In this document: positions 1 to 64,000 of the stretch, piece by piece
Numbering within the stretch: the first letter of the stretch is position 1
Layout: the number at the start of each line of letters is the position of its first letter
NCBI GenBank assembly: GCA_951406725.2
Contig: OX597814.1
Location: 29,574,001-29,638,000, forward strand
Direction of reading: 5' to 3'
Length of the DNA stretch: 64,000 nucleotides
From: Octopus vulgaris
Taxonomy: Eukaryota
Notes under the pieces: generated by a model
The model's input: the letters and a program-made list of their open reading frames with translations, nothing else
Database searches by the model: none
What the model was told of the DNA's origin: nothing
Program-made: the position numbers and the translations under genes

Positions 1-1500
1 GTTTTTACTCTGACAATATCCACTTTCTTTATAAATTTTAATCTTTTCAGTATGTAAAATTTGCTGGATTATAGTAAACTTAAATAAGCAGATATTTTTC
101 ATGTTTTATTTTAACAGCTGGATGGACATTTAAATTTCTTCTTTTAACTGCCTTTGTATCATGTTTTTTGGGGTTTTTTTTTTGCTTTTTAAACTGCTTT
201 TGTATCATGTTACAATTTATTACCTATATTATTTTTTATTGGGTCTTGTGAGAAAATCATGCAATATTTGAAGACATTTTTTTATATTTTGTCTTTTGCT
301 TTCATTTCTTTATTTATTGAAATTGCTATTTAGCCAATGTCACTGCCAAAAATATTCTCAAGGGAAAGCTAAAGGTTTGAGAGGGGGATTAGGGTAGAAG
401 CAGTGAAGGATGAAACTGGTTATAGAAATTTCATTTACTTATTTATATTCATTTTTCTATACTTGCATGGGTGGAGTTGTTTGTTTTTAGATACATTGCC
501 TGTCTACTACTAACTACTCAACTGGAAGTAGGGGCAAAACCTGTTTTGTATCAAGTTCCACTCCTTGCTATTTTTGAGCAAACAATTATGTGTCCCTCTC
601 TCTCTCTCTCTCTCAAGAAAGGAGTTTGCTCATAACATCAGAACCCACTTTTGTTTGTAGCACACAAACTTATCTTATTTTTATGAATTTAACCGCAGAA
701 CTTGTGTATTTGCTTGTAACCTTTACAGCATGCGTTCATCATCAAAGAGCACTCGGCTTCAGTCCAACTATCTTTGTGAAGGATGCAGACAAGGAAAGAG
801 CCATGTGTTCAAGGAAATGAAATACCAATTGTACAACAGTTGAAAGAATTATTAAATATTTAATGATTTGCATATATACTAATTAATTAGCTGTCTTATT
901 TTTTTATGGGTTAGCCAGAGAAGAAAGAGCAGGGCCTCTGAGACTGGTGAGGAAGAGCAAGAGTAGGTGAACCACAATTTATGTGTTGCTGTATTAAAAA
1001 GCAGTATTTCAAGATATCAGGTTTTCCTCAGAGTAGAGGCCTGCTCCAAATGTTTGTTACATAGTGGACTGAGCAAGTTGGTGGTATTAAAACGGGCAAG
1101 CTTACAAGGAAAAGAAAATTCATTGTATGAGATTGAGATTATATATATGGTCATCATTATCATTCAACAGCCATGCTTCATGCTGGCATGGGTTGGACAG
1201 TTTGATACGACCCAATGGGTCCAAGGACTGCATCATGTTCCCGTGTCTGCTTTGGTACGGTTTCTATGCCAACCACTTTACAGCATACTGGATGCTATTT
1301 GCATGCCACCAGCACTAGTGAGGCCACCACACAGCTCATAAGGCTACGGAAACTGAGGGTAGGTGCATTATGGTAGGAGATAAGGGTTAAGGTATGTGAG
1401 GAGTGCAGCAGAGCAGATTCTTGTTGTAATGAAGCGCTACATAGCTACTCACATTTAAATGGGAGAGTGACAATGAATCAGGATATACATATATGCTGCT

Positions 1501-1834
1501 GAGACCCCCTTCGGTCATGACTGACCATGGGATTACACCTAGAAAGTTACTCTCCCAGGCATAAGTCCGGGCAAGGTTGTTTATGGAAGACCAACAGTCA
1601 CCCATGCATACCGGCCTCTCCTTTCCACACCACCAGTGTTATCCAAGGGAAAGGCAACGGCTGATACAGCTTGGCACCTGTGATGTCGTAACTCATTTCT
1701 ACAGCTGAGTGAACTGGAGCAACATGAAATAAAGTGTCTTGCTCAAGAACACAACACCCAGCCTGGTCTGGGATTCAAACTCACAACCTCATGATCGTAA
1801 GCTCGATGCTCTAACCACTGAGCCATGTGCCTTC
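1501..1834 (-). mobile_element. tRNA-derived SINE, family D (CORE-like)
   Basis: Minus strand GAAGGCACATGGCTCAGTGGTTAGAGC (A box) ... GAGTTTGAATCCC (B box), then cttgagcaagacacttt...ccagttcactcagctgtagaaatgag. Confidence 0.8.
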
Positions 1835-1847
1835 ACACACACACATG

Positions 1848-1878
<31 letters not shown>

Positions 1879-2903
1879 TCACACATACACAAGATGTGTG
1901 TGTTGTTAGTTTGTGGGTCAGCTGCATACCGAACAAGGCCTGCTACAAGCTGTATCACCAAATATTTTATTTCACATCTAGCATCTCACTTTCGCGATCC
2001 TAGTGATTTTATCAGGTTCAAAGAACCTCAAATTTAAAAATCTATATTTATAATTTTTGTTGTTTGTGTGGGAAAATGAGCAAAATATTTTTTCAATTTT
2101 ACTCAGTCTTGTTTTTTGTTTCTTAGTTTTTGGAAAGTAAGTTTTTTTGTTGTTTTTTTTCTTCAGTTGATCTGATTTTGGGTATTTATATAAAACATTG
2201 AAGCAAAATCTTTACCGCTGCTTACCTTGTTTAAGGTTAGCTTTCATTATGAGAAATTTGTTGACAACTAAAAATAAATAAAATACAAATTAGAGCTTAA
2301 AGAATTCTCAGTGTCGTGCAGTAATTTTGAGCAAGATTGACTTAGACAGGTAGAATAAAATATTGAAAGTATCCAAGCATATTTTGGTGAGGTATTTTGT
2401 TCTACATATTTTAGTGGTGGGGAAATTGTAATAAAAGAGGATATGTAAATCTTTAAACCATGTCAAACTACACTACATGACAAACTACTCTGCTATTTAA
2501 CAGTTCAGTTTCTAGTTAAATGTGCACTAACAATACTTAATGTTGTAAGACAAAATAAAGTTTCATCCAATTGAAATTAAACTCATGAGGGGAAGAAAAA
2601 TCATGAATGTTGATGATAATTTTTGTCAAAGAGGTAAAGGGAGAAAACTGAAATTTAAATTGGTTGAAAAGTAAATAGAGACCAGCAGTGTAGAAATGGG
2701 TCTGCTGCTTGGTAAATACAATGATAACTACAGACAGGTTTTGGTTTTATTAGACCTCCTCAACAATACCATATCATAAAACAATTGGCACACTATCACT
2801 GAATTATCTCATTTGCTGTCTGTTCTTTGTTGTTAACAGCTCTCTGCATTGATGACTCTTTTAACAATAGGACTATTTCAACTTTTTTTAACTTTAGCAA
2901 TTA

Positions 2904-3306
2904 ACTAGCAGTATAGCCCAGCGTTGCTCAGGTTTGTTTTCTTTTTGACCCTTTAGAATTAGAATTTTTGAAAAGTAAAAATGTTGCTTTATGTAGCTTG
3001 TTATTCTCTTTAAGTGAACATTTTTCTGGTTGAAATACACTGAAAAATGATGACACAGCAGTCAAAAAATCGTAACAAATAGGAATTTTCATAGAAAAAA
3101 AAGCACCCTTTTGATGTAAATAACTTTTGGGGGTTAACATGGTCCAATTCGAATTTTTTCTTCTACAGAAGGAAGAGCAAGCCTTCTTCTATCATACTCT
3201 CAATTTTGGTCAACTTGCACCGCAGGGTCTCGGAGGAGATAGTGTTAGTTGAAGCCTACCAAACCTGCCATACACAGACAACTTCAGCTTTATACATATA
3301 GAGAGA
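2904..3306 (-). mobile_element. Non-autonomous Helitron, related termini and different interior
   Basis: Minus strand begins TCTCTCTATATGTATAAAGCTGAAGTTG and ends CCTGAGCAACGCTGGGCTATACTGCTAG. Confidence 0.65.
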
Positions 3307-4043
3307 TTTAGTACTCCATATTCAACTTCCAGAACTTTTTTGGTTTCATTTCAGTAATGAACTAGAAATTTTTAATTTTTTTTTTTACATTCTAACAGTT
3401 TAGCTCCTCAGTTATTGTCTTCTTAATGACCTATTTTTTGTTTTTTCATTAATTTTCTTCTGTTCTATATTCATTACTGTCACAGTCAGTTATTAACTGA
3501 GTTTTATGATGGTTTCGATAGGGATAATAATAATGATGATGATGATAGCATTCCTTAGAAATTACCACTTAATGAGATAAACTTTATTATTTACATTTAC
3601 TGTTAATACATTTGTGTTACTATTTACTAGTAGCTTGCTAATAGTTATAGTATTGTCCAATTTGTTCTGATTTACTAAACTGGATTCCTCACTGTAAATA
3701 GTGTCAACATAAAATCTAATAACAGGAATGCATCTGCTGTTAGCCAATAAAACCAATCATATCAGCATAAGTTGTCACAACTGTCATAAAAGTGCTTTTG
3801 GCACCTTAATTAATCTGGTACCTTAATCTTGCAGATAATGTAGACGCTGTACAATAGAAAACAATTGGAAGCATCATTTGGCTCTGTGCTTCATGACTTA
3901 AAGATATAGACATCACAAAACCATCTTTATTCTAACCTGAAATTAATAGAGCTAATCACCTCTTGACAGATACCCCTGTCAGTAGATGGTTAATTCCCCT
4001 CCTCCCATTCTATTTTCTCTTCAGTCTCTTCATATATGTTTAA

Positions 4044-4263
4044 CCCTTTAGCATTTAAACCGGCCATATCCGGCCCAAATTTTCTACTTCTTTTATGTTC
4101 AAACCATCTAGATCTGGCCTTTCACACATATCCTACAATGACATCCTCAAAATAAACCATCACATAATCAAATTCTCAGAGCTACAAGATAATGCAGGAT
4201 TAACTCAAAACAATGTGAATGAAAAAGCATTATATTTGACAGAGTAATCTGAACACTGAAGGG
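4044..4263 (+). mobile_element. piggyBac-type MITE (~220 bp family)
   Basis: TTAA-CCCTTTAG ... CTGAAGGG-TCAA; the same family recurs about 10 times in the window. Confidence 0.8.
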
Positions 4264-4267
4264 TCAA

Positions 4268-4845
4268 CCCTTTTGTTACCAACTCGGCTGAAACCGGTCC
4301 TGGCTCTGTAGTACAAATGTCTTGTTTGCATTTGTTTTGAATTAAGATCTTCCACCAAACCTTAGTCACAATTTATATTCCTAACACTACCTGAATGATA
4401 ACTAAGTTATTTTACTAAATTCTTTGTTATATTTAAAGCTATTGAAAGAAACACAGAGCATCTCAAAATAAATACAGTAATGGAGCACCATCCGATCGTG
4501 GCCGTTGCCAGCGCCGCCCCGACTGGCCTTGTGCCGGTGGCACGTAAAATGCACCATCCGTTCGTGGCTGTTGCCAGCCTCGCCTGGCCCCCGTGCCGGT
4601 GGCACATGAAAAACACCAATCCGATCGTGGCCGTTTGCCAGACTCGTCTGGCACCTGTGCTGGTGGCACGTGAAAGGCACCCACTACACTCACGGAGTGG
4701 TTGGCATTAGGAAGGGCATCCAGCCGTAGAAACACTGCCAGATCAGACTGGGCCTGATGCAGCCTTCTGGCTTCCCAGACCCCAGTTGAACCGTCCAACC
4801 CATGCTAGCATGGAAAGAGGACGCTAAACGATGATGATGAAAGGG
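4268..4845 (+). mobile_element. Second piggyBac-type MITE family, interrupted in its 3' TIR by an RTE tail
   Basis: Starts CCCTTTTGTTACC (the same TIR as the 46178 element) and ends AAAGGG-TTAA at 4845-4849; 4481-4840 is an inserted repeat. Confidence 0.7.
4481..4840 (+). mobile_element. Family C repeat (5'-truncated RTE 3' UTR with ~62-bp tandem units)
   Basis: Three internal units, then ggcattaggaagggcatccagccgtagaaac...ggacgctaaac(GAT)n. Confidence 0.8.
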
Positions 4846-5006
4846 TTAAAGGCTTTCGTAATGGCCACAACAGGGATAGGTAAAATAAACTCTGTTGTTT
4901 TACAGTGGTGATTTTTTTCATTTAACTTTGATGAGACAATATTAATCAACATGCTAACTTTAGAGTTTTGTTTTTAAATTTGTTTGGTTCAGATAATTAA
5001 GTTTTG

Positions 5007-5169
5007 GCACATGAGTGGCTGTGTGGTAAGTAGTTTGCTTACCAACCACATGGTTCCGGGTTCAGTCCCACTGCGTGGCATCTTGGGCAAGTGTCTTCTG
5101 CTATAGCCCCGGGCCGACCAATGCCTTGTGAGTGGATTTGGTAGACGAAAACTGAAAGAAGCCTGTCGC

Positions 5170-5203
<34 letters not shown>

Positions 5204-5404
5204 TTGTGTGTCTGTGTTTGTCCCCCTAGCATTGCTTGACAACCGATGCTGGTGTGTTTATGTCCCTGTCACTTAGCGGTTCGGCAAAAGAGACCGATAG
5301 AATAAGTACTGGGCTTACAAAGAATAAGACCCGGGGTCGATTTGCTCGACTAAAGGCGGTGCTCCAGCATGGCCGCAGTCAAATGACTGAAACAAGTAAA
5401 AGAG
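5007..5404 (+). mobile_element. tRNA-derived SINE, family A (~400 bp, central (TA)n(TG)n)
   Basis: Head with A box (TGGCTGTGTGG) and B box (GGTTCAGTCCC), central microsatellite, tail GACTGAAACAAGTAAAAGAG; more than 10 copies in the window. Confidence 0.85.
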
Positions 5405-6193
5405 TTAATATTAAGATGTTACACTAATGTTACAGTTTGTGTGTATTTGTGTGGTCATCATTCAGTGCTCACTTTCCATGGTGGCATGGGTTGGACAGTT
5501 TGATAAGAACCAATAAGCCAGAGGCCTGTGCCAGTATGCCAAGCTCCAGTGTCTGCTTTGACTTGATTTCTGCAACTGGATGCCCATCCTATCCAATGCT
5601 CACCACTTTACAGAATGTACTTTTTCTCATGGCACTGCACCAGCACTAGTGGGATCTTTAGATACTAACAAGACAAAACCTCTCAACTGGGTGGGATACA
5701 ATATTGCTGGAGTTGAAAGTGTGATAGAGAGACATGACCAGGTGTCTTGCTGAAGAGGAAATACATGGGTGCCCTAGCTGCAAAGAGAGAGATGGTGAGA
5801 CTATACCCTCTGGGTAAAAGTGGATATAAGAGAGATAATGGGGATTAAGAAAGAGTAAGAATGGGCAAGTTTGTGACGGTGCAACAGTTGATTAGAGATG
5901 GAGATTGAATTGGATACAGTGAATATAAATTAGTTTGGGGCAAGTGAAGGGAATAGATGGTCAGAGAGGAGGAATAGGAAGAGAAGGTAATAAATGTATG
6001 TATGTTTGAAAAAATGAATTGAAATGGCTTTTCTGATAATTTGTCCACTTTAATAATTAGATATTTATAAATTATTAGGTGTTTAATTTATAAACATCTA
6101 ATTATTAAAATGGCTAAATTATCAGAAAAACTATTTCTATTCAGTTTTTCAAATATATAATACTGTACCAAGCACTTTCTCTTTCTAACTATA

Positions 6194-6230
<37 letters not shown>

Positions 6231-6508
6231 CAGCGTCGCCTTACTGGCACTAGAGCCCCATGCTAGTAGGGTGTTAAGAGCACCATCCGAGTGTGATCGT
6301 TGCCAGAGTGGCTAACTGGCCTCCGTGCTGGTGGCATGTAAAAGCACCCACTACACTCTCGGAGTGGTTGGTGTTAGGAAGGGCATCCAGCTGTAGAAAC
6401 ACTGCCAGATCAAGATTGAAGCCTGGTGCAGCCATCTGGTTCACCAACCCTCCGTCAAATCGTCCAACCCATGCTAGCATTGAAAGCAGACGTTAAACGA
6501 TGATGATA
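6231..6508 (+). mobile_element. Family C repeat inserted in (TA)n
   Basis: Same tail; (TA)n on both flanks. Confidence 0.78.
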
Positions 6509-7779
6509 TATATATATATATATATATATATAGTTGTGAATATCTGGTTTCAATAACTACATATATTGGAACAGATGGCCATGGATTGTGAAATTCACGT
6601 TTGAATAATCTTCCTGTTTATTACAGTGCAGGGTTTTGTAATTTTTTGCAATTTGTGGTCGAGATAGAGGATCAAAGCAGGGCTAACATCATTAATGATG
6701 GTTTATTAACAAGAGAGATTCTATCGAACTGCTGAGATTGACCATCTAAATTTCTCATAACAAAACTATCTTTTTTGGATATGCTTTAACAATAAAAGAA
6801 TTAAGGATGGTTAAAACTCAGATTTTGAATGGATGACCTCATTGCTGATATATTTAATCTTGAAATTAATAAGTTGTATTTAGTAGCATTAATAGAGGAA
6901 GTAACTAGCCATGCAAGTAATATCATAGAAGAGCAATTTGTATCTGCTATGAATTGTTCCAGTCTTGAAATGCCTGCAAAGGGCAATAGTACAAGCCTCT
7001 CCTTCAAAACCAATCTAATAGAGAAAGTGATTAAAAAGAATTGTTGTTCCTTGTATGTGTGCCTCAGTTTATTTAATTAAGGGGAATAGGTACCATATTT
7101 TTCTCAAAACATTATGTAATGAAATTGTGAATGTCTGAAACAACTACCCTGTTATTAAAAAAAAAGAAAAAAACGTTAATGACACATATGCCATTAAAAC
7201 AGATTCTGCGGTGTTACCATTTAAGGTCTCCTAACAGACACAGACTTGTTAGAGTTAATGTTATGACAGCAGGCTTTCGTTAGAATACACTTAGTTATAT
7301 ATAAATTATCACAACTTAAATTTAACCTTTTGAATTTTAGATACTCTGTAGTTTACAATATAAGTGGATGATAATCTAGAACATTGCATTCAAGTGAAAA
7401 TCAGCTTGTAAAAGAACAGTTACAGAGAATACTGCTCTGTTCCCAAGCATTTGGACGGAGATTAAAATACTGACTTGTTTTTAGTTTCATACACATGAAG
7501 TACTTTTAGTTATTTGCTTTAATGTCAGTTTTCCATGTTGGTATGGGTTGAATGATTTGATAGGATCTGATGAGCCACAGAGCTTCATCAAGCTCCACTG
7601 TCAGCTTTAGCCTGGTTTCCATGGCTGGTTGCCCTCCTAACGCCAACTTCATCACAGTGGGTGCTTTTTTCATACCACTAGCGAGGCCACCAAATAACTT
7701 GCAAGACAAAGAAAGGAAAACGCCTATTTAACTAGGTAAAAGAGAGAGAGATAGAGAGTGTATGTGTGTATATATATAA

Positions 7780-8128
7780 TATCATCATCATTTAGCGTCC
7801 GCTTTCCATGCTAGCATGGGTTGGACGGTTCAACTGGGGTCTGTGAAGCCAGAAGGCTGCATCAGGCCCAGTCTGATCTGGCAGTGTTTCTACGGCTGGA
7901 TGCCCTTCCTAACGCCAACCACTCCGTGAGTGTAGTGGGTGCTTTTTACGTGCCACCCGCACAGGTGCCAGACGGAGCTGGCAAACGGCCACGGACGGAG
8001 CTGGCAAACGGCCACGGACGGATGGTGCTTTTTACGTGCCACCAGCACGGGGCCAGGCGAGGCTGGCAACGGCCACGAACGGATGGTGCTTTTTACGTAC
8101 CACCAGCACGAGGCCAGTCGGGGCGGCG
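7780..8128 (-). mobile_element. Family C repeat
   Basis: Reverse copy with an extra 23-bp internal duplication (ACGGAGCTGGCAAACGGCCACGG twice). Confidence 0.8.
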
Positions 8129-8429
8129 ATGAAATAATTTGTTTTTAATGGTTGAACTCAAAGTAAATACAGCTATAAATAATAGCATATAAATATTGGG
8201 CTAAAAGCCCTTTGGATAAAAAAAATCGAAGGCTGCTAGGCTCTTGTGTCAAACTACTTTTGTAAACTCCTCTTTCTGAAAGTATGAGCCAGATTATATA
8301 CTGTACTGTACGAACGGATTTACAATTTAGAGGTTTAAAAGATTTGCATTCCATAACAAACTATTCAATCAACTATGGTAATGGCCTTTTTTTATTGTTA
8401 TTATATTTTGCGTATTTGTTCTAGCTCTC

Positions 8430-9000
8430 TGTTCTGAGTTCAAATCCTGCTGAGGCCACTTTGCTTATCATTCTTCTGAGATTGATAAAATAAAGTACCA
8501 ATCAAGTACTGGAGTCAATGGAATCAACTAAACCCCACCCCTTAAAATTGCTGGCCTTGTGCCAAAGGCAGAATCATTTGCACGTTGGACAAAATGCTTA
8601 GCAGCATTTTGTTCAGCTCTACATGCTGAGTTCAAATTCTGCCAAGGTTGACTTTGCCTTTCATTTTTTTGGGGGGTTGATAAATTAAGTACTAGTGGAG
8701 CAGTGGGGTCGATGTAATTGGCTACCCACCTCCTCCACGAATTTCAGGTTTTGTACCTTTAATAGAAAGGATTATTATTTTTAAGACAGCGGGCTGGCAG
8801 AATTGTTAGCATGCCAGACTGAATGCTTAGCAACATTTTGTCCTTCTTTACATTCTTAGTTCTGATTCCATTGGGGTTGACTTTGCCTTTCATCCTTTTG
8901 GGGTCAATAAAGTACCAGTTGAGCACTGAGGTTGATGTAATCAACTTACTCCCTCCCCCAAAATTGCTGGTCTTATGCCAAAATTTGGGACCATTATTAT
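8430..9000 (+). mobile_element. Three consecutive diverged family B SINE copies
   Basis: Repeated gagttcaaat...actttgcctttcatc...gataaa...gtacca...gccttgtgcc blocks at ~8430-8575, ~8585-8775 and ~8785-9000. Confidence 0.65.
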
Positions 9001-9465
9001 TATCTTTGGCCAAGCACTCATCAATTTTTTTAAAGCTTCACTGGAAAAGGAAAGTGAGGGTAGAAAAGAAAGTGCTGCCACCCAGTAGTTTCATTAAAAG
9101 GTGGGAGAATGTGGCAAGAATGATCCGAGTGAACAGGCCTGTTCTAAGTATGCACCTGTAAATTGAATGAAAATACTGTGGAGAGGGCACTTGCCCTAAC
9201 GATAAGAACAATCATGGTTTTATGAGTTATTTTATAGCTTGTTGAACTGAGTATAGTAGGGAAACCAAGTTTCTTAGCCAAATGCAAATACAGAATGGAA
9301 CATCACTGACAGGATATCAACTGTTGCTGTACCACTTATCTTCCAGAACCCTAGCTATGGGCTCCCTCATCTGTTCTGTTTTGTTTGGTTATATATCCCT
9401 TGATATTTGGACTTGTATTTATGTAAGGAATCATTATTGATGGCCTTTATATATATATATATATA

Positions 9466-9860
9466 TCTTTATATATAAAAGTCAAGTTGTGTGTCTGTCT
9501 CCTACGATTTAGATTCCTAACTACTCCCACATTTTGTGGTGCAGTTTAACCAAAACCGGGTATCTTATAGTCATGATTCATATCGAGCCCTTTTGGGTAT
9601 TAGTGCGCGTCTATGAGTCTACGATTTAAAAAAAAATTTACCATTATTTTTTTCCATTTTAATGCATTTTTTCGCTATTATATAAGGGAAGTAACTCTCT
9701 AAAAATGTCTCCGATGAGTCAACGATTTTAAAAAAAATTTACCATCATTTTTTTTCCATATTTAATGCATTTTTTTGCTATTTTTTGGCTATAACTCTCT
9801 AAAAATACTTATATAGTTATTTCCCTTACAAACCCGAGTAACGCCAGGCGATACTGCTAG
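9466..9860 (+). mobile_element. Non-autonomous Helitron
   Basis: 5' TC within (TA)n, 3' CTAG followed by T, subterminal hairpin CCCGAGTAACGCCAGG; internal ~80-bp duplication; no TSD. Further copies at 33.6 kb and 42.3 kb. Confidence 0.75.
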
Positions 9861-10557
9861 TATATATATAAAAGGTTATATAGGGCAAAGAAGTGGATAT
9901 TTCTAATGAGATATTTATTAAGTTCCTCATGTTTCAGTATTCAGATTCCTGCTGGAATTAATTTTATCTTTCAACTCTAAAATTAAGGAACATCATCACT
10001 TTTCCATTATTGTTTTAATGTCCAGTGGTCCAGTCTTATATGGGTCTGACCACTTAATATATTAGGATTGATTTAATTGATTATGCCCTATCAAAAAAAA
10101 AAAAAAAAAGAGGGATGTACATTTAGTCCTTATTAGAAGATATCAGGGATTTACTGACAAGATATGATTGTCAATCTATGGATTTTAACTTTGTGTTTCT
10201 CTGTATGCATTGCATTGATTTCTTAAGTAAGGCTCTTAACCTTACACATGCAAAGAGCAGTAAAAAGGGTCCATTATTGTTTGAAAGATCTTAATAATAA
10301 AGTTTTTAAATATGAGAAGAATCAGACTTCTGCTTTGAGTGTTTGTTACGTCTCTTTCTGTTTTTTTAAATATTGTGTTGTGTCCTACATAATAATCATT
10401 TACCAGTTTTCTTGAATGCTGCTATCACCGTAGCCCTCACCACCATTTTACATCCTCAATACCCTCACTATCATCACCATTTTAAATCATCATCATCGTT
10501 TTATGATAATATCACTATTGGTGTTATTCTAATCTTTAATTCTTTTTCTTATTAAAG

Positions 10558-10648
10558 GCATCTTATTTTGGGGGAATTGTGCTAAATGGAGCCATCAGCA
10601 TAGCTCTTAAACACATCATCAAGGATCGGCGGCCACCACCATCACCAA
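10558..10648 (+). CDS. DOLPP1: Dolichyldiphosphatase 1, first coding exon visible in window (internal exon, 91 nt)
   Basis: Acceptor ttcttattaaag|GCA and donor CCAA|gtaagt. Translates ASYFGGIVLNGAISIALKHIIKDRRPPPSP, containing PAP2 motif 1 K-X6-RP (KHIIKDRRP); resembles human [26 protein letters not shown]. Frame joins the next exon. Confidence 0.9.
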
Positions 10649-11017
10649 GTAAGTACTTTATGACGACTTTCTTAAACCATTATTATTACATGAGAACAGA
10701 ATGGTGCCCTACTCAACATATACTGTGGACATAAAAGTTACCTTACATTAGGGGTAGGCATAAAATTATATACTAAACACTCAGAAAATGAGTTGGTATT
10801 ATCCTGTAGAAGTGGAAGAGGTGGAGAAGGTTGGGTTCATGATGCTGAATATCATAAATAAAATGACAGAAACAAGTGATAAGGCCTTTTACAAGGACCT
10901 GTCCAACCCATGTTAGTATGGGAAACAATCATATAATTTTGATATAACTTCTGAAAATCTTCTAGTTAAATGTATGAACATACTTACTTAGAAATGTTTT
11001 TCTTTGTATGGCTGAAT

Positions 11018-11085
11018 TCTTTTCTAGTTCCGGTAATGATTCTGCTATGAGGGTCAGGTCATCAGCATAGAGGAGCTCCCTGGGG
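11018..11085 (-). mobile_element. Short RTE reverse-transcriptase fragment
   Basis: PRELLYADDLTLIAESLPELE, nearly identical to the RT peptide at ~54780. Confidence 0.7.
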
Positions 11086-11942
11086 GCTGAATGTAAAACT
11101 CTAATTTCTGGAGATGACTTTCTTCCTGAATTCCTTGGGTTATTTTTATTTTGTAATAGAAACATCCACACGGTTATTTTTGGTGACTGTCTAAACCATA
11201 GCCTATTTCTTTGGTTTCCTGTTGCAGTTTTCCATCTCTGATATGTGATGTATAATTTACATTAAAGACATCAACAGTAACATATGGATTGAGCCTTCAT
11301 CATCACATCAGATTGTTTTCATGCTGAGCTGTATTCAATATGATCTTCAAATTAAATTCTTTTTTTTAACTGTTACTAAATTAAATATTATAGTTTAGTT
11401 ATGTTTCTATATATAAAACCTCCTGAATATGGCTTGAAAATATATCTGGTTGTGAGGTCCTGGCTCTGGTGCTCCATGGTTTTGAAAAGTATGGAGCTAT
11501 CTCTTAGCAACTGTTATTCCAAGATTTACTCTGCATAGAGTTGTAGCACCTATCAGTGTCCCAGTTATGGGTTATTTAGTATGTTATGGAAGAAACCCCA
11601 AGCACAAACTCTCATTGCTTTGTGAGTACCTTGGGAAAGGGAGATGCTTGAAGAATTAACATCAATGGCAATTTAAGGAGTGGAGTCTCTCAGACTCTCT
11701 GGTGCTCCCTTTGACACTCTTTCAGAAACTCCAGCCTGTAAGTTCTTCACAACTGGCTAGTCTCATGCCACCTCTATCCAGGAACTCCCAACTCACTCAT
11801 CTCCCCTCTCTCCCCTCACCCATATGGTGTCTCTTCCACCTTAGGTCCTGCACTAGCCACTAGATCCAGTACTTCCTCCTCAGAATGTCAGTCAACTGAA
11901 ATTCCTTCTCTGCACATATATATCTGATAATCATTTATCTAA

Positions 11943-12163
11943 CCCTTTAGCATTCAAACCGGCCATACCCGGCCAGAATATTTAACCTGTTTTATATTGA
12001 AACTGACCAGAGCTTACCTCTTACCTCAGCCCTACCATGTCATTCTAAAACTGAAAAAACCACATCACTGTAATCTCTAAACTACAAGATAATACATGAT
12101 TAATTCAAAACAATATAAATAAACAAACATCACATTTGACAGAATAATCTGAACACTAAAGGG
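11943..12163 (+). mobile_element. piggyBac-type MITE (~220 bp family)
   Basis: CCCTTTAGCATTCAAACCGGCC ... CTAAAGGG-TTAA. Confidence 0.8.
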
Positions 12164-14245
12164 TTAAAGTTTTTGAGAGGAACATTAACTCTGTCAGTTT
12201 CATCTGTGCTGTACAGGACTTGTGCAATGTTGTATACCAAACCATTCAAAATAAACATTAATAAAACAACAAAAGCCCATCTATTTTCTTCACTGTATCT
12301 TAATTTTTTTTTTTAATCTCCATACAGAAGAAGAGTTGTTTCGTAACAATCTACTGCACTGTTCTATAACTATCTGGGTGTGGAAATTAATTAGTAGGTT
12401 CGTTGTGGGTCAACACTTGAAGCTTCAAAGAAGTGTGTCAAAGGTTATCAACTCAGTGCATCTCATCACTCTCCAGGTTATGATGAAGTAAAAAGACTCA
12501 AATGTGAATTGAACCTACATTGCAGACTCAGCTTGGCTACTGCTTATCCATATTCTATGATCCTTGCAATGAAATATTATTTGTTGAGGTTGTGTACCAC
12601 ATAATATTGGGTCACTGGGTTACCATAAAAGATTTTATCTTCCTGTCAAGCGCTGTTTCATATTACTGGTGCTGGCACCATACAAAAAGCACCCAGTACA
12701 CTCTGTAGAAGTGGTTGGTGTTAGGAAAGGCATCCAGCTATAGAGATCATGCGAAAGCGGACAATGGAGCTTGGCACAGTCCTTAAGTTCACCAGTTCCT
12801 CTCAAACCTTCCAATCCATACCAGCATGAAAATCAGATGTTAAATGATGATGGTCGTCATGTATTTGGTGAACCAGCCTGGTCATATTCATTCTTTACCA
12901 AATTATAATCCTAGAGAGAGTTAATTTTGGTATTACAAACTGGTTAAAGACTCATCACTTTCACAATACTCCTGCTGCTTGTATTTTTCTTAGACATACC
13001 ACAGTACTAGTGATTGAATAAGAAGCCCTCTTTCTATTGGCCTATGCAGTCATGACTCTCCAGTAAAGTATGTTTGAACTAAATATCTGCTGGAGAATGA
13101 CTGTAATTGTTCCAAAATTTAATTATGTTATTTAGATTGGCTGATTATTGTTGTTTCATATCCTTGTGGCACTTTGGGAAATAAACTATTTTGTAGGTTA
13201 TTACATATTAAGTAGGTTAATTAACAAATGCAATGTCTTTAAATTCTTTATGAGTCACATTATAGTATATCTGCTCACTAAAACTAAAACATGGGCTGTA
13301 ATAATATCCAAGCCTGCCTCAAATCTACGGGCTCATGAGGCTGGAGCTAATCCAAGTTTTAAAGAGAGCTGAGAGCACAAGATTCCACCTGGGAAGGATT
13401 GAGCCAGTCTGTCATAGGTCACAGAGTTAACCCTTTGGGATTTAAGCTGACCATATCCAGCCAAAATACCTGTTTTATGTTTAACACCTGTTTTATGTTT
13501 AAACTAACCAGATTCAGCCTTTCACATCTTCCTTACAATGTTATTCTAAAAAAAATAAGTGCTGGGGTCAATTCATTCAACTAAAATTCTTCAAGGAGGT
13601 GCCCCAGCATGGCCCCTGTCTAATGACTGAAACAAGTAAAAGATAAAAGAATAAAGAGGTAATTAGCTCCACTTTCTTTAGTTCTAAGCAGATACTTAAA
13701 AAGATAAAAAACCTTGGATATGATACCTTTTGTTGTGACGGTTATTTTTCTTTTGTCGAAGGAAAGTATGGTATGGTACCATTGTTCATTTCAGTTATCT
13801 TAGACATCTCACTGGATGAAACAATGAATCTTATACAATAATTTATGAATCCATCTTGTTCACTTATTAAATCCCCAAATCTACTAATCAGTTTCTCAGT
13901 TTCAGTGTGTGTGTGTAATTATCGCCATCATTATTTTAATGTCTGCTTTTTTATGATTGCATGGGTTGGACGGGATTTCTTGAAGCAGGTTTTCTACAGC
14001 CAGATGCCTTTCCTTTCACCAACCAAGCAAGGTAATATTCCCCATGACCATACATGCTTTCATAGAAGATTAGAAACAAAGGAGACTGCTTGCATGAGGA
14101 TGCCATTAGTTTTCAAAGGTCTCCTGAAGTCAAGCCAAGGAGACAGTAACACACACACACACACACACATAAAGGGCCTCCTTCTGTTTCTCTCTTCCAC
14201 TTCGGCTCTCAAGGCTTTGGTCAGCCCAAGACTGCAGTTGTCTTG

Positions 14246-14830
14246 TCATCATCATCATACATCTGTTTTCCATGCTGGCATGGGTTGGATGTTTCGACTG
14301 AAAACTGGTAAGCTGGGGAGATGCATCAGGTTCCAGTCTGATTTGGCATGGTTTTTATGGCTGGATGCTCCAAGAGTGTAGTGGGTGCTTTTTATGTGCC
14401 ACTGACATGACACAGGTCTACATAAGCACAGTATATCGCCAAAGGTCTCAGTCACCTGTCACTTCCTCCATGAGGCCCAACAATTAAGCAATGCTTTTTA
14501 CGTGCTGCCTGCACAGCTGCCAGTCAGACGGTCCTGGCATTGGCCATGACTACCATTTCACTTTGCTTGACAGGTCTTCTCAAACACAGCAAATCAACAA
14601 AGGTCTTGATAACATGTCATCACCTTCGTAAGGCCCAACGTTCAAAGATCATGCTTCACTTCATCCCATGTCATTCTGGGTCTACCTCTTCCACAGGTTC
14701 CTTCCAGTTAGAGTGTGGCACTTCACTCAGCTGTCCTCATCAATACGCATCACATGACCATATCAGTCTCTCTTGCACACCACATCTGATGCCTCTTATG
14801 CCCAACTTTTCTCCCAGAACTCTTACACTC
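14246..14830 (-). mobile_element. RTE LINE 3' end (coding tail plus 3' UTR, family C)
   Basis: Decayed post-RT coding sequence (14580-14830) runs into the family C tail ...ccaacccatgccagcatggaaaac...(GAT)n. Confidence 0.7.
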
Positions 14831-14867
14831 ATTTTTCTAATTTACAATTGGCCAGGAAGACATAGAA

Positions 14868-15232
14868 TGAAGTCCTGAAGGACAACCTCAGGACACTGAA
14901 CCTTTCAGACAAGATGACAAAGGACCGAGATACCTGGCACCTTGCTATACTCAAGAAGAGCTGTCCTTCACAGAAGACGTATTAAAGCCACTCCCTCTGG
15001 TAAAGAGGATCGGCCAGTAAGATCTTGTGCCAGTGCCTTGTAAGAAGCGCTTGTGCTGGTGCCATGTAGAAGCACTGATGCAGTGCCACATAAAAGCACC
15101 CAGCACACTCTGTAAAGTGGCTGGCATTAGGAAGGGCATCTAGCCATAGAAACCATGCCATCTCCAGCTTGCTGGCTCTGGTCAAAGCATCCAACTCATG
15201 CCAACACGAACAGCAGGCATTAAATGATGCTG
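14868..15232 (+). mobile_element. RTE LINE 3' end (coding tail plus 3' UTR, family C)
   Basis: EVLKDNLRTLNLSDKMTKDRDTWHLAILKK, then ggcattaggaagggcatc...gatgctgat. Confidence 0.7.
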
Positions 15233-15320
15233 ATTTCAATTTTGCTAAGATGGCATTGTTATCTAACAATAACTATGTTTCCATACACAGTTGGGTATTT
15301 GTTGCTCCCGTTTATGGTTT

Positions 15321-15500
15321 GGGTCGCAAACATGTCCTAGCTTGCAGCCAGTTAGTGACTATGTCCATACTCATGTCAGAGTAGCAAACATGTTCCTGCT
15401 CTTGGTGGGACTATAATCATGTCCCTGCTCTCAGCTGAGCTGGAAACATGCCCCATCCCTCTCAGTCAGGTTACAAATATACCCTCACTCTAGTCAAGGC
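15321..15500. repeat. Degenerate ~29-bp minisatellite
   Basis: About six units sharing (a)aCATGTCC(c)tgCTC. Confidence 0.5.
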
Positions 15501-15593
15501 AGTAACTAAGGCTAGATGGTTGACAAAAAAAAAAAAAAAAGATAGTGCTGATGATGTCAAAATAAGACTGAAACATGTCCTCCAGATTTGTCT

Positions 15594-15989
15594 TACTCTC
15601 TTTTACTCTTTTACTTGTTTCAGGCATTTTGACTGCGGCCATGCTGGAGCACCGCCTTTAATCGAGCAACTTATTCTTTTGTAAGCCCAGTACTTATTCT
15701 ATCGGTCTCTTTTGCCGAACCGCTAAGTAACGGGGACATAAACACACCAGCATCGGTTGTCAAGCAATGCTAGGGTGACAAACACAGACACACACATACA
15801 TACATATATATATATATATACATATATACGACGGGCTTCTTTCAGTTTCCGTCTACCAAATCCACTCACAAGGCTTTTGTCGGCCCGAGGCTATAGTAGA
15901 AGACACTTGCCCAAGGTGCCACGCAGTGGGACTGAACCCGGAGCCATGTGGTTGGTAAACAAGCTACTTACCACACAGCCACTCCTGCG
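15594..15989 (-). mobile_element. tRNA-derived SINE, family A
   Basis: Full-length reverse copy. Confidence 0.85.
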
Positions 15990-16658
15990 TCTTCTATATT
16001 TTCTAGAAAAATTATGATGATCAGTGACTAATATTATCTTTACTTCATTGCACAATTACTTCACAGTTTTTTAATATTCCCTGTATTAAACCTACTAATA
16101 TAACTATTGTAGACTAGTTTAATTATCATCATAAGACATTAATTTACTTCATTGTGAAAATTTCATGACTTAGATTTCTCTGATCAAATTAAAAACACAA
16201 AATTTTGATCATAAATTGTAATAGTAAGTTAGATTTGTTATGATAGCAACTAAATTTAGATTATGCTTTAGCACTTATTCTCTAGTGCATATCCTCACCA
16301 CTGTAAGCACATTAGACAAAAGTTCTTTTTCTTCCTCTTTTTATCTGCAGTGTATGATCAAGAATACATTTGGTTAGCTATTTTTGTGGTAATTGATCAG
16401 GAACTCACCTCTATTATTTCTTGAATTCAATCTGTTTGTATTTCCTCAAATAGAAAAATCTATCTTTTTAAAATTATCAAATTTACTGAACTATACAAAT
16501 ACGTACATAAAAATCATTTGTTTTGAAAGATTATTTTCAGAAACAATTTCATACTTTCTCTTCTTTCTTGATGTTTTTTAAAAATTTTCTATATATTTTT
16601 AAACTAACTTTTTTATTGAAATTCTAATAATTTTTTTTTTCTTTGAAATTTTATTCAG

Positions 16659-16752
16659 ATCAAATTCATATTGGTATTTATGGAATGCCTTCAAGTCACT
16701 CTCAGTTCATGGGTTTTTTTAATACATATCTTATCTTATTTTTGTTATTTAG
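16659..16752 (+). CDS. DOLPP1: Dolichyldiphosphatase 1 internal exon (94 nt)
   Basis: ttattcag|AT...TTTAG|gtaagt. Translates (N)QIHIGIYGMPSSHSQFMGFFNTYLILFLLF(R); YGMPSSHSQFM is the DOLPP1 form of PAP2 motif 2. Confidence 0.96.
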
Positions 16753-17144
16753 GTAAGTTCTTTATTTATTCAATCATAATCATCATTATCATCATCATTC
16801 TCATCATGTTAATGATTTAACCTTACAAAGATCCTGTAGTCAGCAATTTTTCAATTTAAATGCGCCAACCAGCTTATTTCATAGAAAACATTATATTGTG
16901 AATATAATTTTGTGGAAAATAGATTCTTGTATTTTTTTACAAAATTATATTCACAATTATATTTATAATTAACGAAAAGAGCATGTCATTCTTAGTTTAT
17001 CTGCATTTTTTTTTTTCTTGCATTGATGTTTTGGTATTCATGAATAAACTGTCAAGAGTTAATCAATTGTTAAGCACCAGTCTGAGAAATAGATTGGTGT
17101 GCTGTATATAATATATGAATAATCTTTTCTACTCCACGCACAAG

Positions 17145-17578
17145 GCCTGAAATTTTGGGGGAGGGTGCCAGTTGATTAGATCGACCCAGTATGCAACTGG
17201 TACTTAATTTATCGACCCTGGAAGGATGAAAGGCAAAGTTAACCGTGGCAGAATTTGAACTCAGAACATAAAGACAGATGAAATACCTATTTCTTTACTA
17301 CCCACAAGGGGCTAAACACAGAGAGGACAAACAAGGACAGACAAATGGATAAAGTTGATTATATCGACCCCAGTGCGTAACTGGTACTTAATTAATCGAC
17401 CCCGAAAGGATGAAAGGCAAAGTCGACCCCGGCGGTATTTGAACTCAGAACATAACAGCAGACAAAATACCACTAAGCATTTCACCCAGTGTGGTAACGA
17501 TCCTGCCAGCTCGCCGCTTTGGCTGATGAAATACCACTTAGCCTGGTGTGCTAATGTTTCTGCCAGCTCACCACCTTA
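17145..17578 (-). mobile_element. Nested pair of family B SINEs
   Basis: A copy at ~17288-17520 splits a second copy (17145-17287 and 17526-17578); GATGAAATACC occurs on both sides. Confidence 0.75.
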
Positions 17579-17739
17579 TATGATAAATGAATAATGGCAA
17601 ATACAGGCAATCTAGGGTTTGGGGTTCAAAACCCCATCAGTGAGCTAGTTTCCTTTCTCCATTCCAAAATGGTACTTATAGCTAGCATCTAATATAACAT
17701 AAAAAACAAAAGACTGAAGATATCATTTTTCTTTCTTTA

Positions 17740-18095
17740 AGCCTTACTTATTTCAGTCCTTAGACTGTGGCTATGCTGGAGCAGTGCCTTTAAGGGTTCA
17801 GTTGAACAAATCAATCCCAATTTGTATTTCCTAAGTCTGTTACTTATTCTATCAGTCCCTTTTGCCAAACCACTAAGTTGCAGGAATGTAAACAAGCCAA
17901 CATTAGTTGTCAAATAGCGGATGGGGGGGGGGACACACAGACACATATGCAACAAGCTTCCACACAGTTTCCATCTACCATATTCACTCACAAAGCATTG
18001 GTCAGCTCACAGCCCAAGGTGTCACAAAGTGAGATTGAACCTGAAACCATGTGGTTACAAAGTAAGCTTCTTAACCACACAGCCATGCCTGCGCC
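17740..18095 (-). mobile_element. tRNA-derived SINE, family A (diverged)
   Basis: Reverse copy with internal deletions. Confidence 0.7.
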
Positions 18096-18424
18096 TATTT
18101 TGATAATCTTAATCTTAACTGTGTCACTTGAAGATGCTTCCTTTATATATAGATGTCACTGGATTAAAGATCACACTGTGAAGAAACTATATTCTATCCT
18201 CTGAATATTGTCGATACTCGTCGTATCCATTTGGGTGTTAAAGAGAATATAATGCTATACTGTTTTCCTAATATGTATTGTAGACGTATGTGTTGGTGCT
18301 GTTGAAGGAGACTAGGTTAGTATGTCCCTGCTACAGGATGTATTTGAAATCAAAGTTCATAGGAGAGGGGTATGTCTGGTGTTAGTTGTCTTGGGTACAG
18401 GGGGATAATGGTAATAAGCAAAAT

Positions 18425-18657
18425 AAGGCGGCGAGCTGGCAGAAACGTTAGCACGCCGGGCGAAATGCTTAGCGGTATTTCGTCTGCGTTACGTTGTGAG
18501 TTCAAATTCCACCGAGGTCGACTTTGCCTTTCATCCTTTCGGGGTCGATAAATTAATTAACAGTTACACACTGGGGTCGATGTAATCGACTTAATACCTA
18601 TGTCTGTCCTTGTTTGTCCCCTCTGTGTTTAGCCCCTTGTGGGTAATAAAGAAATAA
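18425..18657 (+). mobile_element. SINE family B, full length with 14-bp TSD
   Basis: GTAATAAGCAAAAT duplicated at 18411-18424 and 18658-18671. Head GGCGGCGAGCTGGCAGAA...GAGTTCAAATTCC; centre GTCGACTTTGCCTTTCATCCTTTCGGGGTCGATAAA (resembles a Meta/MESC-type central domain, tentative). Confidence 0.85.
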
Positions 18658-18802
18658 GTAATAAGCAAAATTTTAAAGGTAGAGTGAAGAGTGATATCAT
18701 TTGTGTAGGTGTATATGTGGTTGCAAAGGAACAGCAAGTTATTAATGTGTGACAGAATGTTGGATAATAACTCAACATCAGGCACACAAGTACCAGCGAT
18801 TT

Positions 18803-19030
18803 AAACCTTTATCTTTTAAACTGGTCACGTCTGTCCCAAATATTCTACCTGTTTTATGTTCAAATGAGTCAGATCTGGTTTTTCACACCTATGTACTCGG
18901 CAATGTCATTCTAAAAACAAACAATTGCATCATCACAATCTTGAAGCTTTGAGACAATGCATGATTAATTCTAAACAGTATGAAAAAATAAGCCTTACAT
19001 CTGACGGTAATCTGAAAATTAACGCATTAA
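18803..19030 (+). mobile_element. piggyBac-type MITE, diverged copy
   Basis: Same internal sequence (aatattctacctgttttatgttcaaa ... aatgcatgattaatt) with decayed TIRs. Confidence 0.65.
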
Positions 19031-19873
19031 AGTATGTGCTAGCCATGAACTTTTGCACTGGAAAGATTCGAAGACAGACACAGTTAAATGCATGCTCATA
19101 GCTGCCAATCTAAGCACATGCAAAAAGGAATCATCAAAGCAGTGTGATACAAAACTATGTAAATGTTTTATTGTGTATAGCACAATGAAATTGTTAACTA
19201 TGGCTACATTATGTTAAAATGCTAGCATATTTGCCATGGGTACACTTTCACAACAAACATTGCATATGTCCAGAGAGTAAGGCTTATGTTCTTTTTGTTC
19301 TCAAATTATTGGGCTGTTATTAAGAGATAAACAAAAAGTGAATGTAATAATTTTTTGTACGCTTTTAAATGGTTAAAACAACTCTTCGTAATGTAATTGT
19401 TTCAGTTTCGCCACACATGCTCTCAGATCAAGTCACTTGTCAAACAAGTACAGCTCCTAAACTAGTTATTATTGTTGTTCGATAATCTCCAACAGTTCTG
19501 CTTCTGCAGATCTATTGCATGGAGGTAATCAACTGAAACATTTCAAACCATGAAACAACCAGCATGTCTAACAACTCCCTAGCTTACTGTCCTACTTCTG
19601 CCACGATACTTCATGTAGTCATGCAATGACTAGGAGCAATTTGGCGCTCACTGTAACCCAAAGATTTTAGTGGCTGTTTTAAGGACAAGTAAAATAAACT
19701 AGGTTGATGCTCATCGACCTAGTTTTCCTAAAATTTATCAAGAGTGGTTGGCAACTCAGCATAAGATCTTGGACTAGTGGAGCAATTGATATCAGACTGA
19801 AGTATTCAGTTTCATCTTTCTATGTTGTGAGTTCAAATCCCACTTGGAGATGAAAAGTGGAGGTGGTGTTTAA

Positions 19874-20098
19874 CCCTTTAGTGTTCACATTATTCTGCCA
19901 AAATCAATGCTTTTTTATCCACATTGCTTTGAACTAATCATGCATTATTTTGATGAGGTTGCTGTTAATTTTTAAAACAATACTGTAGGGTTGGTGTGAG
20001 AGACCAGATCTGGTCAGTTTGAACATAAAACAGGCAGAATACTTTTGGCCATATATGGCCAGTTTAAATGCTAAAGGGTTAAATAATAGAAGTTTGGG
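19874..20098 (-). mobile_element. piggyBac-type MITE (~220 bp family)
   Basis: TTAA-CCCTTTAG ... CTAAAGGG-TTAA, in reverse orientation. Confidence 0.82.
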
Positions 20099-21399
20099 AG
20101 TTAATTAAATCAACTAAACTCTTCCCTTAAATGCATGAGATCTGATTGCCAAAAGATTCTAGACAAACTATTTAATATATCCTTTTGTTTTTAACATGGC
20201 AGAATATGGTTTTAGGGAGATTTATTGCAGATTGGGCAACGATGTAAAGGCTTTTTTTCCCCCACTAAATGCTTGTGATCTAGTTACCAATGTTTGAAAA
20301 CATTCTAGACTGTTTTGATTGCCAGCTAATATAAACTCACTCAAATAGCATTTACCCACTACCCCCTGCACACACATGCTTGTGTAGAGATATGTTTTTA
20401 CTCTTCTGTGCACCTTAACTATATTGCTGCTACTGTTGTTTAGCCCCTGGTCAAGTATGATTATCATCATCATCATCATTTGCCACAACTGCGATTTTGC
20501 TCAGCTTGATGGGTCTTCTTCTCAAGCATGACATATTACCAAAGGTTTTGGTCTTTGCCTCCATGAGGCCCAATGCTCCAGAGGAATTCAGCCATCTCGC
20601 CTCCGTGAGTCCCATTCGAAAGTAACTCAGCCACCTTGCCTCCGTGAGGCCCAAATAGACTATAATCAAAGACATTCCAACCAGGATTCACCTGTCTTTT
20701 TGTTTCTCAGGTATAGCGTGCCTCAGGCTATTTAACATATTCTTTTATTTTCAACATTGTAGAATGTGGTTTTAGTGAAATTTGGCTAATTTTTCTAACA
20801 GACTGAATGACATACCCCTTGACTTTCTTATCTGATAGTTTTGTATTTTCTGGTTATACCTGACATGTATTATTAATGTTTATTTTGATTTACCTTTACA
20901 AAAGTATGTATATCATCTTCCTCAATTTCATAGCAAACTTTTCCTCCACAATGCATTGTGGCTATACACTACATGTCCATACATGCATACATTAGCTAAC
21001 ACTATTACTGTATAGTTACTTTCTCAATTCCCTTACACTTTGTCTTCCTTCCAAGTCAATATTGCACATCCAATAAATAATACAAAACTAATTTTTCAAT
21101 TGATGCAGACACTCTGCTCTCATTGTTCATATTTCAGTACCATATAGCTTCATACTTCTTACACATGCTTCATTAAGTTTTGTTTTCATATGGAGAGAGA
21201 ATCATATTTGTCCTTACTATATTCTTTATTGATTACCAGCTATTTATATCAAATCAATAGTACAATATAAATTCATATTTTACACAACAATCCTATGGTT
21301 TTCAACAAAATAAAATGTTAGGTGAAATTTAGGTGATCTTATTGCCTGAGAAAGTGGTTCTGTTAAGATTTATCTGTTGTTAGGTACAGGTACGGTTTT

Positions 21400-21670
21400 G
21401 GCTTCGCTCACCTGTGTGGCACCTTGGGCGAGTGTCTTCTACTATAACCCTAGGCTGACTAATACCTCGTGAATGAATTTGGTAGACTGAAATTGAACGC
21501 AGCCCTTCATGTGTGTGTGTGTGCATCTTTGTATTTGCTATCCCACCCTCACTTGACAATCAGTGTTGATTTATGCCCCAGTAACTTAGTGGTTCAACAA
21601 AAAAATAATCAATAGAGCAATAGGCTTAAAACATGTACTGGGATCAATTTATTTGACTAAACCCTGCAGG
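21400..21670 (+). mobile_element. tRNA-derived SINE, family A (diverged)
   Basis: ggcaccttgggcgagtgtcttctactata ... gaatttggtagac body. Confidence 0.65.
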
Positions 21671-22080
21671 GTCACACTCAAATGAAATGCATAAAAGAAT
21701 AAAACACATCTGTATGCATGCCTGCACAAATTTGTATGTTTGTTGATATTCCATGCTTGTCACTGGTTAAGCGAAACAGCAGTGATGTTGACATTCCTTG
21801 TATAATGACCAGTTGCTCCGCATTTTTGAAAATCACTAGAATGAGAAAAAGAAAATCTCTTGAAAAGCCGTGTAAGGTTTGGCAACAGGAAGAGCATCCA
21901 ACTATAAAAATCTTGCCTGAAATAATTCCCCCATCCAAACCCATGTTATCAAGAAAAAAAGATATTAAAGAAACAAATGAATGTTCTTCTTATTAGGATT
22001 CTGAGTTGTCCTTCAATCTCAATCTATTTTTAATGGCTGAATACCGAAATATGTAAGAATTGTTTAAAAATTAATTTTTA

Positions 22081-22243
22081 GGTATAGGAGTGGCTGTGTG
22101 GTAAGTAGCTTGCTTACCAACCACATGGTTCCAGGTTCAGTCCCACTGCGTGGCACCTTGGGCAAGTGTCTTCTACTATAGACTTGGGCCAACCAAAGCC
22201 TTGTGAGTGGATTTGGTAGACCGAAACTGAAAGAAGTCTGTCG

Positions 22244-22286
<43 letters not shown>

Positions 22287-22485
22287 ATATATAGGTTTGT
22301 CCCCGCCAACATTGCTTGACAACTCATGCTGGTGTGTTTACGTCCCCGTAACATAGCAGTTCGGCAAAAGAGACCGATAGAATAAGTACTAAGCTTACAA
22401 AGAATAAGTCCTGGGGTTGATTTGCTCGACTAAAGGTGGTGCTCCAGCATGGCCACAGTCAATTGACTGAAACAAGTAAAAGAGT
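22081..22485 (+). mobile_element. tRNA-derived SINE, family A
   Basis: Full-length copy. Confidence 0.85.
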
Positions 22486-22651
22486 AATTTATCTATCCTG
22501 CTGTTATTATGAAGATATGTGAAAACCATAGCAGTGTTATGCTCTGATTATTTCAATACTCAGATTCATTAGAGGAACCAGTTCATCACCCACTACTTTT
22601 AGTTTTTCTTGCAGTATCTCTCCACTCTAGTATTGTTGGTGCTTTATTTAA

Positions 22652-22871
22652 CCCTTTAGTGTTCACATTATTCTACCAAAATTAATGTTTTTTATTCACA
22701 TTGTTTTGAACTAATCATGCATTATCTTGTAGCTATGAGATTTTGATGAGGTAGCTGTTAATTTTTAACACGATATTGTAGGGTTGGTGTAAGAGACCAG
22801 ATCTGGTCACTTTGAACATAAAAAAGGCAGAATACTTTTGGCCGGATATGGCCGGTTTAAATGCTAAAGGG
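22652..22871 (-). mobile_element. piggyBac-type MITE (~220 bp family)
   Basis: TTAA-CCCTTTAG ... CTAAAGGG-TTAA. Confidence 0.82.
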
Positions 22872-23049
22872 TTAAATATTATTTACTTTTTGGTACACTG
22901 TTCTTTGTCGTCATTGTTGTTGGAATGTTATGGTTTGCTGCCTCCAACTATGGTGTGTTTATCATGACTCTAACACTAAAAGAACTTTTCCTTTTAATTG
23001 GGGCTCCCTTCAGCCAAAATTCCTTGTTTCCACCCTCAGTGAACGGAAT

Positions 23050-23415
23050 GCATTCTTTTGTCTTCTACTTGTTTCCCGGTCATACTGGGGCACTATCTCA
23101 AACGGTTTAGTTGAACAAATCGACTCCTACAATTTTTTTTTTGTTTAAGCCTGGTGACTTATTCTATCAGTCACTTTTGCTGAACCACTAAGTTATGGGA
23201 TGCAAACAAACCAACACTGGTCGTCAAGTGGTGGCAGGAGACAAATGTAATACAAACACACACACACACACACACGCACATGACAGGCTTCTTCACAGTT
23301 TCTATCTATCAAATTCACTCACAAGGCATTGGCTGGCCTAGAGTTATAGTAGAAGATTATTTGCCCAAGGTGCCATGCTTTGGGAGTGAATGTGAAACCA
23401 CCTGGTTGCAAAGCT
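23050..23415 (-). mobile_element. tRNA-derived SINE, family A (diverged)
   Basis: Reverse copy with a (CA)n centre. Confidence 0.7.
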
Positions 23416-23795
23416 GCCAATAATTTGGAAAACCTGTCTTTCCAGACTTTAAGCAAAGCTTGCCAGGAACATCCATTCTTTTAATATTTTAATTGATGTC
23501 AGTCATTGGGCTGCAGCCATTCTAGAACCAATAAGTTTAGTTGATTATCTCCCCTTATCCATAAATTTACCTTCTTTGTGACACCACTAAACTTTTTGCA
23601 TTCTTTTGACTAATATTTACATTTTGCTCTTTTACTTTTTGCCTGGTGTGTTCAAAATATATAATTTCACTTGTAATTGAATTGTATTTCGTATATTTCA
23701 CATTTATTTTCTCCAATTTAAATTAGTCTGATTTGTGACCATCAAATTTTTCTTGTTATTTTAGAATTTTATTTTTCTTTGTTTCTGTTTTTCAG

Positions 23796-23888
23796 GCTTT
23801 ATAGAAACTACAATTGGATAGATGACTCATGGAAAATTGTAGTTAGTTGCTTAACATGTATAGTAACAGTGTTAGTATGTATTAGTCG
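23796..23888 (+). CDS. DOLPP1: Dolichyldiphosphatase 1 internal exon (93 nt, phase 2-2)
   Basis: gtttttcag|G...AGTCG|gtaagt. Translates LYRNYNWIDDSWKIVVSCLTCIVTVLVCIS(R): a transmembrane segment ending in the SR of motif 3. Confidence 0.92.
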
Positions 23889-24214
23889 GTAAGTATATTT
23901 GTAATTTTAAAAACAGTACATATTTTTGTTTCTCAAATAAAAATATTAACTTTCATAATTTTTTCCAAATTTAAATTTTTAAATGAATTTTTAAAAAAAT
24001 TACCATTAACCACAACCTAGTTAGCTACTATGGAAAGTAGAAAAAAATTTATTTTCTGCAACTCCACTGCACGGCATCTTGGGCAAGTTTATTCTATAGC
24101 TCCTGACTGACAAAAGCCTTATTAGTGGATTTGGTAGACAGAAAATGAAGGAAACCCATTGTGTGTGTGGGTGCAAGCATGCATGTATGTGTATTGCTCT
24201 GTCGACCAGTCAGT

Positions 24215-24870
24215 TGGATATCCTTACCATTTACCACTGATCATAATGTGCATCGATGCTTCTCTTGAGTGCACCCTTCTCTCCCATTTGGGCCCAAATT
24301 TTTGAATATGTCATCTTCCTATCATTTTGCAAAGCTTTCGGTTGGTCTCTTTCAATTTCTTGGATACCACTTGACAACTGCATCTGTCCACCTGTTGTCT
24401 GTGAACCTTGCAACATGTCTAGCTCAGAGGAACTTGGGCTCTCAATATTCCATGACCACATCATTCACTCCACTCCATTCTTAAATCACCTCATTTTGGA
24501 TATGCTCCAGCAACAATATTCTTAACATGAATTTTTCCATGGCCCTCTGTATTGTAGATAGTTAGGGGTTCTTTCTTCACAGTAGCCCTTGTACGTAGGA
24601 CAGTGCTATTGAAGTGATTTGCACACAGGGTCTTGTCCAGCTGTACTTTGGACACATTTCCAATCAAGGCAAATGCCTTCCATCTTCTTCTTACTCTCTA
24701 CAGATTTCTGCATTCATATCTCAGCATATATTTACTGTCTGTTCAAAGTAGATGTACACTTTCACCTTCTCAATTTCATCACTTCCCACTATGGGTCAGT
24801 CTTGTTCTACATTTCTGGACTGCACGTATTTTGTGTTCATTCAGTTTATTTTGAAGCCTACTGCTAAACT
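24215..24870 (-). mobile_element. Decayed RTE-clade LINE 3' fragment
   Basis: Minus-strand peptides IQRAMEK, HVARFTDNRWT and WYPR..KRP, typical of the post-RT region; many stops. Confidence 0.6.
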
Positions 24871-25725
24871 CAGAGAGTGTGTGTGTGTGTTTTTGCTTCC
24901 AGTGGCAGCTCATTTATAGGAACTGCAGCACCCATATTTCCACTCAATATTATCAATAACATTCAATATAATGAATCCTTTCTTCTTTAATTCTTTTTTT
25001 ATACTTATACATTATATAATCCTTAAGCTCAATATCAATAGCCATCACCTAGAAAAAATACAAAAGTCCTTGCAAAGAACTGTGTGCTTCACAGTTCCAG
25101 CGACTCAGTATTTGACTGTTGTGCGCATGCTCACATGTCCAAGATAGAAAGCTTCACACTAGGGAGAGAAAGCACTGCATGAATGACAGTGCCTGGTGAA
25201 AGGTGGTGTTTCTTTTTGACTCCACGTGTGTTGTGCTTAAAAACGTGTTTATATTCTTGAATGTGATAAAGTGTAGAATTAGATTATTATCCTGATTCCA
25301 GCTTCAATGTTGTTACCAGGATTTGAAAAACAGGGTACATTTTCTGCCCTTATTTTGTGATTTAGGGGGAATTTTTGAAAAACAAGGGGGTATTCACAGC
25401 AGTGTTCAGTGAACAAATTACACACTACCCAGTTGTGGCTAAAATGCGAACCAATTAAGCTTATGTATAAATTTTCTTTTTATGTTTGTTTCCTTTTACA
25501 CAGTATTAAAACAACGGCTAAAAATTTTCTGAAGCAGCATCCCCACTAATTTTTTCTACATGCTACCATCAATTCTTACCATCAGAAATGCAATGAATCA
25601 ACAATTGTTCCTTTAAAAACCTGTGACCATGATTCTGTTGTTCAAGAGTGAGGATGTAAAATAAAATAATTGCACCTTTATTTAAGTACTGAAATTTATA
25701 TTCAAATCTTAGATTTAAATTTTTA

Positions 25726-26083
25726 TATAGGACAAGCAAAACGCCCCCCGTCCAATGGACAGTGCTGAGTTGTCAAACATTTAAACTTGTCCGACCCTCC
25801 CATAGGCCTCCCCTTTGAGAAACACCGATTTATCCTAAATTTGAGACACCAGCAAAAAAAGAAATAAAGATAGACTTTTTTTCTATTCCAAAGAAAAACA
25901 ATTTTATTCACTTTATCGATCGCATTCTCACCTGGGGAATCGATTTTTATAATTTTTTTCTAGACTTATACACACCCTGATACCATCGGTATCTACATAT
26001 CAAATTTGAGCGCAATCAGATGGAGGATGCCCGAGATCCTAGAAGACACACACACACAGACAGAACAGATTTTATATAATAGA
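25726..26083 (-). mobile_element. Probable Helitron-like non-autonomous element
   Basis: Minus strand starts TCTATTATATAAA then (TG/TCTG)n and ...gattgcgctcaaatttg, an organisation typical of small Helitron-like elements; 3' end unclear. Confidence 0.4.
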
Positions 26084-27354
26084 TGTCAACATCTTTTATT
26101 AAGTTTAGTTATTTCAGCAAACCCCTTGTAAATATTGTTTTGAAAATAAAAACAATAACAGAACATTTTCTTATATGAAATATAGTCACAAAAGGGATAA
26201 ATATTTGCAACAATAAAAATATGGGTAGAGTGGAAGAATGTGCGTGTTAAAAATGAAGTGAGCAAATAAACCAAGATTTAACTGTTGTCTATCTTTACAA
26301 TTATTTAACTTTTTAATGCTGTGTACTTGCATGTTAACTAGAGTAGTATAGTAGTCTTTGTTTTTGATTCTTTCTTTGTCTTTATCTTTATCTTACTAAA
26401 CCTATAACATCATTAATGAGCATTGAAGTACATTGGTAAATTACATTCAGTTTATCTCCAAGCATAGATATTGCAAGTATTCTTACCTCAATCCAAATCA
26501 TCTCACCTGCTGCACCACCATACATTTCTCACTCTTCTCATGCCCTATGATTACCTCTCTCTCTCTCTCTCTCTCCCCTTGTCTACTGTATCAAAATACT
26601 GTTCTGCTATTCTTCTCCCCCATTGCATCATTGGTCACTCCTTCCATTCCTTACTTACCCTTCATTATATCCACCCCTCAACCCTATCCAATCTCTACAG
26701 TTGTCCCCTGCTCTTCCCTATCTCCCCTTTATTCTTCATTATATTCACTGTTTCACCCATTCCCCATCTCTCACTCGCTCATCCTCTTGCAGCATTTACC
26801 CACCCATCCACCCACACTCCTGACCCTATTCGCTTCTACTCACCTCATAGCTTTAAGGATCCACATAGATGCCTCATCACTATTTTCTCCCTTCCCTGCT
26901 CCACCCTGATCATCCTTTACCTTCTCTTCTAAAATGTATGTAGCCACGAAACCCTCTTACAGCAAGAAACCTGTTTCTGCTCTACCTCCTTCTCTCATAC
27001 TTTAACCCCTCATCCCCAAGCATAGGGTTTTGTAGCTCTGTAAGCTGCATGACAGCCTCACTAGTGCTACTGGCATGAAAATAGCACCCAGTACATGTTC
27101 TAAAAGGGCTGGTATAAGAAAGGGCATCCAGCTGTAGAAACCATGCCGAAATAAACAGTGGCGCATGCTGCAGTCCTTGCATCCATCAGATCTTGTCCAT
27201 CCATCCAACCCATGCCAGCACAGAACGTAGATGTCAAAAGATGATGATGAGCTCAACGGATCATAGGAAAAAAAAAACTGTGTTTTTGTGTATGTATGTG
27301 TGTGTGTACACATACATACATACATACATATACAGGAGTATATACATACATATA

Positions 27355-27756
27355 GGCGCAGGAGTGGCTGTGTGGTAAGTAGCTTGTCTACCAACCACAT
27401 GGTTCCGGGTTCAGTCCCACTGCGTGGCACCTTGGGCTAGTGTCTTCTACTATAACCTCGGGCCGACCAAAGCCTTGAGTGGATTTGGTAGATGGAAACT
27501 GAAAGAAGCCCGTCGTATATATGTATATATATATGCGTGTGTGTGTTTGTGTGTCTGTATTTGTCCCCCTAGCATTGCTTGACAACCGATGCTGGTGTGT
27601 TTATGTCCCCGTTACTTAGCGGTTCGGCAAAATAGACCGATAAAATAAGTACTGGGCTTACAAAAGAATAAGTCCCGGGGTCGATTTGCTCGATTAAAGG
27701 CGGTGCTCCAGCATGGCTGCAGTCAACTGACTGAAACAAGTAAAAGAGTAAAGAGT
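27355..27756 (+). mobile_element. tRNA-derived SINE, family A
   Basis: Full-length copy ending ~165 nt upstream of the DOLPP1 129-nt exon. Confidence 0.85.
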
Positions 27757-27920
27757 AATACAAACACACATTTGTATGTGTATAATAATATTTGTTGAAA
27801 TTTAATTGAATAAAAAAACATACAACTTAAAATGTACTGAAGCTTGTAAAACCTAATATAAATGAAGGCAAAAATTATATGTAATTAATATCAAGAATAT
27901 ATTTTTCTTTTATAATACAG

Positions 27921-28049
27921 AGTTTACTTAGGATATCACTTTGTTAGTCAAGTGCTATGTGGTGCTCTTCTGGGAATGATTCTAGGTGCGGCATGGTTTT
28001 GTACAGTTCATCTAATTTTGACACCATTCTTTCCAGTTATTGCAGCAAG
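27921..28049 (+). CDS. DOLPP1: Dolichyldiphosphatase 1 internal exon (129 nt, phase 2-2)
   Basis: tataatacag|A...GCAAG|gtaagt. Translates VYLGYHFVSQVLCGALLGMILGAAWFCTVHLILTPFFPVIAA and completes PAP2 motif 3 SR-X5-H-X3-Q (SRVYLGYHFVSQ). Confidence 0.96.
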
Positions 28050-28146
28050 GTAAGTACCTTCTTTCTGTCTTTGTATCCTATTAATGAAATGTTCTTACCT
28101 GATATGAATTAACACGTTTTTTTTTTTCTCTATTTCCATGAAGCAT

Positions 28147-28162
28147 TTAGTAGTAGTAGTGC

Positions 28163-28220
<58 letters not shown>
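28147..28220. repeat. (TAG)n microsatellite
   Basis: About 24 TAG units with one interruption, ~100 nt downstream of the DOLPP1 129-nt exon. Confidence 0.95.
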
Positions 28221-28939
28221 CTATAGGCAGGATGGTATGTTGGTATTCTTTGTTGAATGTATTGTCTTTTCTTAGAGCTGAAAGTTATTTATAGAATTAT
28301 ATCAAAGCCTATCGAAAACAAAAGGATTCTTTGTCTTTCTGGACATCAAGAGATATTATAAGATTACTTGTGTTGCTGATGGTGTGGAGAGAGAGAGAGA
28401 GAGAGAGAGACTAAGAGTAGACGTAACTGACTCCTACTGCCATGTACTTTTTGATTTTAATACATTAGTCAGAAGTGGGGGTAGATTTTATATTGTCTGC
28501 AGATGCTCCAAGTGACCAATGCCATCATTTTGTGTCCACTCCCACACGCTGGCATGAGTTGAATGCTGCCACAGGTCTAGTTTTTGTTGTGATGTAGTGG
28601 CTTGTGTGCCTCAATGACCCTGAGAGCTTTGCCGGGGGAGCACAAGCTCCTTGTAGGGCCTTCCATGCTGGACAGGTTAAAGGATAGGGGTCAGGCTAAT
28701 ATGGACCACCTACACTTCCCAGAGGTAAAAATAGATTTGTGTAGAGGCCAACAACCTTACCTAGAAAAAATGCAAAGTTAGAGAATCATTGATGTCAATT
28801 CAAAACTGACAAAATCTCGGATGTGGTGCTTCAGAATCTGAAAAGGTGCTGCAAAGCCACAGAGCTGAAAGAGCAAGGGTCTAGCTGGAGAGAAATAAGT
28901 GACAACCCAGAGTTGAGAACAGGGAAGAAAAGTTGTTGA

Positions 28940-29240
28940 TGGCTCACAATCAAGACGTAGTGAGTTCGAATTCAGGCCTGGGCTATGTTGTGTTCTTGAG
29001 CAAGACACTTTATTTCATGTTGCTCCAGTTCACTCAGCTGTAGAAATGAGTTGCAACATCACTGGTGCCAAGCTGTATTGGCCTTTGCCTTTCCCTTGAA
29101 TAACATTAGTGGTGTAGAGAGAGGAGAGTGGTACATGGGTAAACTGCTGGTCTTCCATGAAAAAATTTTGCCCAAACTTGTGCCCAGGAGGGGGAACTTT
29201 TTAGGTGCAATCCCATGATCATTCATGACCAAAGGGGTTC
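28940..29240 (+). mobile_element. tRNA-derived SINE, family D
   Basis: Forward copy with a clipped 5' end, ending catgaccaaaggggg. Confidence 0.78.
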
Positions 29241-29274
29241 CTTTCCTTTCTATGTTCCCTAGGGAGAGAAGTGA

Positions 29275-29497
29275 TTAACTCTTCAGCATTCAAATTACTC
29301 TAATAAATGTCTTATTTATTCACATTGTTTTGAATTATTTATGCATTATTTCATAGCTATCAGATTTCGATAATGTAATTGTATATTTTTAGAATGACAT
29401 TACAGGGTGAGTGTTAGAGGCTGGATCTGGCCAGTTTCAGTATGAAACAGGTAGAATATTTAGACCAAATATAGCCAGTCTAAATGTAAAAGGGTTT
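29275..29497 (-). mobile_element. piggyBac-type MITE, diverged copy
   Basis: Same family body with partly decayed TIRs. Confidence 0.65.
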
Positions 29498-29796
29498 AGT
29501 ATGTATTGGTTGGCTGGCCTTCCTTAGACAGTTATTTAAAGCTGGAGACCCTTCCTCTTGCAGAGGCTTTTAAGTTGCCTCTTATGATACATAGAGATAT
29601 AAAATACCTATTCTAAACCCAGAAACTGGGGACATGGAAACTTTGGTTGAAATTCTTGCAACAGATAGAATTCCATTCCTGCAAAGGTAACCCAAACACC
29701 AGGTGGAGTATTAGGCCTGCTATCCTTTATTAATTTTTAGACAACCAAAGTAAAAGATATGTCCAAACAGAAAACAGAACAGTTAGAAGTGATCTC

Positions 29797-29947
29797 ATCA
29801 TCATCATCATCATCATCGTTTAGCGTCCGTTTTCCATGCTAGCATGGGTTGGACGGTTCTACTGGGGTCTGTGAAGCCAGAAGGCTTCATCAGGCCCAGT
29901 CAAATCTGGCAGTGTTTCTACGGCTGGATGCCCTTCCTAACGCCAAT
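29797..29947 (-). mobile_element. Family C repeat, short 3' piece
   Basis: (CAT)n cgtttagcgtccg ... cccttcctaacgccaa. Confidence 0.78.
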
Positions 29948-30494
29948 GAATTGGAATTAAATTGTTTGTATCTAAGGTCAGCCTTGATTTCATGGATATA
30001 TTATCAAAGATATTCCAGCTGTGATCAATCTCTTTTTCTATGATTTTGTTACCTAATGTGTCCTTCTCTTGAGTGAGTTCACTTAAGATGAGTAGTCAAC
30101 TACTTTTACAGTAAAAATAAACATGTAAACATAAAGTGATGATTTCTTACATATGTTCAAGGCAAATTTGGCAGTGAGTACAGTCAATTAAATCAACCCC
30201 AGTCCTTCATTCGTACATTATTTTACTCATTCTGCTACAATGAAAGGCAAAGTCTATCTCAGTGGGATCAGAACACAGAACATAAAGGAATATAACAACT
30301 AAATACTGCAAGTCTTACACAATTATACATTGCATTTATCTGATATTTGCTTACTAATTTTCGATACATTATGCATTGACTATTTGATGATTAGATATAT
30401 TCCTTTTGAATTAGTAAATCTTGTCAGATCATGCCACTTGTGTAATATGTACTGAATAGCTATTCTTCTGTGTAGTTGTATTGTAATGTTGGAG

Positions 30495-30706
30495 CAGTGG
30501 TTCTCAACTGGTGTCCATATAAGATTTTTATTTTTTGCTAAAATGTATGTGTAAGAAATTGGTTATATACTTCTACAATTCACCAACTATTTTAACAATT
30601 TTTTTTATATAATTTCTAATAATATTCAATTATAAAAATATATATATGAAGGCCCACCTGAATAAAATAGGAATCGAAGGAGTCCATTGGTAAAAAATGG
30701 TTGAGA
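30495..30706. mobile_element. hAT-type MITE remnant
   Basis: CAGTGGTTCTCAAC at the left end and GGTTGAGA at the right end, a Charlie-like TIR. Confidence 0.5.
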
Positions 30707-31070
30707 GTGTTGTCTACTAACTCTTTATAATTAAAAATGACTTCCTTGTGTTTATAAGAGTGTATATAGTCTGAATCAAATGCCAAATTAAGTATAAATT
30801 TCTTTCTGTCTTGTTCTCATGTGGTAGCTAACTTAGATTAGATGGAAAGAGGCCCAAAAGGTCTCTCACAATTATTTTTCATCTCTTGGTGCAGGTGTGT
30901 GATTGAGAGGCTAACTTCACAACCTTGTATCCTTCAGTTCAGTCCCACTGCATTGCACACCTTGAGCAAATGTTTTCCACCTTACCCTCTGTTTGACCAA
31001 AGCCTTGTGAGTGGATTTGGTAGACAGAAACTGAAAGAAGCTCATCATATATATATATATATATATATAT

Positions 31071-31362
31071 GTTGCCGTAGCCGTTGCCAGCCTTGCCTGG
31101 CCCCCGTGCCGGTGGCACGTAAAAGCATCATCCGTTCGTGGCCGTTTGCCAGCTCCATCTGGCACCTGTGCAGGTGGCACGTAAAAAGCACCCACTACAC
31201 TCACGGAGTGGTTGGCGTTAGGAAGGGCATCCAGCCATAGAAACACTGCCAGATCAGACTGGGCCTGATGCAGCCTTCTGGCCTCACAGACCCCAATTGA
31301 ACCGTCCAACCCATGCTAGCATGGAAAGCGGACGCTAAATGATGATGATGATGATGATGATG
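31071..31362 (+). mobile_element. Family C repeat inserted in the (TA)n of a family A SINE (30890-31070)
   Basis: A family A half is followed directly by family C and (GAT)n. Confidence 0.78.
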
Positions 31363-31820
31363 TGCACTTGTGTGTATATATGTGTTTGTATTGTAGATCT
31401 CTCCAAAGGCAGTGAGCTAGCAGAATCATTAGCACACTGAGCATAACACTTAGTGAAATCCCATTCATCTTTACATTCAGAATTCTGCCAGGGTTGACTT
31501 TGCCTCTCATCCTTTTGGGATCGTTGAAATAAATACCAGTCAAGCACTGAAGTCTATGTAATCAGCTAGTTCCCTCTCTTAAAATTTCAGACCTTATACC
31601 TTTGGTAGAAAGGATTGTAGATCTCTTCAGCTATACTTACTTTTAAAATGGGTGTTATGTTGATGTTGATTAAATAGTGCTTTTGTTTCTATCATATTTG
31701 AAAAAAGCCTCAATCTGTTGTGAATTAATGTTTGTAAACTAAACAAATGATATTGTTGTTTGTTGCTTGAATCGTTACTTTAATTTCCTGCTAATTTTAC
31801 CGTTTTATTTTTAATTTCAG

Positions 31821-31910
31821 TTTAATAGGTGAATTTTTAATGGTAAGGGACTCAACTCTAATTCCTCATGTTATGTGGTTTGAATACAAATCTTCCAGAA
31901 GTGAAGCCAG
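31821..31910 (+). CDS. DOLPP1: Dolichyldiphosphatase 1 internal exon (90 nt)
   Basis: ttaatttcag|T...GCCAG|gtaaag. Translates (S)LIGEFLMVRDSTLIPHVMWFEYKSSRSEA(R), matching human EFFLIRDTSLIPNVLWFEY...RAEAR. Confidence 0.95.
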
Positions 31911-32633
31911 GTAAAGGATCCATTTCCATTACTTATTGATAGTTCATTATGTTAAAAGCCCAAATATCTATAGGATTAACCTTCCTGCAATGTTAATCTG
32001 CTGGTTCTTATTCCATATACCCCAGATGGGGAAAGAGGCATTGAAGATGCTGAAAATAGCTTGAGGGGATATATTTTTTGTTGATTTTCTCGTTCAAGCT
32101 ACTCACAAAAGAGTCAAGACTCTTAGATTGTTAGTGAAATGTGAGTTCAGGGATAACAGTATGTTAAACAGATATTAGTAAATACCAAGTTGATTTTCTC
32201 AATGAAACTGTATTAAAAAGATTAGGTCCTTCGAACCTAAAAACATTGGAGGCTAAAGATTAATGCCCAGTCTGTCACTCAGCTAGGATTGTCTTGTTAT
32301 CAGGTCTCAATTCAAAGGAATATGTCCTGTCCTGGAAGTATTGAAGAACTACTGGTCAAATGGCTGATTAACTTCTTGATTGTCAGACTAACTTAGGTAA
32401 GAGTGCATTTGATTACTGCTGATTTGCTTGCTTAGATTAGAAAATATAGATTTATATGAAGATCTTGTTGGAAATCATTGAGATACTTTTTTAAGTTATT
32501 GCAGTATACTATATTCTTTGCAGCTCTCTCTTCATTTGTTTCTCACATGGGATTTATCCTAATTACATCAATACATTTTGTTTCTGCATTTAGTTTGCAA
32601 GATTCTTGATGTGAACTCATATGTTGAATCATA

Positions 32634-32954
32634 TTTTGTGTTGTCTTGGGACGGTCATTATGCCAATAATAAAGACACACCCTGATTCTATTTCACTACT
32701 TTATTATTTGTCAATGGTTAACTATTTAACCAATTAATTAATTAATTGATTGATTGATTAATCATTTGATTACTTAGTCTGTCAATTCAGTTTGTCAAAG
32801 TCCTTTCATTACCATTATGACTTCATCAGTGACATGCTCTAGATTTGCATCAATTGATGAGTTAACCAATTGACAAATTAACAATGAAGAAATGAAATAG
32901 AACCAGTGTGTATGCTTATCATGGGATAATGACCCTCCCTAGATACAACAAAAT
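32634..32954. repeat. Imperfect inverted repeat (~90-bp arms) with a degenerate hammerhead-like motif in the spacer
   Basis: ~32634-32722 pairs with ~32861-32954. The minus strand at 32793-32834 reads UGUCA CUGAUGA ... GAAA ggacuu UGACA. Confidence 0.55.
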
Positions 32955-33605
32955 GAGTACATTTTCTATTAATTAAACTGATATGGAGAAATTTGATAAT
33001 CACTATGACAGATTTCTTTCTTTGCCACATTAAAATAACTTACAATTCAATCATGTAGCAACACTTGATGAACACAAATTTGAGAAAATTGGTCGAGTTT
33101 GTTTATTATCAAGCTGTAGCTTAGTAAAAGTAGCATAAAATGAAACCAAACAAAATAATTCCCGGTTTTTGTAAGGTATTTAGTTAGATTATCTGTGCAC
33201 TCTTCATTTAATAGAAAATTCAGCATCTCATGGTATTTTAAATTATATTGCAATTTGTGAACAATATCGCCATTGATTACAGGTTTCCAATGAGCCAATC
33301 AATAGTTAACTGTATTTCTGATAGGGGAGAGTCTAATTCAATAAAGATCAAATGTCTAAAAGGACTTCTTTCATAAAGCACTAGTTTTACAGTTTTCTCA
33401 ACATTTATCTCCTTTGCCAATATACATCAGTGAATGACACACACACATTTCCATGTATATATTTGTATAAGACTTCAGGTTTCAATGTATTATTATAATA
33501 CCTGGAACCACATGGTTGTGAAGCTATGTCTGTGTCTTTCAATTAAGTCTTTGTTTATTTTAAAATCCCACTTGTTTTTTGTTCTTTTTTAAATATATAT
33601 TGTAC

Positions 33606-34003
33606 TAGCAGTATTGCCTGGCGTTGCTCGGGTTTGTAAGGGAAATAACTATATAAGCATTTTTAGAGAGTTATAGCCAAAAAATAGCAAAAAAATGCAT
33701 TTAAAAATGGGGAAAAAATTATGGTAAATTTTTTTTTTTAAATCGTTGACTCATCGTAGACATTTTTAGAGAGTTACTTCCCTTATATAATAGCGAAAAA
33801 ATGCATTAAAATGGAAAAAAATTATGGTAAATTTTTTTTTAAATCGTAGACTCATCGTAGACGCGCTAATACCCAGAAGGGCTCGATATGAATCACGACT
33901 ATAAGATACCCGGTTTTGGTTAAACAGCACTGCAAAATGTGGGAGTAGTTAGGAATCTAAATCGTAGGAGACAGACACACAACCTTACTTTTATATATAA
34001 AGA
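33606..34003 (-). mobile_element. Non-autonomous Helitron (same family as 9466-9860)
   Basis: Reverse-complement copy ending CCCGAGCAACGCCAGGCAATACTGCTAG. Confidence 0.75.
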
Positions 34004-34102
34004 TATATTTTATCATTTGATTTATGTTAATAATTTGATAACTGAAAAAGTTTTGCCTCATAAAGCTGAAAAATACAATTTCTAATGTTTCTTTTATTTC
34101 AG

Positions 34103-34142
34103 GAACAGGCAGAGAAAAGTAACTGGTCGCAAGTCACAGTGA
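34103..34142 (+). CDS. DOLPP1: Dolichyldiphosphatase 1 last coding exon
   Basis: cttttatttcag|G AAC AGG CAG AGA AAA... gives NRQRKVTGRKSQ* (human NRQRKLGTKLQ*). TGA at 34140-34142 is followed directly by TAA. Confidence 0.93.
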
Positions 34143-34396
34143 TAAGTTAGTTGCACAACTGCAAATAACTTTGCCTACTTCTTCTAGCAGTCAGTTCACC
34201 GTTAGCTGAGGAAAGGCTGGGACATGTGGCTAGCAAATAATGGCCTAGCACACAAGACTGCTTCACAACTCAACTGTCAATAGACTGAGTGACTGATTGA
34301 CACAAATCAACAATGTAACTAACGAGAATTATATACTGGAAGATATAGAAATTTCAATGCAAGGACAATGAAAAAATTATGACTTACAAATACATA

Positions 34397-34411
34397 AATA
34401 AAATGAATAAA
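34397..34411 (+). promoter_or_regulatory. Candidate proximal polyadenylation signals of DOLPP1 (two AATAAA)
   Basis: AATAAA at 34397-34402 and 34406-34411, about 255 nt after the stop. The region is AT-rich, so chance occurrence is possible. Confidence 0.35.
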
Positions 34412-37400
34412 TATTAAGACTGAATATAAGAGAAATCTGGAAGAAATCATATTTCTATCAGCAGAAATCTTAATTATAATCACTGATACCACAACTGATA
34501 TTGTGAGTGCATTTGTGCTTCAGTTTAGAATATGACAGCTCTTACACAAGAAGAGGAATACAGTGAACAACACTGTCTTTTTCTTCCAATTCTCTTCCAG
34601 TGATGTATGTTAATAATTTTATTGCATTTCTTTATTATTTGTGATAAATTATCTGTTTTTATATCTGTTTTGTGTCGCTCTTACATTCTCATTACAGTTG
34701 TTGTTGAATAGCCCTGGTCAGTACTGCTTGAGCAAGCAGACCCTATGATTCAGAGGTAGCTGGTTGAACAATGCATTAATTATTATTATTGTTGATATGT
34801 TGTCCTAAGATTTAGGGCATAAAACATGATCCTATTTTTTAAAAATAATGGGAGGAGATTTGGCTATTGAATTGAGTAAATCAAGATCACTTGTTGGCTC
34901 ATTCCCATCACATTTTCAAAAAATAGATGAAAAGTTATTGTTTTGTAGATGATTGTGATAAAGTTGATGGCATTAAAAAGTAATAAGAATCGTTAGAAGA
35001 AAATGGAGCTACAAAGATACATAAAAATGATGACTGCTGTTTTATAGGTAATTTTAAAAGTTTGCTATTCTTTATTCTGCACATCAGTGTTGGAATTAAA
35101 CATAAATCATTTTCATAAACAAGGTTAGTAAAATAAACTAGTAAACATTTGGCAGGTTTTACTGTTCCAGTAACAAAATCAGCTAGATAGAATAATAAAC
35201 AGATAACATTTTGGTTTTATTATTCTGTTTAGATGTATATCCTGAACTTTCAACATTTTGGGTGGGACACCTGTGAGAAGAAATAGGTATAGAGTTTTAT
35301 CATTATCATGAGATAATCTGTAATTGAGAAAGATATCTTCCTGGTGTGTCTGACAAGTTTCATGTGGAATGAACTGTAACACTGCAGCATGTAATTAAAA
35401 GCTGTTGGTCAGATTCATTTGCAATGAAGATTGGAGATTACTGAAGAGAAAGACTTCCTGCTGTCTTCTTTAGGTCAGTAGTTAAGCTTGAACTAAAATG
35501 TTACTAGCCAAGTTAACATTAATTATAGCCCTCCTGATTGTTACAGTTGTGAGTTAATCTGTGAACAAAAAGGGTCCTGTCTGAAATATCTAACCTCATA
35601 TTATCTCACAGCAGGTGAACTATGTTATTCTACAAAATTTATGGTTAAAAAATGGAATGAGTTGGAAGAGTTATGTGTCTTGACAACAGACATAGAACAA
35701 GTGATGGCATATGAAACAAAATCAGTCTGTAGTCCAACATGACTAAGGTAACTGCAAATCTACAATGCAAACTGACCAAATAAAAGATATTTTCTGTTGG
35801 AAGAAGAAAACTACATATTTTCATATTTTCTTTAACTCTTAATATAAATCCTCCCAAGACTGTATTTAAATTAACTCATTATTATATACAAAATTACAGT
35901 AGCTGAAAGAGTCTTTCTTAAATTTTCTTCTAATTACCCAATTAACATTTCTCTGAATAAAAAGATTTCTGTTATTCAGAAATTTGGGTGGGTTTAGTAA
36001 AATTAATTGGATTACTAACACAATCTCTTCTTAGAAATTTGGCCATGAAGAAATTAAAAATGTGCATATCCCATGAGCTACAAACAGCAAAAAGAAAATG
36101 ATGGTGGAGCAAGAATGGACTTTTATGAGTATTTAATTTCCATAAGTGTATATTTTTACAAATAAATATTAAAGGTGTTTAAATATATATTTTTAAGTAG
36201 AAATCAATTTTTTTTTTTTCAAATTTTATAGTTGATTCTCAAACAGAACATGAAATAACTTTACACTCTATAATTTTTTTTTTTTTTAATAAGATCAGTA
36301 ATCAGATGGGTGACATGTTAGGTAAATAGAAGCCACACTGAATAATTACAATTAAAAATGCTTTCTGAAAAATAAACTTCCCAGCGTTGTAAAGAAGTGA
36401 TAAGTATTGTACATCCAAAAGAGCATCAGCCCTTTGTTAATTTTTATCATATAGCCTGCTAAAATTTTATTAACATTATTCAATAATTTATAAATTCCCT
36501 TTTCATAGAATAACCTCAACATAAAGGCAGGAATTTATAGAAAAGGATAAATTCAGTTTAAGTTTAAAATTTTGATAGTACCCAATACCCCACTCATCCC
36601 TGGGTCCAATGTGGCTGGTAGGAGGAAGTTATCCTCAAACTTGAGGGCTGAACTAAATTCTTGTTAAGAAGGAGCAGGTGGTGGAAAAATGGATGAAGTC
36701 TTAACATCCAAGAATTGAAAAAAATAATACAAATCATTTCATTCAATGCTCTAACTCATTACCCTAGACTGATACTTTATTTTAGTGACCCTGACAAGAT
36801 GAAAGGCGAAGTTGACCTTTGCAGAATTTAAACTTCAGAGTTACCTGGAACAATTACTACAAAGTATTTTGTCCTATGTTCTTACAATTCTGTAAATTTG
36901 CTGCCTACTAAGGTTAGTTCGACTATACACAAAAAATAAAATAAGGAGTCTGTACTTAGCTATAATACTTATTATTTTACTTTTCCCTACATTAATACAG
37001 GCAATATTTAATTTCATTATAGCTGTACTGGCAACATGATACATTTCTTCCTAATTAGCATGTGATATCTTATGGTCATTAGCTGGTTAGATTAGAACAG
37101 CTGGTTTATATGTATTCATGGCTAGTCTCTTTATATCAAGTTTTCCCCCTTTTAATTTGGGTTGTGTGTTGAGGCTGAACAACAAAGTATCTAAATTGAT
37201 GACATACAATACTCATTAAATCTATGAGTTTCAATTCTAATAATTAAAAGATAACTTAGATTTCAAAAGCCTTGGTTTGCTTTTCTTTCCATTTTATCTT
37301 TCATCCAGAACCTTCTTTAAATTGGATAATTTAAGATTTATACAGCGAAAGTTCCTCTAAGAATACTATCTTATCCATTTTTACCATTCTTTTTAATTGT

Positions 37401-37966
37401 ATAGTTTAATGATGTAACAGCATTTTAAGTTAGGTTCCCCTCTATCAAATCTACCATTTATGTAAAGGATCAATCTGTTTTATCAGTACACCCCTCACCT
37501 AAGCACTTGCTCAAAACATGTATTATATATGGATATAAATAACATAATATAAATATGTAAATAATAAAGATATTAATTTTTAATTTGCTTCAACTGCAAC
37601 CAATTTCATGGCCTTAAAAAATATAACAAATCATTTATTTACTACTCAGTAACACATGAAATAATAAACAATATCAGTAACATGTTAAAATTTATTCATT
37701 TGATTTTACATTTTAAAAAAAAGTTTATCAACAGCAAAATTTAAAACAAGTTTAAGGGTAAATATATTTTGATTATATTGAGTTTCTTCCCACCCACCAC
37801 AAAAAAAAAAAACAAAGTCAAAATCAAGAATTCAGTTAAATTTTTTTCTTTTCTTCAAAGATTTTTGTTTTCTTTGAGATATCACAGAACAGATGAAGTT
37901 TATATTTTTTCTAGGACATTAGCTGCCTTTTAACACCTATTTCAGCACCAACAAAAGAGAATTATA

Positions 37967-37999
<33 letters not shown>

Positions 38000-39683
38000 G
38001 TATATATATGTATGTGTGTGTATGGTATATATATTGCATTTCATGAAATGAAATCAATATTTTGGGTCATCCAATGCTCAAGAAATACAGGAACACATAT
38101 CAACCAATAAGTAGTTGTTTTTTTTTCTTTAATTCTTTTATTCTTCAACTCTTCAGGTGGAAAAAAAATTTTTTGTAGTAAATAAAGGAAAATATGGGAC
38201 TTTTTTTTTTTTTTTTTTTTTTTGATGAGAAAGAACCTTATATGGTTATTTAATTCCATTTAATATAAATTATGAAATTGAAGAAAACTGAATTGTTTCT
38301 TCACCAAATGTATGCAAAGGAGAATCTGAATGTCTTAAATAAAAGTAAATGGAAAATTTTTTTCTTTCACTTATTGTGTAGTATTCATCTTTTCTTTGAT
38401 GCTGGAACCCAATGCCTTGTTTGGCACTGCCAAATGAAATGATGAAATGAAATGAAATATTGAAAAAAAATAAGCAGATTTTTACAATTAATATTGGTCT
38501 GAATTTCCAATTAGTTAAATGGCAGATTTTTTTTAGCATTGAAACTAACTTTATCTTAGTTAGTCTTATTGTTGCTTTAATGTTGATTTAATTTACCTAT
38601 TTTTGAATAATAACTGGGCAAACGGCCTTATCTGACATTAAGTGTAAAATGCATTAAAAAATAATGGTAAACACTCAGATTTAAAACCTCTGGTTTTTCA
38701 GAGAATAATGAAGCAAATATAACATTGCTATTAGTCTAATGAAGGAATAAATATCTAAGAGAAATGTCAGTTACTAAGACAATTCTTACTAAGACCAGTC
38801 TTGTGCGTATAAGTAGGTGTACACACATACTTTTTTGCTATGGAAATTCTCATGGAATTACATTTTGAGGAACCATTTGGAGTTTATTTAGAAGGAAAAC
38901 AAATACTAAGTGTTATCTCAGGGTATTGATGGAAATAAGATTTTTTTAAAAAACCCATTACAGTAAAATGGCAAATTATCTTTTAAAAGTGGTGAGAGGT
39001 GTAGAAAGAAGCTTTCTGTTCTCAATCTGGAGTTATTGATAACATTTTATTTGTGAGTTGTATTTGTTTGATAAAAAGAGAATATGACTACTTTGTGTGT
39101 TCAGGCTTTCTTAAACCCAGTAACAGTATAAATGCATTAAAACAGCTTGAAGCAGATAACTGAAACTAAATTAGAAGTCAGGCTTGCTGCTGGAAGCATT
39201 TGTCTACTTTGTGGTACTCACCAATTAGTGTTATTACTTGAAATAATAAAAGTGGACATGTTTATAGCCAACTACTGATAATATGTAGTTCTGGCTAAAA
39301 GGCACTAATTTCTACGAGTAAAGAATTCTCTTGAAACTAATAGAGTGATAAATATTTGATCTTATTATCTTATATTGAAATTACATTAAACAGAAAAGTC
39401 ATTTTGATTTACTAGTGTTTAAGTTCTCTAATAGGAGTTTTAGAATAGATCTAACACTAATATTTATTACTTTTCTCAAGAGATAAAGTATTCCAAATTA
39501 TATTCATAGAATTGTTAATGTTGAATACCTAGATATTGTCTAAGTGAAATTATATACTGTGTGTGTTCTACAATAGCTTCACTAATGATAGATGTAAAAA
39601 TTGATTTTGTTTTTAAATTTTGCTTTTTTTATCTTTGAAGTAATTGACAATTTTTACTGCTTAGGATTCTTGTTCACTGTAGT

Positions 39684-39902
39684 TCAAAGTTTAGAGACAG
39701 GAGGTTCTTGTTGTAAAAGGTGATATATGTCAGTAAGGCTCTGATGGATTGAATTTGTCATTTTCTTTGAACATGTATCTGGACTTGTATTGAGTGCTGA
39801 CACAGCAATTAGAATATGAGATTTTTGGCAGTTATAGCATATACCAAAGCCATCTGGTGCTGTAGGCCCAAAGTTCATAGAACAGTTATATTTACTTGAA
39901 AC
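39684..39902 (-). CDS. CRAT: Carnitine O-acetyltransferase last coding exon (219 nt), ends in PTS1 SKL
   Basis: Minus-strand acceptor ttcattcccag|GTT. Translates VSSKYNCSMNFGPTAPDGFGICYNCQKSHILIAVSALNTSPDTCSKKMTNSIHQSLTDIYHLLQQEPPVSKL*; FGP..PDG.G.CYN is a carnitine/choline acyltransferase signature. Confidence 0.96.
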   Translation of the reverse strand, partial: VSSKYNCSMNFGPTAPDGFGICYNCQKSHILIAVSALNTSPDTCSKKMTNSIHQSLTDIYHLLQQEPPVSKL

Positions 39903-40181
39903 CTGGGAATGAAATAAATATATATATATGTAACAGAAACATTTAGTAAGGGAATATTTCTCTTATATGAAATAGTTTCTTTAAAGCTTTATTAATAAAT
40001 CAAAATTGAAAAAGCAACTCTACCAATTTTTTTGCCACCAATCATACCAAGAATAATTGAAAGATGTTGAACCCACTGCTAGTTTAATTACCATTCCACT
40101 TAAAATCAAGTCGATCCAAGAATGATTTTGAACCAGAGTAGTGAGGAAGCAAATTAAACTATTCTAATCTCTAATGTTTCC

Positions 40182-40416
40182 TATTTCTTTATTGCCCACA
40201 AGGGGCTAAACATAGAGGGGACAAACAAGAACAGACAAAGGGATTAAGTCAATTACATCAACCCCAGTGTGTAACTGGTACTTGATTTATCGATCCTGAA
40301 AAGATGAAAGGCAAAGTCGACCTCGGCGGAATTTGAACTCAGAACGTAACGGCAGACAAAATACCACTAAGCATTTCGCCCGGCATGCTAACGTTTCTGC
40401 TAGCTCGCCGCCTTAT
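40182..40416 (-). mobile_element. SINE family B
   Basis: Full-length reverse copy; TGTTTCC on both flanks. Confidence 0.82.
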
Positions 40417-40969
40417 TGTTTCCATTAACTCTGCATCTCTAAAGCAAGATAAAATCAGTGCAATGCTTGCACACCTTCTAAACATAGGCTCACTTGCCTT
40501 TCCTCCACCTGTCAACTCCTAAGCCTCCACATTAAGCACCTAACCCATGCTTTTCTTCTCAGCAGTCCTGAGAAGATAGCACAGAATAAAGTTTTATTTT
40601 CTCAGGACTGCAATCCTCTGGAATTTCTTTTATGCTTATGCTCTTCCAGCGAAACATTGATTCACAGAACATCAGTCTCACCAGTCTGAGAAGGACTTCA
40701 AAGGCTATGGGCACACATCTTCCTCTTCTGACAGACTGTCAAACAGAAGTCCATGGGAACATCCTATTAGTGGCAGGTGCATATATTCATTCCACAAAAT
40801 ATATAGGTAGTGCCTTATCTAGTATTGACCTGTGAGCATTAAGATCATCTTGACAGAAAAAAAACTCTGACAAGTTATGAAAAGGCCTTTACTTAATTAC
40901 CATGGAAAATATACAAAAATAGAAAAGAAATGATGGAAAGGATTCAATGAAAAATACACGAAAGTTTAC

Positions 40970-41107
40970 CTGGCTACTTGAGATCTTGTGATGCACACTT
41001 GTTGCATAAGCAGTGTCCATGAACAGATTTGGTATGTTCATTCCTTTCTCAATAGCTATAAGCTTTAATCCAAGAAGATGTCTGTCAATTGCTTGACCAC
41101 TTATAGC
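40970..41107 (-). CDS. CRAT: Carnitine O-acetyltransferase internal exon (138 nt)
   Basis: ttgcag|GCT...CAG|gtaaac. Translates AISGQAIDRHLLGLKLIAIEKGMNIPNLFMDTAYATSVHHKISSSQ, with the DRHLLGL motif. Confidence 0.96.
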
Positions 41108-41722
41108 CTGCAAATGAGAGAAAAACAATGGCAATAGACATTTTAAAATTCTATAAAATATGATTGTCATTAAGTGTGCTGACTGAATAGAAGTTTTGTA
41201 TAGAAAACAATTGAGACTGGTAACATAACTTGGTTCTTAACATGGATCAAAAGTAGGTACCGCTCCTCTTTTGTAGTTGGTCAACAGCTTTCATCCTTAC
41301 AGTGAATACATTATAGACACAATAGTTGTGAGGCTAAGGGGACTGGACTACTGACCACATGCACATGAGTTCAGGACATATTACCATTAAACTGTGATAC
41401 TCATCAGCAAAGGACTGTAGCATGCAATATGAAGGAAATTTGGCTACTATTTCTTGCAGGTCAAGTAAACATGTAGAGCTTCCTTGTGGCACTAAAAGAT
41501 ATATACATATATATATATATATATATTTATTTATTTATTATATAATATAGGCAATGAGATGGACTGAAAAGTTTGAGTGATGAGGGCAGTGGCATTGCAA
41601 ATGGAAATTAGGTGGGTCCTATAATAGGGAGCAACAACATAAAGGAGTGATGGGGTGTAGAAAAGGAAAGGTACAGTGGCATCCTTAGTTACACTGACTA
41701 GAAGCAATGTCAGACAAACAGA

Positions 41723-41754
<32 letters not shown>

Positions 41755-41910
41755 AAAGAGAGTAAAGAAAGAAAGAAAAAATAAAATGGAGGTAGAGAAT
41801 AAGTAACAAAATGGTAAACAATTATTTTCATCTCAAATTTAAATCTTTCCTATACGATGTGTAAAATAATATAAACTTAATCGTCAAACAGATAACAAAG
41901 TTGAACTTAC

Positions 41911-42109
41911 ATCATTTATAAGGTTTTTGTGAGTTTGAATAGCTTGATGGAGGAACTGTAGCTTTTCATTGACTGGCACCCCAGTGTCATCCATGGCACG
42001 AGTGAACAAGTAGGAAGGAACAGTACAGGAGCGTATTGTGTCAGTTCGACCCAATTTGAAACGACGTGTTGATCCACTTTCATATGTGGCACATGGTTCA
42101 GAATATACC
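41911..42109 (-). CDS. CRAT: Carnitine O-acetyltransferase internal exon (199 nt)
   Basis: ttttcattag|G...GAT|gtaagt. Translates VYSEPCATYESGSTRRFKLGRTDTIRSCTVPSYLFTRAMDDTGVPVNEKLQFLHQAIQTHKNLIND, with the TYES and GRTDTIRS motifs. Confidence 0.96.
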
Positions 42110-42337
42110 CTAATGAAAACAAGATTACTGGATGATATATAACAACCAAGCAACATTACATTAAAAAACTAAAGGTATATATATATATATTTTATAATTA
42201 TACTCATAATTATAAAAAATATTGTTTAAGTTTACCGAAAATGGTCCTTTCAACATGCCGAATACTACTTGGAATTATTAATTATTAATTAATTTCACCC
42301 TGTATTATTATTGATTATATATATATATATATATATA

Positions 42338-42717
42338 TCTTTATATATAAAACAGAGTGCTGTCTGTCTCCTACAATTTAGATTCCTAACTACTCCCACA
42401 TTTTGCGGTGCAGTTTAACCAAAACTGGGTATCTTATAGTCGTGATTCATATCGAGCCCTTCTGGGTAATAGCGCGCGTCTACGATTTAAAAAAAATTTA
42501 CCATCAATTTTTCCCATTTTTAATGCATTTTTTGCATATATAAGGGAAGTAACTCTCTAAAAATTTATTATTAAATCTCAGAACATAAAAAGCTACAGTA
42601 GCACCCACCATCCTTTGTGGTTAGCCATATTGAGATGGCTATTATACTTTACATCTCTAAAAATGCTTATATAGTTATTTCCCTTACAAACCCGAGCAAC
42701 GCCGGGCGATACTGCTT
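42338..42717 (+). mobile_element. Non-autonomous Helitron (same family, variant interior)
   Basis: Same 5' end, and 3' hairpin CCCGAGCAACGCCGGG; inserted in (TA)n. Confidence 0.7.
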
Positions 42718-42762
42718 ATATATATATATATCTGATGCTGATTTCTAATTATAAAATGAACA

Positions 42763-43178
42763 TGTGGAAGGGGTAGACCTAGGAAGACGTGAAACAAAGT
42801 GGTGAGAAAGGATCAACAGGATTGGAACGCACAGAGTGGGTAACAGAGGACTGAGACTCCTGGTGGTTTGCAGTGCTTGAAGAGACACATCAAGCTAGGT
42901 AAAAGTATGGTTGTCCTTGCATACAGGCTCATTCCCTGCAACCCACTCCAGCTGAGCATCCCTAATCTTGTGGGCTCGTAAGTGCTGGTGCCACATAAAA
43001 AGCACCTGGTACACTCTGTAAAGTGGTTGGCATTAGGAATGGGCAATCCAGCCGTAGAAACCATGCCAAAACAGACATGGAGCCTGAGCAGCCCTTCAGC
43101 TGGTAAGCTCCTGTCAAACTGTCCAACCCATGCCAGCATAGAAAACGAATATTAAACAATGACGATAACGATAATGAT
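42763..43178 (+). mobile_element. RTE LINE 3' end (coding tail plus 3' UTR, family C)
   Basis: GRGRPRKT...VVRKD...WWFAVLEET followed by the family C tail; a reverse tail fragment abuts at 43179-43278. Confidence 0.72.
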
Positions 43179-43756
43179 CATCATCATCATCATCTAACAG
43201 CTGTTTTCCATGTTGGCATGCGTTGGATGATTTAACAGGAGCTGGCTTGGCAGAAAACTGTATCAGGTTTCACTGTCTTTATATATATATTAGTTTCAAA
43301 ATGTGACCGCGTGTGTACCGTTGGCGATTTTTTTCCTCTGTCTTCCCTTCTCTGGATCTTTCCTTCTCCTATGTTTCCTGAGCGTCCAATAATACTATAG
43401 TTGTTGTGTTTTCTCTTTGTGTTTTCATGTTTGGATTAACTATATATATTAGTAGTTATTTTGTTGTACCATTTTATCTGAAGAAGTCTTGTATTTTAAG
43501 ATCTAATCTCAAACTACTTCTCAAGTTTTTTCTAACAAACACTGCCTTTCACCTACTGAACTACTGCAGAATTTACAACCCATTTTTTCTATAAAATGCA
43601 TCATATTATACACATTCATTATTTTTTCTTTTTTGTCTTTTCACATTGACTAATGTTTATTTGTCGACTTTCTTGTACTCAGTCTATCTCAATGTTTACG
43701 TTGAAATTGCAGAATGCACATATATGAACATGAGCAAATACACAAAAATTACTCAC

Positions 43757-43879
43757 CGATAATAAGCTAATTGCAATGCTATCTGAACAAGTGCATCTGG
43801 ACTTAGCTTCATAGATTTTGCAAATTCTTTACCAAACCTTGTGTAATCTGTGATGGTCAAATCAACATCACCTATCAGG
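43757..43879 (-). CDS. CRAT: Carnitine O-acetyltransferase internal exon (123 nt)
   Basis: ttttaatttag|C...TATCG|gtgagt. Translates LIGDVDLTITDYTRFGKEFAKSMKLSPDALVQIALQLAYY(R), with the FGK..K..KLSPDA..Q.ALQLAYYR motif. Not present in the ORF track. Confidence 0.96.
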
Positions 43880-44504
43880 CTAAATTAAAACAAAGAATCA
43901 GATTTTCAATTAATATTGCAAGTCTATGAATTTTTTTTGTTTTTCATTAGAATACAAACCCAAAAAGCAAAACAATGGGTAAAATAAATAGAAATAAAAT
44001 AATGTAGACAAGAAACGTATATATTTTTTTAAATCATGGTTTGGATATTGTTGGCACAATTTGAGAATTCTGACATGATTTGAATGATGCTAGGATGGTT
44101 TCAATAGTCATATCTCTTTGCTGAATGTGATGGATGGGTTGGATAGTTCTTCAAATCTAGATACTTGTATGAATATTTACAAATTGGTAGGTGGTAGAAT
44201 TAGTAGAGCATGTAGTATTTAGCTCCATCTCTTTGTGTTCAGATTCTGCTGAGGTCAACTTTGCCTTTCATCATATAAATACCAGACAAGTATTGGAACC
44301 AATTTAACTGACTTCATCTTAACTTGAAATTTATCGTTTTGTATCTGTATAAAACAAACTGATCACTGCTTTTATCATTGCTGATGGGATTGGCAGAGTT
44401 AGAGCATCAGATAAAATGCTTCACGGTATTTCTTTTGAAACCCAGTATTCTGTATTCAAATTCCAGTGAGGGCAACCTTGCCTATCATCTTCTTGAATAG
44501 GTCA

Positions 44505-44925
44505 AAAACACAAGGCCCAAAATTTGGGGGGGGGGGGGTGCAGTTTATTACATTGACCCCAGTATGCAACTGGTACTTAATTTATCGACCCTGAAAGGAT
44601 GAAAGGCAAAGTCGACCTCAGTGGAATTTGAACTCAGAACGTAAAGACAGACAAAATACCGCTAAGCATTTCATCCGGCATGCTAACGTCTTTTATTTTT
44701 TTACTGCCCACAAGGGGCTACACACAGAGGGGATAAACAAGGACAGACGAACCGATTAAGTCGATTATATCGACCCCAGTGCATAACTGGTACTTATTTA
44801 ATCAACCCCAAAAGGATGAAAGGCAAAGTCGACCTCGGCGGAATTTGAACTCAGAACGTAGCGACAGACAAAATACCGCTAAGCATTTCATCCAGCATGC
44901 TAACGTTTCTGCCGCTCACTGCCTG
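44505..44925 (-). mobile_element. Two adjacent family B SINE copies
   Basis: Reverse copies at ~44505-44690 and ~44695-44925; diverged forward copies lie just upstream (~44190-44495). Confidence 0.78.
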
Positions 44926-45145
44926 TAAGAATGTCAGATCAGATGCCTTGCAGCATTTGTCTCGATTCTTTGCCATTTCCTTTAGATTCAGCATGAAAAA
45001 ATGCTTCTAGACAAATAAGATGTGGCTGATATCCAACTTGAAAATCTTCAGCAATAAAACATTCTGTTCCAGGCACATAGCAAGACACCAGCAGAAGATT
45101 TGCATTTATGACAAGTACTCCTTGATAATAATAATAATAATAATA

Positions 45146-45502
45146 ATCATCATCATCATCATTTAGCGTCCGTTTTCCATGCTAGCATGGGTTGGACGGT
45201 TCAACTGGGGTCTGTGAAGCCGGAAGGCTGCATCAGGCCCAGTCAGATCTGGCAGTGTTTCTACAGCTGGATGCCCTTCCTAATGCCAACCACTCCGTGA
45301 GTGTAGTGGGTGCTTTTTACATGCCACCCGCACAGGTGCCAGGCGGAGTTGGCAAACGGCCACGAACGGATGGTGCTTTTACATGCCACCGGCACGGGGG
45401 CCAGGCAAGACTGGCAACGGACACGAACGGATGGTGCTTTTACGTGCCACCGGCACGGGGGCCAGGCGAGGCTGGCAACGAACACGAGCGGATGGTGCTT
45501 TT
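45146..45502 (-). mobile_element. Family C repeat
   Basis: Reverse copy with three tandem units. Confidence 0.8.
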
Positions 45503-45507
45503 AATAA

Positions 45508-45717
45508 ATCCTTTCTACTATAAGCACAAGGCCTGAAATTTGATGGGAGGAGACTAGTCAATAACATCGACTCCAGTGTTTCACTGGTACTTAATTTATC
45601 AACCCCAAAAGGATGAAAGGCGAAGTCAACCTCGGTAGAATTTGAACTCAGAATGTAAGGACTGACAAAATACAGCTAGGCATTTCGGCCAGTGTGCTAA
45701 CAATTCTGCCAGCTCGC
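45508..45717 (-). mobile_element. SINE family B (short-tail type)
   Basis: Reverse copy. Similar copies at ~31408-31617 (+), ~50525-50665 (-) and ~53505-53670 (-). Confidence 0.75.
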
Positions 45718-46177
45718 ATAATGATAATAATAATAAGCTTATTGTATACAGCACTTAGATGCCATACAATTCATCAGAAAAGGGTAAGTGATGGGGACAG
45801 AAAGCAGCAATCAGTAAAGAAAGATAGTAATTCCTTGTACTATAGGCACAAGGTCTGAAATTTTGGTGAAGGAAGTTAGTCGATCACTTCAACCTCAGTG
45901 GAATTTGAACACTAAATGTAAAAACAGAAGAAATGTAAAACTATTCTGCCAGCTTGATGCCTTAAAGAGAGTCAGTGATAAAAGCCAAAAGTGCATGCAG
46001 GGAACACAGAACAAAGTAAAATAAGACAGAGCTGGACAGAGGAAAGGTTGTCAGACATATCAGGATTAATGGCACCAAAATTTGGGAAGCATAGAATTCT
46101 TCCACACACACCTGCTGTGTACTGAGTTATTAAGAAACAGTTAAATTTCTTCACATAGCAGTTGGGTGGAAGATTAA

Positions 46178-47211
46178 CCCTTTTGTTACCAAACCGCCCA
46201 AAGCCGCCCGAAAAAATTTTGGTTAATGTGACCAAACTGCCCAAACCTGCCCGTATTTACCTATTCATATTTAAATGAGAATATCAGAGCAAATCTCTTT
46301 GGTACATTCGTGAAAACACGTATTATACTTCGTAAACAGTTCATCTACAGTTCTGTACAATAATCGAAGTGTAATTTTAATTCCGTGAATTTTGGGAGAT
46401 TTTTTTCCGAAATTTGTTCCTATTGTGTTTTCAAAATTTGTAATTCTGACAAAAAATGGATACGAATTTCATTATATCAAGCAGCGAGTCAGAATTTGAA
46501 GGATTTTCTACTGAAGACCTTGATAAATCTAACTCTATGACTGAAAAAAAAAAGCACGTGGTATTTGATAATGAATCTGATGTTTCATTTTCCGAAACAC
46601 CTGAATGGAGTGAAAATTTAAAAACTGTTTCTTTCGGTGATTTTTCTGAAGAAACTGGACCAAGCCACAGACTTTCCCAGGAGAGTAAAGCCTTAGACTA
46701 TTTCTTTATACTTTTTCGAATGAGCCTATTTGAAATCATTACGGCGGAAACGAACTGGTACGCTAAATGTAAACAAAGCGAAAGAAAGGATAGTTAATGG
46801 TTTCCCACAACCTTAAATGAAATTAAGACTATTTTGCCATAAATATTATTATAGGTATCAGAAAGTTACCCAGAATAACAAATTCTATCGTAAAATTTTG
46901 TTGTATACCCAATTGAATATTAGCTAATAACCCATTTTCTATAGCGATGTTTGAACAAAATTTTAATAATTTTATATTTTGTTGAATTTACCTGTATCTA
47001 CATGCAATTAGAGTCACTTTGTGACAAAAATTATAGTATAGAATTGGTTGAGAACATTTCATTAAATTATCTTCCAAAAATCAGATTAATATATTGATAA
47101 ATAAAAAAGTTATAGTTGTTTAATGAAACCAGACTAAATTTATGATTATGTTAGAAATTAATTGAAACACATAAGGGGTGTATTTTGGTCAGAAATATAG
47201 TAACGAAAGGG
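46178..47211 (+). mobile_element. Internally deleted piggyBac transposon
   Basis: TTAA at both ends (46174-46177, 47212-47215); TIRs CCCTTTTGTTAC / GTAACGAAAGGG. ORF 46456-46797 has the acidic N-terminus and LDYFF.LF...I..ETN.YA pattern of piggyBac/PGBD transposases, then stops and frameshifts. Confidence 0.88.
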
Positions 47212-47260
47212 TTAAAGTGTCAAAAAAAAAAAAATTAAAAACAAAGCTGTATTTACTTAC

Positions 47261-47380
47261 GAATCGATATTTTCTTTAGCAGTTTCAATGGCTGACTGGA
47301 TATCATGCCCAATATTAAATTTCAATTTAACAGGCTCTTGAACTCCTGCAGCAGGAAGCACAATATTTTTTTTTTGCAAG
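47261..47380 (-). CDS. CRAT: Carnitine O-acetyltransferase internal exon (120 nt)
   Basis: tttattttag|C...GATTC|gtaagt. Translates LQKKNIVLPAAGVQEPVKLKFNIGHDIQSAIETAKENID; P.KL.FNI...I...IE.AK matches CRAT and phases fit both neighbours. Confidence 0.9.
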
Positions 47381-47799
47381 CTAAAATAAAAAGAAATTTT
47401 ATAAAATATTATGACACAAGAAAACAAAACAACACAATTTTTCTGACATTATGTTTTGTTTTTATATATATTTTTAATCAACAAAGCAGCAAATTCAAGA
47501 TATCAAAAACTACCCAATCTAGCTCTTTATTGCATGCATTAGAGAGCCAAATATGCAGGCCTTGAGCCAACAGGCTCATGAAAGCAGAGCTTATCTACAC
47601 TTTCAAGATGAGAGTGCAAGATACTCCCCTACTCCTGAACAGGACAACAGTCAATCTCAGTGTTAACCCCCAAGTGCCAACGATATTCCTTTTCAGCTGA
47701 GAGTACTGGAGCAATGTAAAATGGAAGTGTTTTGCTCAAGTAGACAACATATTGCCCAGCCTGAGAACTGAACCCACAATCTTCTTGAGACAGCATTCA

Positions 47800-48240
47800 C
47801 CCGGGATGGGTTGAGCTGGCTTCATTCATCCTCAATGTTGCATCTCACAAACGCCGACTAGGCCTGGCGATTTGAGGCTAATGACCGCATGATCTCCAAC
47901 CACTCCTTATTCCAGTGGCGAACGCCGTAGATATGGGGGCCTAGGTTGGGTTCCAGATCAGCCTTGACTGTCATCAGCCAGGTTTTTCATTGTCCACCAC
48001 ATCACTTTTGCCAACCCTGAAGGGGAGCTGGAGCAATTGCTTCATAGATGAATTCTCCTGGTTGACGACAGAGGGCATAACCCAGCCAACACTGACGTCT
48101 CGTTAGGATGACTTATCAGAGGGAGGTGATTTTGCACTGGTGTCGCATTGAATTGTTGGAGTCAAAGTGATGCCATTGGACACGAAGGATGCGGCGTAGA
48201 CAGAGGTGATCTAACAATTGAGAGTCCAATATCCTAACTA
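47800..48240 (-). mobile_element. Decayed RTE-like LINE 3' fragment
   Basis: Minus-strand peptides DHLCLRRILRVQW, WLGYAL and GGQ.KTWL.TVKADL. Confidence 0.6.
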
Positions 48241-49072
48241 TTAGACCATGTCCTTTCACATACACAGCAAATAAACATCAACAAATCAATTTAGTAATTA
48301 TTACTTCATTTCATCACAAGGATAGTAAAAAATGTCAAACAGTCTAAAAGCAGAATAAGGTTTGCCTGGCAAAACTGTGAGTCTTGGGGAGAACTCTTTA
48401 TTGAGAAAGAGATGTGAAACATTTTTCTCTTCTTCCTCATTTACAAACCAATGAATCCCACTTCCATTACTATAATCACCATTATTATTCAATGTCCCCT
48501 TTGCATGAGTCAGACAGAATTTGTTGAGGCAGATTTCCTACGGCTGGATGTCCTTCCTATCATCTACCCTCACCTATTTCCGAGCAAGGTAATATTTTCC
48601 CAGAGCCAGACACTTTTCAACAAAGACTAAAGACGAACTGAACTGCTGCATTTGTATGAAGGTGATGCTTGTTTACAACCATCATGTCATGCCTAGACAA
48701 GGGTACACACTAATACACACATACATGTGTACAAACACAAACACACATATATAAATGGAGGGCTAAAGGAGAAGACACTTGCTCAAAGTGCCATGCAACA
48801 GGTCTGAATCCGAAACCACACAGCCATACCTGTGCCTAAAAGATGAAAGGCAAAGTTAGCTACAGTGACATTTGAGCTTAGAGCACAGAGTGTGAAAACA
48901 AATACCACAGGGTATTCTAATGCTTTATACTTACTATCAATGACTATGTAAACTGGTATTAGTTTTCTTGGATTTTTACTGTTTATTTTATTCTATTTAG
49001 TTTGGTAATTAAATTCTAGTTACTTTTTACCCACTTCTGTAGCCAATATAAGTATCAATAATATACTATTGT

Positions 49073-49370
49073 GAAGGCGCATGGCTCAGTGGTTAGAGCA
49101 TCGAGCTTACAATCGTGAGGTTGTGAGCTCAAATCCCGGAGCAGGTTGCGTGTTGTGTTCTTGAGCATTTCATGTTGCTCCAGTTCACTCAGCTGTAAAA
49201 ATGAGTTGCGATGTCACAGGTGCCAAGCTGTATCGGTCTTTGCCTTTCCCTTGGATAACACTGGTGGCATGGAGAGGGGAGGTCGGTATGCATGGGCGAC
49301 TGCTGGTCTTCCATAAACAACCTTGCCCGGACTTGTGCCTGGAAATACCTAACTTTCTAGGTGCAATCCT
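49073..49370 (+). mobile_element. tRNA-derived SINE, family D
   Basis: Intact head GAAGGCGCATGGCTCAGTGGTTAGAGC. Confidence 0.8.
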
Positions 49371-49789
49371 AGTTTCAGTTTACTAGGAATTTATATTTTA
49401 TCACCATCATCATCATTTAACATCTGTTTTCCATGCTGGTATGAGTTTGAGGGTTTAACAGGATCCGATGAGCCACAGAACTGTGTCAGACCCCATTGTT
49501 AGCTTTGATAAGGTTTCTATGGTTGGATGTCATTCTTTATACCAACCGCTTTACAGAGTGTACTGGGTGCTTTTTTCATGACAACAGTGCTAGTGTAGTT
49601 GCCAAGTAACTTGCAAAAGAAAGCAAAGAAACAAAAAGTAAAAAACCACCGTGACTGAGTACGAGAGTATCTAAGAGAGGGCAGGTGGCTTCATGCCAGG
49701 TGTTGAAGGCTAAAATATGAAAGAGAGTCTACCCCATACTCTGCCATCCATATAAATGTGTATCAAAATAAGAGTAAGCATAACTTTGT

Positions 49790-49900
49790 GGTTCTGAGTT
49801 CAATCCTACCGCATAGTAACTTGAGCATGCATCTTCGAGAGACTTGGGCTCTCGAATATCTTGTAAGTGGAATTTGTGAGAGAGGAACTGTGCAGAAGCC

Positions 49901-49943
<43 letters not shown>

Positions 49944-50130
49944 GTTTGTTTATAGCAGCCTACAAAACTGCTGTTGTTTACATCCCAAAACTTAGCGGTT
50001 CAAAAAAATAAGAGATCAATAAAATAAGAACCAGAATGAAATAGGAAATGGTATCAACATGATTGGTTAAGCTCTTGAAAATGGCACCTCAACACAGTTG
50101 CAGTCCAATGACTGAAACTAATAAAAGAAT
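49790..50130 (+). mobile_element. tRNA-derived SINE, family A (diverged)
   Basis: Body with (TG)n and tail cagtccaatgactgaaac. Confidence 0.6.
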
Positions 50131-50167
50131 TAAAAAAAAAAAAAGAAACCAAACTCCCAATACATAC

Positions 50168-50268
50168 CAGAAATCAAGGGCATGATCTATAAGCGACACA
50201 AGAACAACGCCTTCCGCTGATGTATGTTCATAATTTAAACCACTAACTCCATCATGGCCAATGATTAT
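50168..50268 (-). CDS. CRAT: Carnitine O-acetyltransferase internal exon with catalytic histidine (101 nt)
   Basis: atttgtag|ATA...TTCTG|gtatgt. Translates IIIGHDGVSGLNYEHTSAEGVVLVSLIDHALDF; YEHxxxEG is the catalytic HxxxE motif. Confidence 0.96.
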
Positions 50269-50669
50269 CTACAAATAAATAAACAAATAAAAACTTCAGA
50301 ACTAGAATTCAACTTTTGCTTCAGAAACACAGACTAATACATGGACTTATATTTTAACCCTTTAACATTTAATCCAGTTATATCCAACCCAAATATTCTA
50401 CTTGTTTTATATTCAAACTGGCCACATCTAACTTACTCTGTTCTAGCCCCACCTTTGGAACCAATGCTGCTTACCCTGCCTCCTCTGCTAACTCACTCCC
50501 TTGATTGAGTTCCAAAGCTAGCCCTCTGGTACTTAATTTATTGACCCCGAAAGGATGAAAGGCAAAGTCAACCTCGGCGGAATTTGAACTTAGAACGTAA
50601 CGGCAGACAAAATACCACTAAGCATTTCGCCCGGCGTGCTAACGTTTCTGCCAACTCACTGCCTTATAA

Positions 50670-50873
50670 TACCACAATCTATCGGCCAATTACATTTTCC
50701 ATCTTGTGGCATTTAAGACGTTTGGTGCGATTGGACCACTAACTGCGAGATTCCTGGCTTCACTGGCAACTTACCTTGCAGAGGTAACAGGTGAGGCTTG
50801 TGTGGGCACTTGGATGTTCCAGCATATCAGCCTCGCCATCACCCGTAGCAATGCTACAAGCATGTCTCAATAG
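50670..50873 (+). mobile_element. C-terminal fragment of a CRE-like (restriction-like endonuclease) non-LTR retrotransposon
   Basis: Open frame YHNLSANYIFHLVAFKTFGAIGPLTARFLASLATYLAEVTGEACVGTWMFQHISLAITRSNATSMSQ*, similar to the CRE consensus Y.F.P.A.ET.G..G....FL..L.......TG.......FQR.S.AI.RGNA.S. Confidence 0.65.
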
Positions 50874-53097
50874 CCATTAAAGAGGTTTCCCAGTGCCCCC
50901 AACTTTTCAACTAAAGGCAGTGAATTGTTTTGGGGGTTTTTTTTCCTCTTTTTTCTTTTTCTCTTTTTTTTCTTTTTTCTTTTAATTTTTTCAGTTGTGT
51001 TCTCTGCTTTGTCCAGTTTTCTAGTTTGATTTTGTAAAACAGTAAACACTGTGAAGGCAATAAAATACTAGTAGTTTGTTTCCTCATTTACAATACCATT
51101 CTAAAAATAAACAATCACATCATCAAAGTCTCAAAGCTACTAAATAATGCATGATTAATTCAAAACATTTAACATGTTTTCCATGCTGGCATGGGTTGGA
51201 CAGTTAAAGAGCGCATTGTGTTCATTTAAAAATATCTATAGCTCTTTTTCTCTCTCTTCAACCATTCTGATATTTAGCAGTCATAAGCAGATATCTTTGT
51301 TATCTGTATGTCTCATGAGACCATGAATCTGCTCTTGGAAAGTCTAGTTTCAGTTTGTGTTAGTGGAGCACAGTGAGGTGAACAACTGGGGTGATCTCTT
51401 CCAAGTGCAGGCCTAAGTAAGGTTATTTGAAGAATGGAAGACCAGTTCCAAAAGGGAGTTGGATGAAGCTCTCCAACACCTGAGGGAATTGGGCTTATCT
51501 GCTCCTGAGAAGGTGAAGGACTGTCGGAGTTAGAGAGCTTGAGACAACATAATTTCGAAAGCCACCTTCAACTCCCTCTTCATCCAGTTCGACCAGTTTC
51601 CAAGGTGCTGTTTACTGTCTGCTAGTGCCAAATACTCAGGTGACTGGATTGATACCATCCCTGTAGCTAATGTTGGTGGCCTACTCAGCAGTAGACTATT
51701 CCTTTTTAGTTAGACTATTCCTTTTTCATGATGAGGTTTTAAAACAGAAGCATATCCAGAGTTGTCACATTACAGCTAAAGATCAGACTTAATTCCCATT
51801 GAATTCTGGAATTGTCTCCCTCTGACCTTAACAGACTCATTTAGAAAATGAGTTTCATCACTTGGAGTGTCATTTTAGTTGATTAAAGTTTACTTCACTT
51901 GATACATTAACTAAGCAAGCGCCACTTAGTAAGCACTCTTGGTTTCTTTTGTTTTACTTCTCATCTTTCTGGTAAAGAGTACACATATGACTAAGAATAA
52001 AAATCTAAGTTATTCATCATTTGGCATCTGTACTCCATGCTGGTATGTATTGAATGTTTAACAGGATTTGAGAGGTCAGAGGTCTGTATCAAGATCCAAT
52101 GTCAGTTTTGGCATGCTTTTTATAGTTGGATGCCTATCAAATGCCAGCCACTTTACAGATTACACTGGGTGCTTTTCTGTGTCACTGGTACTAGTGAGAT
52201 TGCCAAGTAGCTTGCAAAAAAAGTAGCTTGCAAGACAAGTAGCTTCAGAGGGGGTGTTGTTATTGAGAAGTGGCTTATGCCAAGTGTTGAGAGGCAAAAG
52301 TATGAAAGAGGAATAAGAACAATTATCTTTCTGTAGAGGAAATAGAGTTAATATATGCAGTGTTTAATATTTTCCTAGTTCACTTTGTTTAAAATACAAA
52401 CATGTATACACCCTTCGTTTTTGATTTAATTTAGTATAACTTTTGAGTTTTAATTTCTCGGCAATATAACTTAATAAATGAAATAAACAATTCTACATTG
52501 GCTTTTAAAATAGGTGAATGAAGTCTAATTGAAGTTCTGCTTAAAGATATTCTAGGAAAAATTTTTGCTGGAAATATCTTTAAGCAAGAAAGCAACTACA
52601 GTCAGCACCCACACCACTAAAAATTTGCATTCCTGAAAATTTTGTCATAATGTGGAATTCCATAATTTAAACCCATGTTATATGGAAATATGTTACATCA
52701 AGATTTTCACAAATGCAACACTTCCAAAACATGGAGGATACCTGTATAAAATTTCATGAAACTTTCAAAATAGAAGAAAGTTTATTCAATCACAAACCAA
52801 AATACATCAAGGAGAAAAATAATGCACTATTTATGTAGGTTTGGAGACTTATCAGATCACACTAAGACATAACATTATATTGGCTTTTAGATCATACAAA
52901 ACAAAGACATATTCAGTGAATCTTTAAGGCCACACTCAAATTGTAAAAGTTTATTATTGCAAAGTTGCTTAACCATAGCAATGAGACCAGAATCAGTGCT
53001 TTCTACAGAAAGCTGGTACCACTAAATAATGATAAAAAAACATGCATTTTAAAACACAGAAACAAGAGTAAAATACTTCAATAAATAGCCAAGTTAC

Positions 53098-53279
53098 CTG
53101 TAAGGTTTTATCAAACCATCGGTTTCCAGTATTCATTTCACTTCCTCCTCCATGAAGCATCATTCCACCAGCCATAGACATTTTTGCGACAGGATCTTGT
53201 ATCAATGGCATAGGTTTATCCAAACATAACACAAAAAGACTATTTTGAATAGACTGTAAAGAAGCTTGGTTCTTTTTAT
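53098..53279 (-). CDS. CRAT: Carnitine O-acetyltransferase internal exon (182 nt)
   Basis: ttttacttcag|AT...CAG|gtaact. Translates (D)KKNQASLQSIQNSLFVLCLDKPMPLIQDPVAKMSMAGGMMLHGGGSEMNTGNRWFDKTLQ, with the LHGGGS..N.GNRWFDKTLQ signature. Confidence 0.97.
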
Positions 53280-53914
53280 CTGAAGTAAAATGAAAGCACA
53301 TCTGCAATTAGTTGCAGCACTGTCACAGATATAGGAGTAGTATTCTATAAGAACAGAAAGAATTTATTATCAGAAAAATGATAAAAGTCTTGTTTTCAAT
53401 CAGAATTTTATAAACCCCAAAAATATAAATAAAAGGAAAATATAAAAAAAAAAGAGAAGCAACTTTACATAACAGCCATAATTTCTATATTTTTTAAAGA
53501 ATATTCTTTTCTACTCTAGGCACAAAGACTCTGGTCCTTAATTTATCAACGCCAAAAGGTTGAAAGGCAAAGTTGACCTCGGCAGAATTTGAACTCAGAA
53601 CATAGCACTGGACAAAATACCGCTAAGCATTTTGCCCAGTATGCTAACTATTCTGCCAGCTTACCGCCTTATTTTATGAAGAACATTGTCTGACATTTAT
53701 ATTTGTTGAAATAATAATTTTTTTTACAGCTAGATGCTCTTATTACTAACCACTTGACTGCGTTAGGTTAAGAAAATTACAAGAAGTATTAGTTTACAAT
53801 GAATAATTCAATACATGAATGGACACAATAAAAAACATATGACCATTTATAACCATAACGTGTATGTTCATAATGGAATGGAAAAAAAAAATGAGACAGA
53901 AATCATTCTCAGAA

Positions 53915-54937
53915 CATTTGAACGGAGACGGATGCTTGAACAGAGATGTGTAAATTTGGGCTGCATCCAAGAAGTAAGGTGGAGAGGAGGTTCTGCTAGG
54001 TTCCTCACAGGCAAAGAAAATAGGTACAAGATTTTCTGGGCAGGGAACACTGACGGGGTCAGGAGCGTGGTTATACTTTTTGTGGAGAAATGGGTTGATA
54101 AGGTAATTGAGGTAGTCAGTGTCTGCGATAGAATACTTGTGATTAAATTAGTGCTACATCATGGGTTAGTAACCATTATCTTGGCCTATGCTCCTCAGCC
54201 GGGGCTACCTGATGGACAGAAAGACCGATTTTATGACACCCTCTTGCAGACTACCTCGTTGATGAATGACAGGGACCTTCTCTTTGTGGCTGATGACTTC
54301 AATGGGCCTGTTGGACAACATGCAGGGGGCTTCCATGGCATACATGGAGGCTATGGTTTTGGTTCCCACAATGAGGAAGGGACCAGGCTGCTGGAGTTCT
54401 GCCTTGCAAATGATCTTATAGTTTGCAATACTAACTTCAGGAAATCTGCCAGTCACCTAGTCACCAACCAATCTGGTAGACACACTAATTAAATTGACTA
54501 CAACCTTGCCAGGAAAAGGGAAAGGTGACTACTTATAAATGCCAAAACCTTCCCAGGCGAAGAATGTACCCCACAACATAGACTAGTAGTTAGCGACTTC
54601 AGGATCAGGGCTAGTGAGAGCTGTGCAAGCCATGTACAGGGATGCTGTCAGTAAGGTGAAGGTTGACAACGAGTACAGTGAAGAATTCCGGGTAGGGGTA
54701 GGGATCCACCAAGGATCAGTCCTCAGCCCCCTCTTCATAGTACCCCAGACAATAATAGAGGAATTCAAGACAGGATGCCCCTGGGAGCTCCTCTATGCTG
54801 ATGACCTTGCTCTAATTGCTGAGTCATTATCAGAACTAGAGGAGAGGTTTCAGGTGTGGAGGCAAGGATTAGAATCAAAGGGCCTTAGAGTCAGCCTAGC
54901 TAAAACCAAAGTCTTAATGAGTAGGAAGGCAGACAAA
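53915..54937 (+). mobile_element. RTE-clade LINE remnant: APE endonuclease fused by deletion to a partial reverse transcriptase
   Basis: ORF 53815-54492 has CIQEVRWRG, AYAPQ.G, DFNG.VG and GYGFG..NEEG.RLLEFC (EEP domain). ORF 54614-54985 has G.HQGSVLSP and LLYADDL (RT). Stops and a large internal deletion near 54613. Confidence 0.9.
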
Positions 54938-55195
54938 TCATCATTTAACATCTGTTTTCCATGCTGTTTCCAGGCTCCAATCTGATCTGGCAATGTTTTT
55001 ACAGCTGGATGCCCTTCCTAATGCCAACAACTCCAAGAGTGTAGTGGGTGCTTTTTATGTGCCACCATCACAGAAGCCAGTCAGGCGGGCTTGGCATCAA
55101 TGATATATATATATATATATATACACATATCGTCTTTAGAAAAACATGAATACAGAGAAGAAGCACACTCTAAGAAGTAGAGTTTCCCATCCATA

Positions 55196-55367
55196 TGGTG
55201 TATTGTCAGACCCTAAGACCTGTTGGCCTATGATCTCTTTAAAATATGAAGTGGGGGAAAAGTCTTATTTTTTCTTTTTTTTCTTTTTGGGGGCCTACAA
55301 CAACACTTCCCCTCCATATTTTAAAGAGATCATAGGTCAACAGGTCTTGGGACCTGACAATACACCA
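55196..55367. mobile_element. Foldback MITE with ~65-bp inverted arms
   Basis: TGGTGTATTGTCAG...AAAATATG pairs with CATATTTT...CTGACAATACACCA; TA on both flanks. Confidence 0.65.
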
Positions 55368-55429
55368 TAAGGTTAAACCCTTTATGGACAGGAAACCCAG
55401 GGTAACCCCATAAATAGCCTTCACCAGGG

Positions 55430-55486
<57 letters not shown>

Positions 55487-55636
55487 GGGCTTTTTTCAGT
55501 TTCTGTCTACCAAATCCACTCACAAGGTTTTGGACAGCCCAAAAGACATTTTCCCAAGGTACCAAGCAGTGGGACTGAACCCAGAACCGTGTGGTTGGTA
55601 AGCAAGCTTCTTACCACACAGCCATGCCTGTACCTA
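55487..55636 (-). mobile_element. tRNA-derived SINE, family A, 5' half
   Basis: Reverse head and body running into (TA)n at 55432-55482. Confidence 0.7.
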
Positions 55637-56369
55637 TAAATAGAATATTTTGGAGGGAATTTTTTCTCCTTCTAAATGAGAGCTTAGCAATGCAAAGAGT
55701 GTACTTAAAGGAAGTTAAAAGTTCAGTCTGTTGTAGAACAACAGGCTATTAATTATAACAATTGTTGTTGATAGCAATAATTACTTATTTCAAACTGCCT
55801 ATTAGTGTCCTACAGTCCTCCTGTTAATAAAGGACTATTTAAAATAGTGAGAGTATTCCCAACTGAATATCCTGTCAAGCCACCATGGATTATGTTCAAA
55901 ACCAAGATTTGTAATCTAAATATTGATGAAAACGGATGGACTTCATTATCTGATATGATCTTATCTTGAAGATGGTTGGGTATGCTTTCAGAGAAATTTC
56001 GCTGCTATTACTAGCAGCTTGAGCAACCACATAGAGGCTTTCATTTTTGGCAAAGATGGTGGAAAGTCAAACTTACAGTTTTTAGTTTATTTCCCTACAT
56101 TCTGAGATAAAATCACGGTAGAGTTGATTTAGTTCTTTTTTTTTTATTTATAGAATTAAAGTTCATTTAAACAACTATAACCTTTAAATAGGTTTTGGGC
56201 TAAATCAAAACAATTCAGTATTTTAATAAAATTTATTGCCTTGCACCAAAGTCAGATTAATTATAATCATCATCATCATCATCAGTTTATGTTTTTTCCA
56301 TGCTGACATGTGTTGGCCAAGTCTTCAACACAGCATCTCACTACTTGTAGTCAGCATCATCTCCTTCGT

Positions 56370-56610
56370 GGAGGCGCGTGGCTAAGTGGTTAGGGTGTCA
56401 GCACCATGATCGTAAGACTGTGGTTTCAATTCCTGGACCAGGCGACGCGTTGTGTTATTGAGCAAAACACTTCATTTCAGTCCACTCAGCTGGCAAAAAT
56501 GAATAACACTACGATAGACTGGCGTCCCATCCAGCTGGGGAACACATACGCTATAGAAACTGGGAAACCGAACCCATGAGCCTGGCTAGGCTTTAAAAGG
56601 GCACATTTAT
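56370..56610 (+). mobile_element. tRNA-derived SINE related to family D, different 3' tail
   Basis: GGAGGCGCGTGGCTAAGTGGTTAGGG...GGTTTCAATTCC head, CORE-like segment, tail gactggcgtcccatccagctgggg. Confidence 0.7.
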
Positions 56611-57354
56611 TCATTTTTTTTATTGTCTCTTTCGGGAGGTCCAGGATTCTAAGATCAGACATCACCATGTCATGAATTATCAAAAGATATTATTTTATGA
56701 GTGATCTTACTGCTAACAATTCTTCTACTACTAACATTATTAATGAAGTCATTCTCTGCTGCTACCTTGCTTATGACCTGACTGCATCATTTGTGCAAAC
56801 TCCTTTTCTGCATATTGAGCAGAGTACTTCACAGATGACTATAATGCTCTATATTCCTTGTTGCCAACAAAAACTTTAGACTATGCTAAAATTTACTATA
56901 GGCCTCTTCCTTCTAATTCCTTGATTTATTTGACTCTGAGGACTAGCTTGTTATCATACAGGAGTTCTCATTGACAGCTGGTCTCAAACTTTTCCATTAT
57001 GGCTTAGAAAACTAATAAATAGAGGTCTGAGAACTAAACCCTGATAGACACCTGCAGCTTGTTAAACTTATATCTGAACATGTTGCTAAATCTCACAAAA
57101 CATCCCTATACTTAGCATGCATGACACTAACAAATAAATATACAAATATTGTAAAATTGATTGAATCCCATAAATTTATTGGCACTCACTTCATTGAGCT
57201 AAAGAAAAGATAACAGTGAATTAGCAGGAATTGATTACAGAACAATGGCACATCAGACTTGATACAAAAATGCATCCTACTAGTTTTGATATTATTTGTA
57301 CCAACTTCATCCTCAGTAAATATATAATTGCTTTCTCTTGATTATTACTATATG

Positions 57355-57980
57355 CAGTTTGTCCGTCAATGCGATAAAGACCATCTAGTCATCCTGGGGT
57401 GGGAGTGGGCTTGTTTTGTGAGTCCACAGATGGGTAGTGAGGCCAATCTGCACTCGAAAGAGTCTCTGACAGTGTGGACAGGGAATGGTAGCACCTGCTA
57501 CAGGGTTGTTAGCTCTGTTCTTCCTGGCTTGTCTGCAGTCTTCTGCAGTAGCGATCCTATTGGTCTCGCATGTGTTGGTACCCTTGTGGACAGCTGATTG
57601 CTACCCTTCTCTGTCTAGAGCAGACTGCTCCCAAGTGTCATGGTCGATGTTGAAGGCTTTCAGTGTGTCCTTAAAGTGCTTCTTCTGGCCGCCTTGTGAG
57701 CACTTTCCCTTTTGCAGCTTGCTAAAGAGCAATCTTTTTGGTAATTGATCGTCAGACATGCGAGCTACATGCCCTGCCCAGCAAAGCTGAGACTGCATCA
57801 AGATGGTATGGATGCTGGGCAGGTTAGCATGTATTGGTACCTCAGTGTCCGGGATCCTGTCCTGCCACTTTATGCCGAGAAGTTTTCTGAGGCATATTGC
57901 ATGAAAGTGATTCAGTTCCTGGCATGATGCTAGTAGATTGTCCAGGACTCGCAGTCATAAAGCAGCGCTGTGAGAACAAT
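57355..57980 (-). mobile_element. RTE-clade (BovB-like) LINE 3' fragment
   Basis: QLCWAGHVARMSDDQLPKRLLF..L..GK.SQGGQKK.FKDTLK, followed by a CPHC...H...H zinc-finger-like C-terminus; frameshifted. Confidence 0.85.
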
Positions 57981-58619
57981 GCTGATTATTACTCACAACG
58001 CTGATTATTACTAGAGTGACAATACAGCTTGGATTAAGAATAAACAGTGTCATATCCACATTTAGTATCACAGTAAAATTAGGGCCCTTGGGGCTTTTTC
58101 AGGAGCTTTGCCATTAAAATCAAATTAACCAGTCTCACTGTTATTTCAGCACAAGACCCCAAGACACATGGAGACAAATCCATAAATATATATAGTCATC
58201 ATCATTGTTTTAATGTCAACTTTTCCATGCTTGTAAGGATCAGGTGGAATTTGCTGACACAGATTTTGTATTGCTTAGTATCCTTCCTATCACAAACCCT
58301 TGCCTGTTTTCTAAGCAAGGCAAAATTTTTCTATGGTAAGACATTTTTTTTTTCTAGAAGACTGGACATGAACAACATTGCTTGTATGATGGTGAAGTTC
58401 AATTACAATCATCACATGATGTCAAGACAAGGACACACACACACAACAGGTTTCTTTCAATTTCTGTCAACTAAACCCATTTAAAAGATCTGGGTCAGCC
58501 TGGGGCTATAGTAGAAGACACTTGTCCAAGATGCAGTACAGTAGGACTGAACCCAAAACCACAAGGCTGGAAAGTAAGATTCTCAACAACACAACCATGC
58601 CTGTGCCATCACCATAATT

Positions 58620-59207
58620 GGCATCCGTGCAAGTGGAGCGTTAAGAGTACCATCTGAGCGTGATCGTTGCCAAAGCAGCTAACTGGCTTCCATGTAAAAG
58701 GCACCATACAAGCATGATCGTTACCTGCATTGCCTTACTGGCACTTGTGCAGGTGGCACGTAAAAAAACATTCGGGCGAGGTCGTTGCAAGTGCCGCTGG
58801 ACTGGCTCCTGTGCAGGTGGCACATAAAGAACACCATTTGAGTATGGCTGTAGCCAGTACCACCTAACTGGCCCTTGTGTCTGGCACATAAAAGCACCCC
58901 TTCAACATGTGTCGGTGGCACAGCTGTACAAAGTGCCAACACATGTGAGACCATCGCTGCTGCAGAAGACTGCAGACAAGCCAGGAAGAACAGAGCTAAC
59001 ACCCTATTCCTGTCCACACTGTCAGAGACTCTTTCCAGTGCAGATTGGCCTCACTACCCATCGGAGTGGTTGACGTTAGGAAGGGCATCCAACTGTAGAA
59101 ACTCTGCCAGATCAGACTGGAGCATGGTGCAGCCATTTGGTTCGCCAAACCTCAGTCAAATCATCCAACCCATGCCAGCATGGAAAGTGGGCGTTAAACA
59201 ATGATGA

Positions 59208-59210
<3 letters not shown>
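58620..59210 (+). mobile_element. Family C repeat carrying an inserted RTE coding fragment
   Basis: Tandem units 58630-58900, foreign segment ~58901-59061, then the standard tail. Confidence 0.72.
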
Positions 59211-59243
<33 letters not shown>

Positions 59244-59248
<5 letters not shown>

Positions 59249-59657
59249 CATCATCATCATCGTTTAGCATCCGCTTTCCATGCTAGTATGGGTTGGACGG
59301 TTCAACTGGGGTCTGTGAAGCCAGAAAGCTGCATCAGGCCCAGTCTGATCTGGCAGTGTTTCTACGGCTGGATGCCCTTCCTAACGCCAACCAGTCCGTG
59401 AGTGTAGTGGGTGCTTTTACGTGCCACCCGCAGAGGTGCCAGACGGAGCTGGCAAACAGATACGGACGGATGGTGCTTTTTACGTGCCACCGGCACAGGG
59501 GCCAGGCGAGGCTGGCAACAGCCACGATCAGATGGTGCTTTTTACGTGCCACTGGCACAGGGGCCAGGCGAGGCTGGCAACGGCCACGATCGGATGGTGC
59601 TTTTTACGTGCCACCGGCACGGGGGCCATGGAAAGACTGGCAACGGCCACGAACGGA
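59244..59657 (-). mobile_element. Family C repeat with four tandem units
   Basis: GATGGTGCTTTTTACGTGCC starts at 59469, 59531 and 59593 (62-bp period). Confidence 0.82.
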
Positions 59658-60354
59658 TGATGATGATGATGATGATATATATATATATATATATATATAT
59701 GCTGCTGTTGTTGTTGCTGTTGATAATTTATGTTGCATTGGTACTTTAGTAATAACTGTAAGATCATCAACTTCATTAAAATGTATTGTATCAGTCATCC
59801 ATTTTGTTTACTTTATATCTATCTTTCTTTCCACCATTATCATTTGCAGTTTGGGAAATAAAAAAAAGAGAGCAAATAATGATAAACTGTTTAATAACAA
59901 AGAAGCCAGTCAGATTGACCTTCATCCCAAGCTACTGAAACAGCCCTAATTAACAGATGAACTAAATACATACAGAAAACAGTTTATTTATGTTTTAATT
60001 GCACGAAAGTCTTATTCTTAATATAACCATTACACATCGCCTTATTCAAGAGGTTTTGTCCAGAAAGTTAACTTGATGACCTCGCTGGTGCTGTGTAAAA
60101 AGCATTGAGTACACTCAGTAAAGTGATTGGCGTTAGAAAGAATATCCAGCTGTAGAAACTATGCCAAAGCAAACACTGGAGCTTGGCACAATCTTCTGGC
60201 TCATCAGCTCCTGTCAAACCATCCAACTCAAGCAGCTGGGAAAATGAACATTAAATGATGATGATGATGACCATTAGACTATTTTACTGTTCATTACTCA
60301 TCAATTACAGAAGGATGAAGTGCAAGGTCACCCCCTCCCCTCAATAGAACTTAA

Positions 60355-60573
60355 CCCTTTAGTGTTCAGATTATTCAATCAAACATAATACTTATTGATT
60401 CCCATTGATTTGAATTAATCATGCATTATCTCATATCTTCAAGATCTTGATGGTGTAATTACTTAATGTAGAATAACATTGCAGGATAGGTGTGAGAGCC
60501 TGGATCTGATCAGTTTGAACATAAAACAGATTAACTATTTTGGCCGGATATGGCTGGTTTAAATACTAAAGGG
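60355..60573 (-). mobile_element. piggyBac-type MITE (~220 bp family)
   Basis: TTAA-CCCTTTAG ... CTAAAGGG-TTAA. Confidence 0.8.
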
Positions 60574-60803
60574 TTAAATGTTGGAACACAGAATGGCAAA
60601 TCTGATAGTAGTGTGGAGTGACCAGATTTGATGTGTTACCAATTTATGACAACTGCTCTACTATGATACATAATAATGTAACCATACTTCTACGATTACA
60701 TTCAAATTTATTTTTTTAATCTACTTACAGTTTGTATGCAAGCAGGATAGTTTTACATTTCAAATATTTTCAAATATTAACATGAAAAGAACATAAACAT
60801 GTT

Positions 60804-60989
60804 AGGCGCAGGAGAGGCTGTGTGGTAAGTAGCTTGCTTACCAACCACATGGTTCCAGGTTCAGTCCCACAGCTTGGCACCTTGGGCAAGTGTCTTCTAC
60901 TATAGCCTCGGTCTGACCAAAGCCTTGTGAGTGGATTTGGTAGATGTAAACTGAAAGAAGTCCATCGTATATATGTATATGCATGTATA

Positions 60990-61026
<37 letters not shown>

Positions 61027-61245
61027 GTGTGCATGTGTTTGTGTGTCTGTGTTTGTCCCTCCAACATCGCTTGACAACCGATGCTGGTGTGTTTACATCC
61101 CCGTAACTTAGCAGTTCAGCAAAAGAGACCGATAGAATAAGTACTAGGCTTACAAAGAATAAGTCCTGGGGTCTATTCGCTCAACTAAAGGCGGTGCTCC
61201 AGCATGGCCGCAGTCAAATGACTGAAACAAGTAAAAGAGAAAAGA
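60804..61245 (+). mobile_element. tRNA-derived SINE, family A
   Basis: Full-length copy. Confidence 0.85.
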
Positions 61246-61542
61246 TGTTTAGGCGTAACTGATTCAACAAGCTGCCTAAATTCTAACTGTGTGATTTCTA
61301 CTATGAGCATGAGGCCACAAATTTTGATGGTGGGGGTGTAGTCAGTTATATTAACCTCATTACGTGACTAGTAATTGAAACCCCCCCACACACACACACA
61401 CACACACACAAACCAAGTAGATGAAAGACAAAGTCAATACTGGTGTGATCAGACATAATCAAAAGCTGCAAGGTCTGTCATTAAGTGTGCTAACTGAAAA
61501 TTAAGTGCAGGCATCTACTGGGAGAATATTAAAATGAAATAC

Positions 61543-61714
61543 CTTTCATCAATTTTTTATGGATTTTGGCCCATGCATTTCGATTTTCTGAAGTTAAAAT
61601 TCCAACAGGTGAAGTAGAATGCTTTGATTCAGACTTGATAGTCTTCAGTTGTTTGTATATTTGCTCAGCATTCAGAGGTTTGTTTTTCTTGCCAAATACT
61701 TGCAGGGAAAATAA
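61543..61714 (-). CDS. CRAT: Carnitine O-acetyltransferase, most 5' exon visible in window (172 nt)
   Basis: aattttctag|TTA...AAAG|gtattt. Translates LFSLQVFGKKNKPLNAEQIYKQLKTIKSESKHSTSPVGILTSENRNAWAKIHKKLMK, with the PVGILTS..R..WAK motif. Phase 1 end joins the 53279 exon. Confidence 0.94.
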
Positions 61715-62131
61715 CTAGAAAATTATCAACACAAGATAAATCAAATAAAATGACAAAAAAAAAAAATCTTTTTTTTTTTTCCCAATTTTCCTGTAATTAA
61801 TACTAAAAGTAAATATATTTTAGAAGACAATATTTTCTGTGGTTTACAGTTAGAATTGTTTCCATAGCAGATAAGCTTTTGGTAAGCTGAATGGATAAAT
61901 CTACATTTTAACAAGTAAAAAGAATGTTGTGCATTTGAGTAAAAATCTTATAAATCTATGTATTTCAGTTGAGACCCAACTGTGAGGGTAAGATACCATG
62001 TAATTTGCAATAGATCACTATCTTATTCTCTCTTTTGTTTAGCATTATAAAATCAGAGCTAAACATCAGTGACTTTTTTAAAAAAATCTTCAAAGCTGAG
62101 GATAATATTGATATTTCTTAAAGCCATTTAA

Positions 62132-62352
62132 CCCTTTAGTGTTCGCATTATTCTGCCAAAACTAATGCTTTTTTATCCACATTGTTTTGAACTAATTGTG
62201 CATTATCTTGTAGCTATGAGATTTTGATGAGGTAGCTGTTAATTTTTAAAACGATATTGTAGAGTTGGTGTGAGAGACCAGATACGGCCAGTTTGAACAT
62301 AAAACAGACAGAATACTTTTGGCCGGATATGGTTGGTTTAAATGCTAAAGGG
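62132..62352 (-). mobile_element. piggyBac-type MITE (~220 bp family)
   Basis: TTAA-CCCTTTAG ... CTAAAGGG-TTAA; very similar to the 22652 copy. Confidence 0.82.
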
Positions 62353-62494
62353 TTAAACAATATTTGGATCAACATTCCAATTATGGCCACCCTGTCCTTT
62401 GTCTTGCTCATTATACCCAAAACTACTTTATATACTTTAATCCTTTTGTTTTGTTTTATTTAATTTTGGAAATAATGAAGAATTTACTAAAATG

Positions 62495-63129
62495 GAAATA
62501 TTAAAATTTCTAAGTCTCTCTGAAGGAGACTACGGCAGCGGTACTGGATATTAATAGTTATCGCCATGCTAATATGGTACTCCATAAATATAAGACTAAA
62601 GCTGCCGCTGATTAGCTCCAAGAGGCCATCGCCTCTAGCTAGTTATAAATGGACACAGGTTCATGTGTCATATAGCTAGCTAGAGGTGATGGCCTCTTGG
62701 AGCTAATCAACGGCAGCTTTAGTCTTATATTTATGGACTACCATATTAGCTTGGCGATAACTATTAATATCCAGTACCGCTGCCGTAGTCTCCTTTAGAG
62801 AGACTTAGAAATTTTTATATTCCTTTTTTTGAAAACCAGTGGATGTATTCTACTGAAATTAGGTAAATAATCCTTCGAACAGACGGTTAGTAGCGACGCC
62901 TGCTGGATCTGGCTACTCTGCATTGATAAAGGGCAAATACCCTGAAACATGTCTGCAGATGTCTGACCAGCAAGGGGAAGCAGCTGACCTCCCCTGTTCG
63001 AAGGTTATAATGGACACAGGTTCGTGTGTCATATAGCTAGCTAGAGGTGATGGCCTCTTGGAGCTAATCAGCGACAGCTTTAGTCTTATATTTATGGACT
63101 ACCATATTAGCTTGGCGATAACTATTAAT
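62495..63129 (+). mobile_element. Penelope-like / retrozyme-like non-coding retroelement insertion (direct plus inverted repeat)
   Basis: Flanked by a 13-bp duplication ATTTACTAAAATG (62482-62494, 63130-63142). 62495-62647 is the inverted copy of 62671-62822. Sequence from 62651 recurs at 63012 (361-bp period). Contains a hammerhead motif. Confidence 0.8.
62917..62959 (+). ncRNA. Minimal type I hammerhead ribozyme (U3-A8 core variant)
   Basis: UCUGCA [UUGAUAA] AGGG caaaua CCCU [GAAA] CAUG UC UGCAGA: 6-bp stem I, 4-bp stem II, palindromic stem III (ACAUGU), GUC cleavage triplet at 62951-62953. Confidence 0.75.
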
Positions 63130-63506
63130 ATTTACTAAAATGATTTTGTCAATATTAAACTGGTATTTGGAACATAAATTAACACAGTTAAAAATGCTTG
63201 GTGAAATGTGAAGATTTGACAGCAATTTCCAGCAAATTGAATGACTGCAAAGAGGCTCCTTCAGTAGTAATCCTTAAAAACTTAGATTTGTTTTGTTTGT
63301 GCTTTTTTTATTTTTTTGTTTTTTTTATTTTTCATGAGATAGATTGTAAGAAATTTAACTACTTATATTTATTTTTGAACGTATGATCTTAAATAATTTC
63401 TAACAGTATGAATGATCAACTTTCCTGTCAGATGATTAAGTGAATGAATAGAATTTTCATGAGTCAAATGTATCCATCAATTGGTGATTAATCCAGCTCC
63501 TCTCTT

Positions 63507-63596
63507 GGTTACACCAGCAGGGATTGAACTCATAACTTCATGTTAATGAGCCAGCAGTCAGTTAAAGTCTCATGCTCTATCAACTGAGCTAACGAG
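63507..63596 (-). pseudogene. Degenerate tRNA(Lys)-like head (SINE head or tRNA pseudogene)
   Basis: Minus strand CTCGTTAGCTCAGTTGATAGAGCATGAGACTTTAA...GAGTTCAATCCC has tRNA-Lys-like D arm and T loop, but the anticodon and acceptor stems do not close. Confidence 0.4.
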
Positions 63597-64000
63597 AAAG
63601 CCTCTACATGGTTATTCAACTTGCTAGAAAGATAAGCCAAATCTCACTTCTATTATACACTACCATTTTAAAAGAGGATACATTGCATAATGTAATCTAA
63701 GACACACTGTCTAAAAACAGATGATATGGTCATGGTAGGAATACATATGATCATGGGTCTGCCTGATCAGAGTTAAACTGGTGCTAAGTAACAGGAACAA
63801 CAACCAGACATTAATTTTATGATGTTGTTTAGTAACAAGCTATGCCAACCCAGCATTACTTATTTTCAGCAAGCTGGACTGGGCAAGTTGAAAGAAGTGT
63901 CTAAGCCACAACACAACACATAGCTGTGGTCAGGTTATGAATTGCTGACCTCTCAGTCCAGTGTCCAATACACCTATCAACTTGTCCAACAACTCTTTTC

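What the first reader, a model, noticed from the sequence alone, without database searches (positions are those of the whole stretch)
10558..61714. DOLPP1 and CRAT are convergent neighbours, as at human 9q34
Seen: DOLPP1 (+) and CRAT (-) stop codons are 5.5 kb apart with no gene between them. Established: human DOLPP1 and CRAT are adjacent tail-to-tail at 9q34.11, with PTPA head-to-head with CRAT. Inference: if this is a cephalopod, the pair has stayed linked since the bilaterian ancestor, despite the heavy genome reshuffling reported for coleoids. That suggests a constraint such as shared 3'-end or regulatory elements between two unrelated lipid enzymes.
Basis: partly seen in the sequence, partly recalled or inferred. 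Interest (0 to 1): 0.7.

Follow-up and report, generated by a model that had tools for sequence, protein, structure and literature searches.

The report
Octopus DOLPP1–CRAT tail-to-tail gene pair
In this octopus DNA two unrelated housekeeping genes, DOLPP1 and CRAT, end 5.5 kb apart tail to tail and are also close neighbours in humans and birds; this is likely an old neighbourhood that likely survived because the short gap is a small target for rearrangement, and nothing found here points to a shared function.

Summary
The window is Octopus. Six DOLPP1 exons (+) and eight CRAT exons (−) splice cleanly and match named octopus proteins (178/178 and 417/417 residues). The stops are 5,541 bp apart, with no gene detected between them. 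The acyltransferase is CRAT, not ChAT, CROT or CPT2.

The two genes share a chromosome in Argonauta, Mytilus and Solemya, and are neighbours in human and birds. In a toy model, chance gives only 0.05–0.2 shared convergent adjacencies per genome pair, so ancestry is more likely than coincidence. However, both intermediate lineages that could be checked point to a break. Solemya's locus tags are 239 apart. In amphioxus the listed neighbour of DOLPP1 is QTRT1 and the listed CRAT/CHAT copies lie elsewhere. Both proxies are imperfect.

The gap is the window's longest repeat-free stretch and is CpG-poor, as expected if 3′ UTRs fill it. Short gaps can survive coleoid rearrangement passively. Hundreds of ancient gene pairs and blocks are already described, including 275 blocks kept in squid. 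No evidence of co-regulation was found. PTPA could not be checked.

Verdict: a real, likely ancient, ordinary microsyntenic pair. Interest is low.

The parts
10558..10648 (+). DOLPP1 coding exon, first in the window (likely exon 3; PAP2 motif C1, KxxxxxxRP)
   Evidence: tblastn and exact match to O. bimaculoides DOLPP1; AG/GT ends
16659..16752 (+). DOLPP1 coding exon (motif C2, PSSH)
23796..23888 (+). DOLPP1 coding exon
27921..28049 (+). DOLPP1 coding exon (most of motif C3, SRxxxxxHxxxQ)
31821..31910 (+). DOLPP1 coding exon
34103..34142 (+). DOLPP1 last coding exon with TGA stop at 34140-34142
34143..39683 (.). 5,541-bp gap between the stops: 29% G+C, CpG o/e 0.09, 1% dispersed-repeat cover; likely mostly the two 3' UTRs (inferred, no transcript data)
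39684..39902 (-). CRAT last coding exon; ends in SKL (peroxisomal targeting signal 1), then TGA
40970..41107 (-). CRAT coding exon (SSS version of the STS motif)
41911..42109 (-). CRAT coding exon (GRTDTIRS motif)
43757..43879 (-). CRAT coding exon
47261..47380 (-). CRAT coding exon
50168..50268 (-). CRAT coding exon with the catalytic histidine (YEHTSAEG)
53098..53279 (-). CRAT coding exon
61543..61714 (-). CRAT coding exon, first in the window (residue 215 onward); earlier exons lie beyond 64000

Best explanation
Octopus DOLPP1 and CRAT sit tail to tail with 5.5 kb between their stops, a neighbourhood likely inherited from the bilaterian ancestor and likely kept passively, because the short gap, likely filled by the two 3' UTRs, is a small target for rearrangement. 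Shown: the gene identities, exon structure, orientation, the empty gap, its lack of dispersed repeats, and co-location on one chromosome in three other molluscs. Inferred: that both genes come from the same ancestral chromosome (the proto-MHC element), that the adjacency is ancestral, and that UTRs fill the gap, so that most breakpoints or repeat insertions there would damage a housekeeping mRNA's 3' end. On this view the pair can and does break when the gap is hit (apparently in Solemya and amphioxus), and the two enzymes need no shared regulation. DOLPP1 recycles dolichyl pyrophosphate in the ER; CRAT buffers acetyl-CoA in mitochondria and peroxisomes (both functions are established knowledge, not tested here).
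For: Gene models. CRAT class: 636 bits to CRAT against 416 ChAT, 311 CROT and 285 CPT2; TDT motif and SKL end. The DOLPP1 tree of 32 named proteins roughly follows the species tree, with many open forks, as expected of a single-copy family. Vertebrate neighbourhood. Chance convergent adjacencies 0.05-0.20 per genome pair, against about 595 known ancient pairs (PMC3514665) and 275 blocks kept in squid. The gap lies within the longest of 61 repeat-free runs in the window (6,162 bp, 34009-40170; next 2,856; median 379). Repeat cover is 1% against 29-36% in the intronic stretches. P=0.005 that this fixed stretch holds no repeat, using the conservative count. AT skew is about 0 in the gap against -0.07 and +0.04 in the two genes' introns. 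[quoted passage not shown] Conserved pairs have shorter gaps in all orientations (PMC3514665).
Against: Both intermediates that could be tested for adjacency point to absence (2 of 2: Solemya by locus tags, amphioxus by block table), so ancestry rests on two end points, vertebrates and Octopus. For Argonauta and Mytilus only the chromosome is known, not the distance. The survival calculation is an upper bound: applied to all short gaps it would predict far more cross-phylum adjacency than is seen (PMC8809688 reports near-complete loss). Judged as the longest run anywhere in the window, the repeat-free stretch has P=0.011, or only 0.11 if clustered repeats are merged. No transcript ends were available. 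Ancient pairs are enriched for head-to-head, not convergent, orientation. The toy model assumes uniform shuffling and may understate chance. In amphioxus the listed non-ChAT-like copy seems to lie on a different chromosome from DOLPP1.
Confidence: 0.58

Rival explanations
1. Coincidence with a head start: the two genes were on the same ancestral chromosome and became neighbours independently in vertebrates and in the cephalopod line through intrachromosomal shuffling.
For: Solemya tags are 239 apart on one chromosome. Amphioxus DOLPP1 is flanked by QTRT1 in all five species, with no listed CRAT beside it, and MIGA2, the other vertebrate neighbour, is 160-460 ids away. Gene order within ancestral linkage groups is largely scrambled between phyla (PMC8809688). 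The scan found this pair after the fact, so a look-elsewhere effect applies.
Against: Only 0.05-0.20 such convergent coincidences are expected per genome pair, against many truly retained pairs. The amphioxus genes on the other side of DOLPP1 are unlisted, so a CRAT there is not excluded. Solemya may have a second CRAT copy, and its model is truncated at 519 aa.
Confidence: 0.25
2. One reading: the pair is ancestral and actively held by shared 3'-end or regulatory elements, for example overlapping 3' UTRs that couple the two genes' expression.
For: The gap is nearly free of repeats and CpG-poor, and its strand skew is cancelled, which fits transcription from both sides. In yeast, overlapping 3' UTRs of convergent genes regulate each other (PMC3900390, abstract only). 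Retained metazoan microsyntenies in squid and octopus are co-expressed more than random ones (PMC9023564).
Against: The pair appears broken in 2 of 2 testable intermediates. The enzymes have no known shared pathway or compartment (established knowledge). In a human blood eQTL table the locus's SNPs are listed with PPP2R4, CRAT and five other transcripts but not DOLPP1 (PMC4581711); this is weak, as probe coverage is unknown. Self-comparison of the gap showed no long antisense match between its ends, and it holds no Rfam element.
Confidence: 0.13
3. Hidden paralogy or an assembly artefact: the octopus acyltransferase is a different CRAT-like paralog, or the adjacency is a misjoin.
For: Amphioxus lists two CRAT/CHAT-family genes, neither on the DOLPP1 id range. 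The CRAT tree of 18 named proteins had no outgroup and carried a long-branch warning.
Against: Best hit to CRAT by 220 bits over ChAT, with diagnostic motifs and a PTS1. Both genes are on the same contig in Argonauta, an independent octopod assembly. The window has no N.
Confidence: 0.04

Closest known systems
Conserved ancestral microsyntenic pairs (CAMPs; Irimia et al. 2012, PMC3514665)
   Same: Two non-paralogous genes, adjacent in distant phyla, with a short gap.
   Different: CAMPs need four or more major lineages; two are shown here. 55% of human CAMPs are head-to-head, and this pair is convergent. Whether it is on their list is unknown, because the supplement could not be read.
Metazoan microsyntenies retained in coleoids (Schmidbaur et al. 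2022, PMC9023564)
   Same: Ancient local linkage surviving in a rearranged cephalopod genome (275 in squid).
   Different: Those are blocks shared with at least six distant species; only a pair is visible here. No visible squid row carries both a PAP2 and a carnitine acyltransferase domain, but long cells were cut and only squid rows returned annotation hits.
Vertebrate MIGA2-DOLPP1-CRAT-PTPA run on human 9q34.11 / bird chr17, part of the proto-MHC paralogon
   Same: The same two genes are neighbours. In amphioxus DOLPP1 and MIGA2 lie among orthologs of MHC-paralogon genes.
   Different: MIGA2 and PTPA could not be checked in octopus (outside the window). In amphioxus MIGA2 and DOLPP1 are in separate blocks.
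Genomic regulatory blocks and bidirectional-promoter pairs (e.g. HSPD1-HSPE1)
   Same: Known causes of deep microsynteny.
   Different: Neither gene is a developmental regulator, and the pair is not head-to-head.
Convergent genes with overlapping 3' UTRs (yeast, PMC3900390)
   Same: Tail-to-tail layout with a gap that may be all UTR.
   Different: Overlap and mutual regulation are untested here.

Membership tests
CRAT (carnitine O-acetyltransferase) | Closer to CRAT than to ChAT, CROT or CPT2 | tested here: met
   636 / 416 / 311 / 285 bits against PDB chains; Pfam Carn_acyltransf E 4e-193; CPT1 has no chain in that list
CRAT (carnitine O-acetyltransferase) | Catalytic His; carnitine-type T[D/E]T motif (ChAT has VDN); Met at the short-chain selectivity position (roles recalled) | tested here: met
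   YEHTSAEG and GRTDTIRS; Met aligned with the Met of mouse CRAT; STS reads SSS in octopods
CRAT (carnitine O-acetyltransferase) | C-terminal PTS1 tripeptide | tested here: met
   Ends SKL; vertebrate and Mytilus CRATs mostly end AKL or SKL
CRAT (carnitine O-acetyltransferase) | Groups with vertebrate CRAT in a rooted family tree | tested here: inconclusive
   18 named CRATs, no named outgroup, long-branch warning
DOLPP1 (dolichyldiphosphatase 1) | PAP2 domain with motifs C1-C3 | tested here: met
   Pfam PAP2 E 2e-18; KHIIKDRRP, PSSH, SRVYLGYHFVSQ in the exons
DOLPP1 (dolichyldiphosphatase 1) | Single-copy family whose best relatives are DOLPP1s across animals | tested here: met
   Named hits among the 120 listed are DOLPP1 or hypothetical proteins; tree of 32 named proteins roughly follows phylogeny, 10 of 29 inner branches open
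CAMP (Irimia et al. 2012) | Non-paralogous genes | tested here: met
   PF01569 versus PF00755
CAMP (Irimia et al. 2012) | At most four intervening genes | tested here: met
   None detected in octopus; human and bird distances
CAMP (Irimia et al. 2012) | Linked in four or more major lineages | tested here: inconclusive
Genomic regulatory block | A developmental regulator with enhancers in a bystander gene | tested here: not met
   Both genes in the window are metabolic enzymes; genes beyond the window unseen
Bidirectional-promoter pair | Head-to-head orientation with a gap under 1 kb | tested here: not met
   Convergent, 5,541 bp between stops
Convergent pair with overlapping 3' UTRs | Transcript ends overlap | not testable with these tools
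   No transcript data; composition is compatible; poly(A)-like hexamers are too frequent to place ends

The most novel reading that the evidence does not exclude
DOLPP1 and CRAT have stayed tail to tail in the vertebrate and octopus lines for over 550 million years because their long 3' UTRs overlap or share a termination zone that couples their expression. That would be a 3'-end constraint on gene order, distinct from shared promoters and enhancer blocks, and the 6-kb repeat-free island in a repeat-rich octopus locus would be its footprint.
Probability: 0.1. Interest if true: 0.55.

Novelty: new member of a known kind. Interest (0 to 1): 0.24.

Why it matters
Single gene pairs shared across phyla are a known and populous class, and coleoids keep hundreds of such linkages, so one more pair changes little. 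This pair was not found in print as an invertebrate linkage: searches for DOLPP1+CRAT (6 papers, all vertebrate or human by title), for both enzyme names (1 paper), and in supplements of five synteny papers found no such statement. Some supplements were cut, id-only or unreadable. Its value is as a test case: convergent ancient pairs are the least explained class, and a repeat-free gap in a repeat-rich genome lets one test passive survival against 3'-end coupling with existing genomes and long-read transcriptomes.

Tried and rejected
1. Accession numbers of the mollusc proteins, as a proxy for gene order, could not be obtained. Adjacency in Argonauta, Mytilus and O. bimaculoides therefore stayed unchecked, and only contig lengths and locus tags were used.

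2. No tool here holds eukaryotic genome context, so nautilus, scallop, limpet, annelids and cnidarians were not examined for adjacency, and PTPA upstream of CRAT stayed unchecked. DOLPP1 locus tags were listed for Patella, Lottia, Batillaria, Elysia, Tegillarca, Pinctada and others, but the CRAT list was dominated by vertebrates, so only Solemya gave a pair.

3. Supplements. PMC3514665: none readable. PMC8851819: 0 hits in 7 files, two of them cut. PMC9023564: 0 hits by gene name; three single-domain rows, none with both families. PMC8809688 data files: ids only, 0 hits by name. PMC13508932: 0 hits in 2 files. The 2015 octopus genome paper was not held.

4. The search of 50%-identity representatives gave 150 unnamed proteins, which were left out of the trees. 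A Pfam scan of 13 long ones for fused gene models found 0 of 13 with a PAP2 or PTPA domain.

5. Poly(A) hexamers in the gap (26 on +, 24 on −) are too many in 29% G+C sequence to place transcript ends.

6. The bacterial promoter and terminator scan and NCBIfam are not suited to this locus and gave nothing useful. Two weak Pfam hits below their cut-offs (Toxin_YhaV on a LINE fragment, DUF4987 in the gap) were rejected as noise.

7. No structure or complex prediction was run: the proteins are of known families and are not claimed to bind.
Full report
What is in the window. The 64 kb is AT-rich animal DNA with no gaps. One exon searched against the protein collection returned CRAT of Octopus vulgaris (98%) and O. 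bimaculoides (92%) among the top hits; another returned DOLPP1 of O. bimaculoides (100%) and Argonauta (95%). With these named proteins as guides I placed six DOLPP1 exons on the + strand (10558-34142) and eight CRAT exons on the − strand (61714-39684). All 14 have AG acceptors, the 12 internal ones have GT donors, and both spliced frames are open. Identity is 178/178 to O. bimaculoides DOLPP1 and 417/417 to the O. vulgaris CRAT record. The organism is therefore an Octopus at or very near O. vulgaris. Both genes' 5' ends lie outside the window, so PTPA and MIGA2 cannot be seen.

The gap. The stops are 5,541 bp apart. Of 79 reading frames of 30 aa or more in the gap, none matches Pfam, and the window has no Rfam or tRNA hit.

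Orthology. Against solved structures the acyltransferase scores 636 bits with CRAT, 416 with ChAT, 311 with CROT and 285 with CPT2. It has the catalytic His, the carnitine-type TDT motif, a Met aligned with the selectivity Met of mouse CRAT (roles recalled) and a C-terminal SKL. A tree of 18 named CRATs separates cephalopods, Mytilus and vertebrates but had no outgroup and gave a long-branch warning. The phosphatase has all three PAP2 motifs, and a tree of 32 named DOLPP1 proteins roughly follows animal phylogeny, with 10 of 29 inner branches open. Unnamed records were left out of both trees.

Vertebrate side. In human a SNP inside CRAT is 8.2 kb from PPP2R4 (PTPA) and 12 kb from DOLPP1 (PMC4581711, passages). 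In tits PTPA, CRAT, DOLPP1 and MIGA2 fall in one 50-kb window of chr17 (PMC10516731, passages). A pig table lists DOLK, CRAT, PTPA and DOLPP1 together (PMC10048629, one passage). The human strand arrangement is recalled, not from a call.

Is it more than chance? I simulated 7,000 orthologs on 24 ancestral linkage groups, with 13,000 and 11,000 other genes and full shuffling within chromosomes; these numbers are my assumptions. Three settings gave 0.57, 1.51 and 2.63 shared strict adjacencies per genome pair, and 0.05, 0.12 and 0.20 that are convergent in both (200 runs each). Truly retained pairs are far more numerous. About 595 ancient pairs are described, 55% of the human ones head-to-head, with short gaps in all orientations (PMC3514665, parts 1-2 of 7 and passages; supplement unreadable). 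Squid keeps 275 ancestral blocks against 216 in scallop (PMC9023564, passages), even though coleoid chromosomes are mixtures of ancestral groups (PMC9068888, passages). Before looking at intermediates, ancestry is strongly favoured, and survival in a coleoid is not exceptional.

Intermediate lineages: molluscs. No tool holds eukaryotic genome context, so I used proxies. The genes therefore share a chromosome there. For Solemya the locus tags are ScPMuIL_009823 (DOLPP1) and ScPMuIL_010062 (CRAT class by PDB score), 239 apart. If tags follow position and there is no second CRAT, the pair is broken.

Intermediate lineages: amphioxus. Dataset S2 of PMC13012124 (three searches and part 46 of 77) puts DOLPP1 at the end of a block PPAN - two unnamed genes - TRMT1L - QTRT1 - DOLPP1 in all five species. 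Its id range also holds GTF2H4, VARS, ABCA, PRRC2, SLC39A7, ZDHHC12, CERCAM and MIGA2. That is likely the proto-MHC chromosome, which the paper matches to human chromosomes 1, 6, 9 and 19 (section 14; the human positions of these genes are recalled). The two listed CRAT/CHAT-family genes are in distant id ranges. One is near TIMM23, PLA2G12 and GPRIN and is likely ChAT; the other is beside PROSER3. The genes on DOLPP1's other side are in no block (9 consecutive ids in B. lanceolatum; at least 7 in Asymmetron), so a CRAT there is not excluded, but it is not listed as conserved across the five species. Thus 2 of 2 testable intermediates point to a break, each by an imperfect proxy. This lowers ancestry from near-certain to about 0.7 and argues against a strong constraint.

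What could hold the pair. The gap differs from the introns around it. Dispersed repeats found by self-comparison cover 1% of it against 29-36% of the intronic stretches. It lies in the longest of 61 repeat-free runs (6,162 bp, from just before the last DOLPP1 exon to just past the last CRAT exon; next longest 2,856). For this fixed stretch P is 0.005; as the maximum anywhere in the window P is 0.011, or 0.11 when clustered repeats are merged. Masked CpG o/e is 0.09 against 0.20 and 0.28 in the two genes' introns, and AT skew is about 0 against -0.07 and +0.04. The simplest reading is that 3' UTRs and termination zones fill most of the gap; this is inferred, since no transcript data were available. 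[quoted passage not shown] This is an upper bound, because gap sizes change and cross-phylum adjacency is mostly lost (PMC8809688, passages), but it shows that no special function is needed. PMC13508932 also notes that stable pairs can arise from constraint or from neutral persistence. Active coupling through overlapping UTRs is known in yeast (PMC3900390, abstract). Nothing here shows it, and the enzymes work in different compartments and pathways (established knowledge).

Novelty. Paper searches for the pair found only vertebrate gene lists, and supplement searches in five synteny papers found no record of it as an invertebrate linkage. The CAMP list, which could hold it, was unreadable, and two files were cut. 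PMC8851819 was seen through its listing and supplement search only; PMC7269912 and PMC9626663 through one or two passages each.

Verdict. The feature is real and likely ancient (passive retention 0.58, coincidence 0.25, active 3'-end coupling 0.13, paralogy or artefact 0.04). It is a new member of a well-known class, not a new kind of system. Interest 0.24.

Noticed in passing
window ~55674-56100 (+), inside the 8.3-kb CRAT intron, antisense to CRAT: Intronless, stop-interrupted fragment of a ubiquitin-conjugating enzyme gene (Pfam UQ_con E 7e-9; best PDB match UBE2L3, E 1e-11); likely a decayed retrocopy.
   Followed up: partly
window 53803-54982 (+), 57604-57954 (-), 10965-11261 (-): LINE-like fragments: a reverse transcriptase piece (Pfam RVT_1 E 3e-9 at 54590-54982), an upstream frame that looks like an endonuclease by eye, and other RT-like pieces without a Pfam match.
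   Followed up: partly
window 40970-41107 (-): The STS motif of the carnitine site reads SSS in Octopus and Argonauta CRAT, against STS in Mytilus and vertebrates; a conservative octopod change of unknown effect.
   Followed up: no
window 1-10557: More than 10.5 kb upstream of the first visible DOLPP1 exon holds no match to the N-terminal residues, so this is one long, repeat-rich intron.
   Followed up: partly
window introns, e.g. 4486-4675, 8000-8124, 45309-45503, 59410-59659: A dispersed repeat family carrying tandem 61-64 bp units, together with other SINE-like repeats; absent from the gap between the genes.
   Followed up: no
PMC13012124 Dataset S2, block 1091 (Alu_ref_008912, Bfl_005982): The amphioxus CRAT/CHAT-family gene not in ChAT-like surroundings lies outside the DOLPP1 id range; either amphioxus CRAT moved chromosome or a second ancient CRAT-like paralog exists.
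   Followed up: partly
representatives P0295 and P0340: Unnamed gene models joining an MFS transporter to a choline/carnitine acyltransferase domain, probably the known VAChT-ChAT locus predicted as one protein.
   Followed up: no

What the first reader, a model, noticed from the sequence alone, without database searches (positions are those of the whole stretch)
62495..63129. Hammerhead-ribozyme-bearing retroelement (Penelope pLTR / retrozyme-like) with a U3-A8 core
Seen in sequence: a 635-bp insertion bounded by a perfect 13-bp duplication (ATTTACTAAAATG), with no protein ORF. It holds about 1.3 copies of a 361-bp unit plus an inverted 5' copy. The unit contains UCUGCA-UUGAUAA-AGGG(caaaua)CCCU-GAAA-CAUG-UC-UGCAGA. 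Established: minimal type I hammerheads with a palindromic, dimer-forming stem III are typical of Penelope-like element pLTRs and metazoan non-LTR retrozymes, and C3-G8 is a tertiary Watson-Crick pair. Both positions are changed here (U3, A8), which keeps the pair and suggests selection rather than decay. Inference: a young non-autonomous element whose tandem transcripts self-cleave into ~361-nt monomers, possibly circular, and are mobilised by a PLE reverse transcriptase. The ribozyme is antisense to the host CRAT pre-mRNA.
Basis: partly seen in the sequence, partly recalled or inferred. Interest (0 to 1): 0.85.

Follow-up and report, generated by a model that had tools for sequence, protein, structure and literature searches.

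The report
Dispersed hammerhead retrozyme with U3-A8 core
This intron holds one of over a thousand genomic copies of a small protein-free mobile element that carries a hammerhead-ribozyme motif with an already described U-A swap in its core; it is likely a self-cutting RNA that is likely copied into the genome by a Penelope-type enzyme starting at two fixed sites, so it is a new member of a known class with one unusually clean mechanistic clue.

Summary
In detail: a 635-bp insertion, a 13-bp duplication, a 361-bp unit and a type I hammerhead with U3-A8, lying antisense in an intron of a CRAT-like gene. It belongs to a dispersed family (1107 exact hits to one 33-nt pattern) within a larger group of ~355-365-nt elements (1221 core hits: 811 C3-G8, 323 U3-A8, 87 mismatched). 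U3-A8 is one inherited switch on the tree. It is kept in 46 of 47 copies picked outside the ribozyme, and stems, the stem III palindrome and other helices of the unit covary. The ribozyme has the canonical retrozyme form, not the minimal pLTR form, and no copy examined joins an ORF. Insertions show Penelope hallmarks: microsatellite targets, 8-15-bp TSDs, inverted arms and two 3' ends about 55 nt apart. Copies run through the cleavage site (61 of 66), so the template is a circle or an uncut multimer. Retrozymes and natural U3-A8 cores are both published. The new detail: in 52 of 55 two-armed insertions one arm uses the short end and the other the long end. Cleavage, circles and the helper enzyme are untested.

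The parts
62482..62494 (.). Left copy of the 13-bp target-site duplication
   Evidence: D4, 100%
62495..62647 (-). Inverted arm: unit positions about 21-174 read on the minus strand; its outer end is the family's 'long' 3' end (unit ~174-177); no ribozyme in it
62642..62650 (.). Head-to-head junction of the two arms with a short TATA-type microhomology; last bases of the preceding unit
   Evidence: sequence
62651..63011 (+). One full 361-nt unit, multi-hairpin fold, helices covary with sister families
62911..62963 (+). Canonical-type type I hammerhead: extended stem I with UAC bulge (62914-62916), helix I 62917-62922/62954-62959, U3 62923, A8 62928, helix II 62930-62933/62940-62943, GAAA 62944-62947, palindrome ACAUGU 62947-62952, predicted cut after C17 62953, U1.7 62960
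63012..63131 (+). Partial second unit (positions 1-120) ending at the family's 'short' 3' end; last 2 nt shared with the TSD
63130..63142 (.). Right copy of the target-site duplication
61544..61726 (-). Nearest downstream coding exon of the host carnitine acyltransferase (CRAT-like) gene; the insertion lies in the intron upstream of it

Best explanation
This is one insertion of a dispersed, protein-free ~361-nt repeat family with a conserved hammerhead motif and Penelope-type insertion anatomy, and it is likely a non-LTR retrozyme whose RNA is likely cut by paired ribozymes, likely ligated into a circle, and likely copied into AT-rich DNA by a borrowed Neptune-type Penelope reverse transcriptase/endonuclease. 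Steps. (1, inferred) Tandem copies are transcribed; two hammerheads pair through the ACAUGU palindrome and cut after GUC; monomers are ligated. (2, shown in DNA) Copies end at two fixed points of the unit, ~120 and ~175, far from the cut site, and run on through the cut site, some for more than one unit. (3, inferred) The enzyme nicks both target strands 8-15 bp apart and primes one cDNA from each strand on the same RNA, one at each start site. If both cDNAs grow, they join head to head by microhomology, as here; if one aborts, a single arm with either end remains. (4, shown) U3-A8 replaced C3-G8 once in this lineage and was kept through later subfamilies. In this locus the single ribozyme is antisense to the host pre-mRNA, so it would not cut it.
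For: Copy number: 1975 first-look candidates; 1107 exact hits to a 33-nt pattern outside the ribozyme, control 0. Core constraint in copies not picked by the ribozyme: 46 of 47 arms U3+A8 (1 gapped); 0 of 14 core columns polymorphic vs 50 of 204 others, Fisher p = 0.023, columns not independent. Covariation on 26 distinct sequences: 91% of cells paired, 13 of 17 pairs with a two-sided change, pair 3-8 = 16 CG + 10 UA, palindrome centre UA/AU/CG; 0 of 500 shuffles reach it, slid controls 25-50% paired. Whole unit: 25 of 59 predicted pairs with a two-sided change in 10 copies. Dimer active fold -29.6 vs -24.4 kcal/mol for two open monomers. Ends: single-armed 22 long/20 short/3 other and 17/15/4; two-armed 29 of 30 and 23 of 25 classifiable cases pair long with short. 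Arms of one insertion share a rare variant in 9 of 49 pairs vs 100 of 6222 same-subfamily pairs from different loci. 61 of 66 arms pass the cut site; 17 of 94 exceed 365 nt. Microsatellite flank in 77 of 118 vs 20 of 118 at 300 nt away; TSD >= 8 bp in 25 of 41 non-microsatellite cases vs 5 of 91 controls. Neptune-like PLEs with RT + GIY-YIG, two 3' ends and (TA)n flanks exist in G000. Literature: two internal RT start sites and extension of both strands by a PLE protein (PMC11167929); circles and dimer cleavage for animal retrozymes (PMC7229834).
Against: No RNA evidence for cleavage or circles was obtained. The pair at the base of helix II is A-U, not the usual G-C, and 9 of 26 sequences are unpaired there. 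The predicted minimum-energy monomer pairs G5-A6-U7 with the cleavage strand, and the best cofold (-30.7) is an inactive duplex, slightly below the active dimer. 8 of 9 Xenopus retrozyme dimers did not cleave in vitro (preprint 10.64898/2026.07.22.740005). In the one PLE tested in vitro, uncut RNA was the main template and the ribozyme was dispensable. Natural 2-3-unit tandems (L055/L125, L213, L237) could supply linear templates as long as any arm seen. The U-A/C-G covariation is one event on the tree. No PLE pLTR similar to the unit was found in 66 PLE-bearing loci. Three two-armed insertions break the long/short rule (L028, L193, L206) and 15 had one unclassifiable end. Tandem copies within an arm shared rare variants in only 2 of 21 pairs. 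Shared variants between arms could come from gene conversion.
Confidence: 0.6

Rival explanations
1. Same family and same borrowed enzyme, but the template is an uncut linear read-through transcript of a 2-3-unit tandem copy; the ribozyme is slow or acts at another step and circles are not the intermediate.
For: 61 of 66 arms cross the cut site with no pile-up there. Tandems of 2-3 units exist. For Poseidon_Ac, ribozyme mutants insert normally and no reads end at the cut site (PMC11167929).
Against: The core, the palindrome and the peripheral stems are kept across lineages about 0.5 changes per column apart, so cutting likely matters to propagation. Most insertions are shorter than one unit (median 333 bp), yet full units and tandems keep being made.
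Confidence: 0.27
2. The unit is the pLTR of an autonomous Penelope-like element not yet found, and these copies are its 5'-truncated remains.
For: Tail, inverted arm, TSD size and (TA)n targets are PLE hallmarks (PMC8557442; PMC3846280). 24 of 57 Xenopus retrozyme families match annotated TEs, 21 of the 22 being PLEs.
Against: Long copies continue into another unit, never into an ORF: no PLE ORF joined to the unit in 60 loci or in 30 loci of the wider group. One pair of copies 3.2 kb apart is a local duplication (L217). The ribozyme is canonical, whereas the pLTRs seen here carry minimal forms.
Confidence: 0.09
3. The hammerhead is a dead or chance motif carried passively in a SINE-like repeat; U3 and A8 are two decay mutations.
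For: No Rfam hit; A10.1-U11.1; no activity data; a single switch on the tree.
Against: Only 87 of 1221 cores are mismatched at 3-8; stems and palindrome covary; core columns are invariant where a quarter of other columns vary.
Confidence: 0.04

Closest known systems
Metazoan non-LTR retrozymes (Cervera and de la Pena 2020, PMC7229834; results section parts 1-2 and passages read)
   Same: Canonical type I hammerhead in a ~350-390-bp, <45% GC, ORF-less unit; TSDs longer than 4 bp; strongly self-paired fold; short palindromic helix III as in the axolotl families; PLEs with minimal hammerheads in the same genome.
   Different: Mostly dispersed, truncated and inverted copies, longest seen about 3 units, against arrays of up to 62 units in coral; U3-A8 core; expression and circles not shown here.
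Animal retrozymes as non-autonomous PLE derivatives (bioRxiv 10.64898/2026.07.22.740005; parts 1-3 of 5 read, supplements closed)
   Same: Same conclusion on the mobiliser; monomers dispersed, few repeat units in most families.
   Different: There many families match a pLTR by sequence; here no matching pLTR was found, and the link rests on insertion anatomy. The parts read do not analyse ends or tails.
Neptune/Poseidon Penelope-like elements: pLTR, tail, inverted 5' copy (PMC8557442 and PMC3846280 passages; PMC11167929 main text read)
   Same: Two 3' ends, inverted arm, tail on one end only, AT-rich/(TA)n targets, 8-15-bp TSD.
   Different: No ORF; tail 54-57 nt rather than 30-40; canonical rather than minimal ribozyme. 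The in vitro study saw no start-site difference between strands, whereas insertions here pair one start site with the other.
Natural U3-A8 hammerheads (PMC3088659 section 8; Schistosoma PLE min-HHRs, about 1,300 hits, PMC4209133 parts 1-2)
   Same: Same compensatory swap of the 3-8 tertiary pair; reported active in vitro in earlier work cited by PMC3088659.
   Different: Here it sits in a canonical retrozyme scaffold with C3-G8 sister families in the same genome.

Membership tests
Non-LTR retrozyme | Canonical type I hammerhead (6-bp helix I, 4-bp helix II, short palindromic helix III) | tested here: met
   definition from PMC4209133
Non-LTR retrozyme | Repeat unit of 150-450 bp, GC under 45-50%, no ORF | tested here: met
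   361 bp, GC 0.41-0.42, longest ATG-ORF 51 aa
Non-LTR retrozyme | Tandem copies with at least two ribozymes (the preprint's 'active' criterion) | tested here: inconclusive
   This insertion has one ribozyme; family members L055/L125, L126, L213 have two in tandem. No long array seen; not searched exhaustively.
Non-LTR retrozyme | TSD longer than 4 bp | tested here: met
   13 bp here; 8-15 bp in 25 of 41 non-microsatellite insertions
Non-LTR retrozyme | Highly self-paired monomer | tested here: met
   circular-fold z = -5.7, -8.2, -8.3 for three units; covariation
Non-LTR retrozyme | Self-cleavage and accumulation as circular RNA | not testable with these tools
   only contigs of runs not on record as RNA were available
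Autonomous PLE / pLTR | RT + GIY-YIG ORF joined to the repeat | tested here: not met
Autonomous PLE / pLTR | Minimal hammerhead (helix II 7-8 bp, helix I 4-5 bp, poorly defined loop 1) | tested here: not met
   helix I 6 bp plus conserved extension, helix II 4 bp
PLE-mobilised sequence | Two 3' ends (tail), inverted 5' arm, microsatellite/AT-rich targets | tested here: met
Rfam hammerhead families | Match to a hammerhead covariance model | tested here: not met
   no hit at E <= 10; none for loci including a C3-G8 sister at E <= 1, so the models miss this scaffold

The most novel reading that the evidence does not exclude
A dimeric Penelope enzyme engages one circular retrozyme RNA at two start sites about 55 nt apart and hands one site to each nicked target strand. 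That would explain the tail, the head-to-head inverted repeats and the partial tandems of Penelope-like elements in one step, and this 361-nt RNA would be a minimal substrate to prove it. The Neptune-like family of L073, whose long end shares ATATTTCTA and whose tail is about 49 nt, would be the helper.
Probability: 0.35. Interest if true: 0.65.

Novelty: new member of a known kind. Interest (0 to 1): 0.4.

Why it matters
How Penelope-like elements build their tandem and inverted insertions is named as an open question (PMC8557442), and the link between retrozymes and PLE enzymes rests so far on co-occurrence and sequence likeness. This family gives direct anatomical evidence for PLE-type copying of a retrozyme and a countable rule (one long end, one short end per two-armed insertion) that an in vitro system like that of PMC11167929 could test. 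Sister families with C3-G8 and U3-A8 in one scaffold also give a natural comparison of the 3-8 pair. For the host gene this copy is probably a neutral intronic passenger.

Tried and rejected
Rfam: no hammerhead hit. Expression: no RNA holder listed; runs laid were contigs with 'RNA?' guesses, so nothing is concluded on transcription or circles. Search for a parent PLE: flank-against-flank comparison of 30 loci, ORF scans, tblastn with two PLE proteins, and a profile of the unit over 66 PLE-bearing loci gave only separate nearby insertions (L061, L124, L125, L175, L258). The GIY-YIG fragment beside L007 belongs to another element. Two copies 3.2 kb apart (L217) are a local duplication; hammerheads 3.1 kb apart in L121 lie on opposite strands with no PLE ORF found. 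A B-box-like word near 62998 was considered as a Pol III promoter and set aside because the sister family changes it while keeping the stem. Heterodimers with the PLE's own ACAUGU hammerhead were set aside because helix I does not match (by eye). One search used a faulty reference and was redone; one search crashed and was redone. Lunse et al. 2017 (PMC5785218) is not held and may list further core variants. Searches of earlier scan findings returned nothing. Paper searches for retrozyme + cephalopod and hammerhead + octopus/cephalopod showed no description of this family; the library lacks most subscription papers, Repbase and Dfam were not available, and bioRxiv supplements are closed.

Full report
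Observation. The described features are in the sequence. A 13-nt direct repeat bounds the insertion at 62482-62494 and 63130-63142; a 123-nt repeat recurs at 361-bp spacing; a 165-nt arm is inverted. The insertion is 635 bp, GC 0.41, with no ATG-ORF over 51 aa. It lies between two minus-strand Carn_acyltransf exons, one at window 61544-61726 and one beyond the window; another exon of the gene best matches carnitine acetyltransferase. The ribozyme is on the plus strand, so it is antisense to the pre-mRNA. G000 is a 2.8-Gb animal assembly; my guess that the host is a cephalopod is recall from size and repeat make-up and comes from no call.

Family. A 141-bp query gave 1975 first-look candidates, 40 scored. 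A 34-nt core pattern with positions 3 and 8 free had 180 exact hits, control 0; of the 100 listed, 98 were U3-A8, one A3/A8, one U3/G8 (by eye). A 33-nt pattern outside the ribozyme had 1107 hits. Among 49 ribozyme-covering copies there are two subfamilies; the second changes the outer pair of helix I from U-A to G-C. A broader pattern found 1221 cores: 323 U3-A8, 811 C3-G8, 87 mismatched by subtraction. The C3-G8 relatives are collinear ~355-bp units with the same hairpins. On a tree of 28 copies with positions 3 and 8 masked, the label changes once (support 97/94; four of the 30 loci were left out as duplicates or odd, two subfamily-2 copies added). The counts are therefore one inherited double change, not hundreds of events.

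Is the ribozyme under constraint? In arms picked by the outside pattern, 46 of 47 carry U3+A8; 0 of 14 core columns are polymorphic against 50 of 204 others (p = 0.023). On 26 distinct sequences that I chose across families, 91% of cells pair, 13 of 17 pairs show two-sided changes, and the centre of the helix III palindrome switches among UA, AU and CG; no shuffle of 500 reached this, and slid structures pair 25-50% (related sequences inflate such tests). The form is canonical by the definition in PMC4209133: 6-bp helix I, 4-bp helix II, short palindromic helix III. A UAC bulge and U1.7 are conserved; that these and loop CAAAUA match the Schistosoma tertiary contact is recalled, not checked (one search did not settle it). 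The dimer active fold scores -29.6 kcal/mol against -24.4 for two open monomers, but an inactive duplex scores -30.7. The pair at the base of helix II is weak in this group (9 of 26 unpaired). Helices outside the ribozyme also covary: 25 of 59 predicted pairs in 10 full units, mostly between the two clades.

How copies were made. 3' ends fall at two points of the unit, ~120 (short) and ~175 (long). Single-armed insertions use them equally (22 long, 20 short, 3 other; 17, 15, 4). Two-armed, head-to-head insertions pair one of each: 29 of 30 in loci picked by the ribozyme (9 more had one unclassifiable end; includes sister families) and 23 of 25 in an independent set picked outside it (6 unclassifiable). 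The window's copy is such a case: long end at 62495, short end at 63131. Arms of one insertion are nearly always close relatives and share a rare variant in 9 of 49 pairs against 100 of 6222 same-subfamily pairs (pairs are not all independent and conversion is possible). Flanks are microsatellites in 77 of 118 insertions (20 of 118 at 300 nt), and 25 of the 41 others have 8-15-bp TSDs (5 of 91 controls). Going upstream, 61 of 66 arms that reach the cut site pass it, with no excess of stops; 17 of 94 arms exceed 365 nt. The copied RNA is therefore continuous across the cut site: a circle or an uncut multimer.

Helper. G000 holds Neptune-like PLEs with RT and GIY-YIG, including many intact 781-aa ORFs. 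Both families examined have two 3' ends and (TA)n flanks. The 781-aa family's pLTR carries a minimal hammerhead that also has U3-A8. The L073 family's long end shares ATATTTCTA with the retrozyme's long end and has a tail of about 49 nt. Neither pLTR resembles the unit otherwise, and no copy examined joins an ORF. The helper is not identified.

Comparison with what is known. Unit size, GC, TSD and ribozyme fit metazoan non-LTR retrozymes, which are expressed as circles and, with a short helix III, cleave as dimers (PMC7229834). A 2026 preprint argues that they derive from PLEs; 1 of its 9 dimers cleaved. Natural U3-A8 cores are reported in PMC3088659 and in about 1,300 Schistosoma PLE-type motifs (PMC4209133). 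Tails on one end and inverted arms are PLE hallmarks. A purified PLE protein starts at two internal sites, extends both strands, is predicted to be a dimer and does not need ribozyme cleavage (PMC11167929). I did not see the strict long/short pairing quantified in the papers returned, though 'tail at only one end' states it in words.

Verdict. A real, constrained retrozyme-type element and a new member of a known kind. The headline U3-A8 change is published. The best explanation (circle copied by a PLE enzyme from two start sites) gets 0.6; a linear uncut template gets 0.27. Interest 0.4, mainly for the end-pairing rule.

Noticed in passing
L257-L260 and L163-L186 (G000, many copies): Young Neptune-like PLE family with intact 781-aa RT-GIY-YIG ORF and an upstream ORF of about 479 aa; its pLTR holds a minimal hammerhead with U3-A8 and the ACAUGU palindrome.
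   Followed up: partly
L061-L090, about 150-180 nt after the ORF stop: A second Neptune-like family has a hammerhead-like motif with core AUGAAUA (A3-U8) and a palindromic helix III in the 11 copies a regex caught among 30 loci (10 with that core), but G12 is mostly absent, so it may be degenerate.
   Followed up: partly
window 15548-15579 (+): A separate C3-G8 minimal-type hammerhead core, one of 351 hits of a generic pattern in G000.
   Followed up: no
window 62495-62835: The 165-bp inverted repeat would form a long double-stranded hairpin in the host intron on either strand; a possible A-to-I editing substrate.
   Followed up: no
window about 62460-62494 and 63130-63184: The target site is itself part of an AT-rich dispersed repeat; many contigs of public runs carry related empty sites.
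   Followed up: no
unit positions ~342-348 (window ~62992-62998): 12 of 86 arms stop within a 10-nt bin just inside the base of the long hairpin that encloses the ribozyme, about twice the usual rate; possibly an RT pause or an alignment effect.
   Followed up: no
L124:6102-6674 (-): GIY-YIG-like ORF of a different PLE type (looks like the Hydra clade by recall; no Pfam hit).
   Followed up: no
window 4486-4675, 8000-8124, 45309-45503, 59410-59659: A 61-64-bp tandem unit recurs at four places in the window.
   Followed up: no
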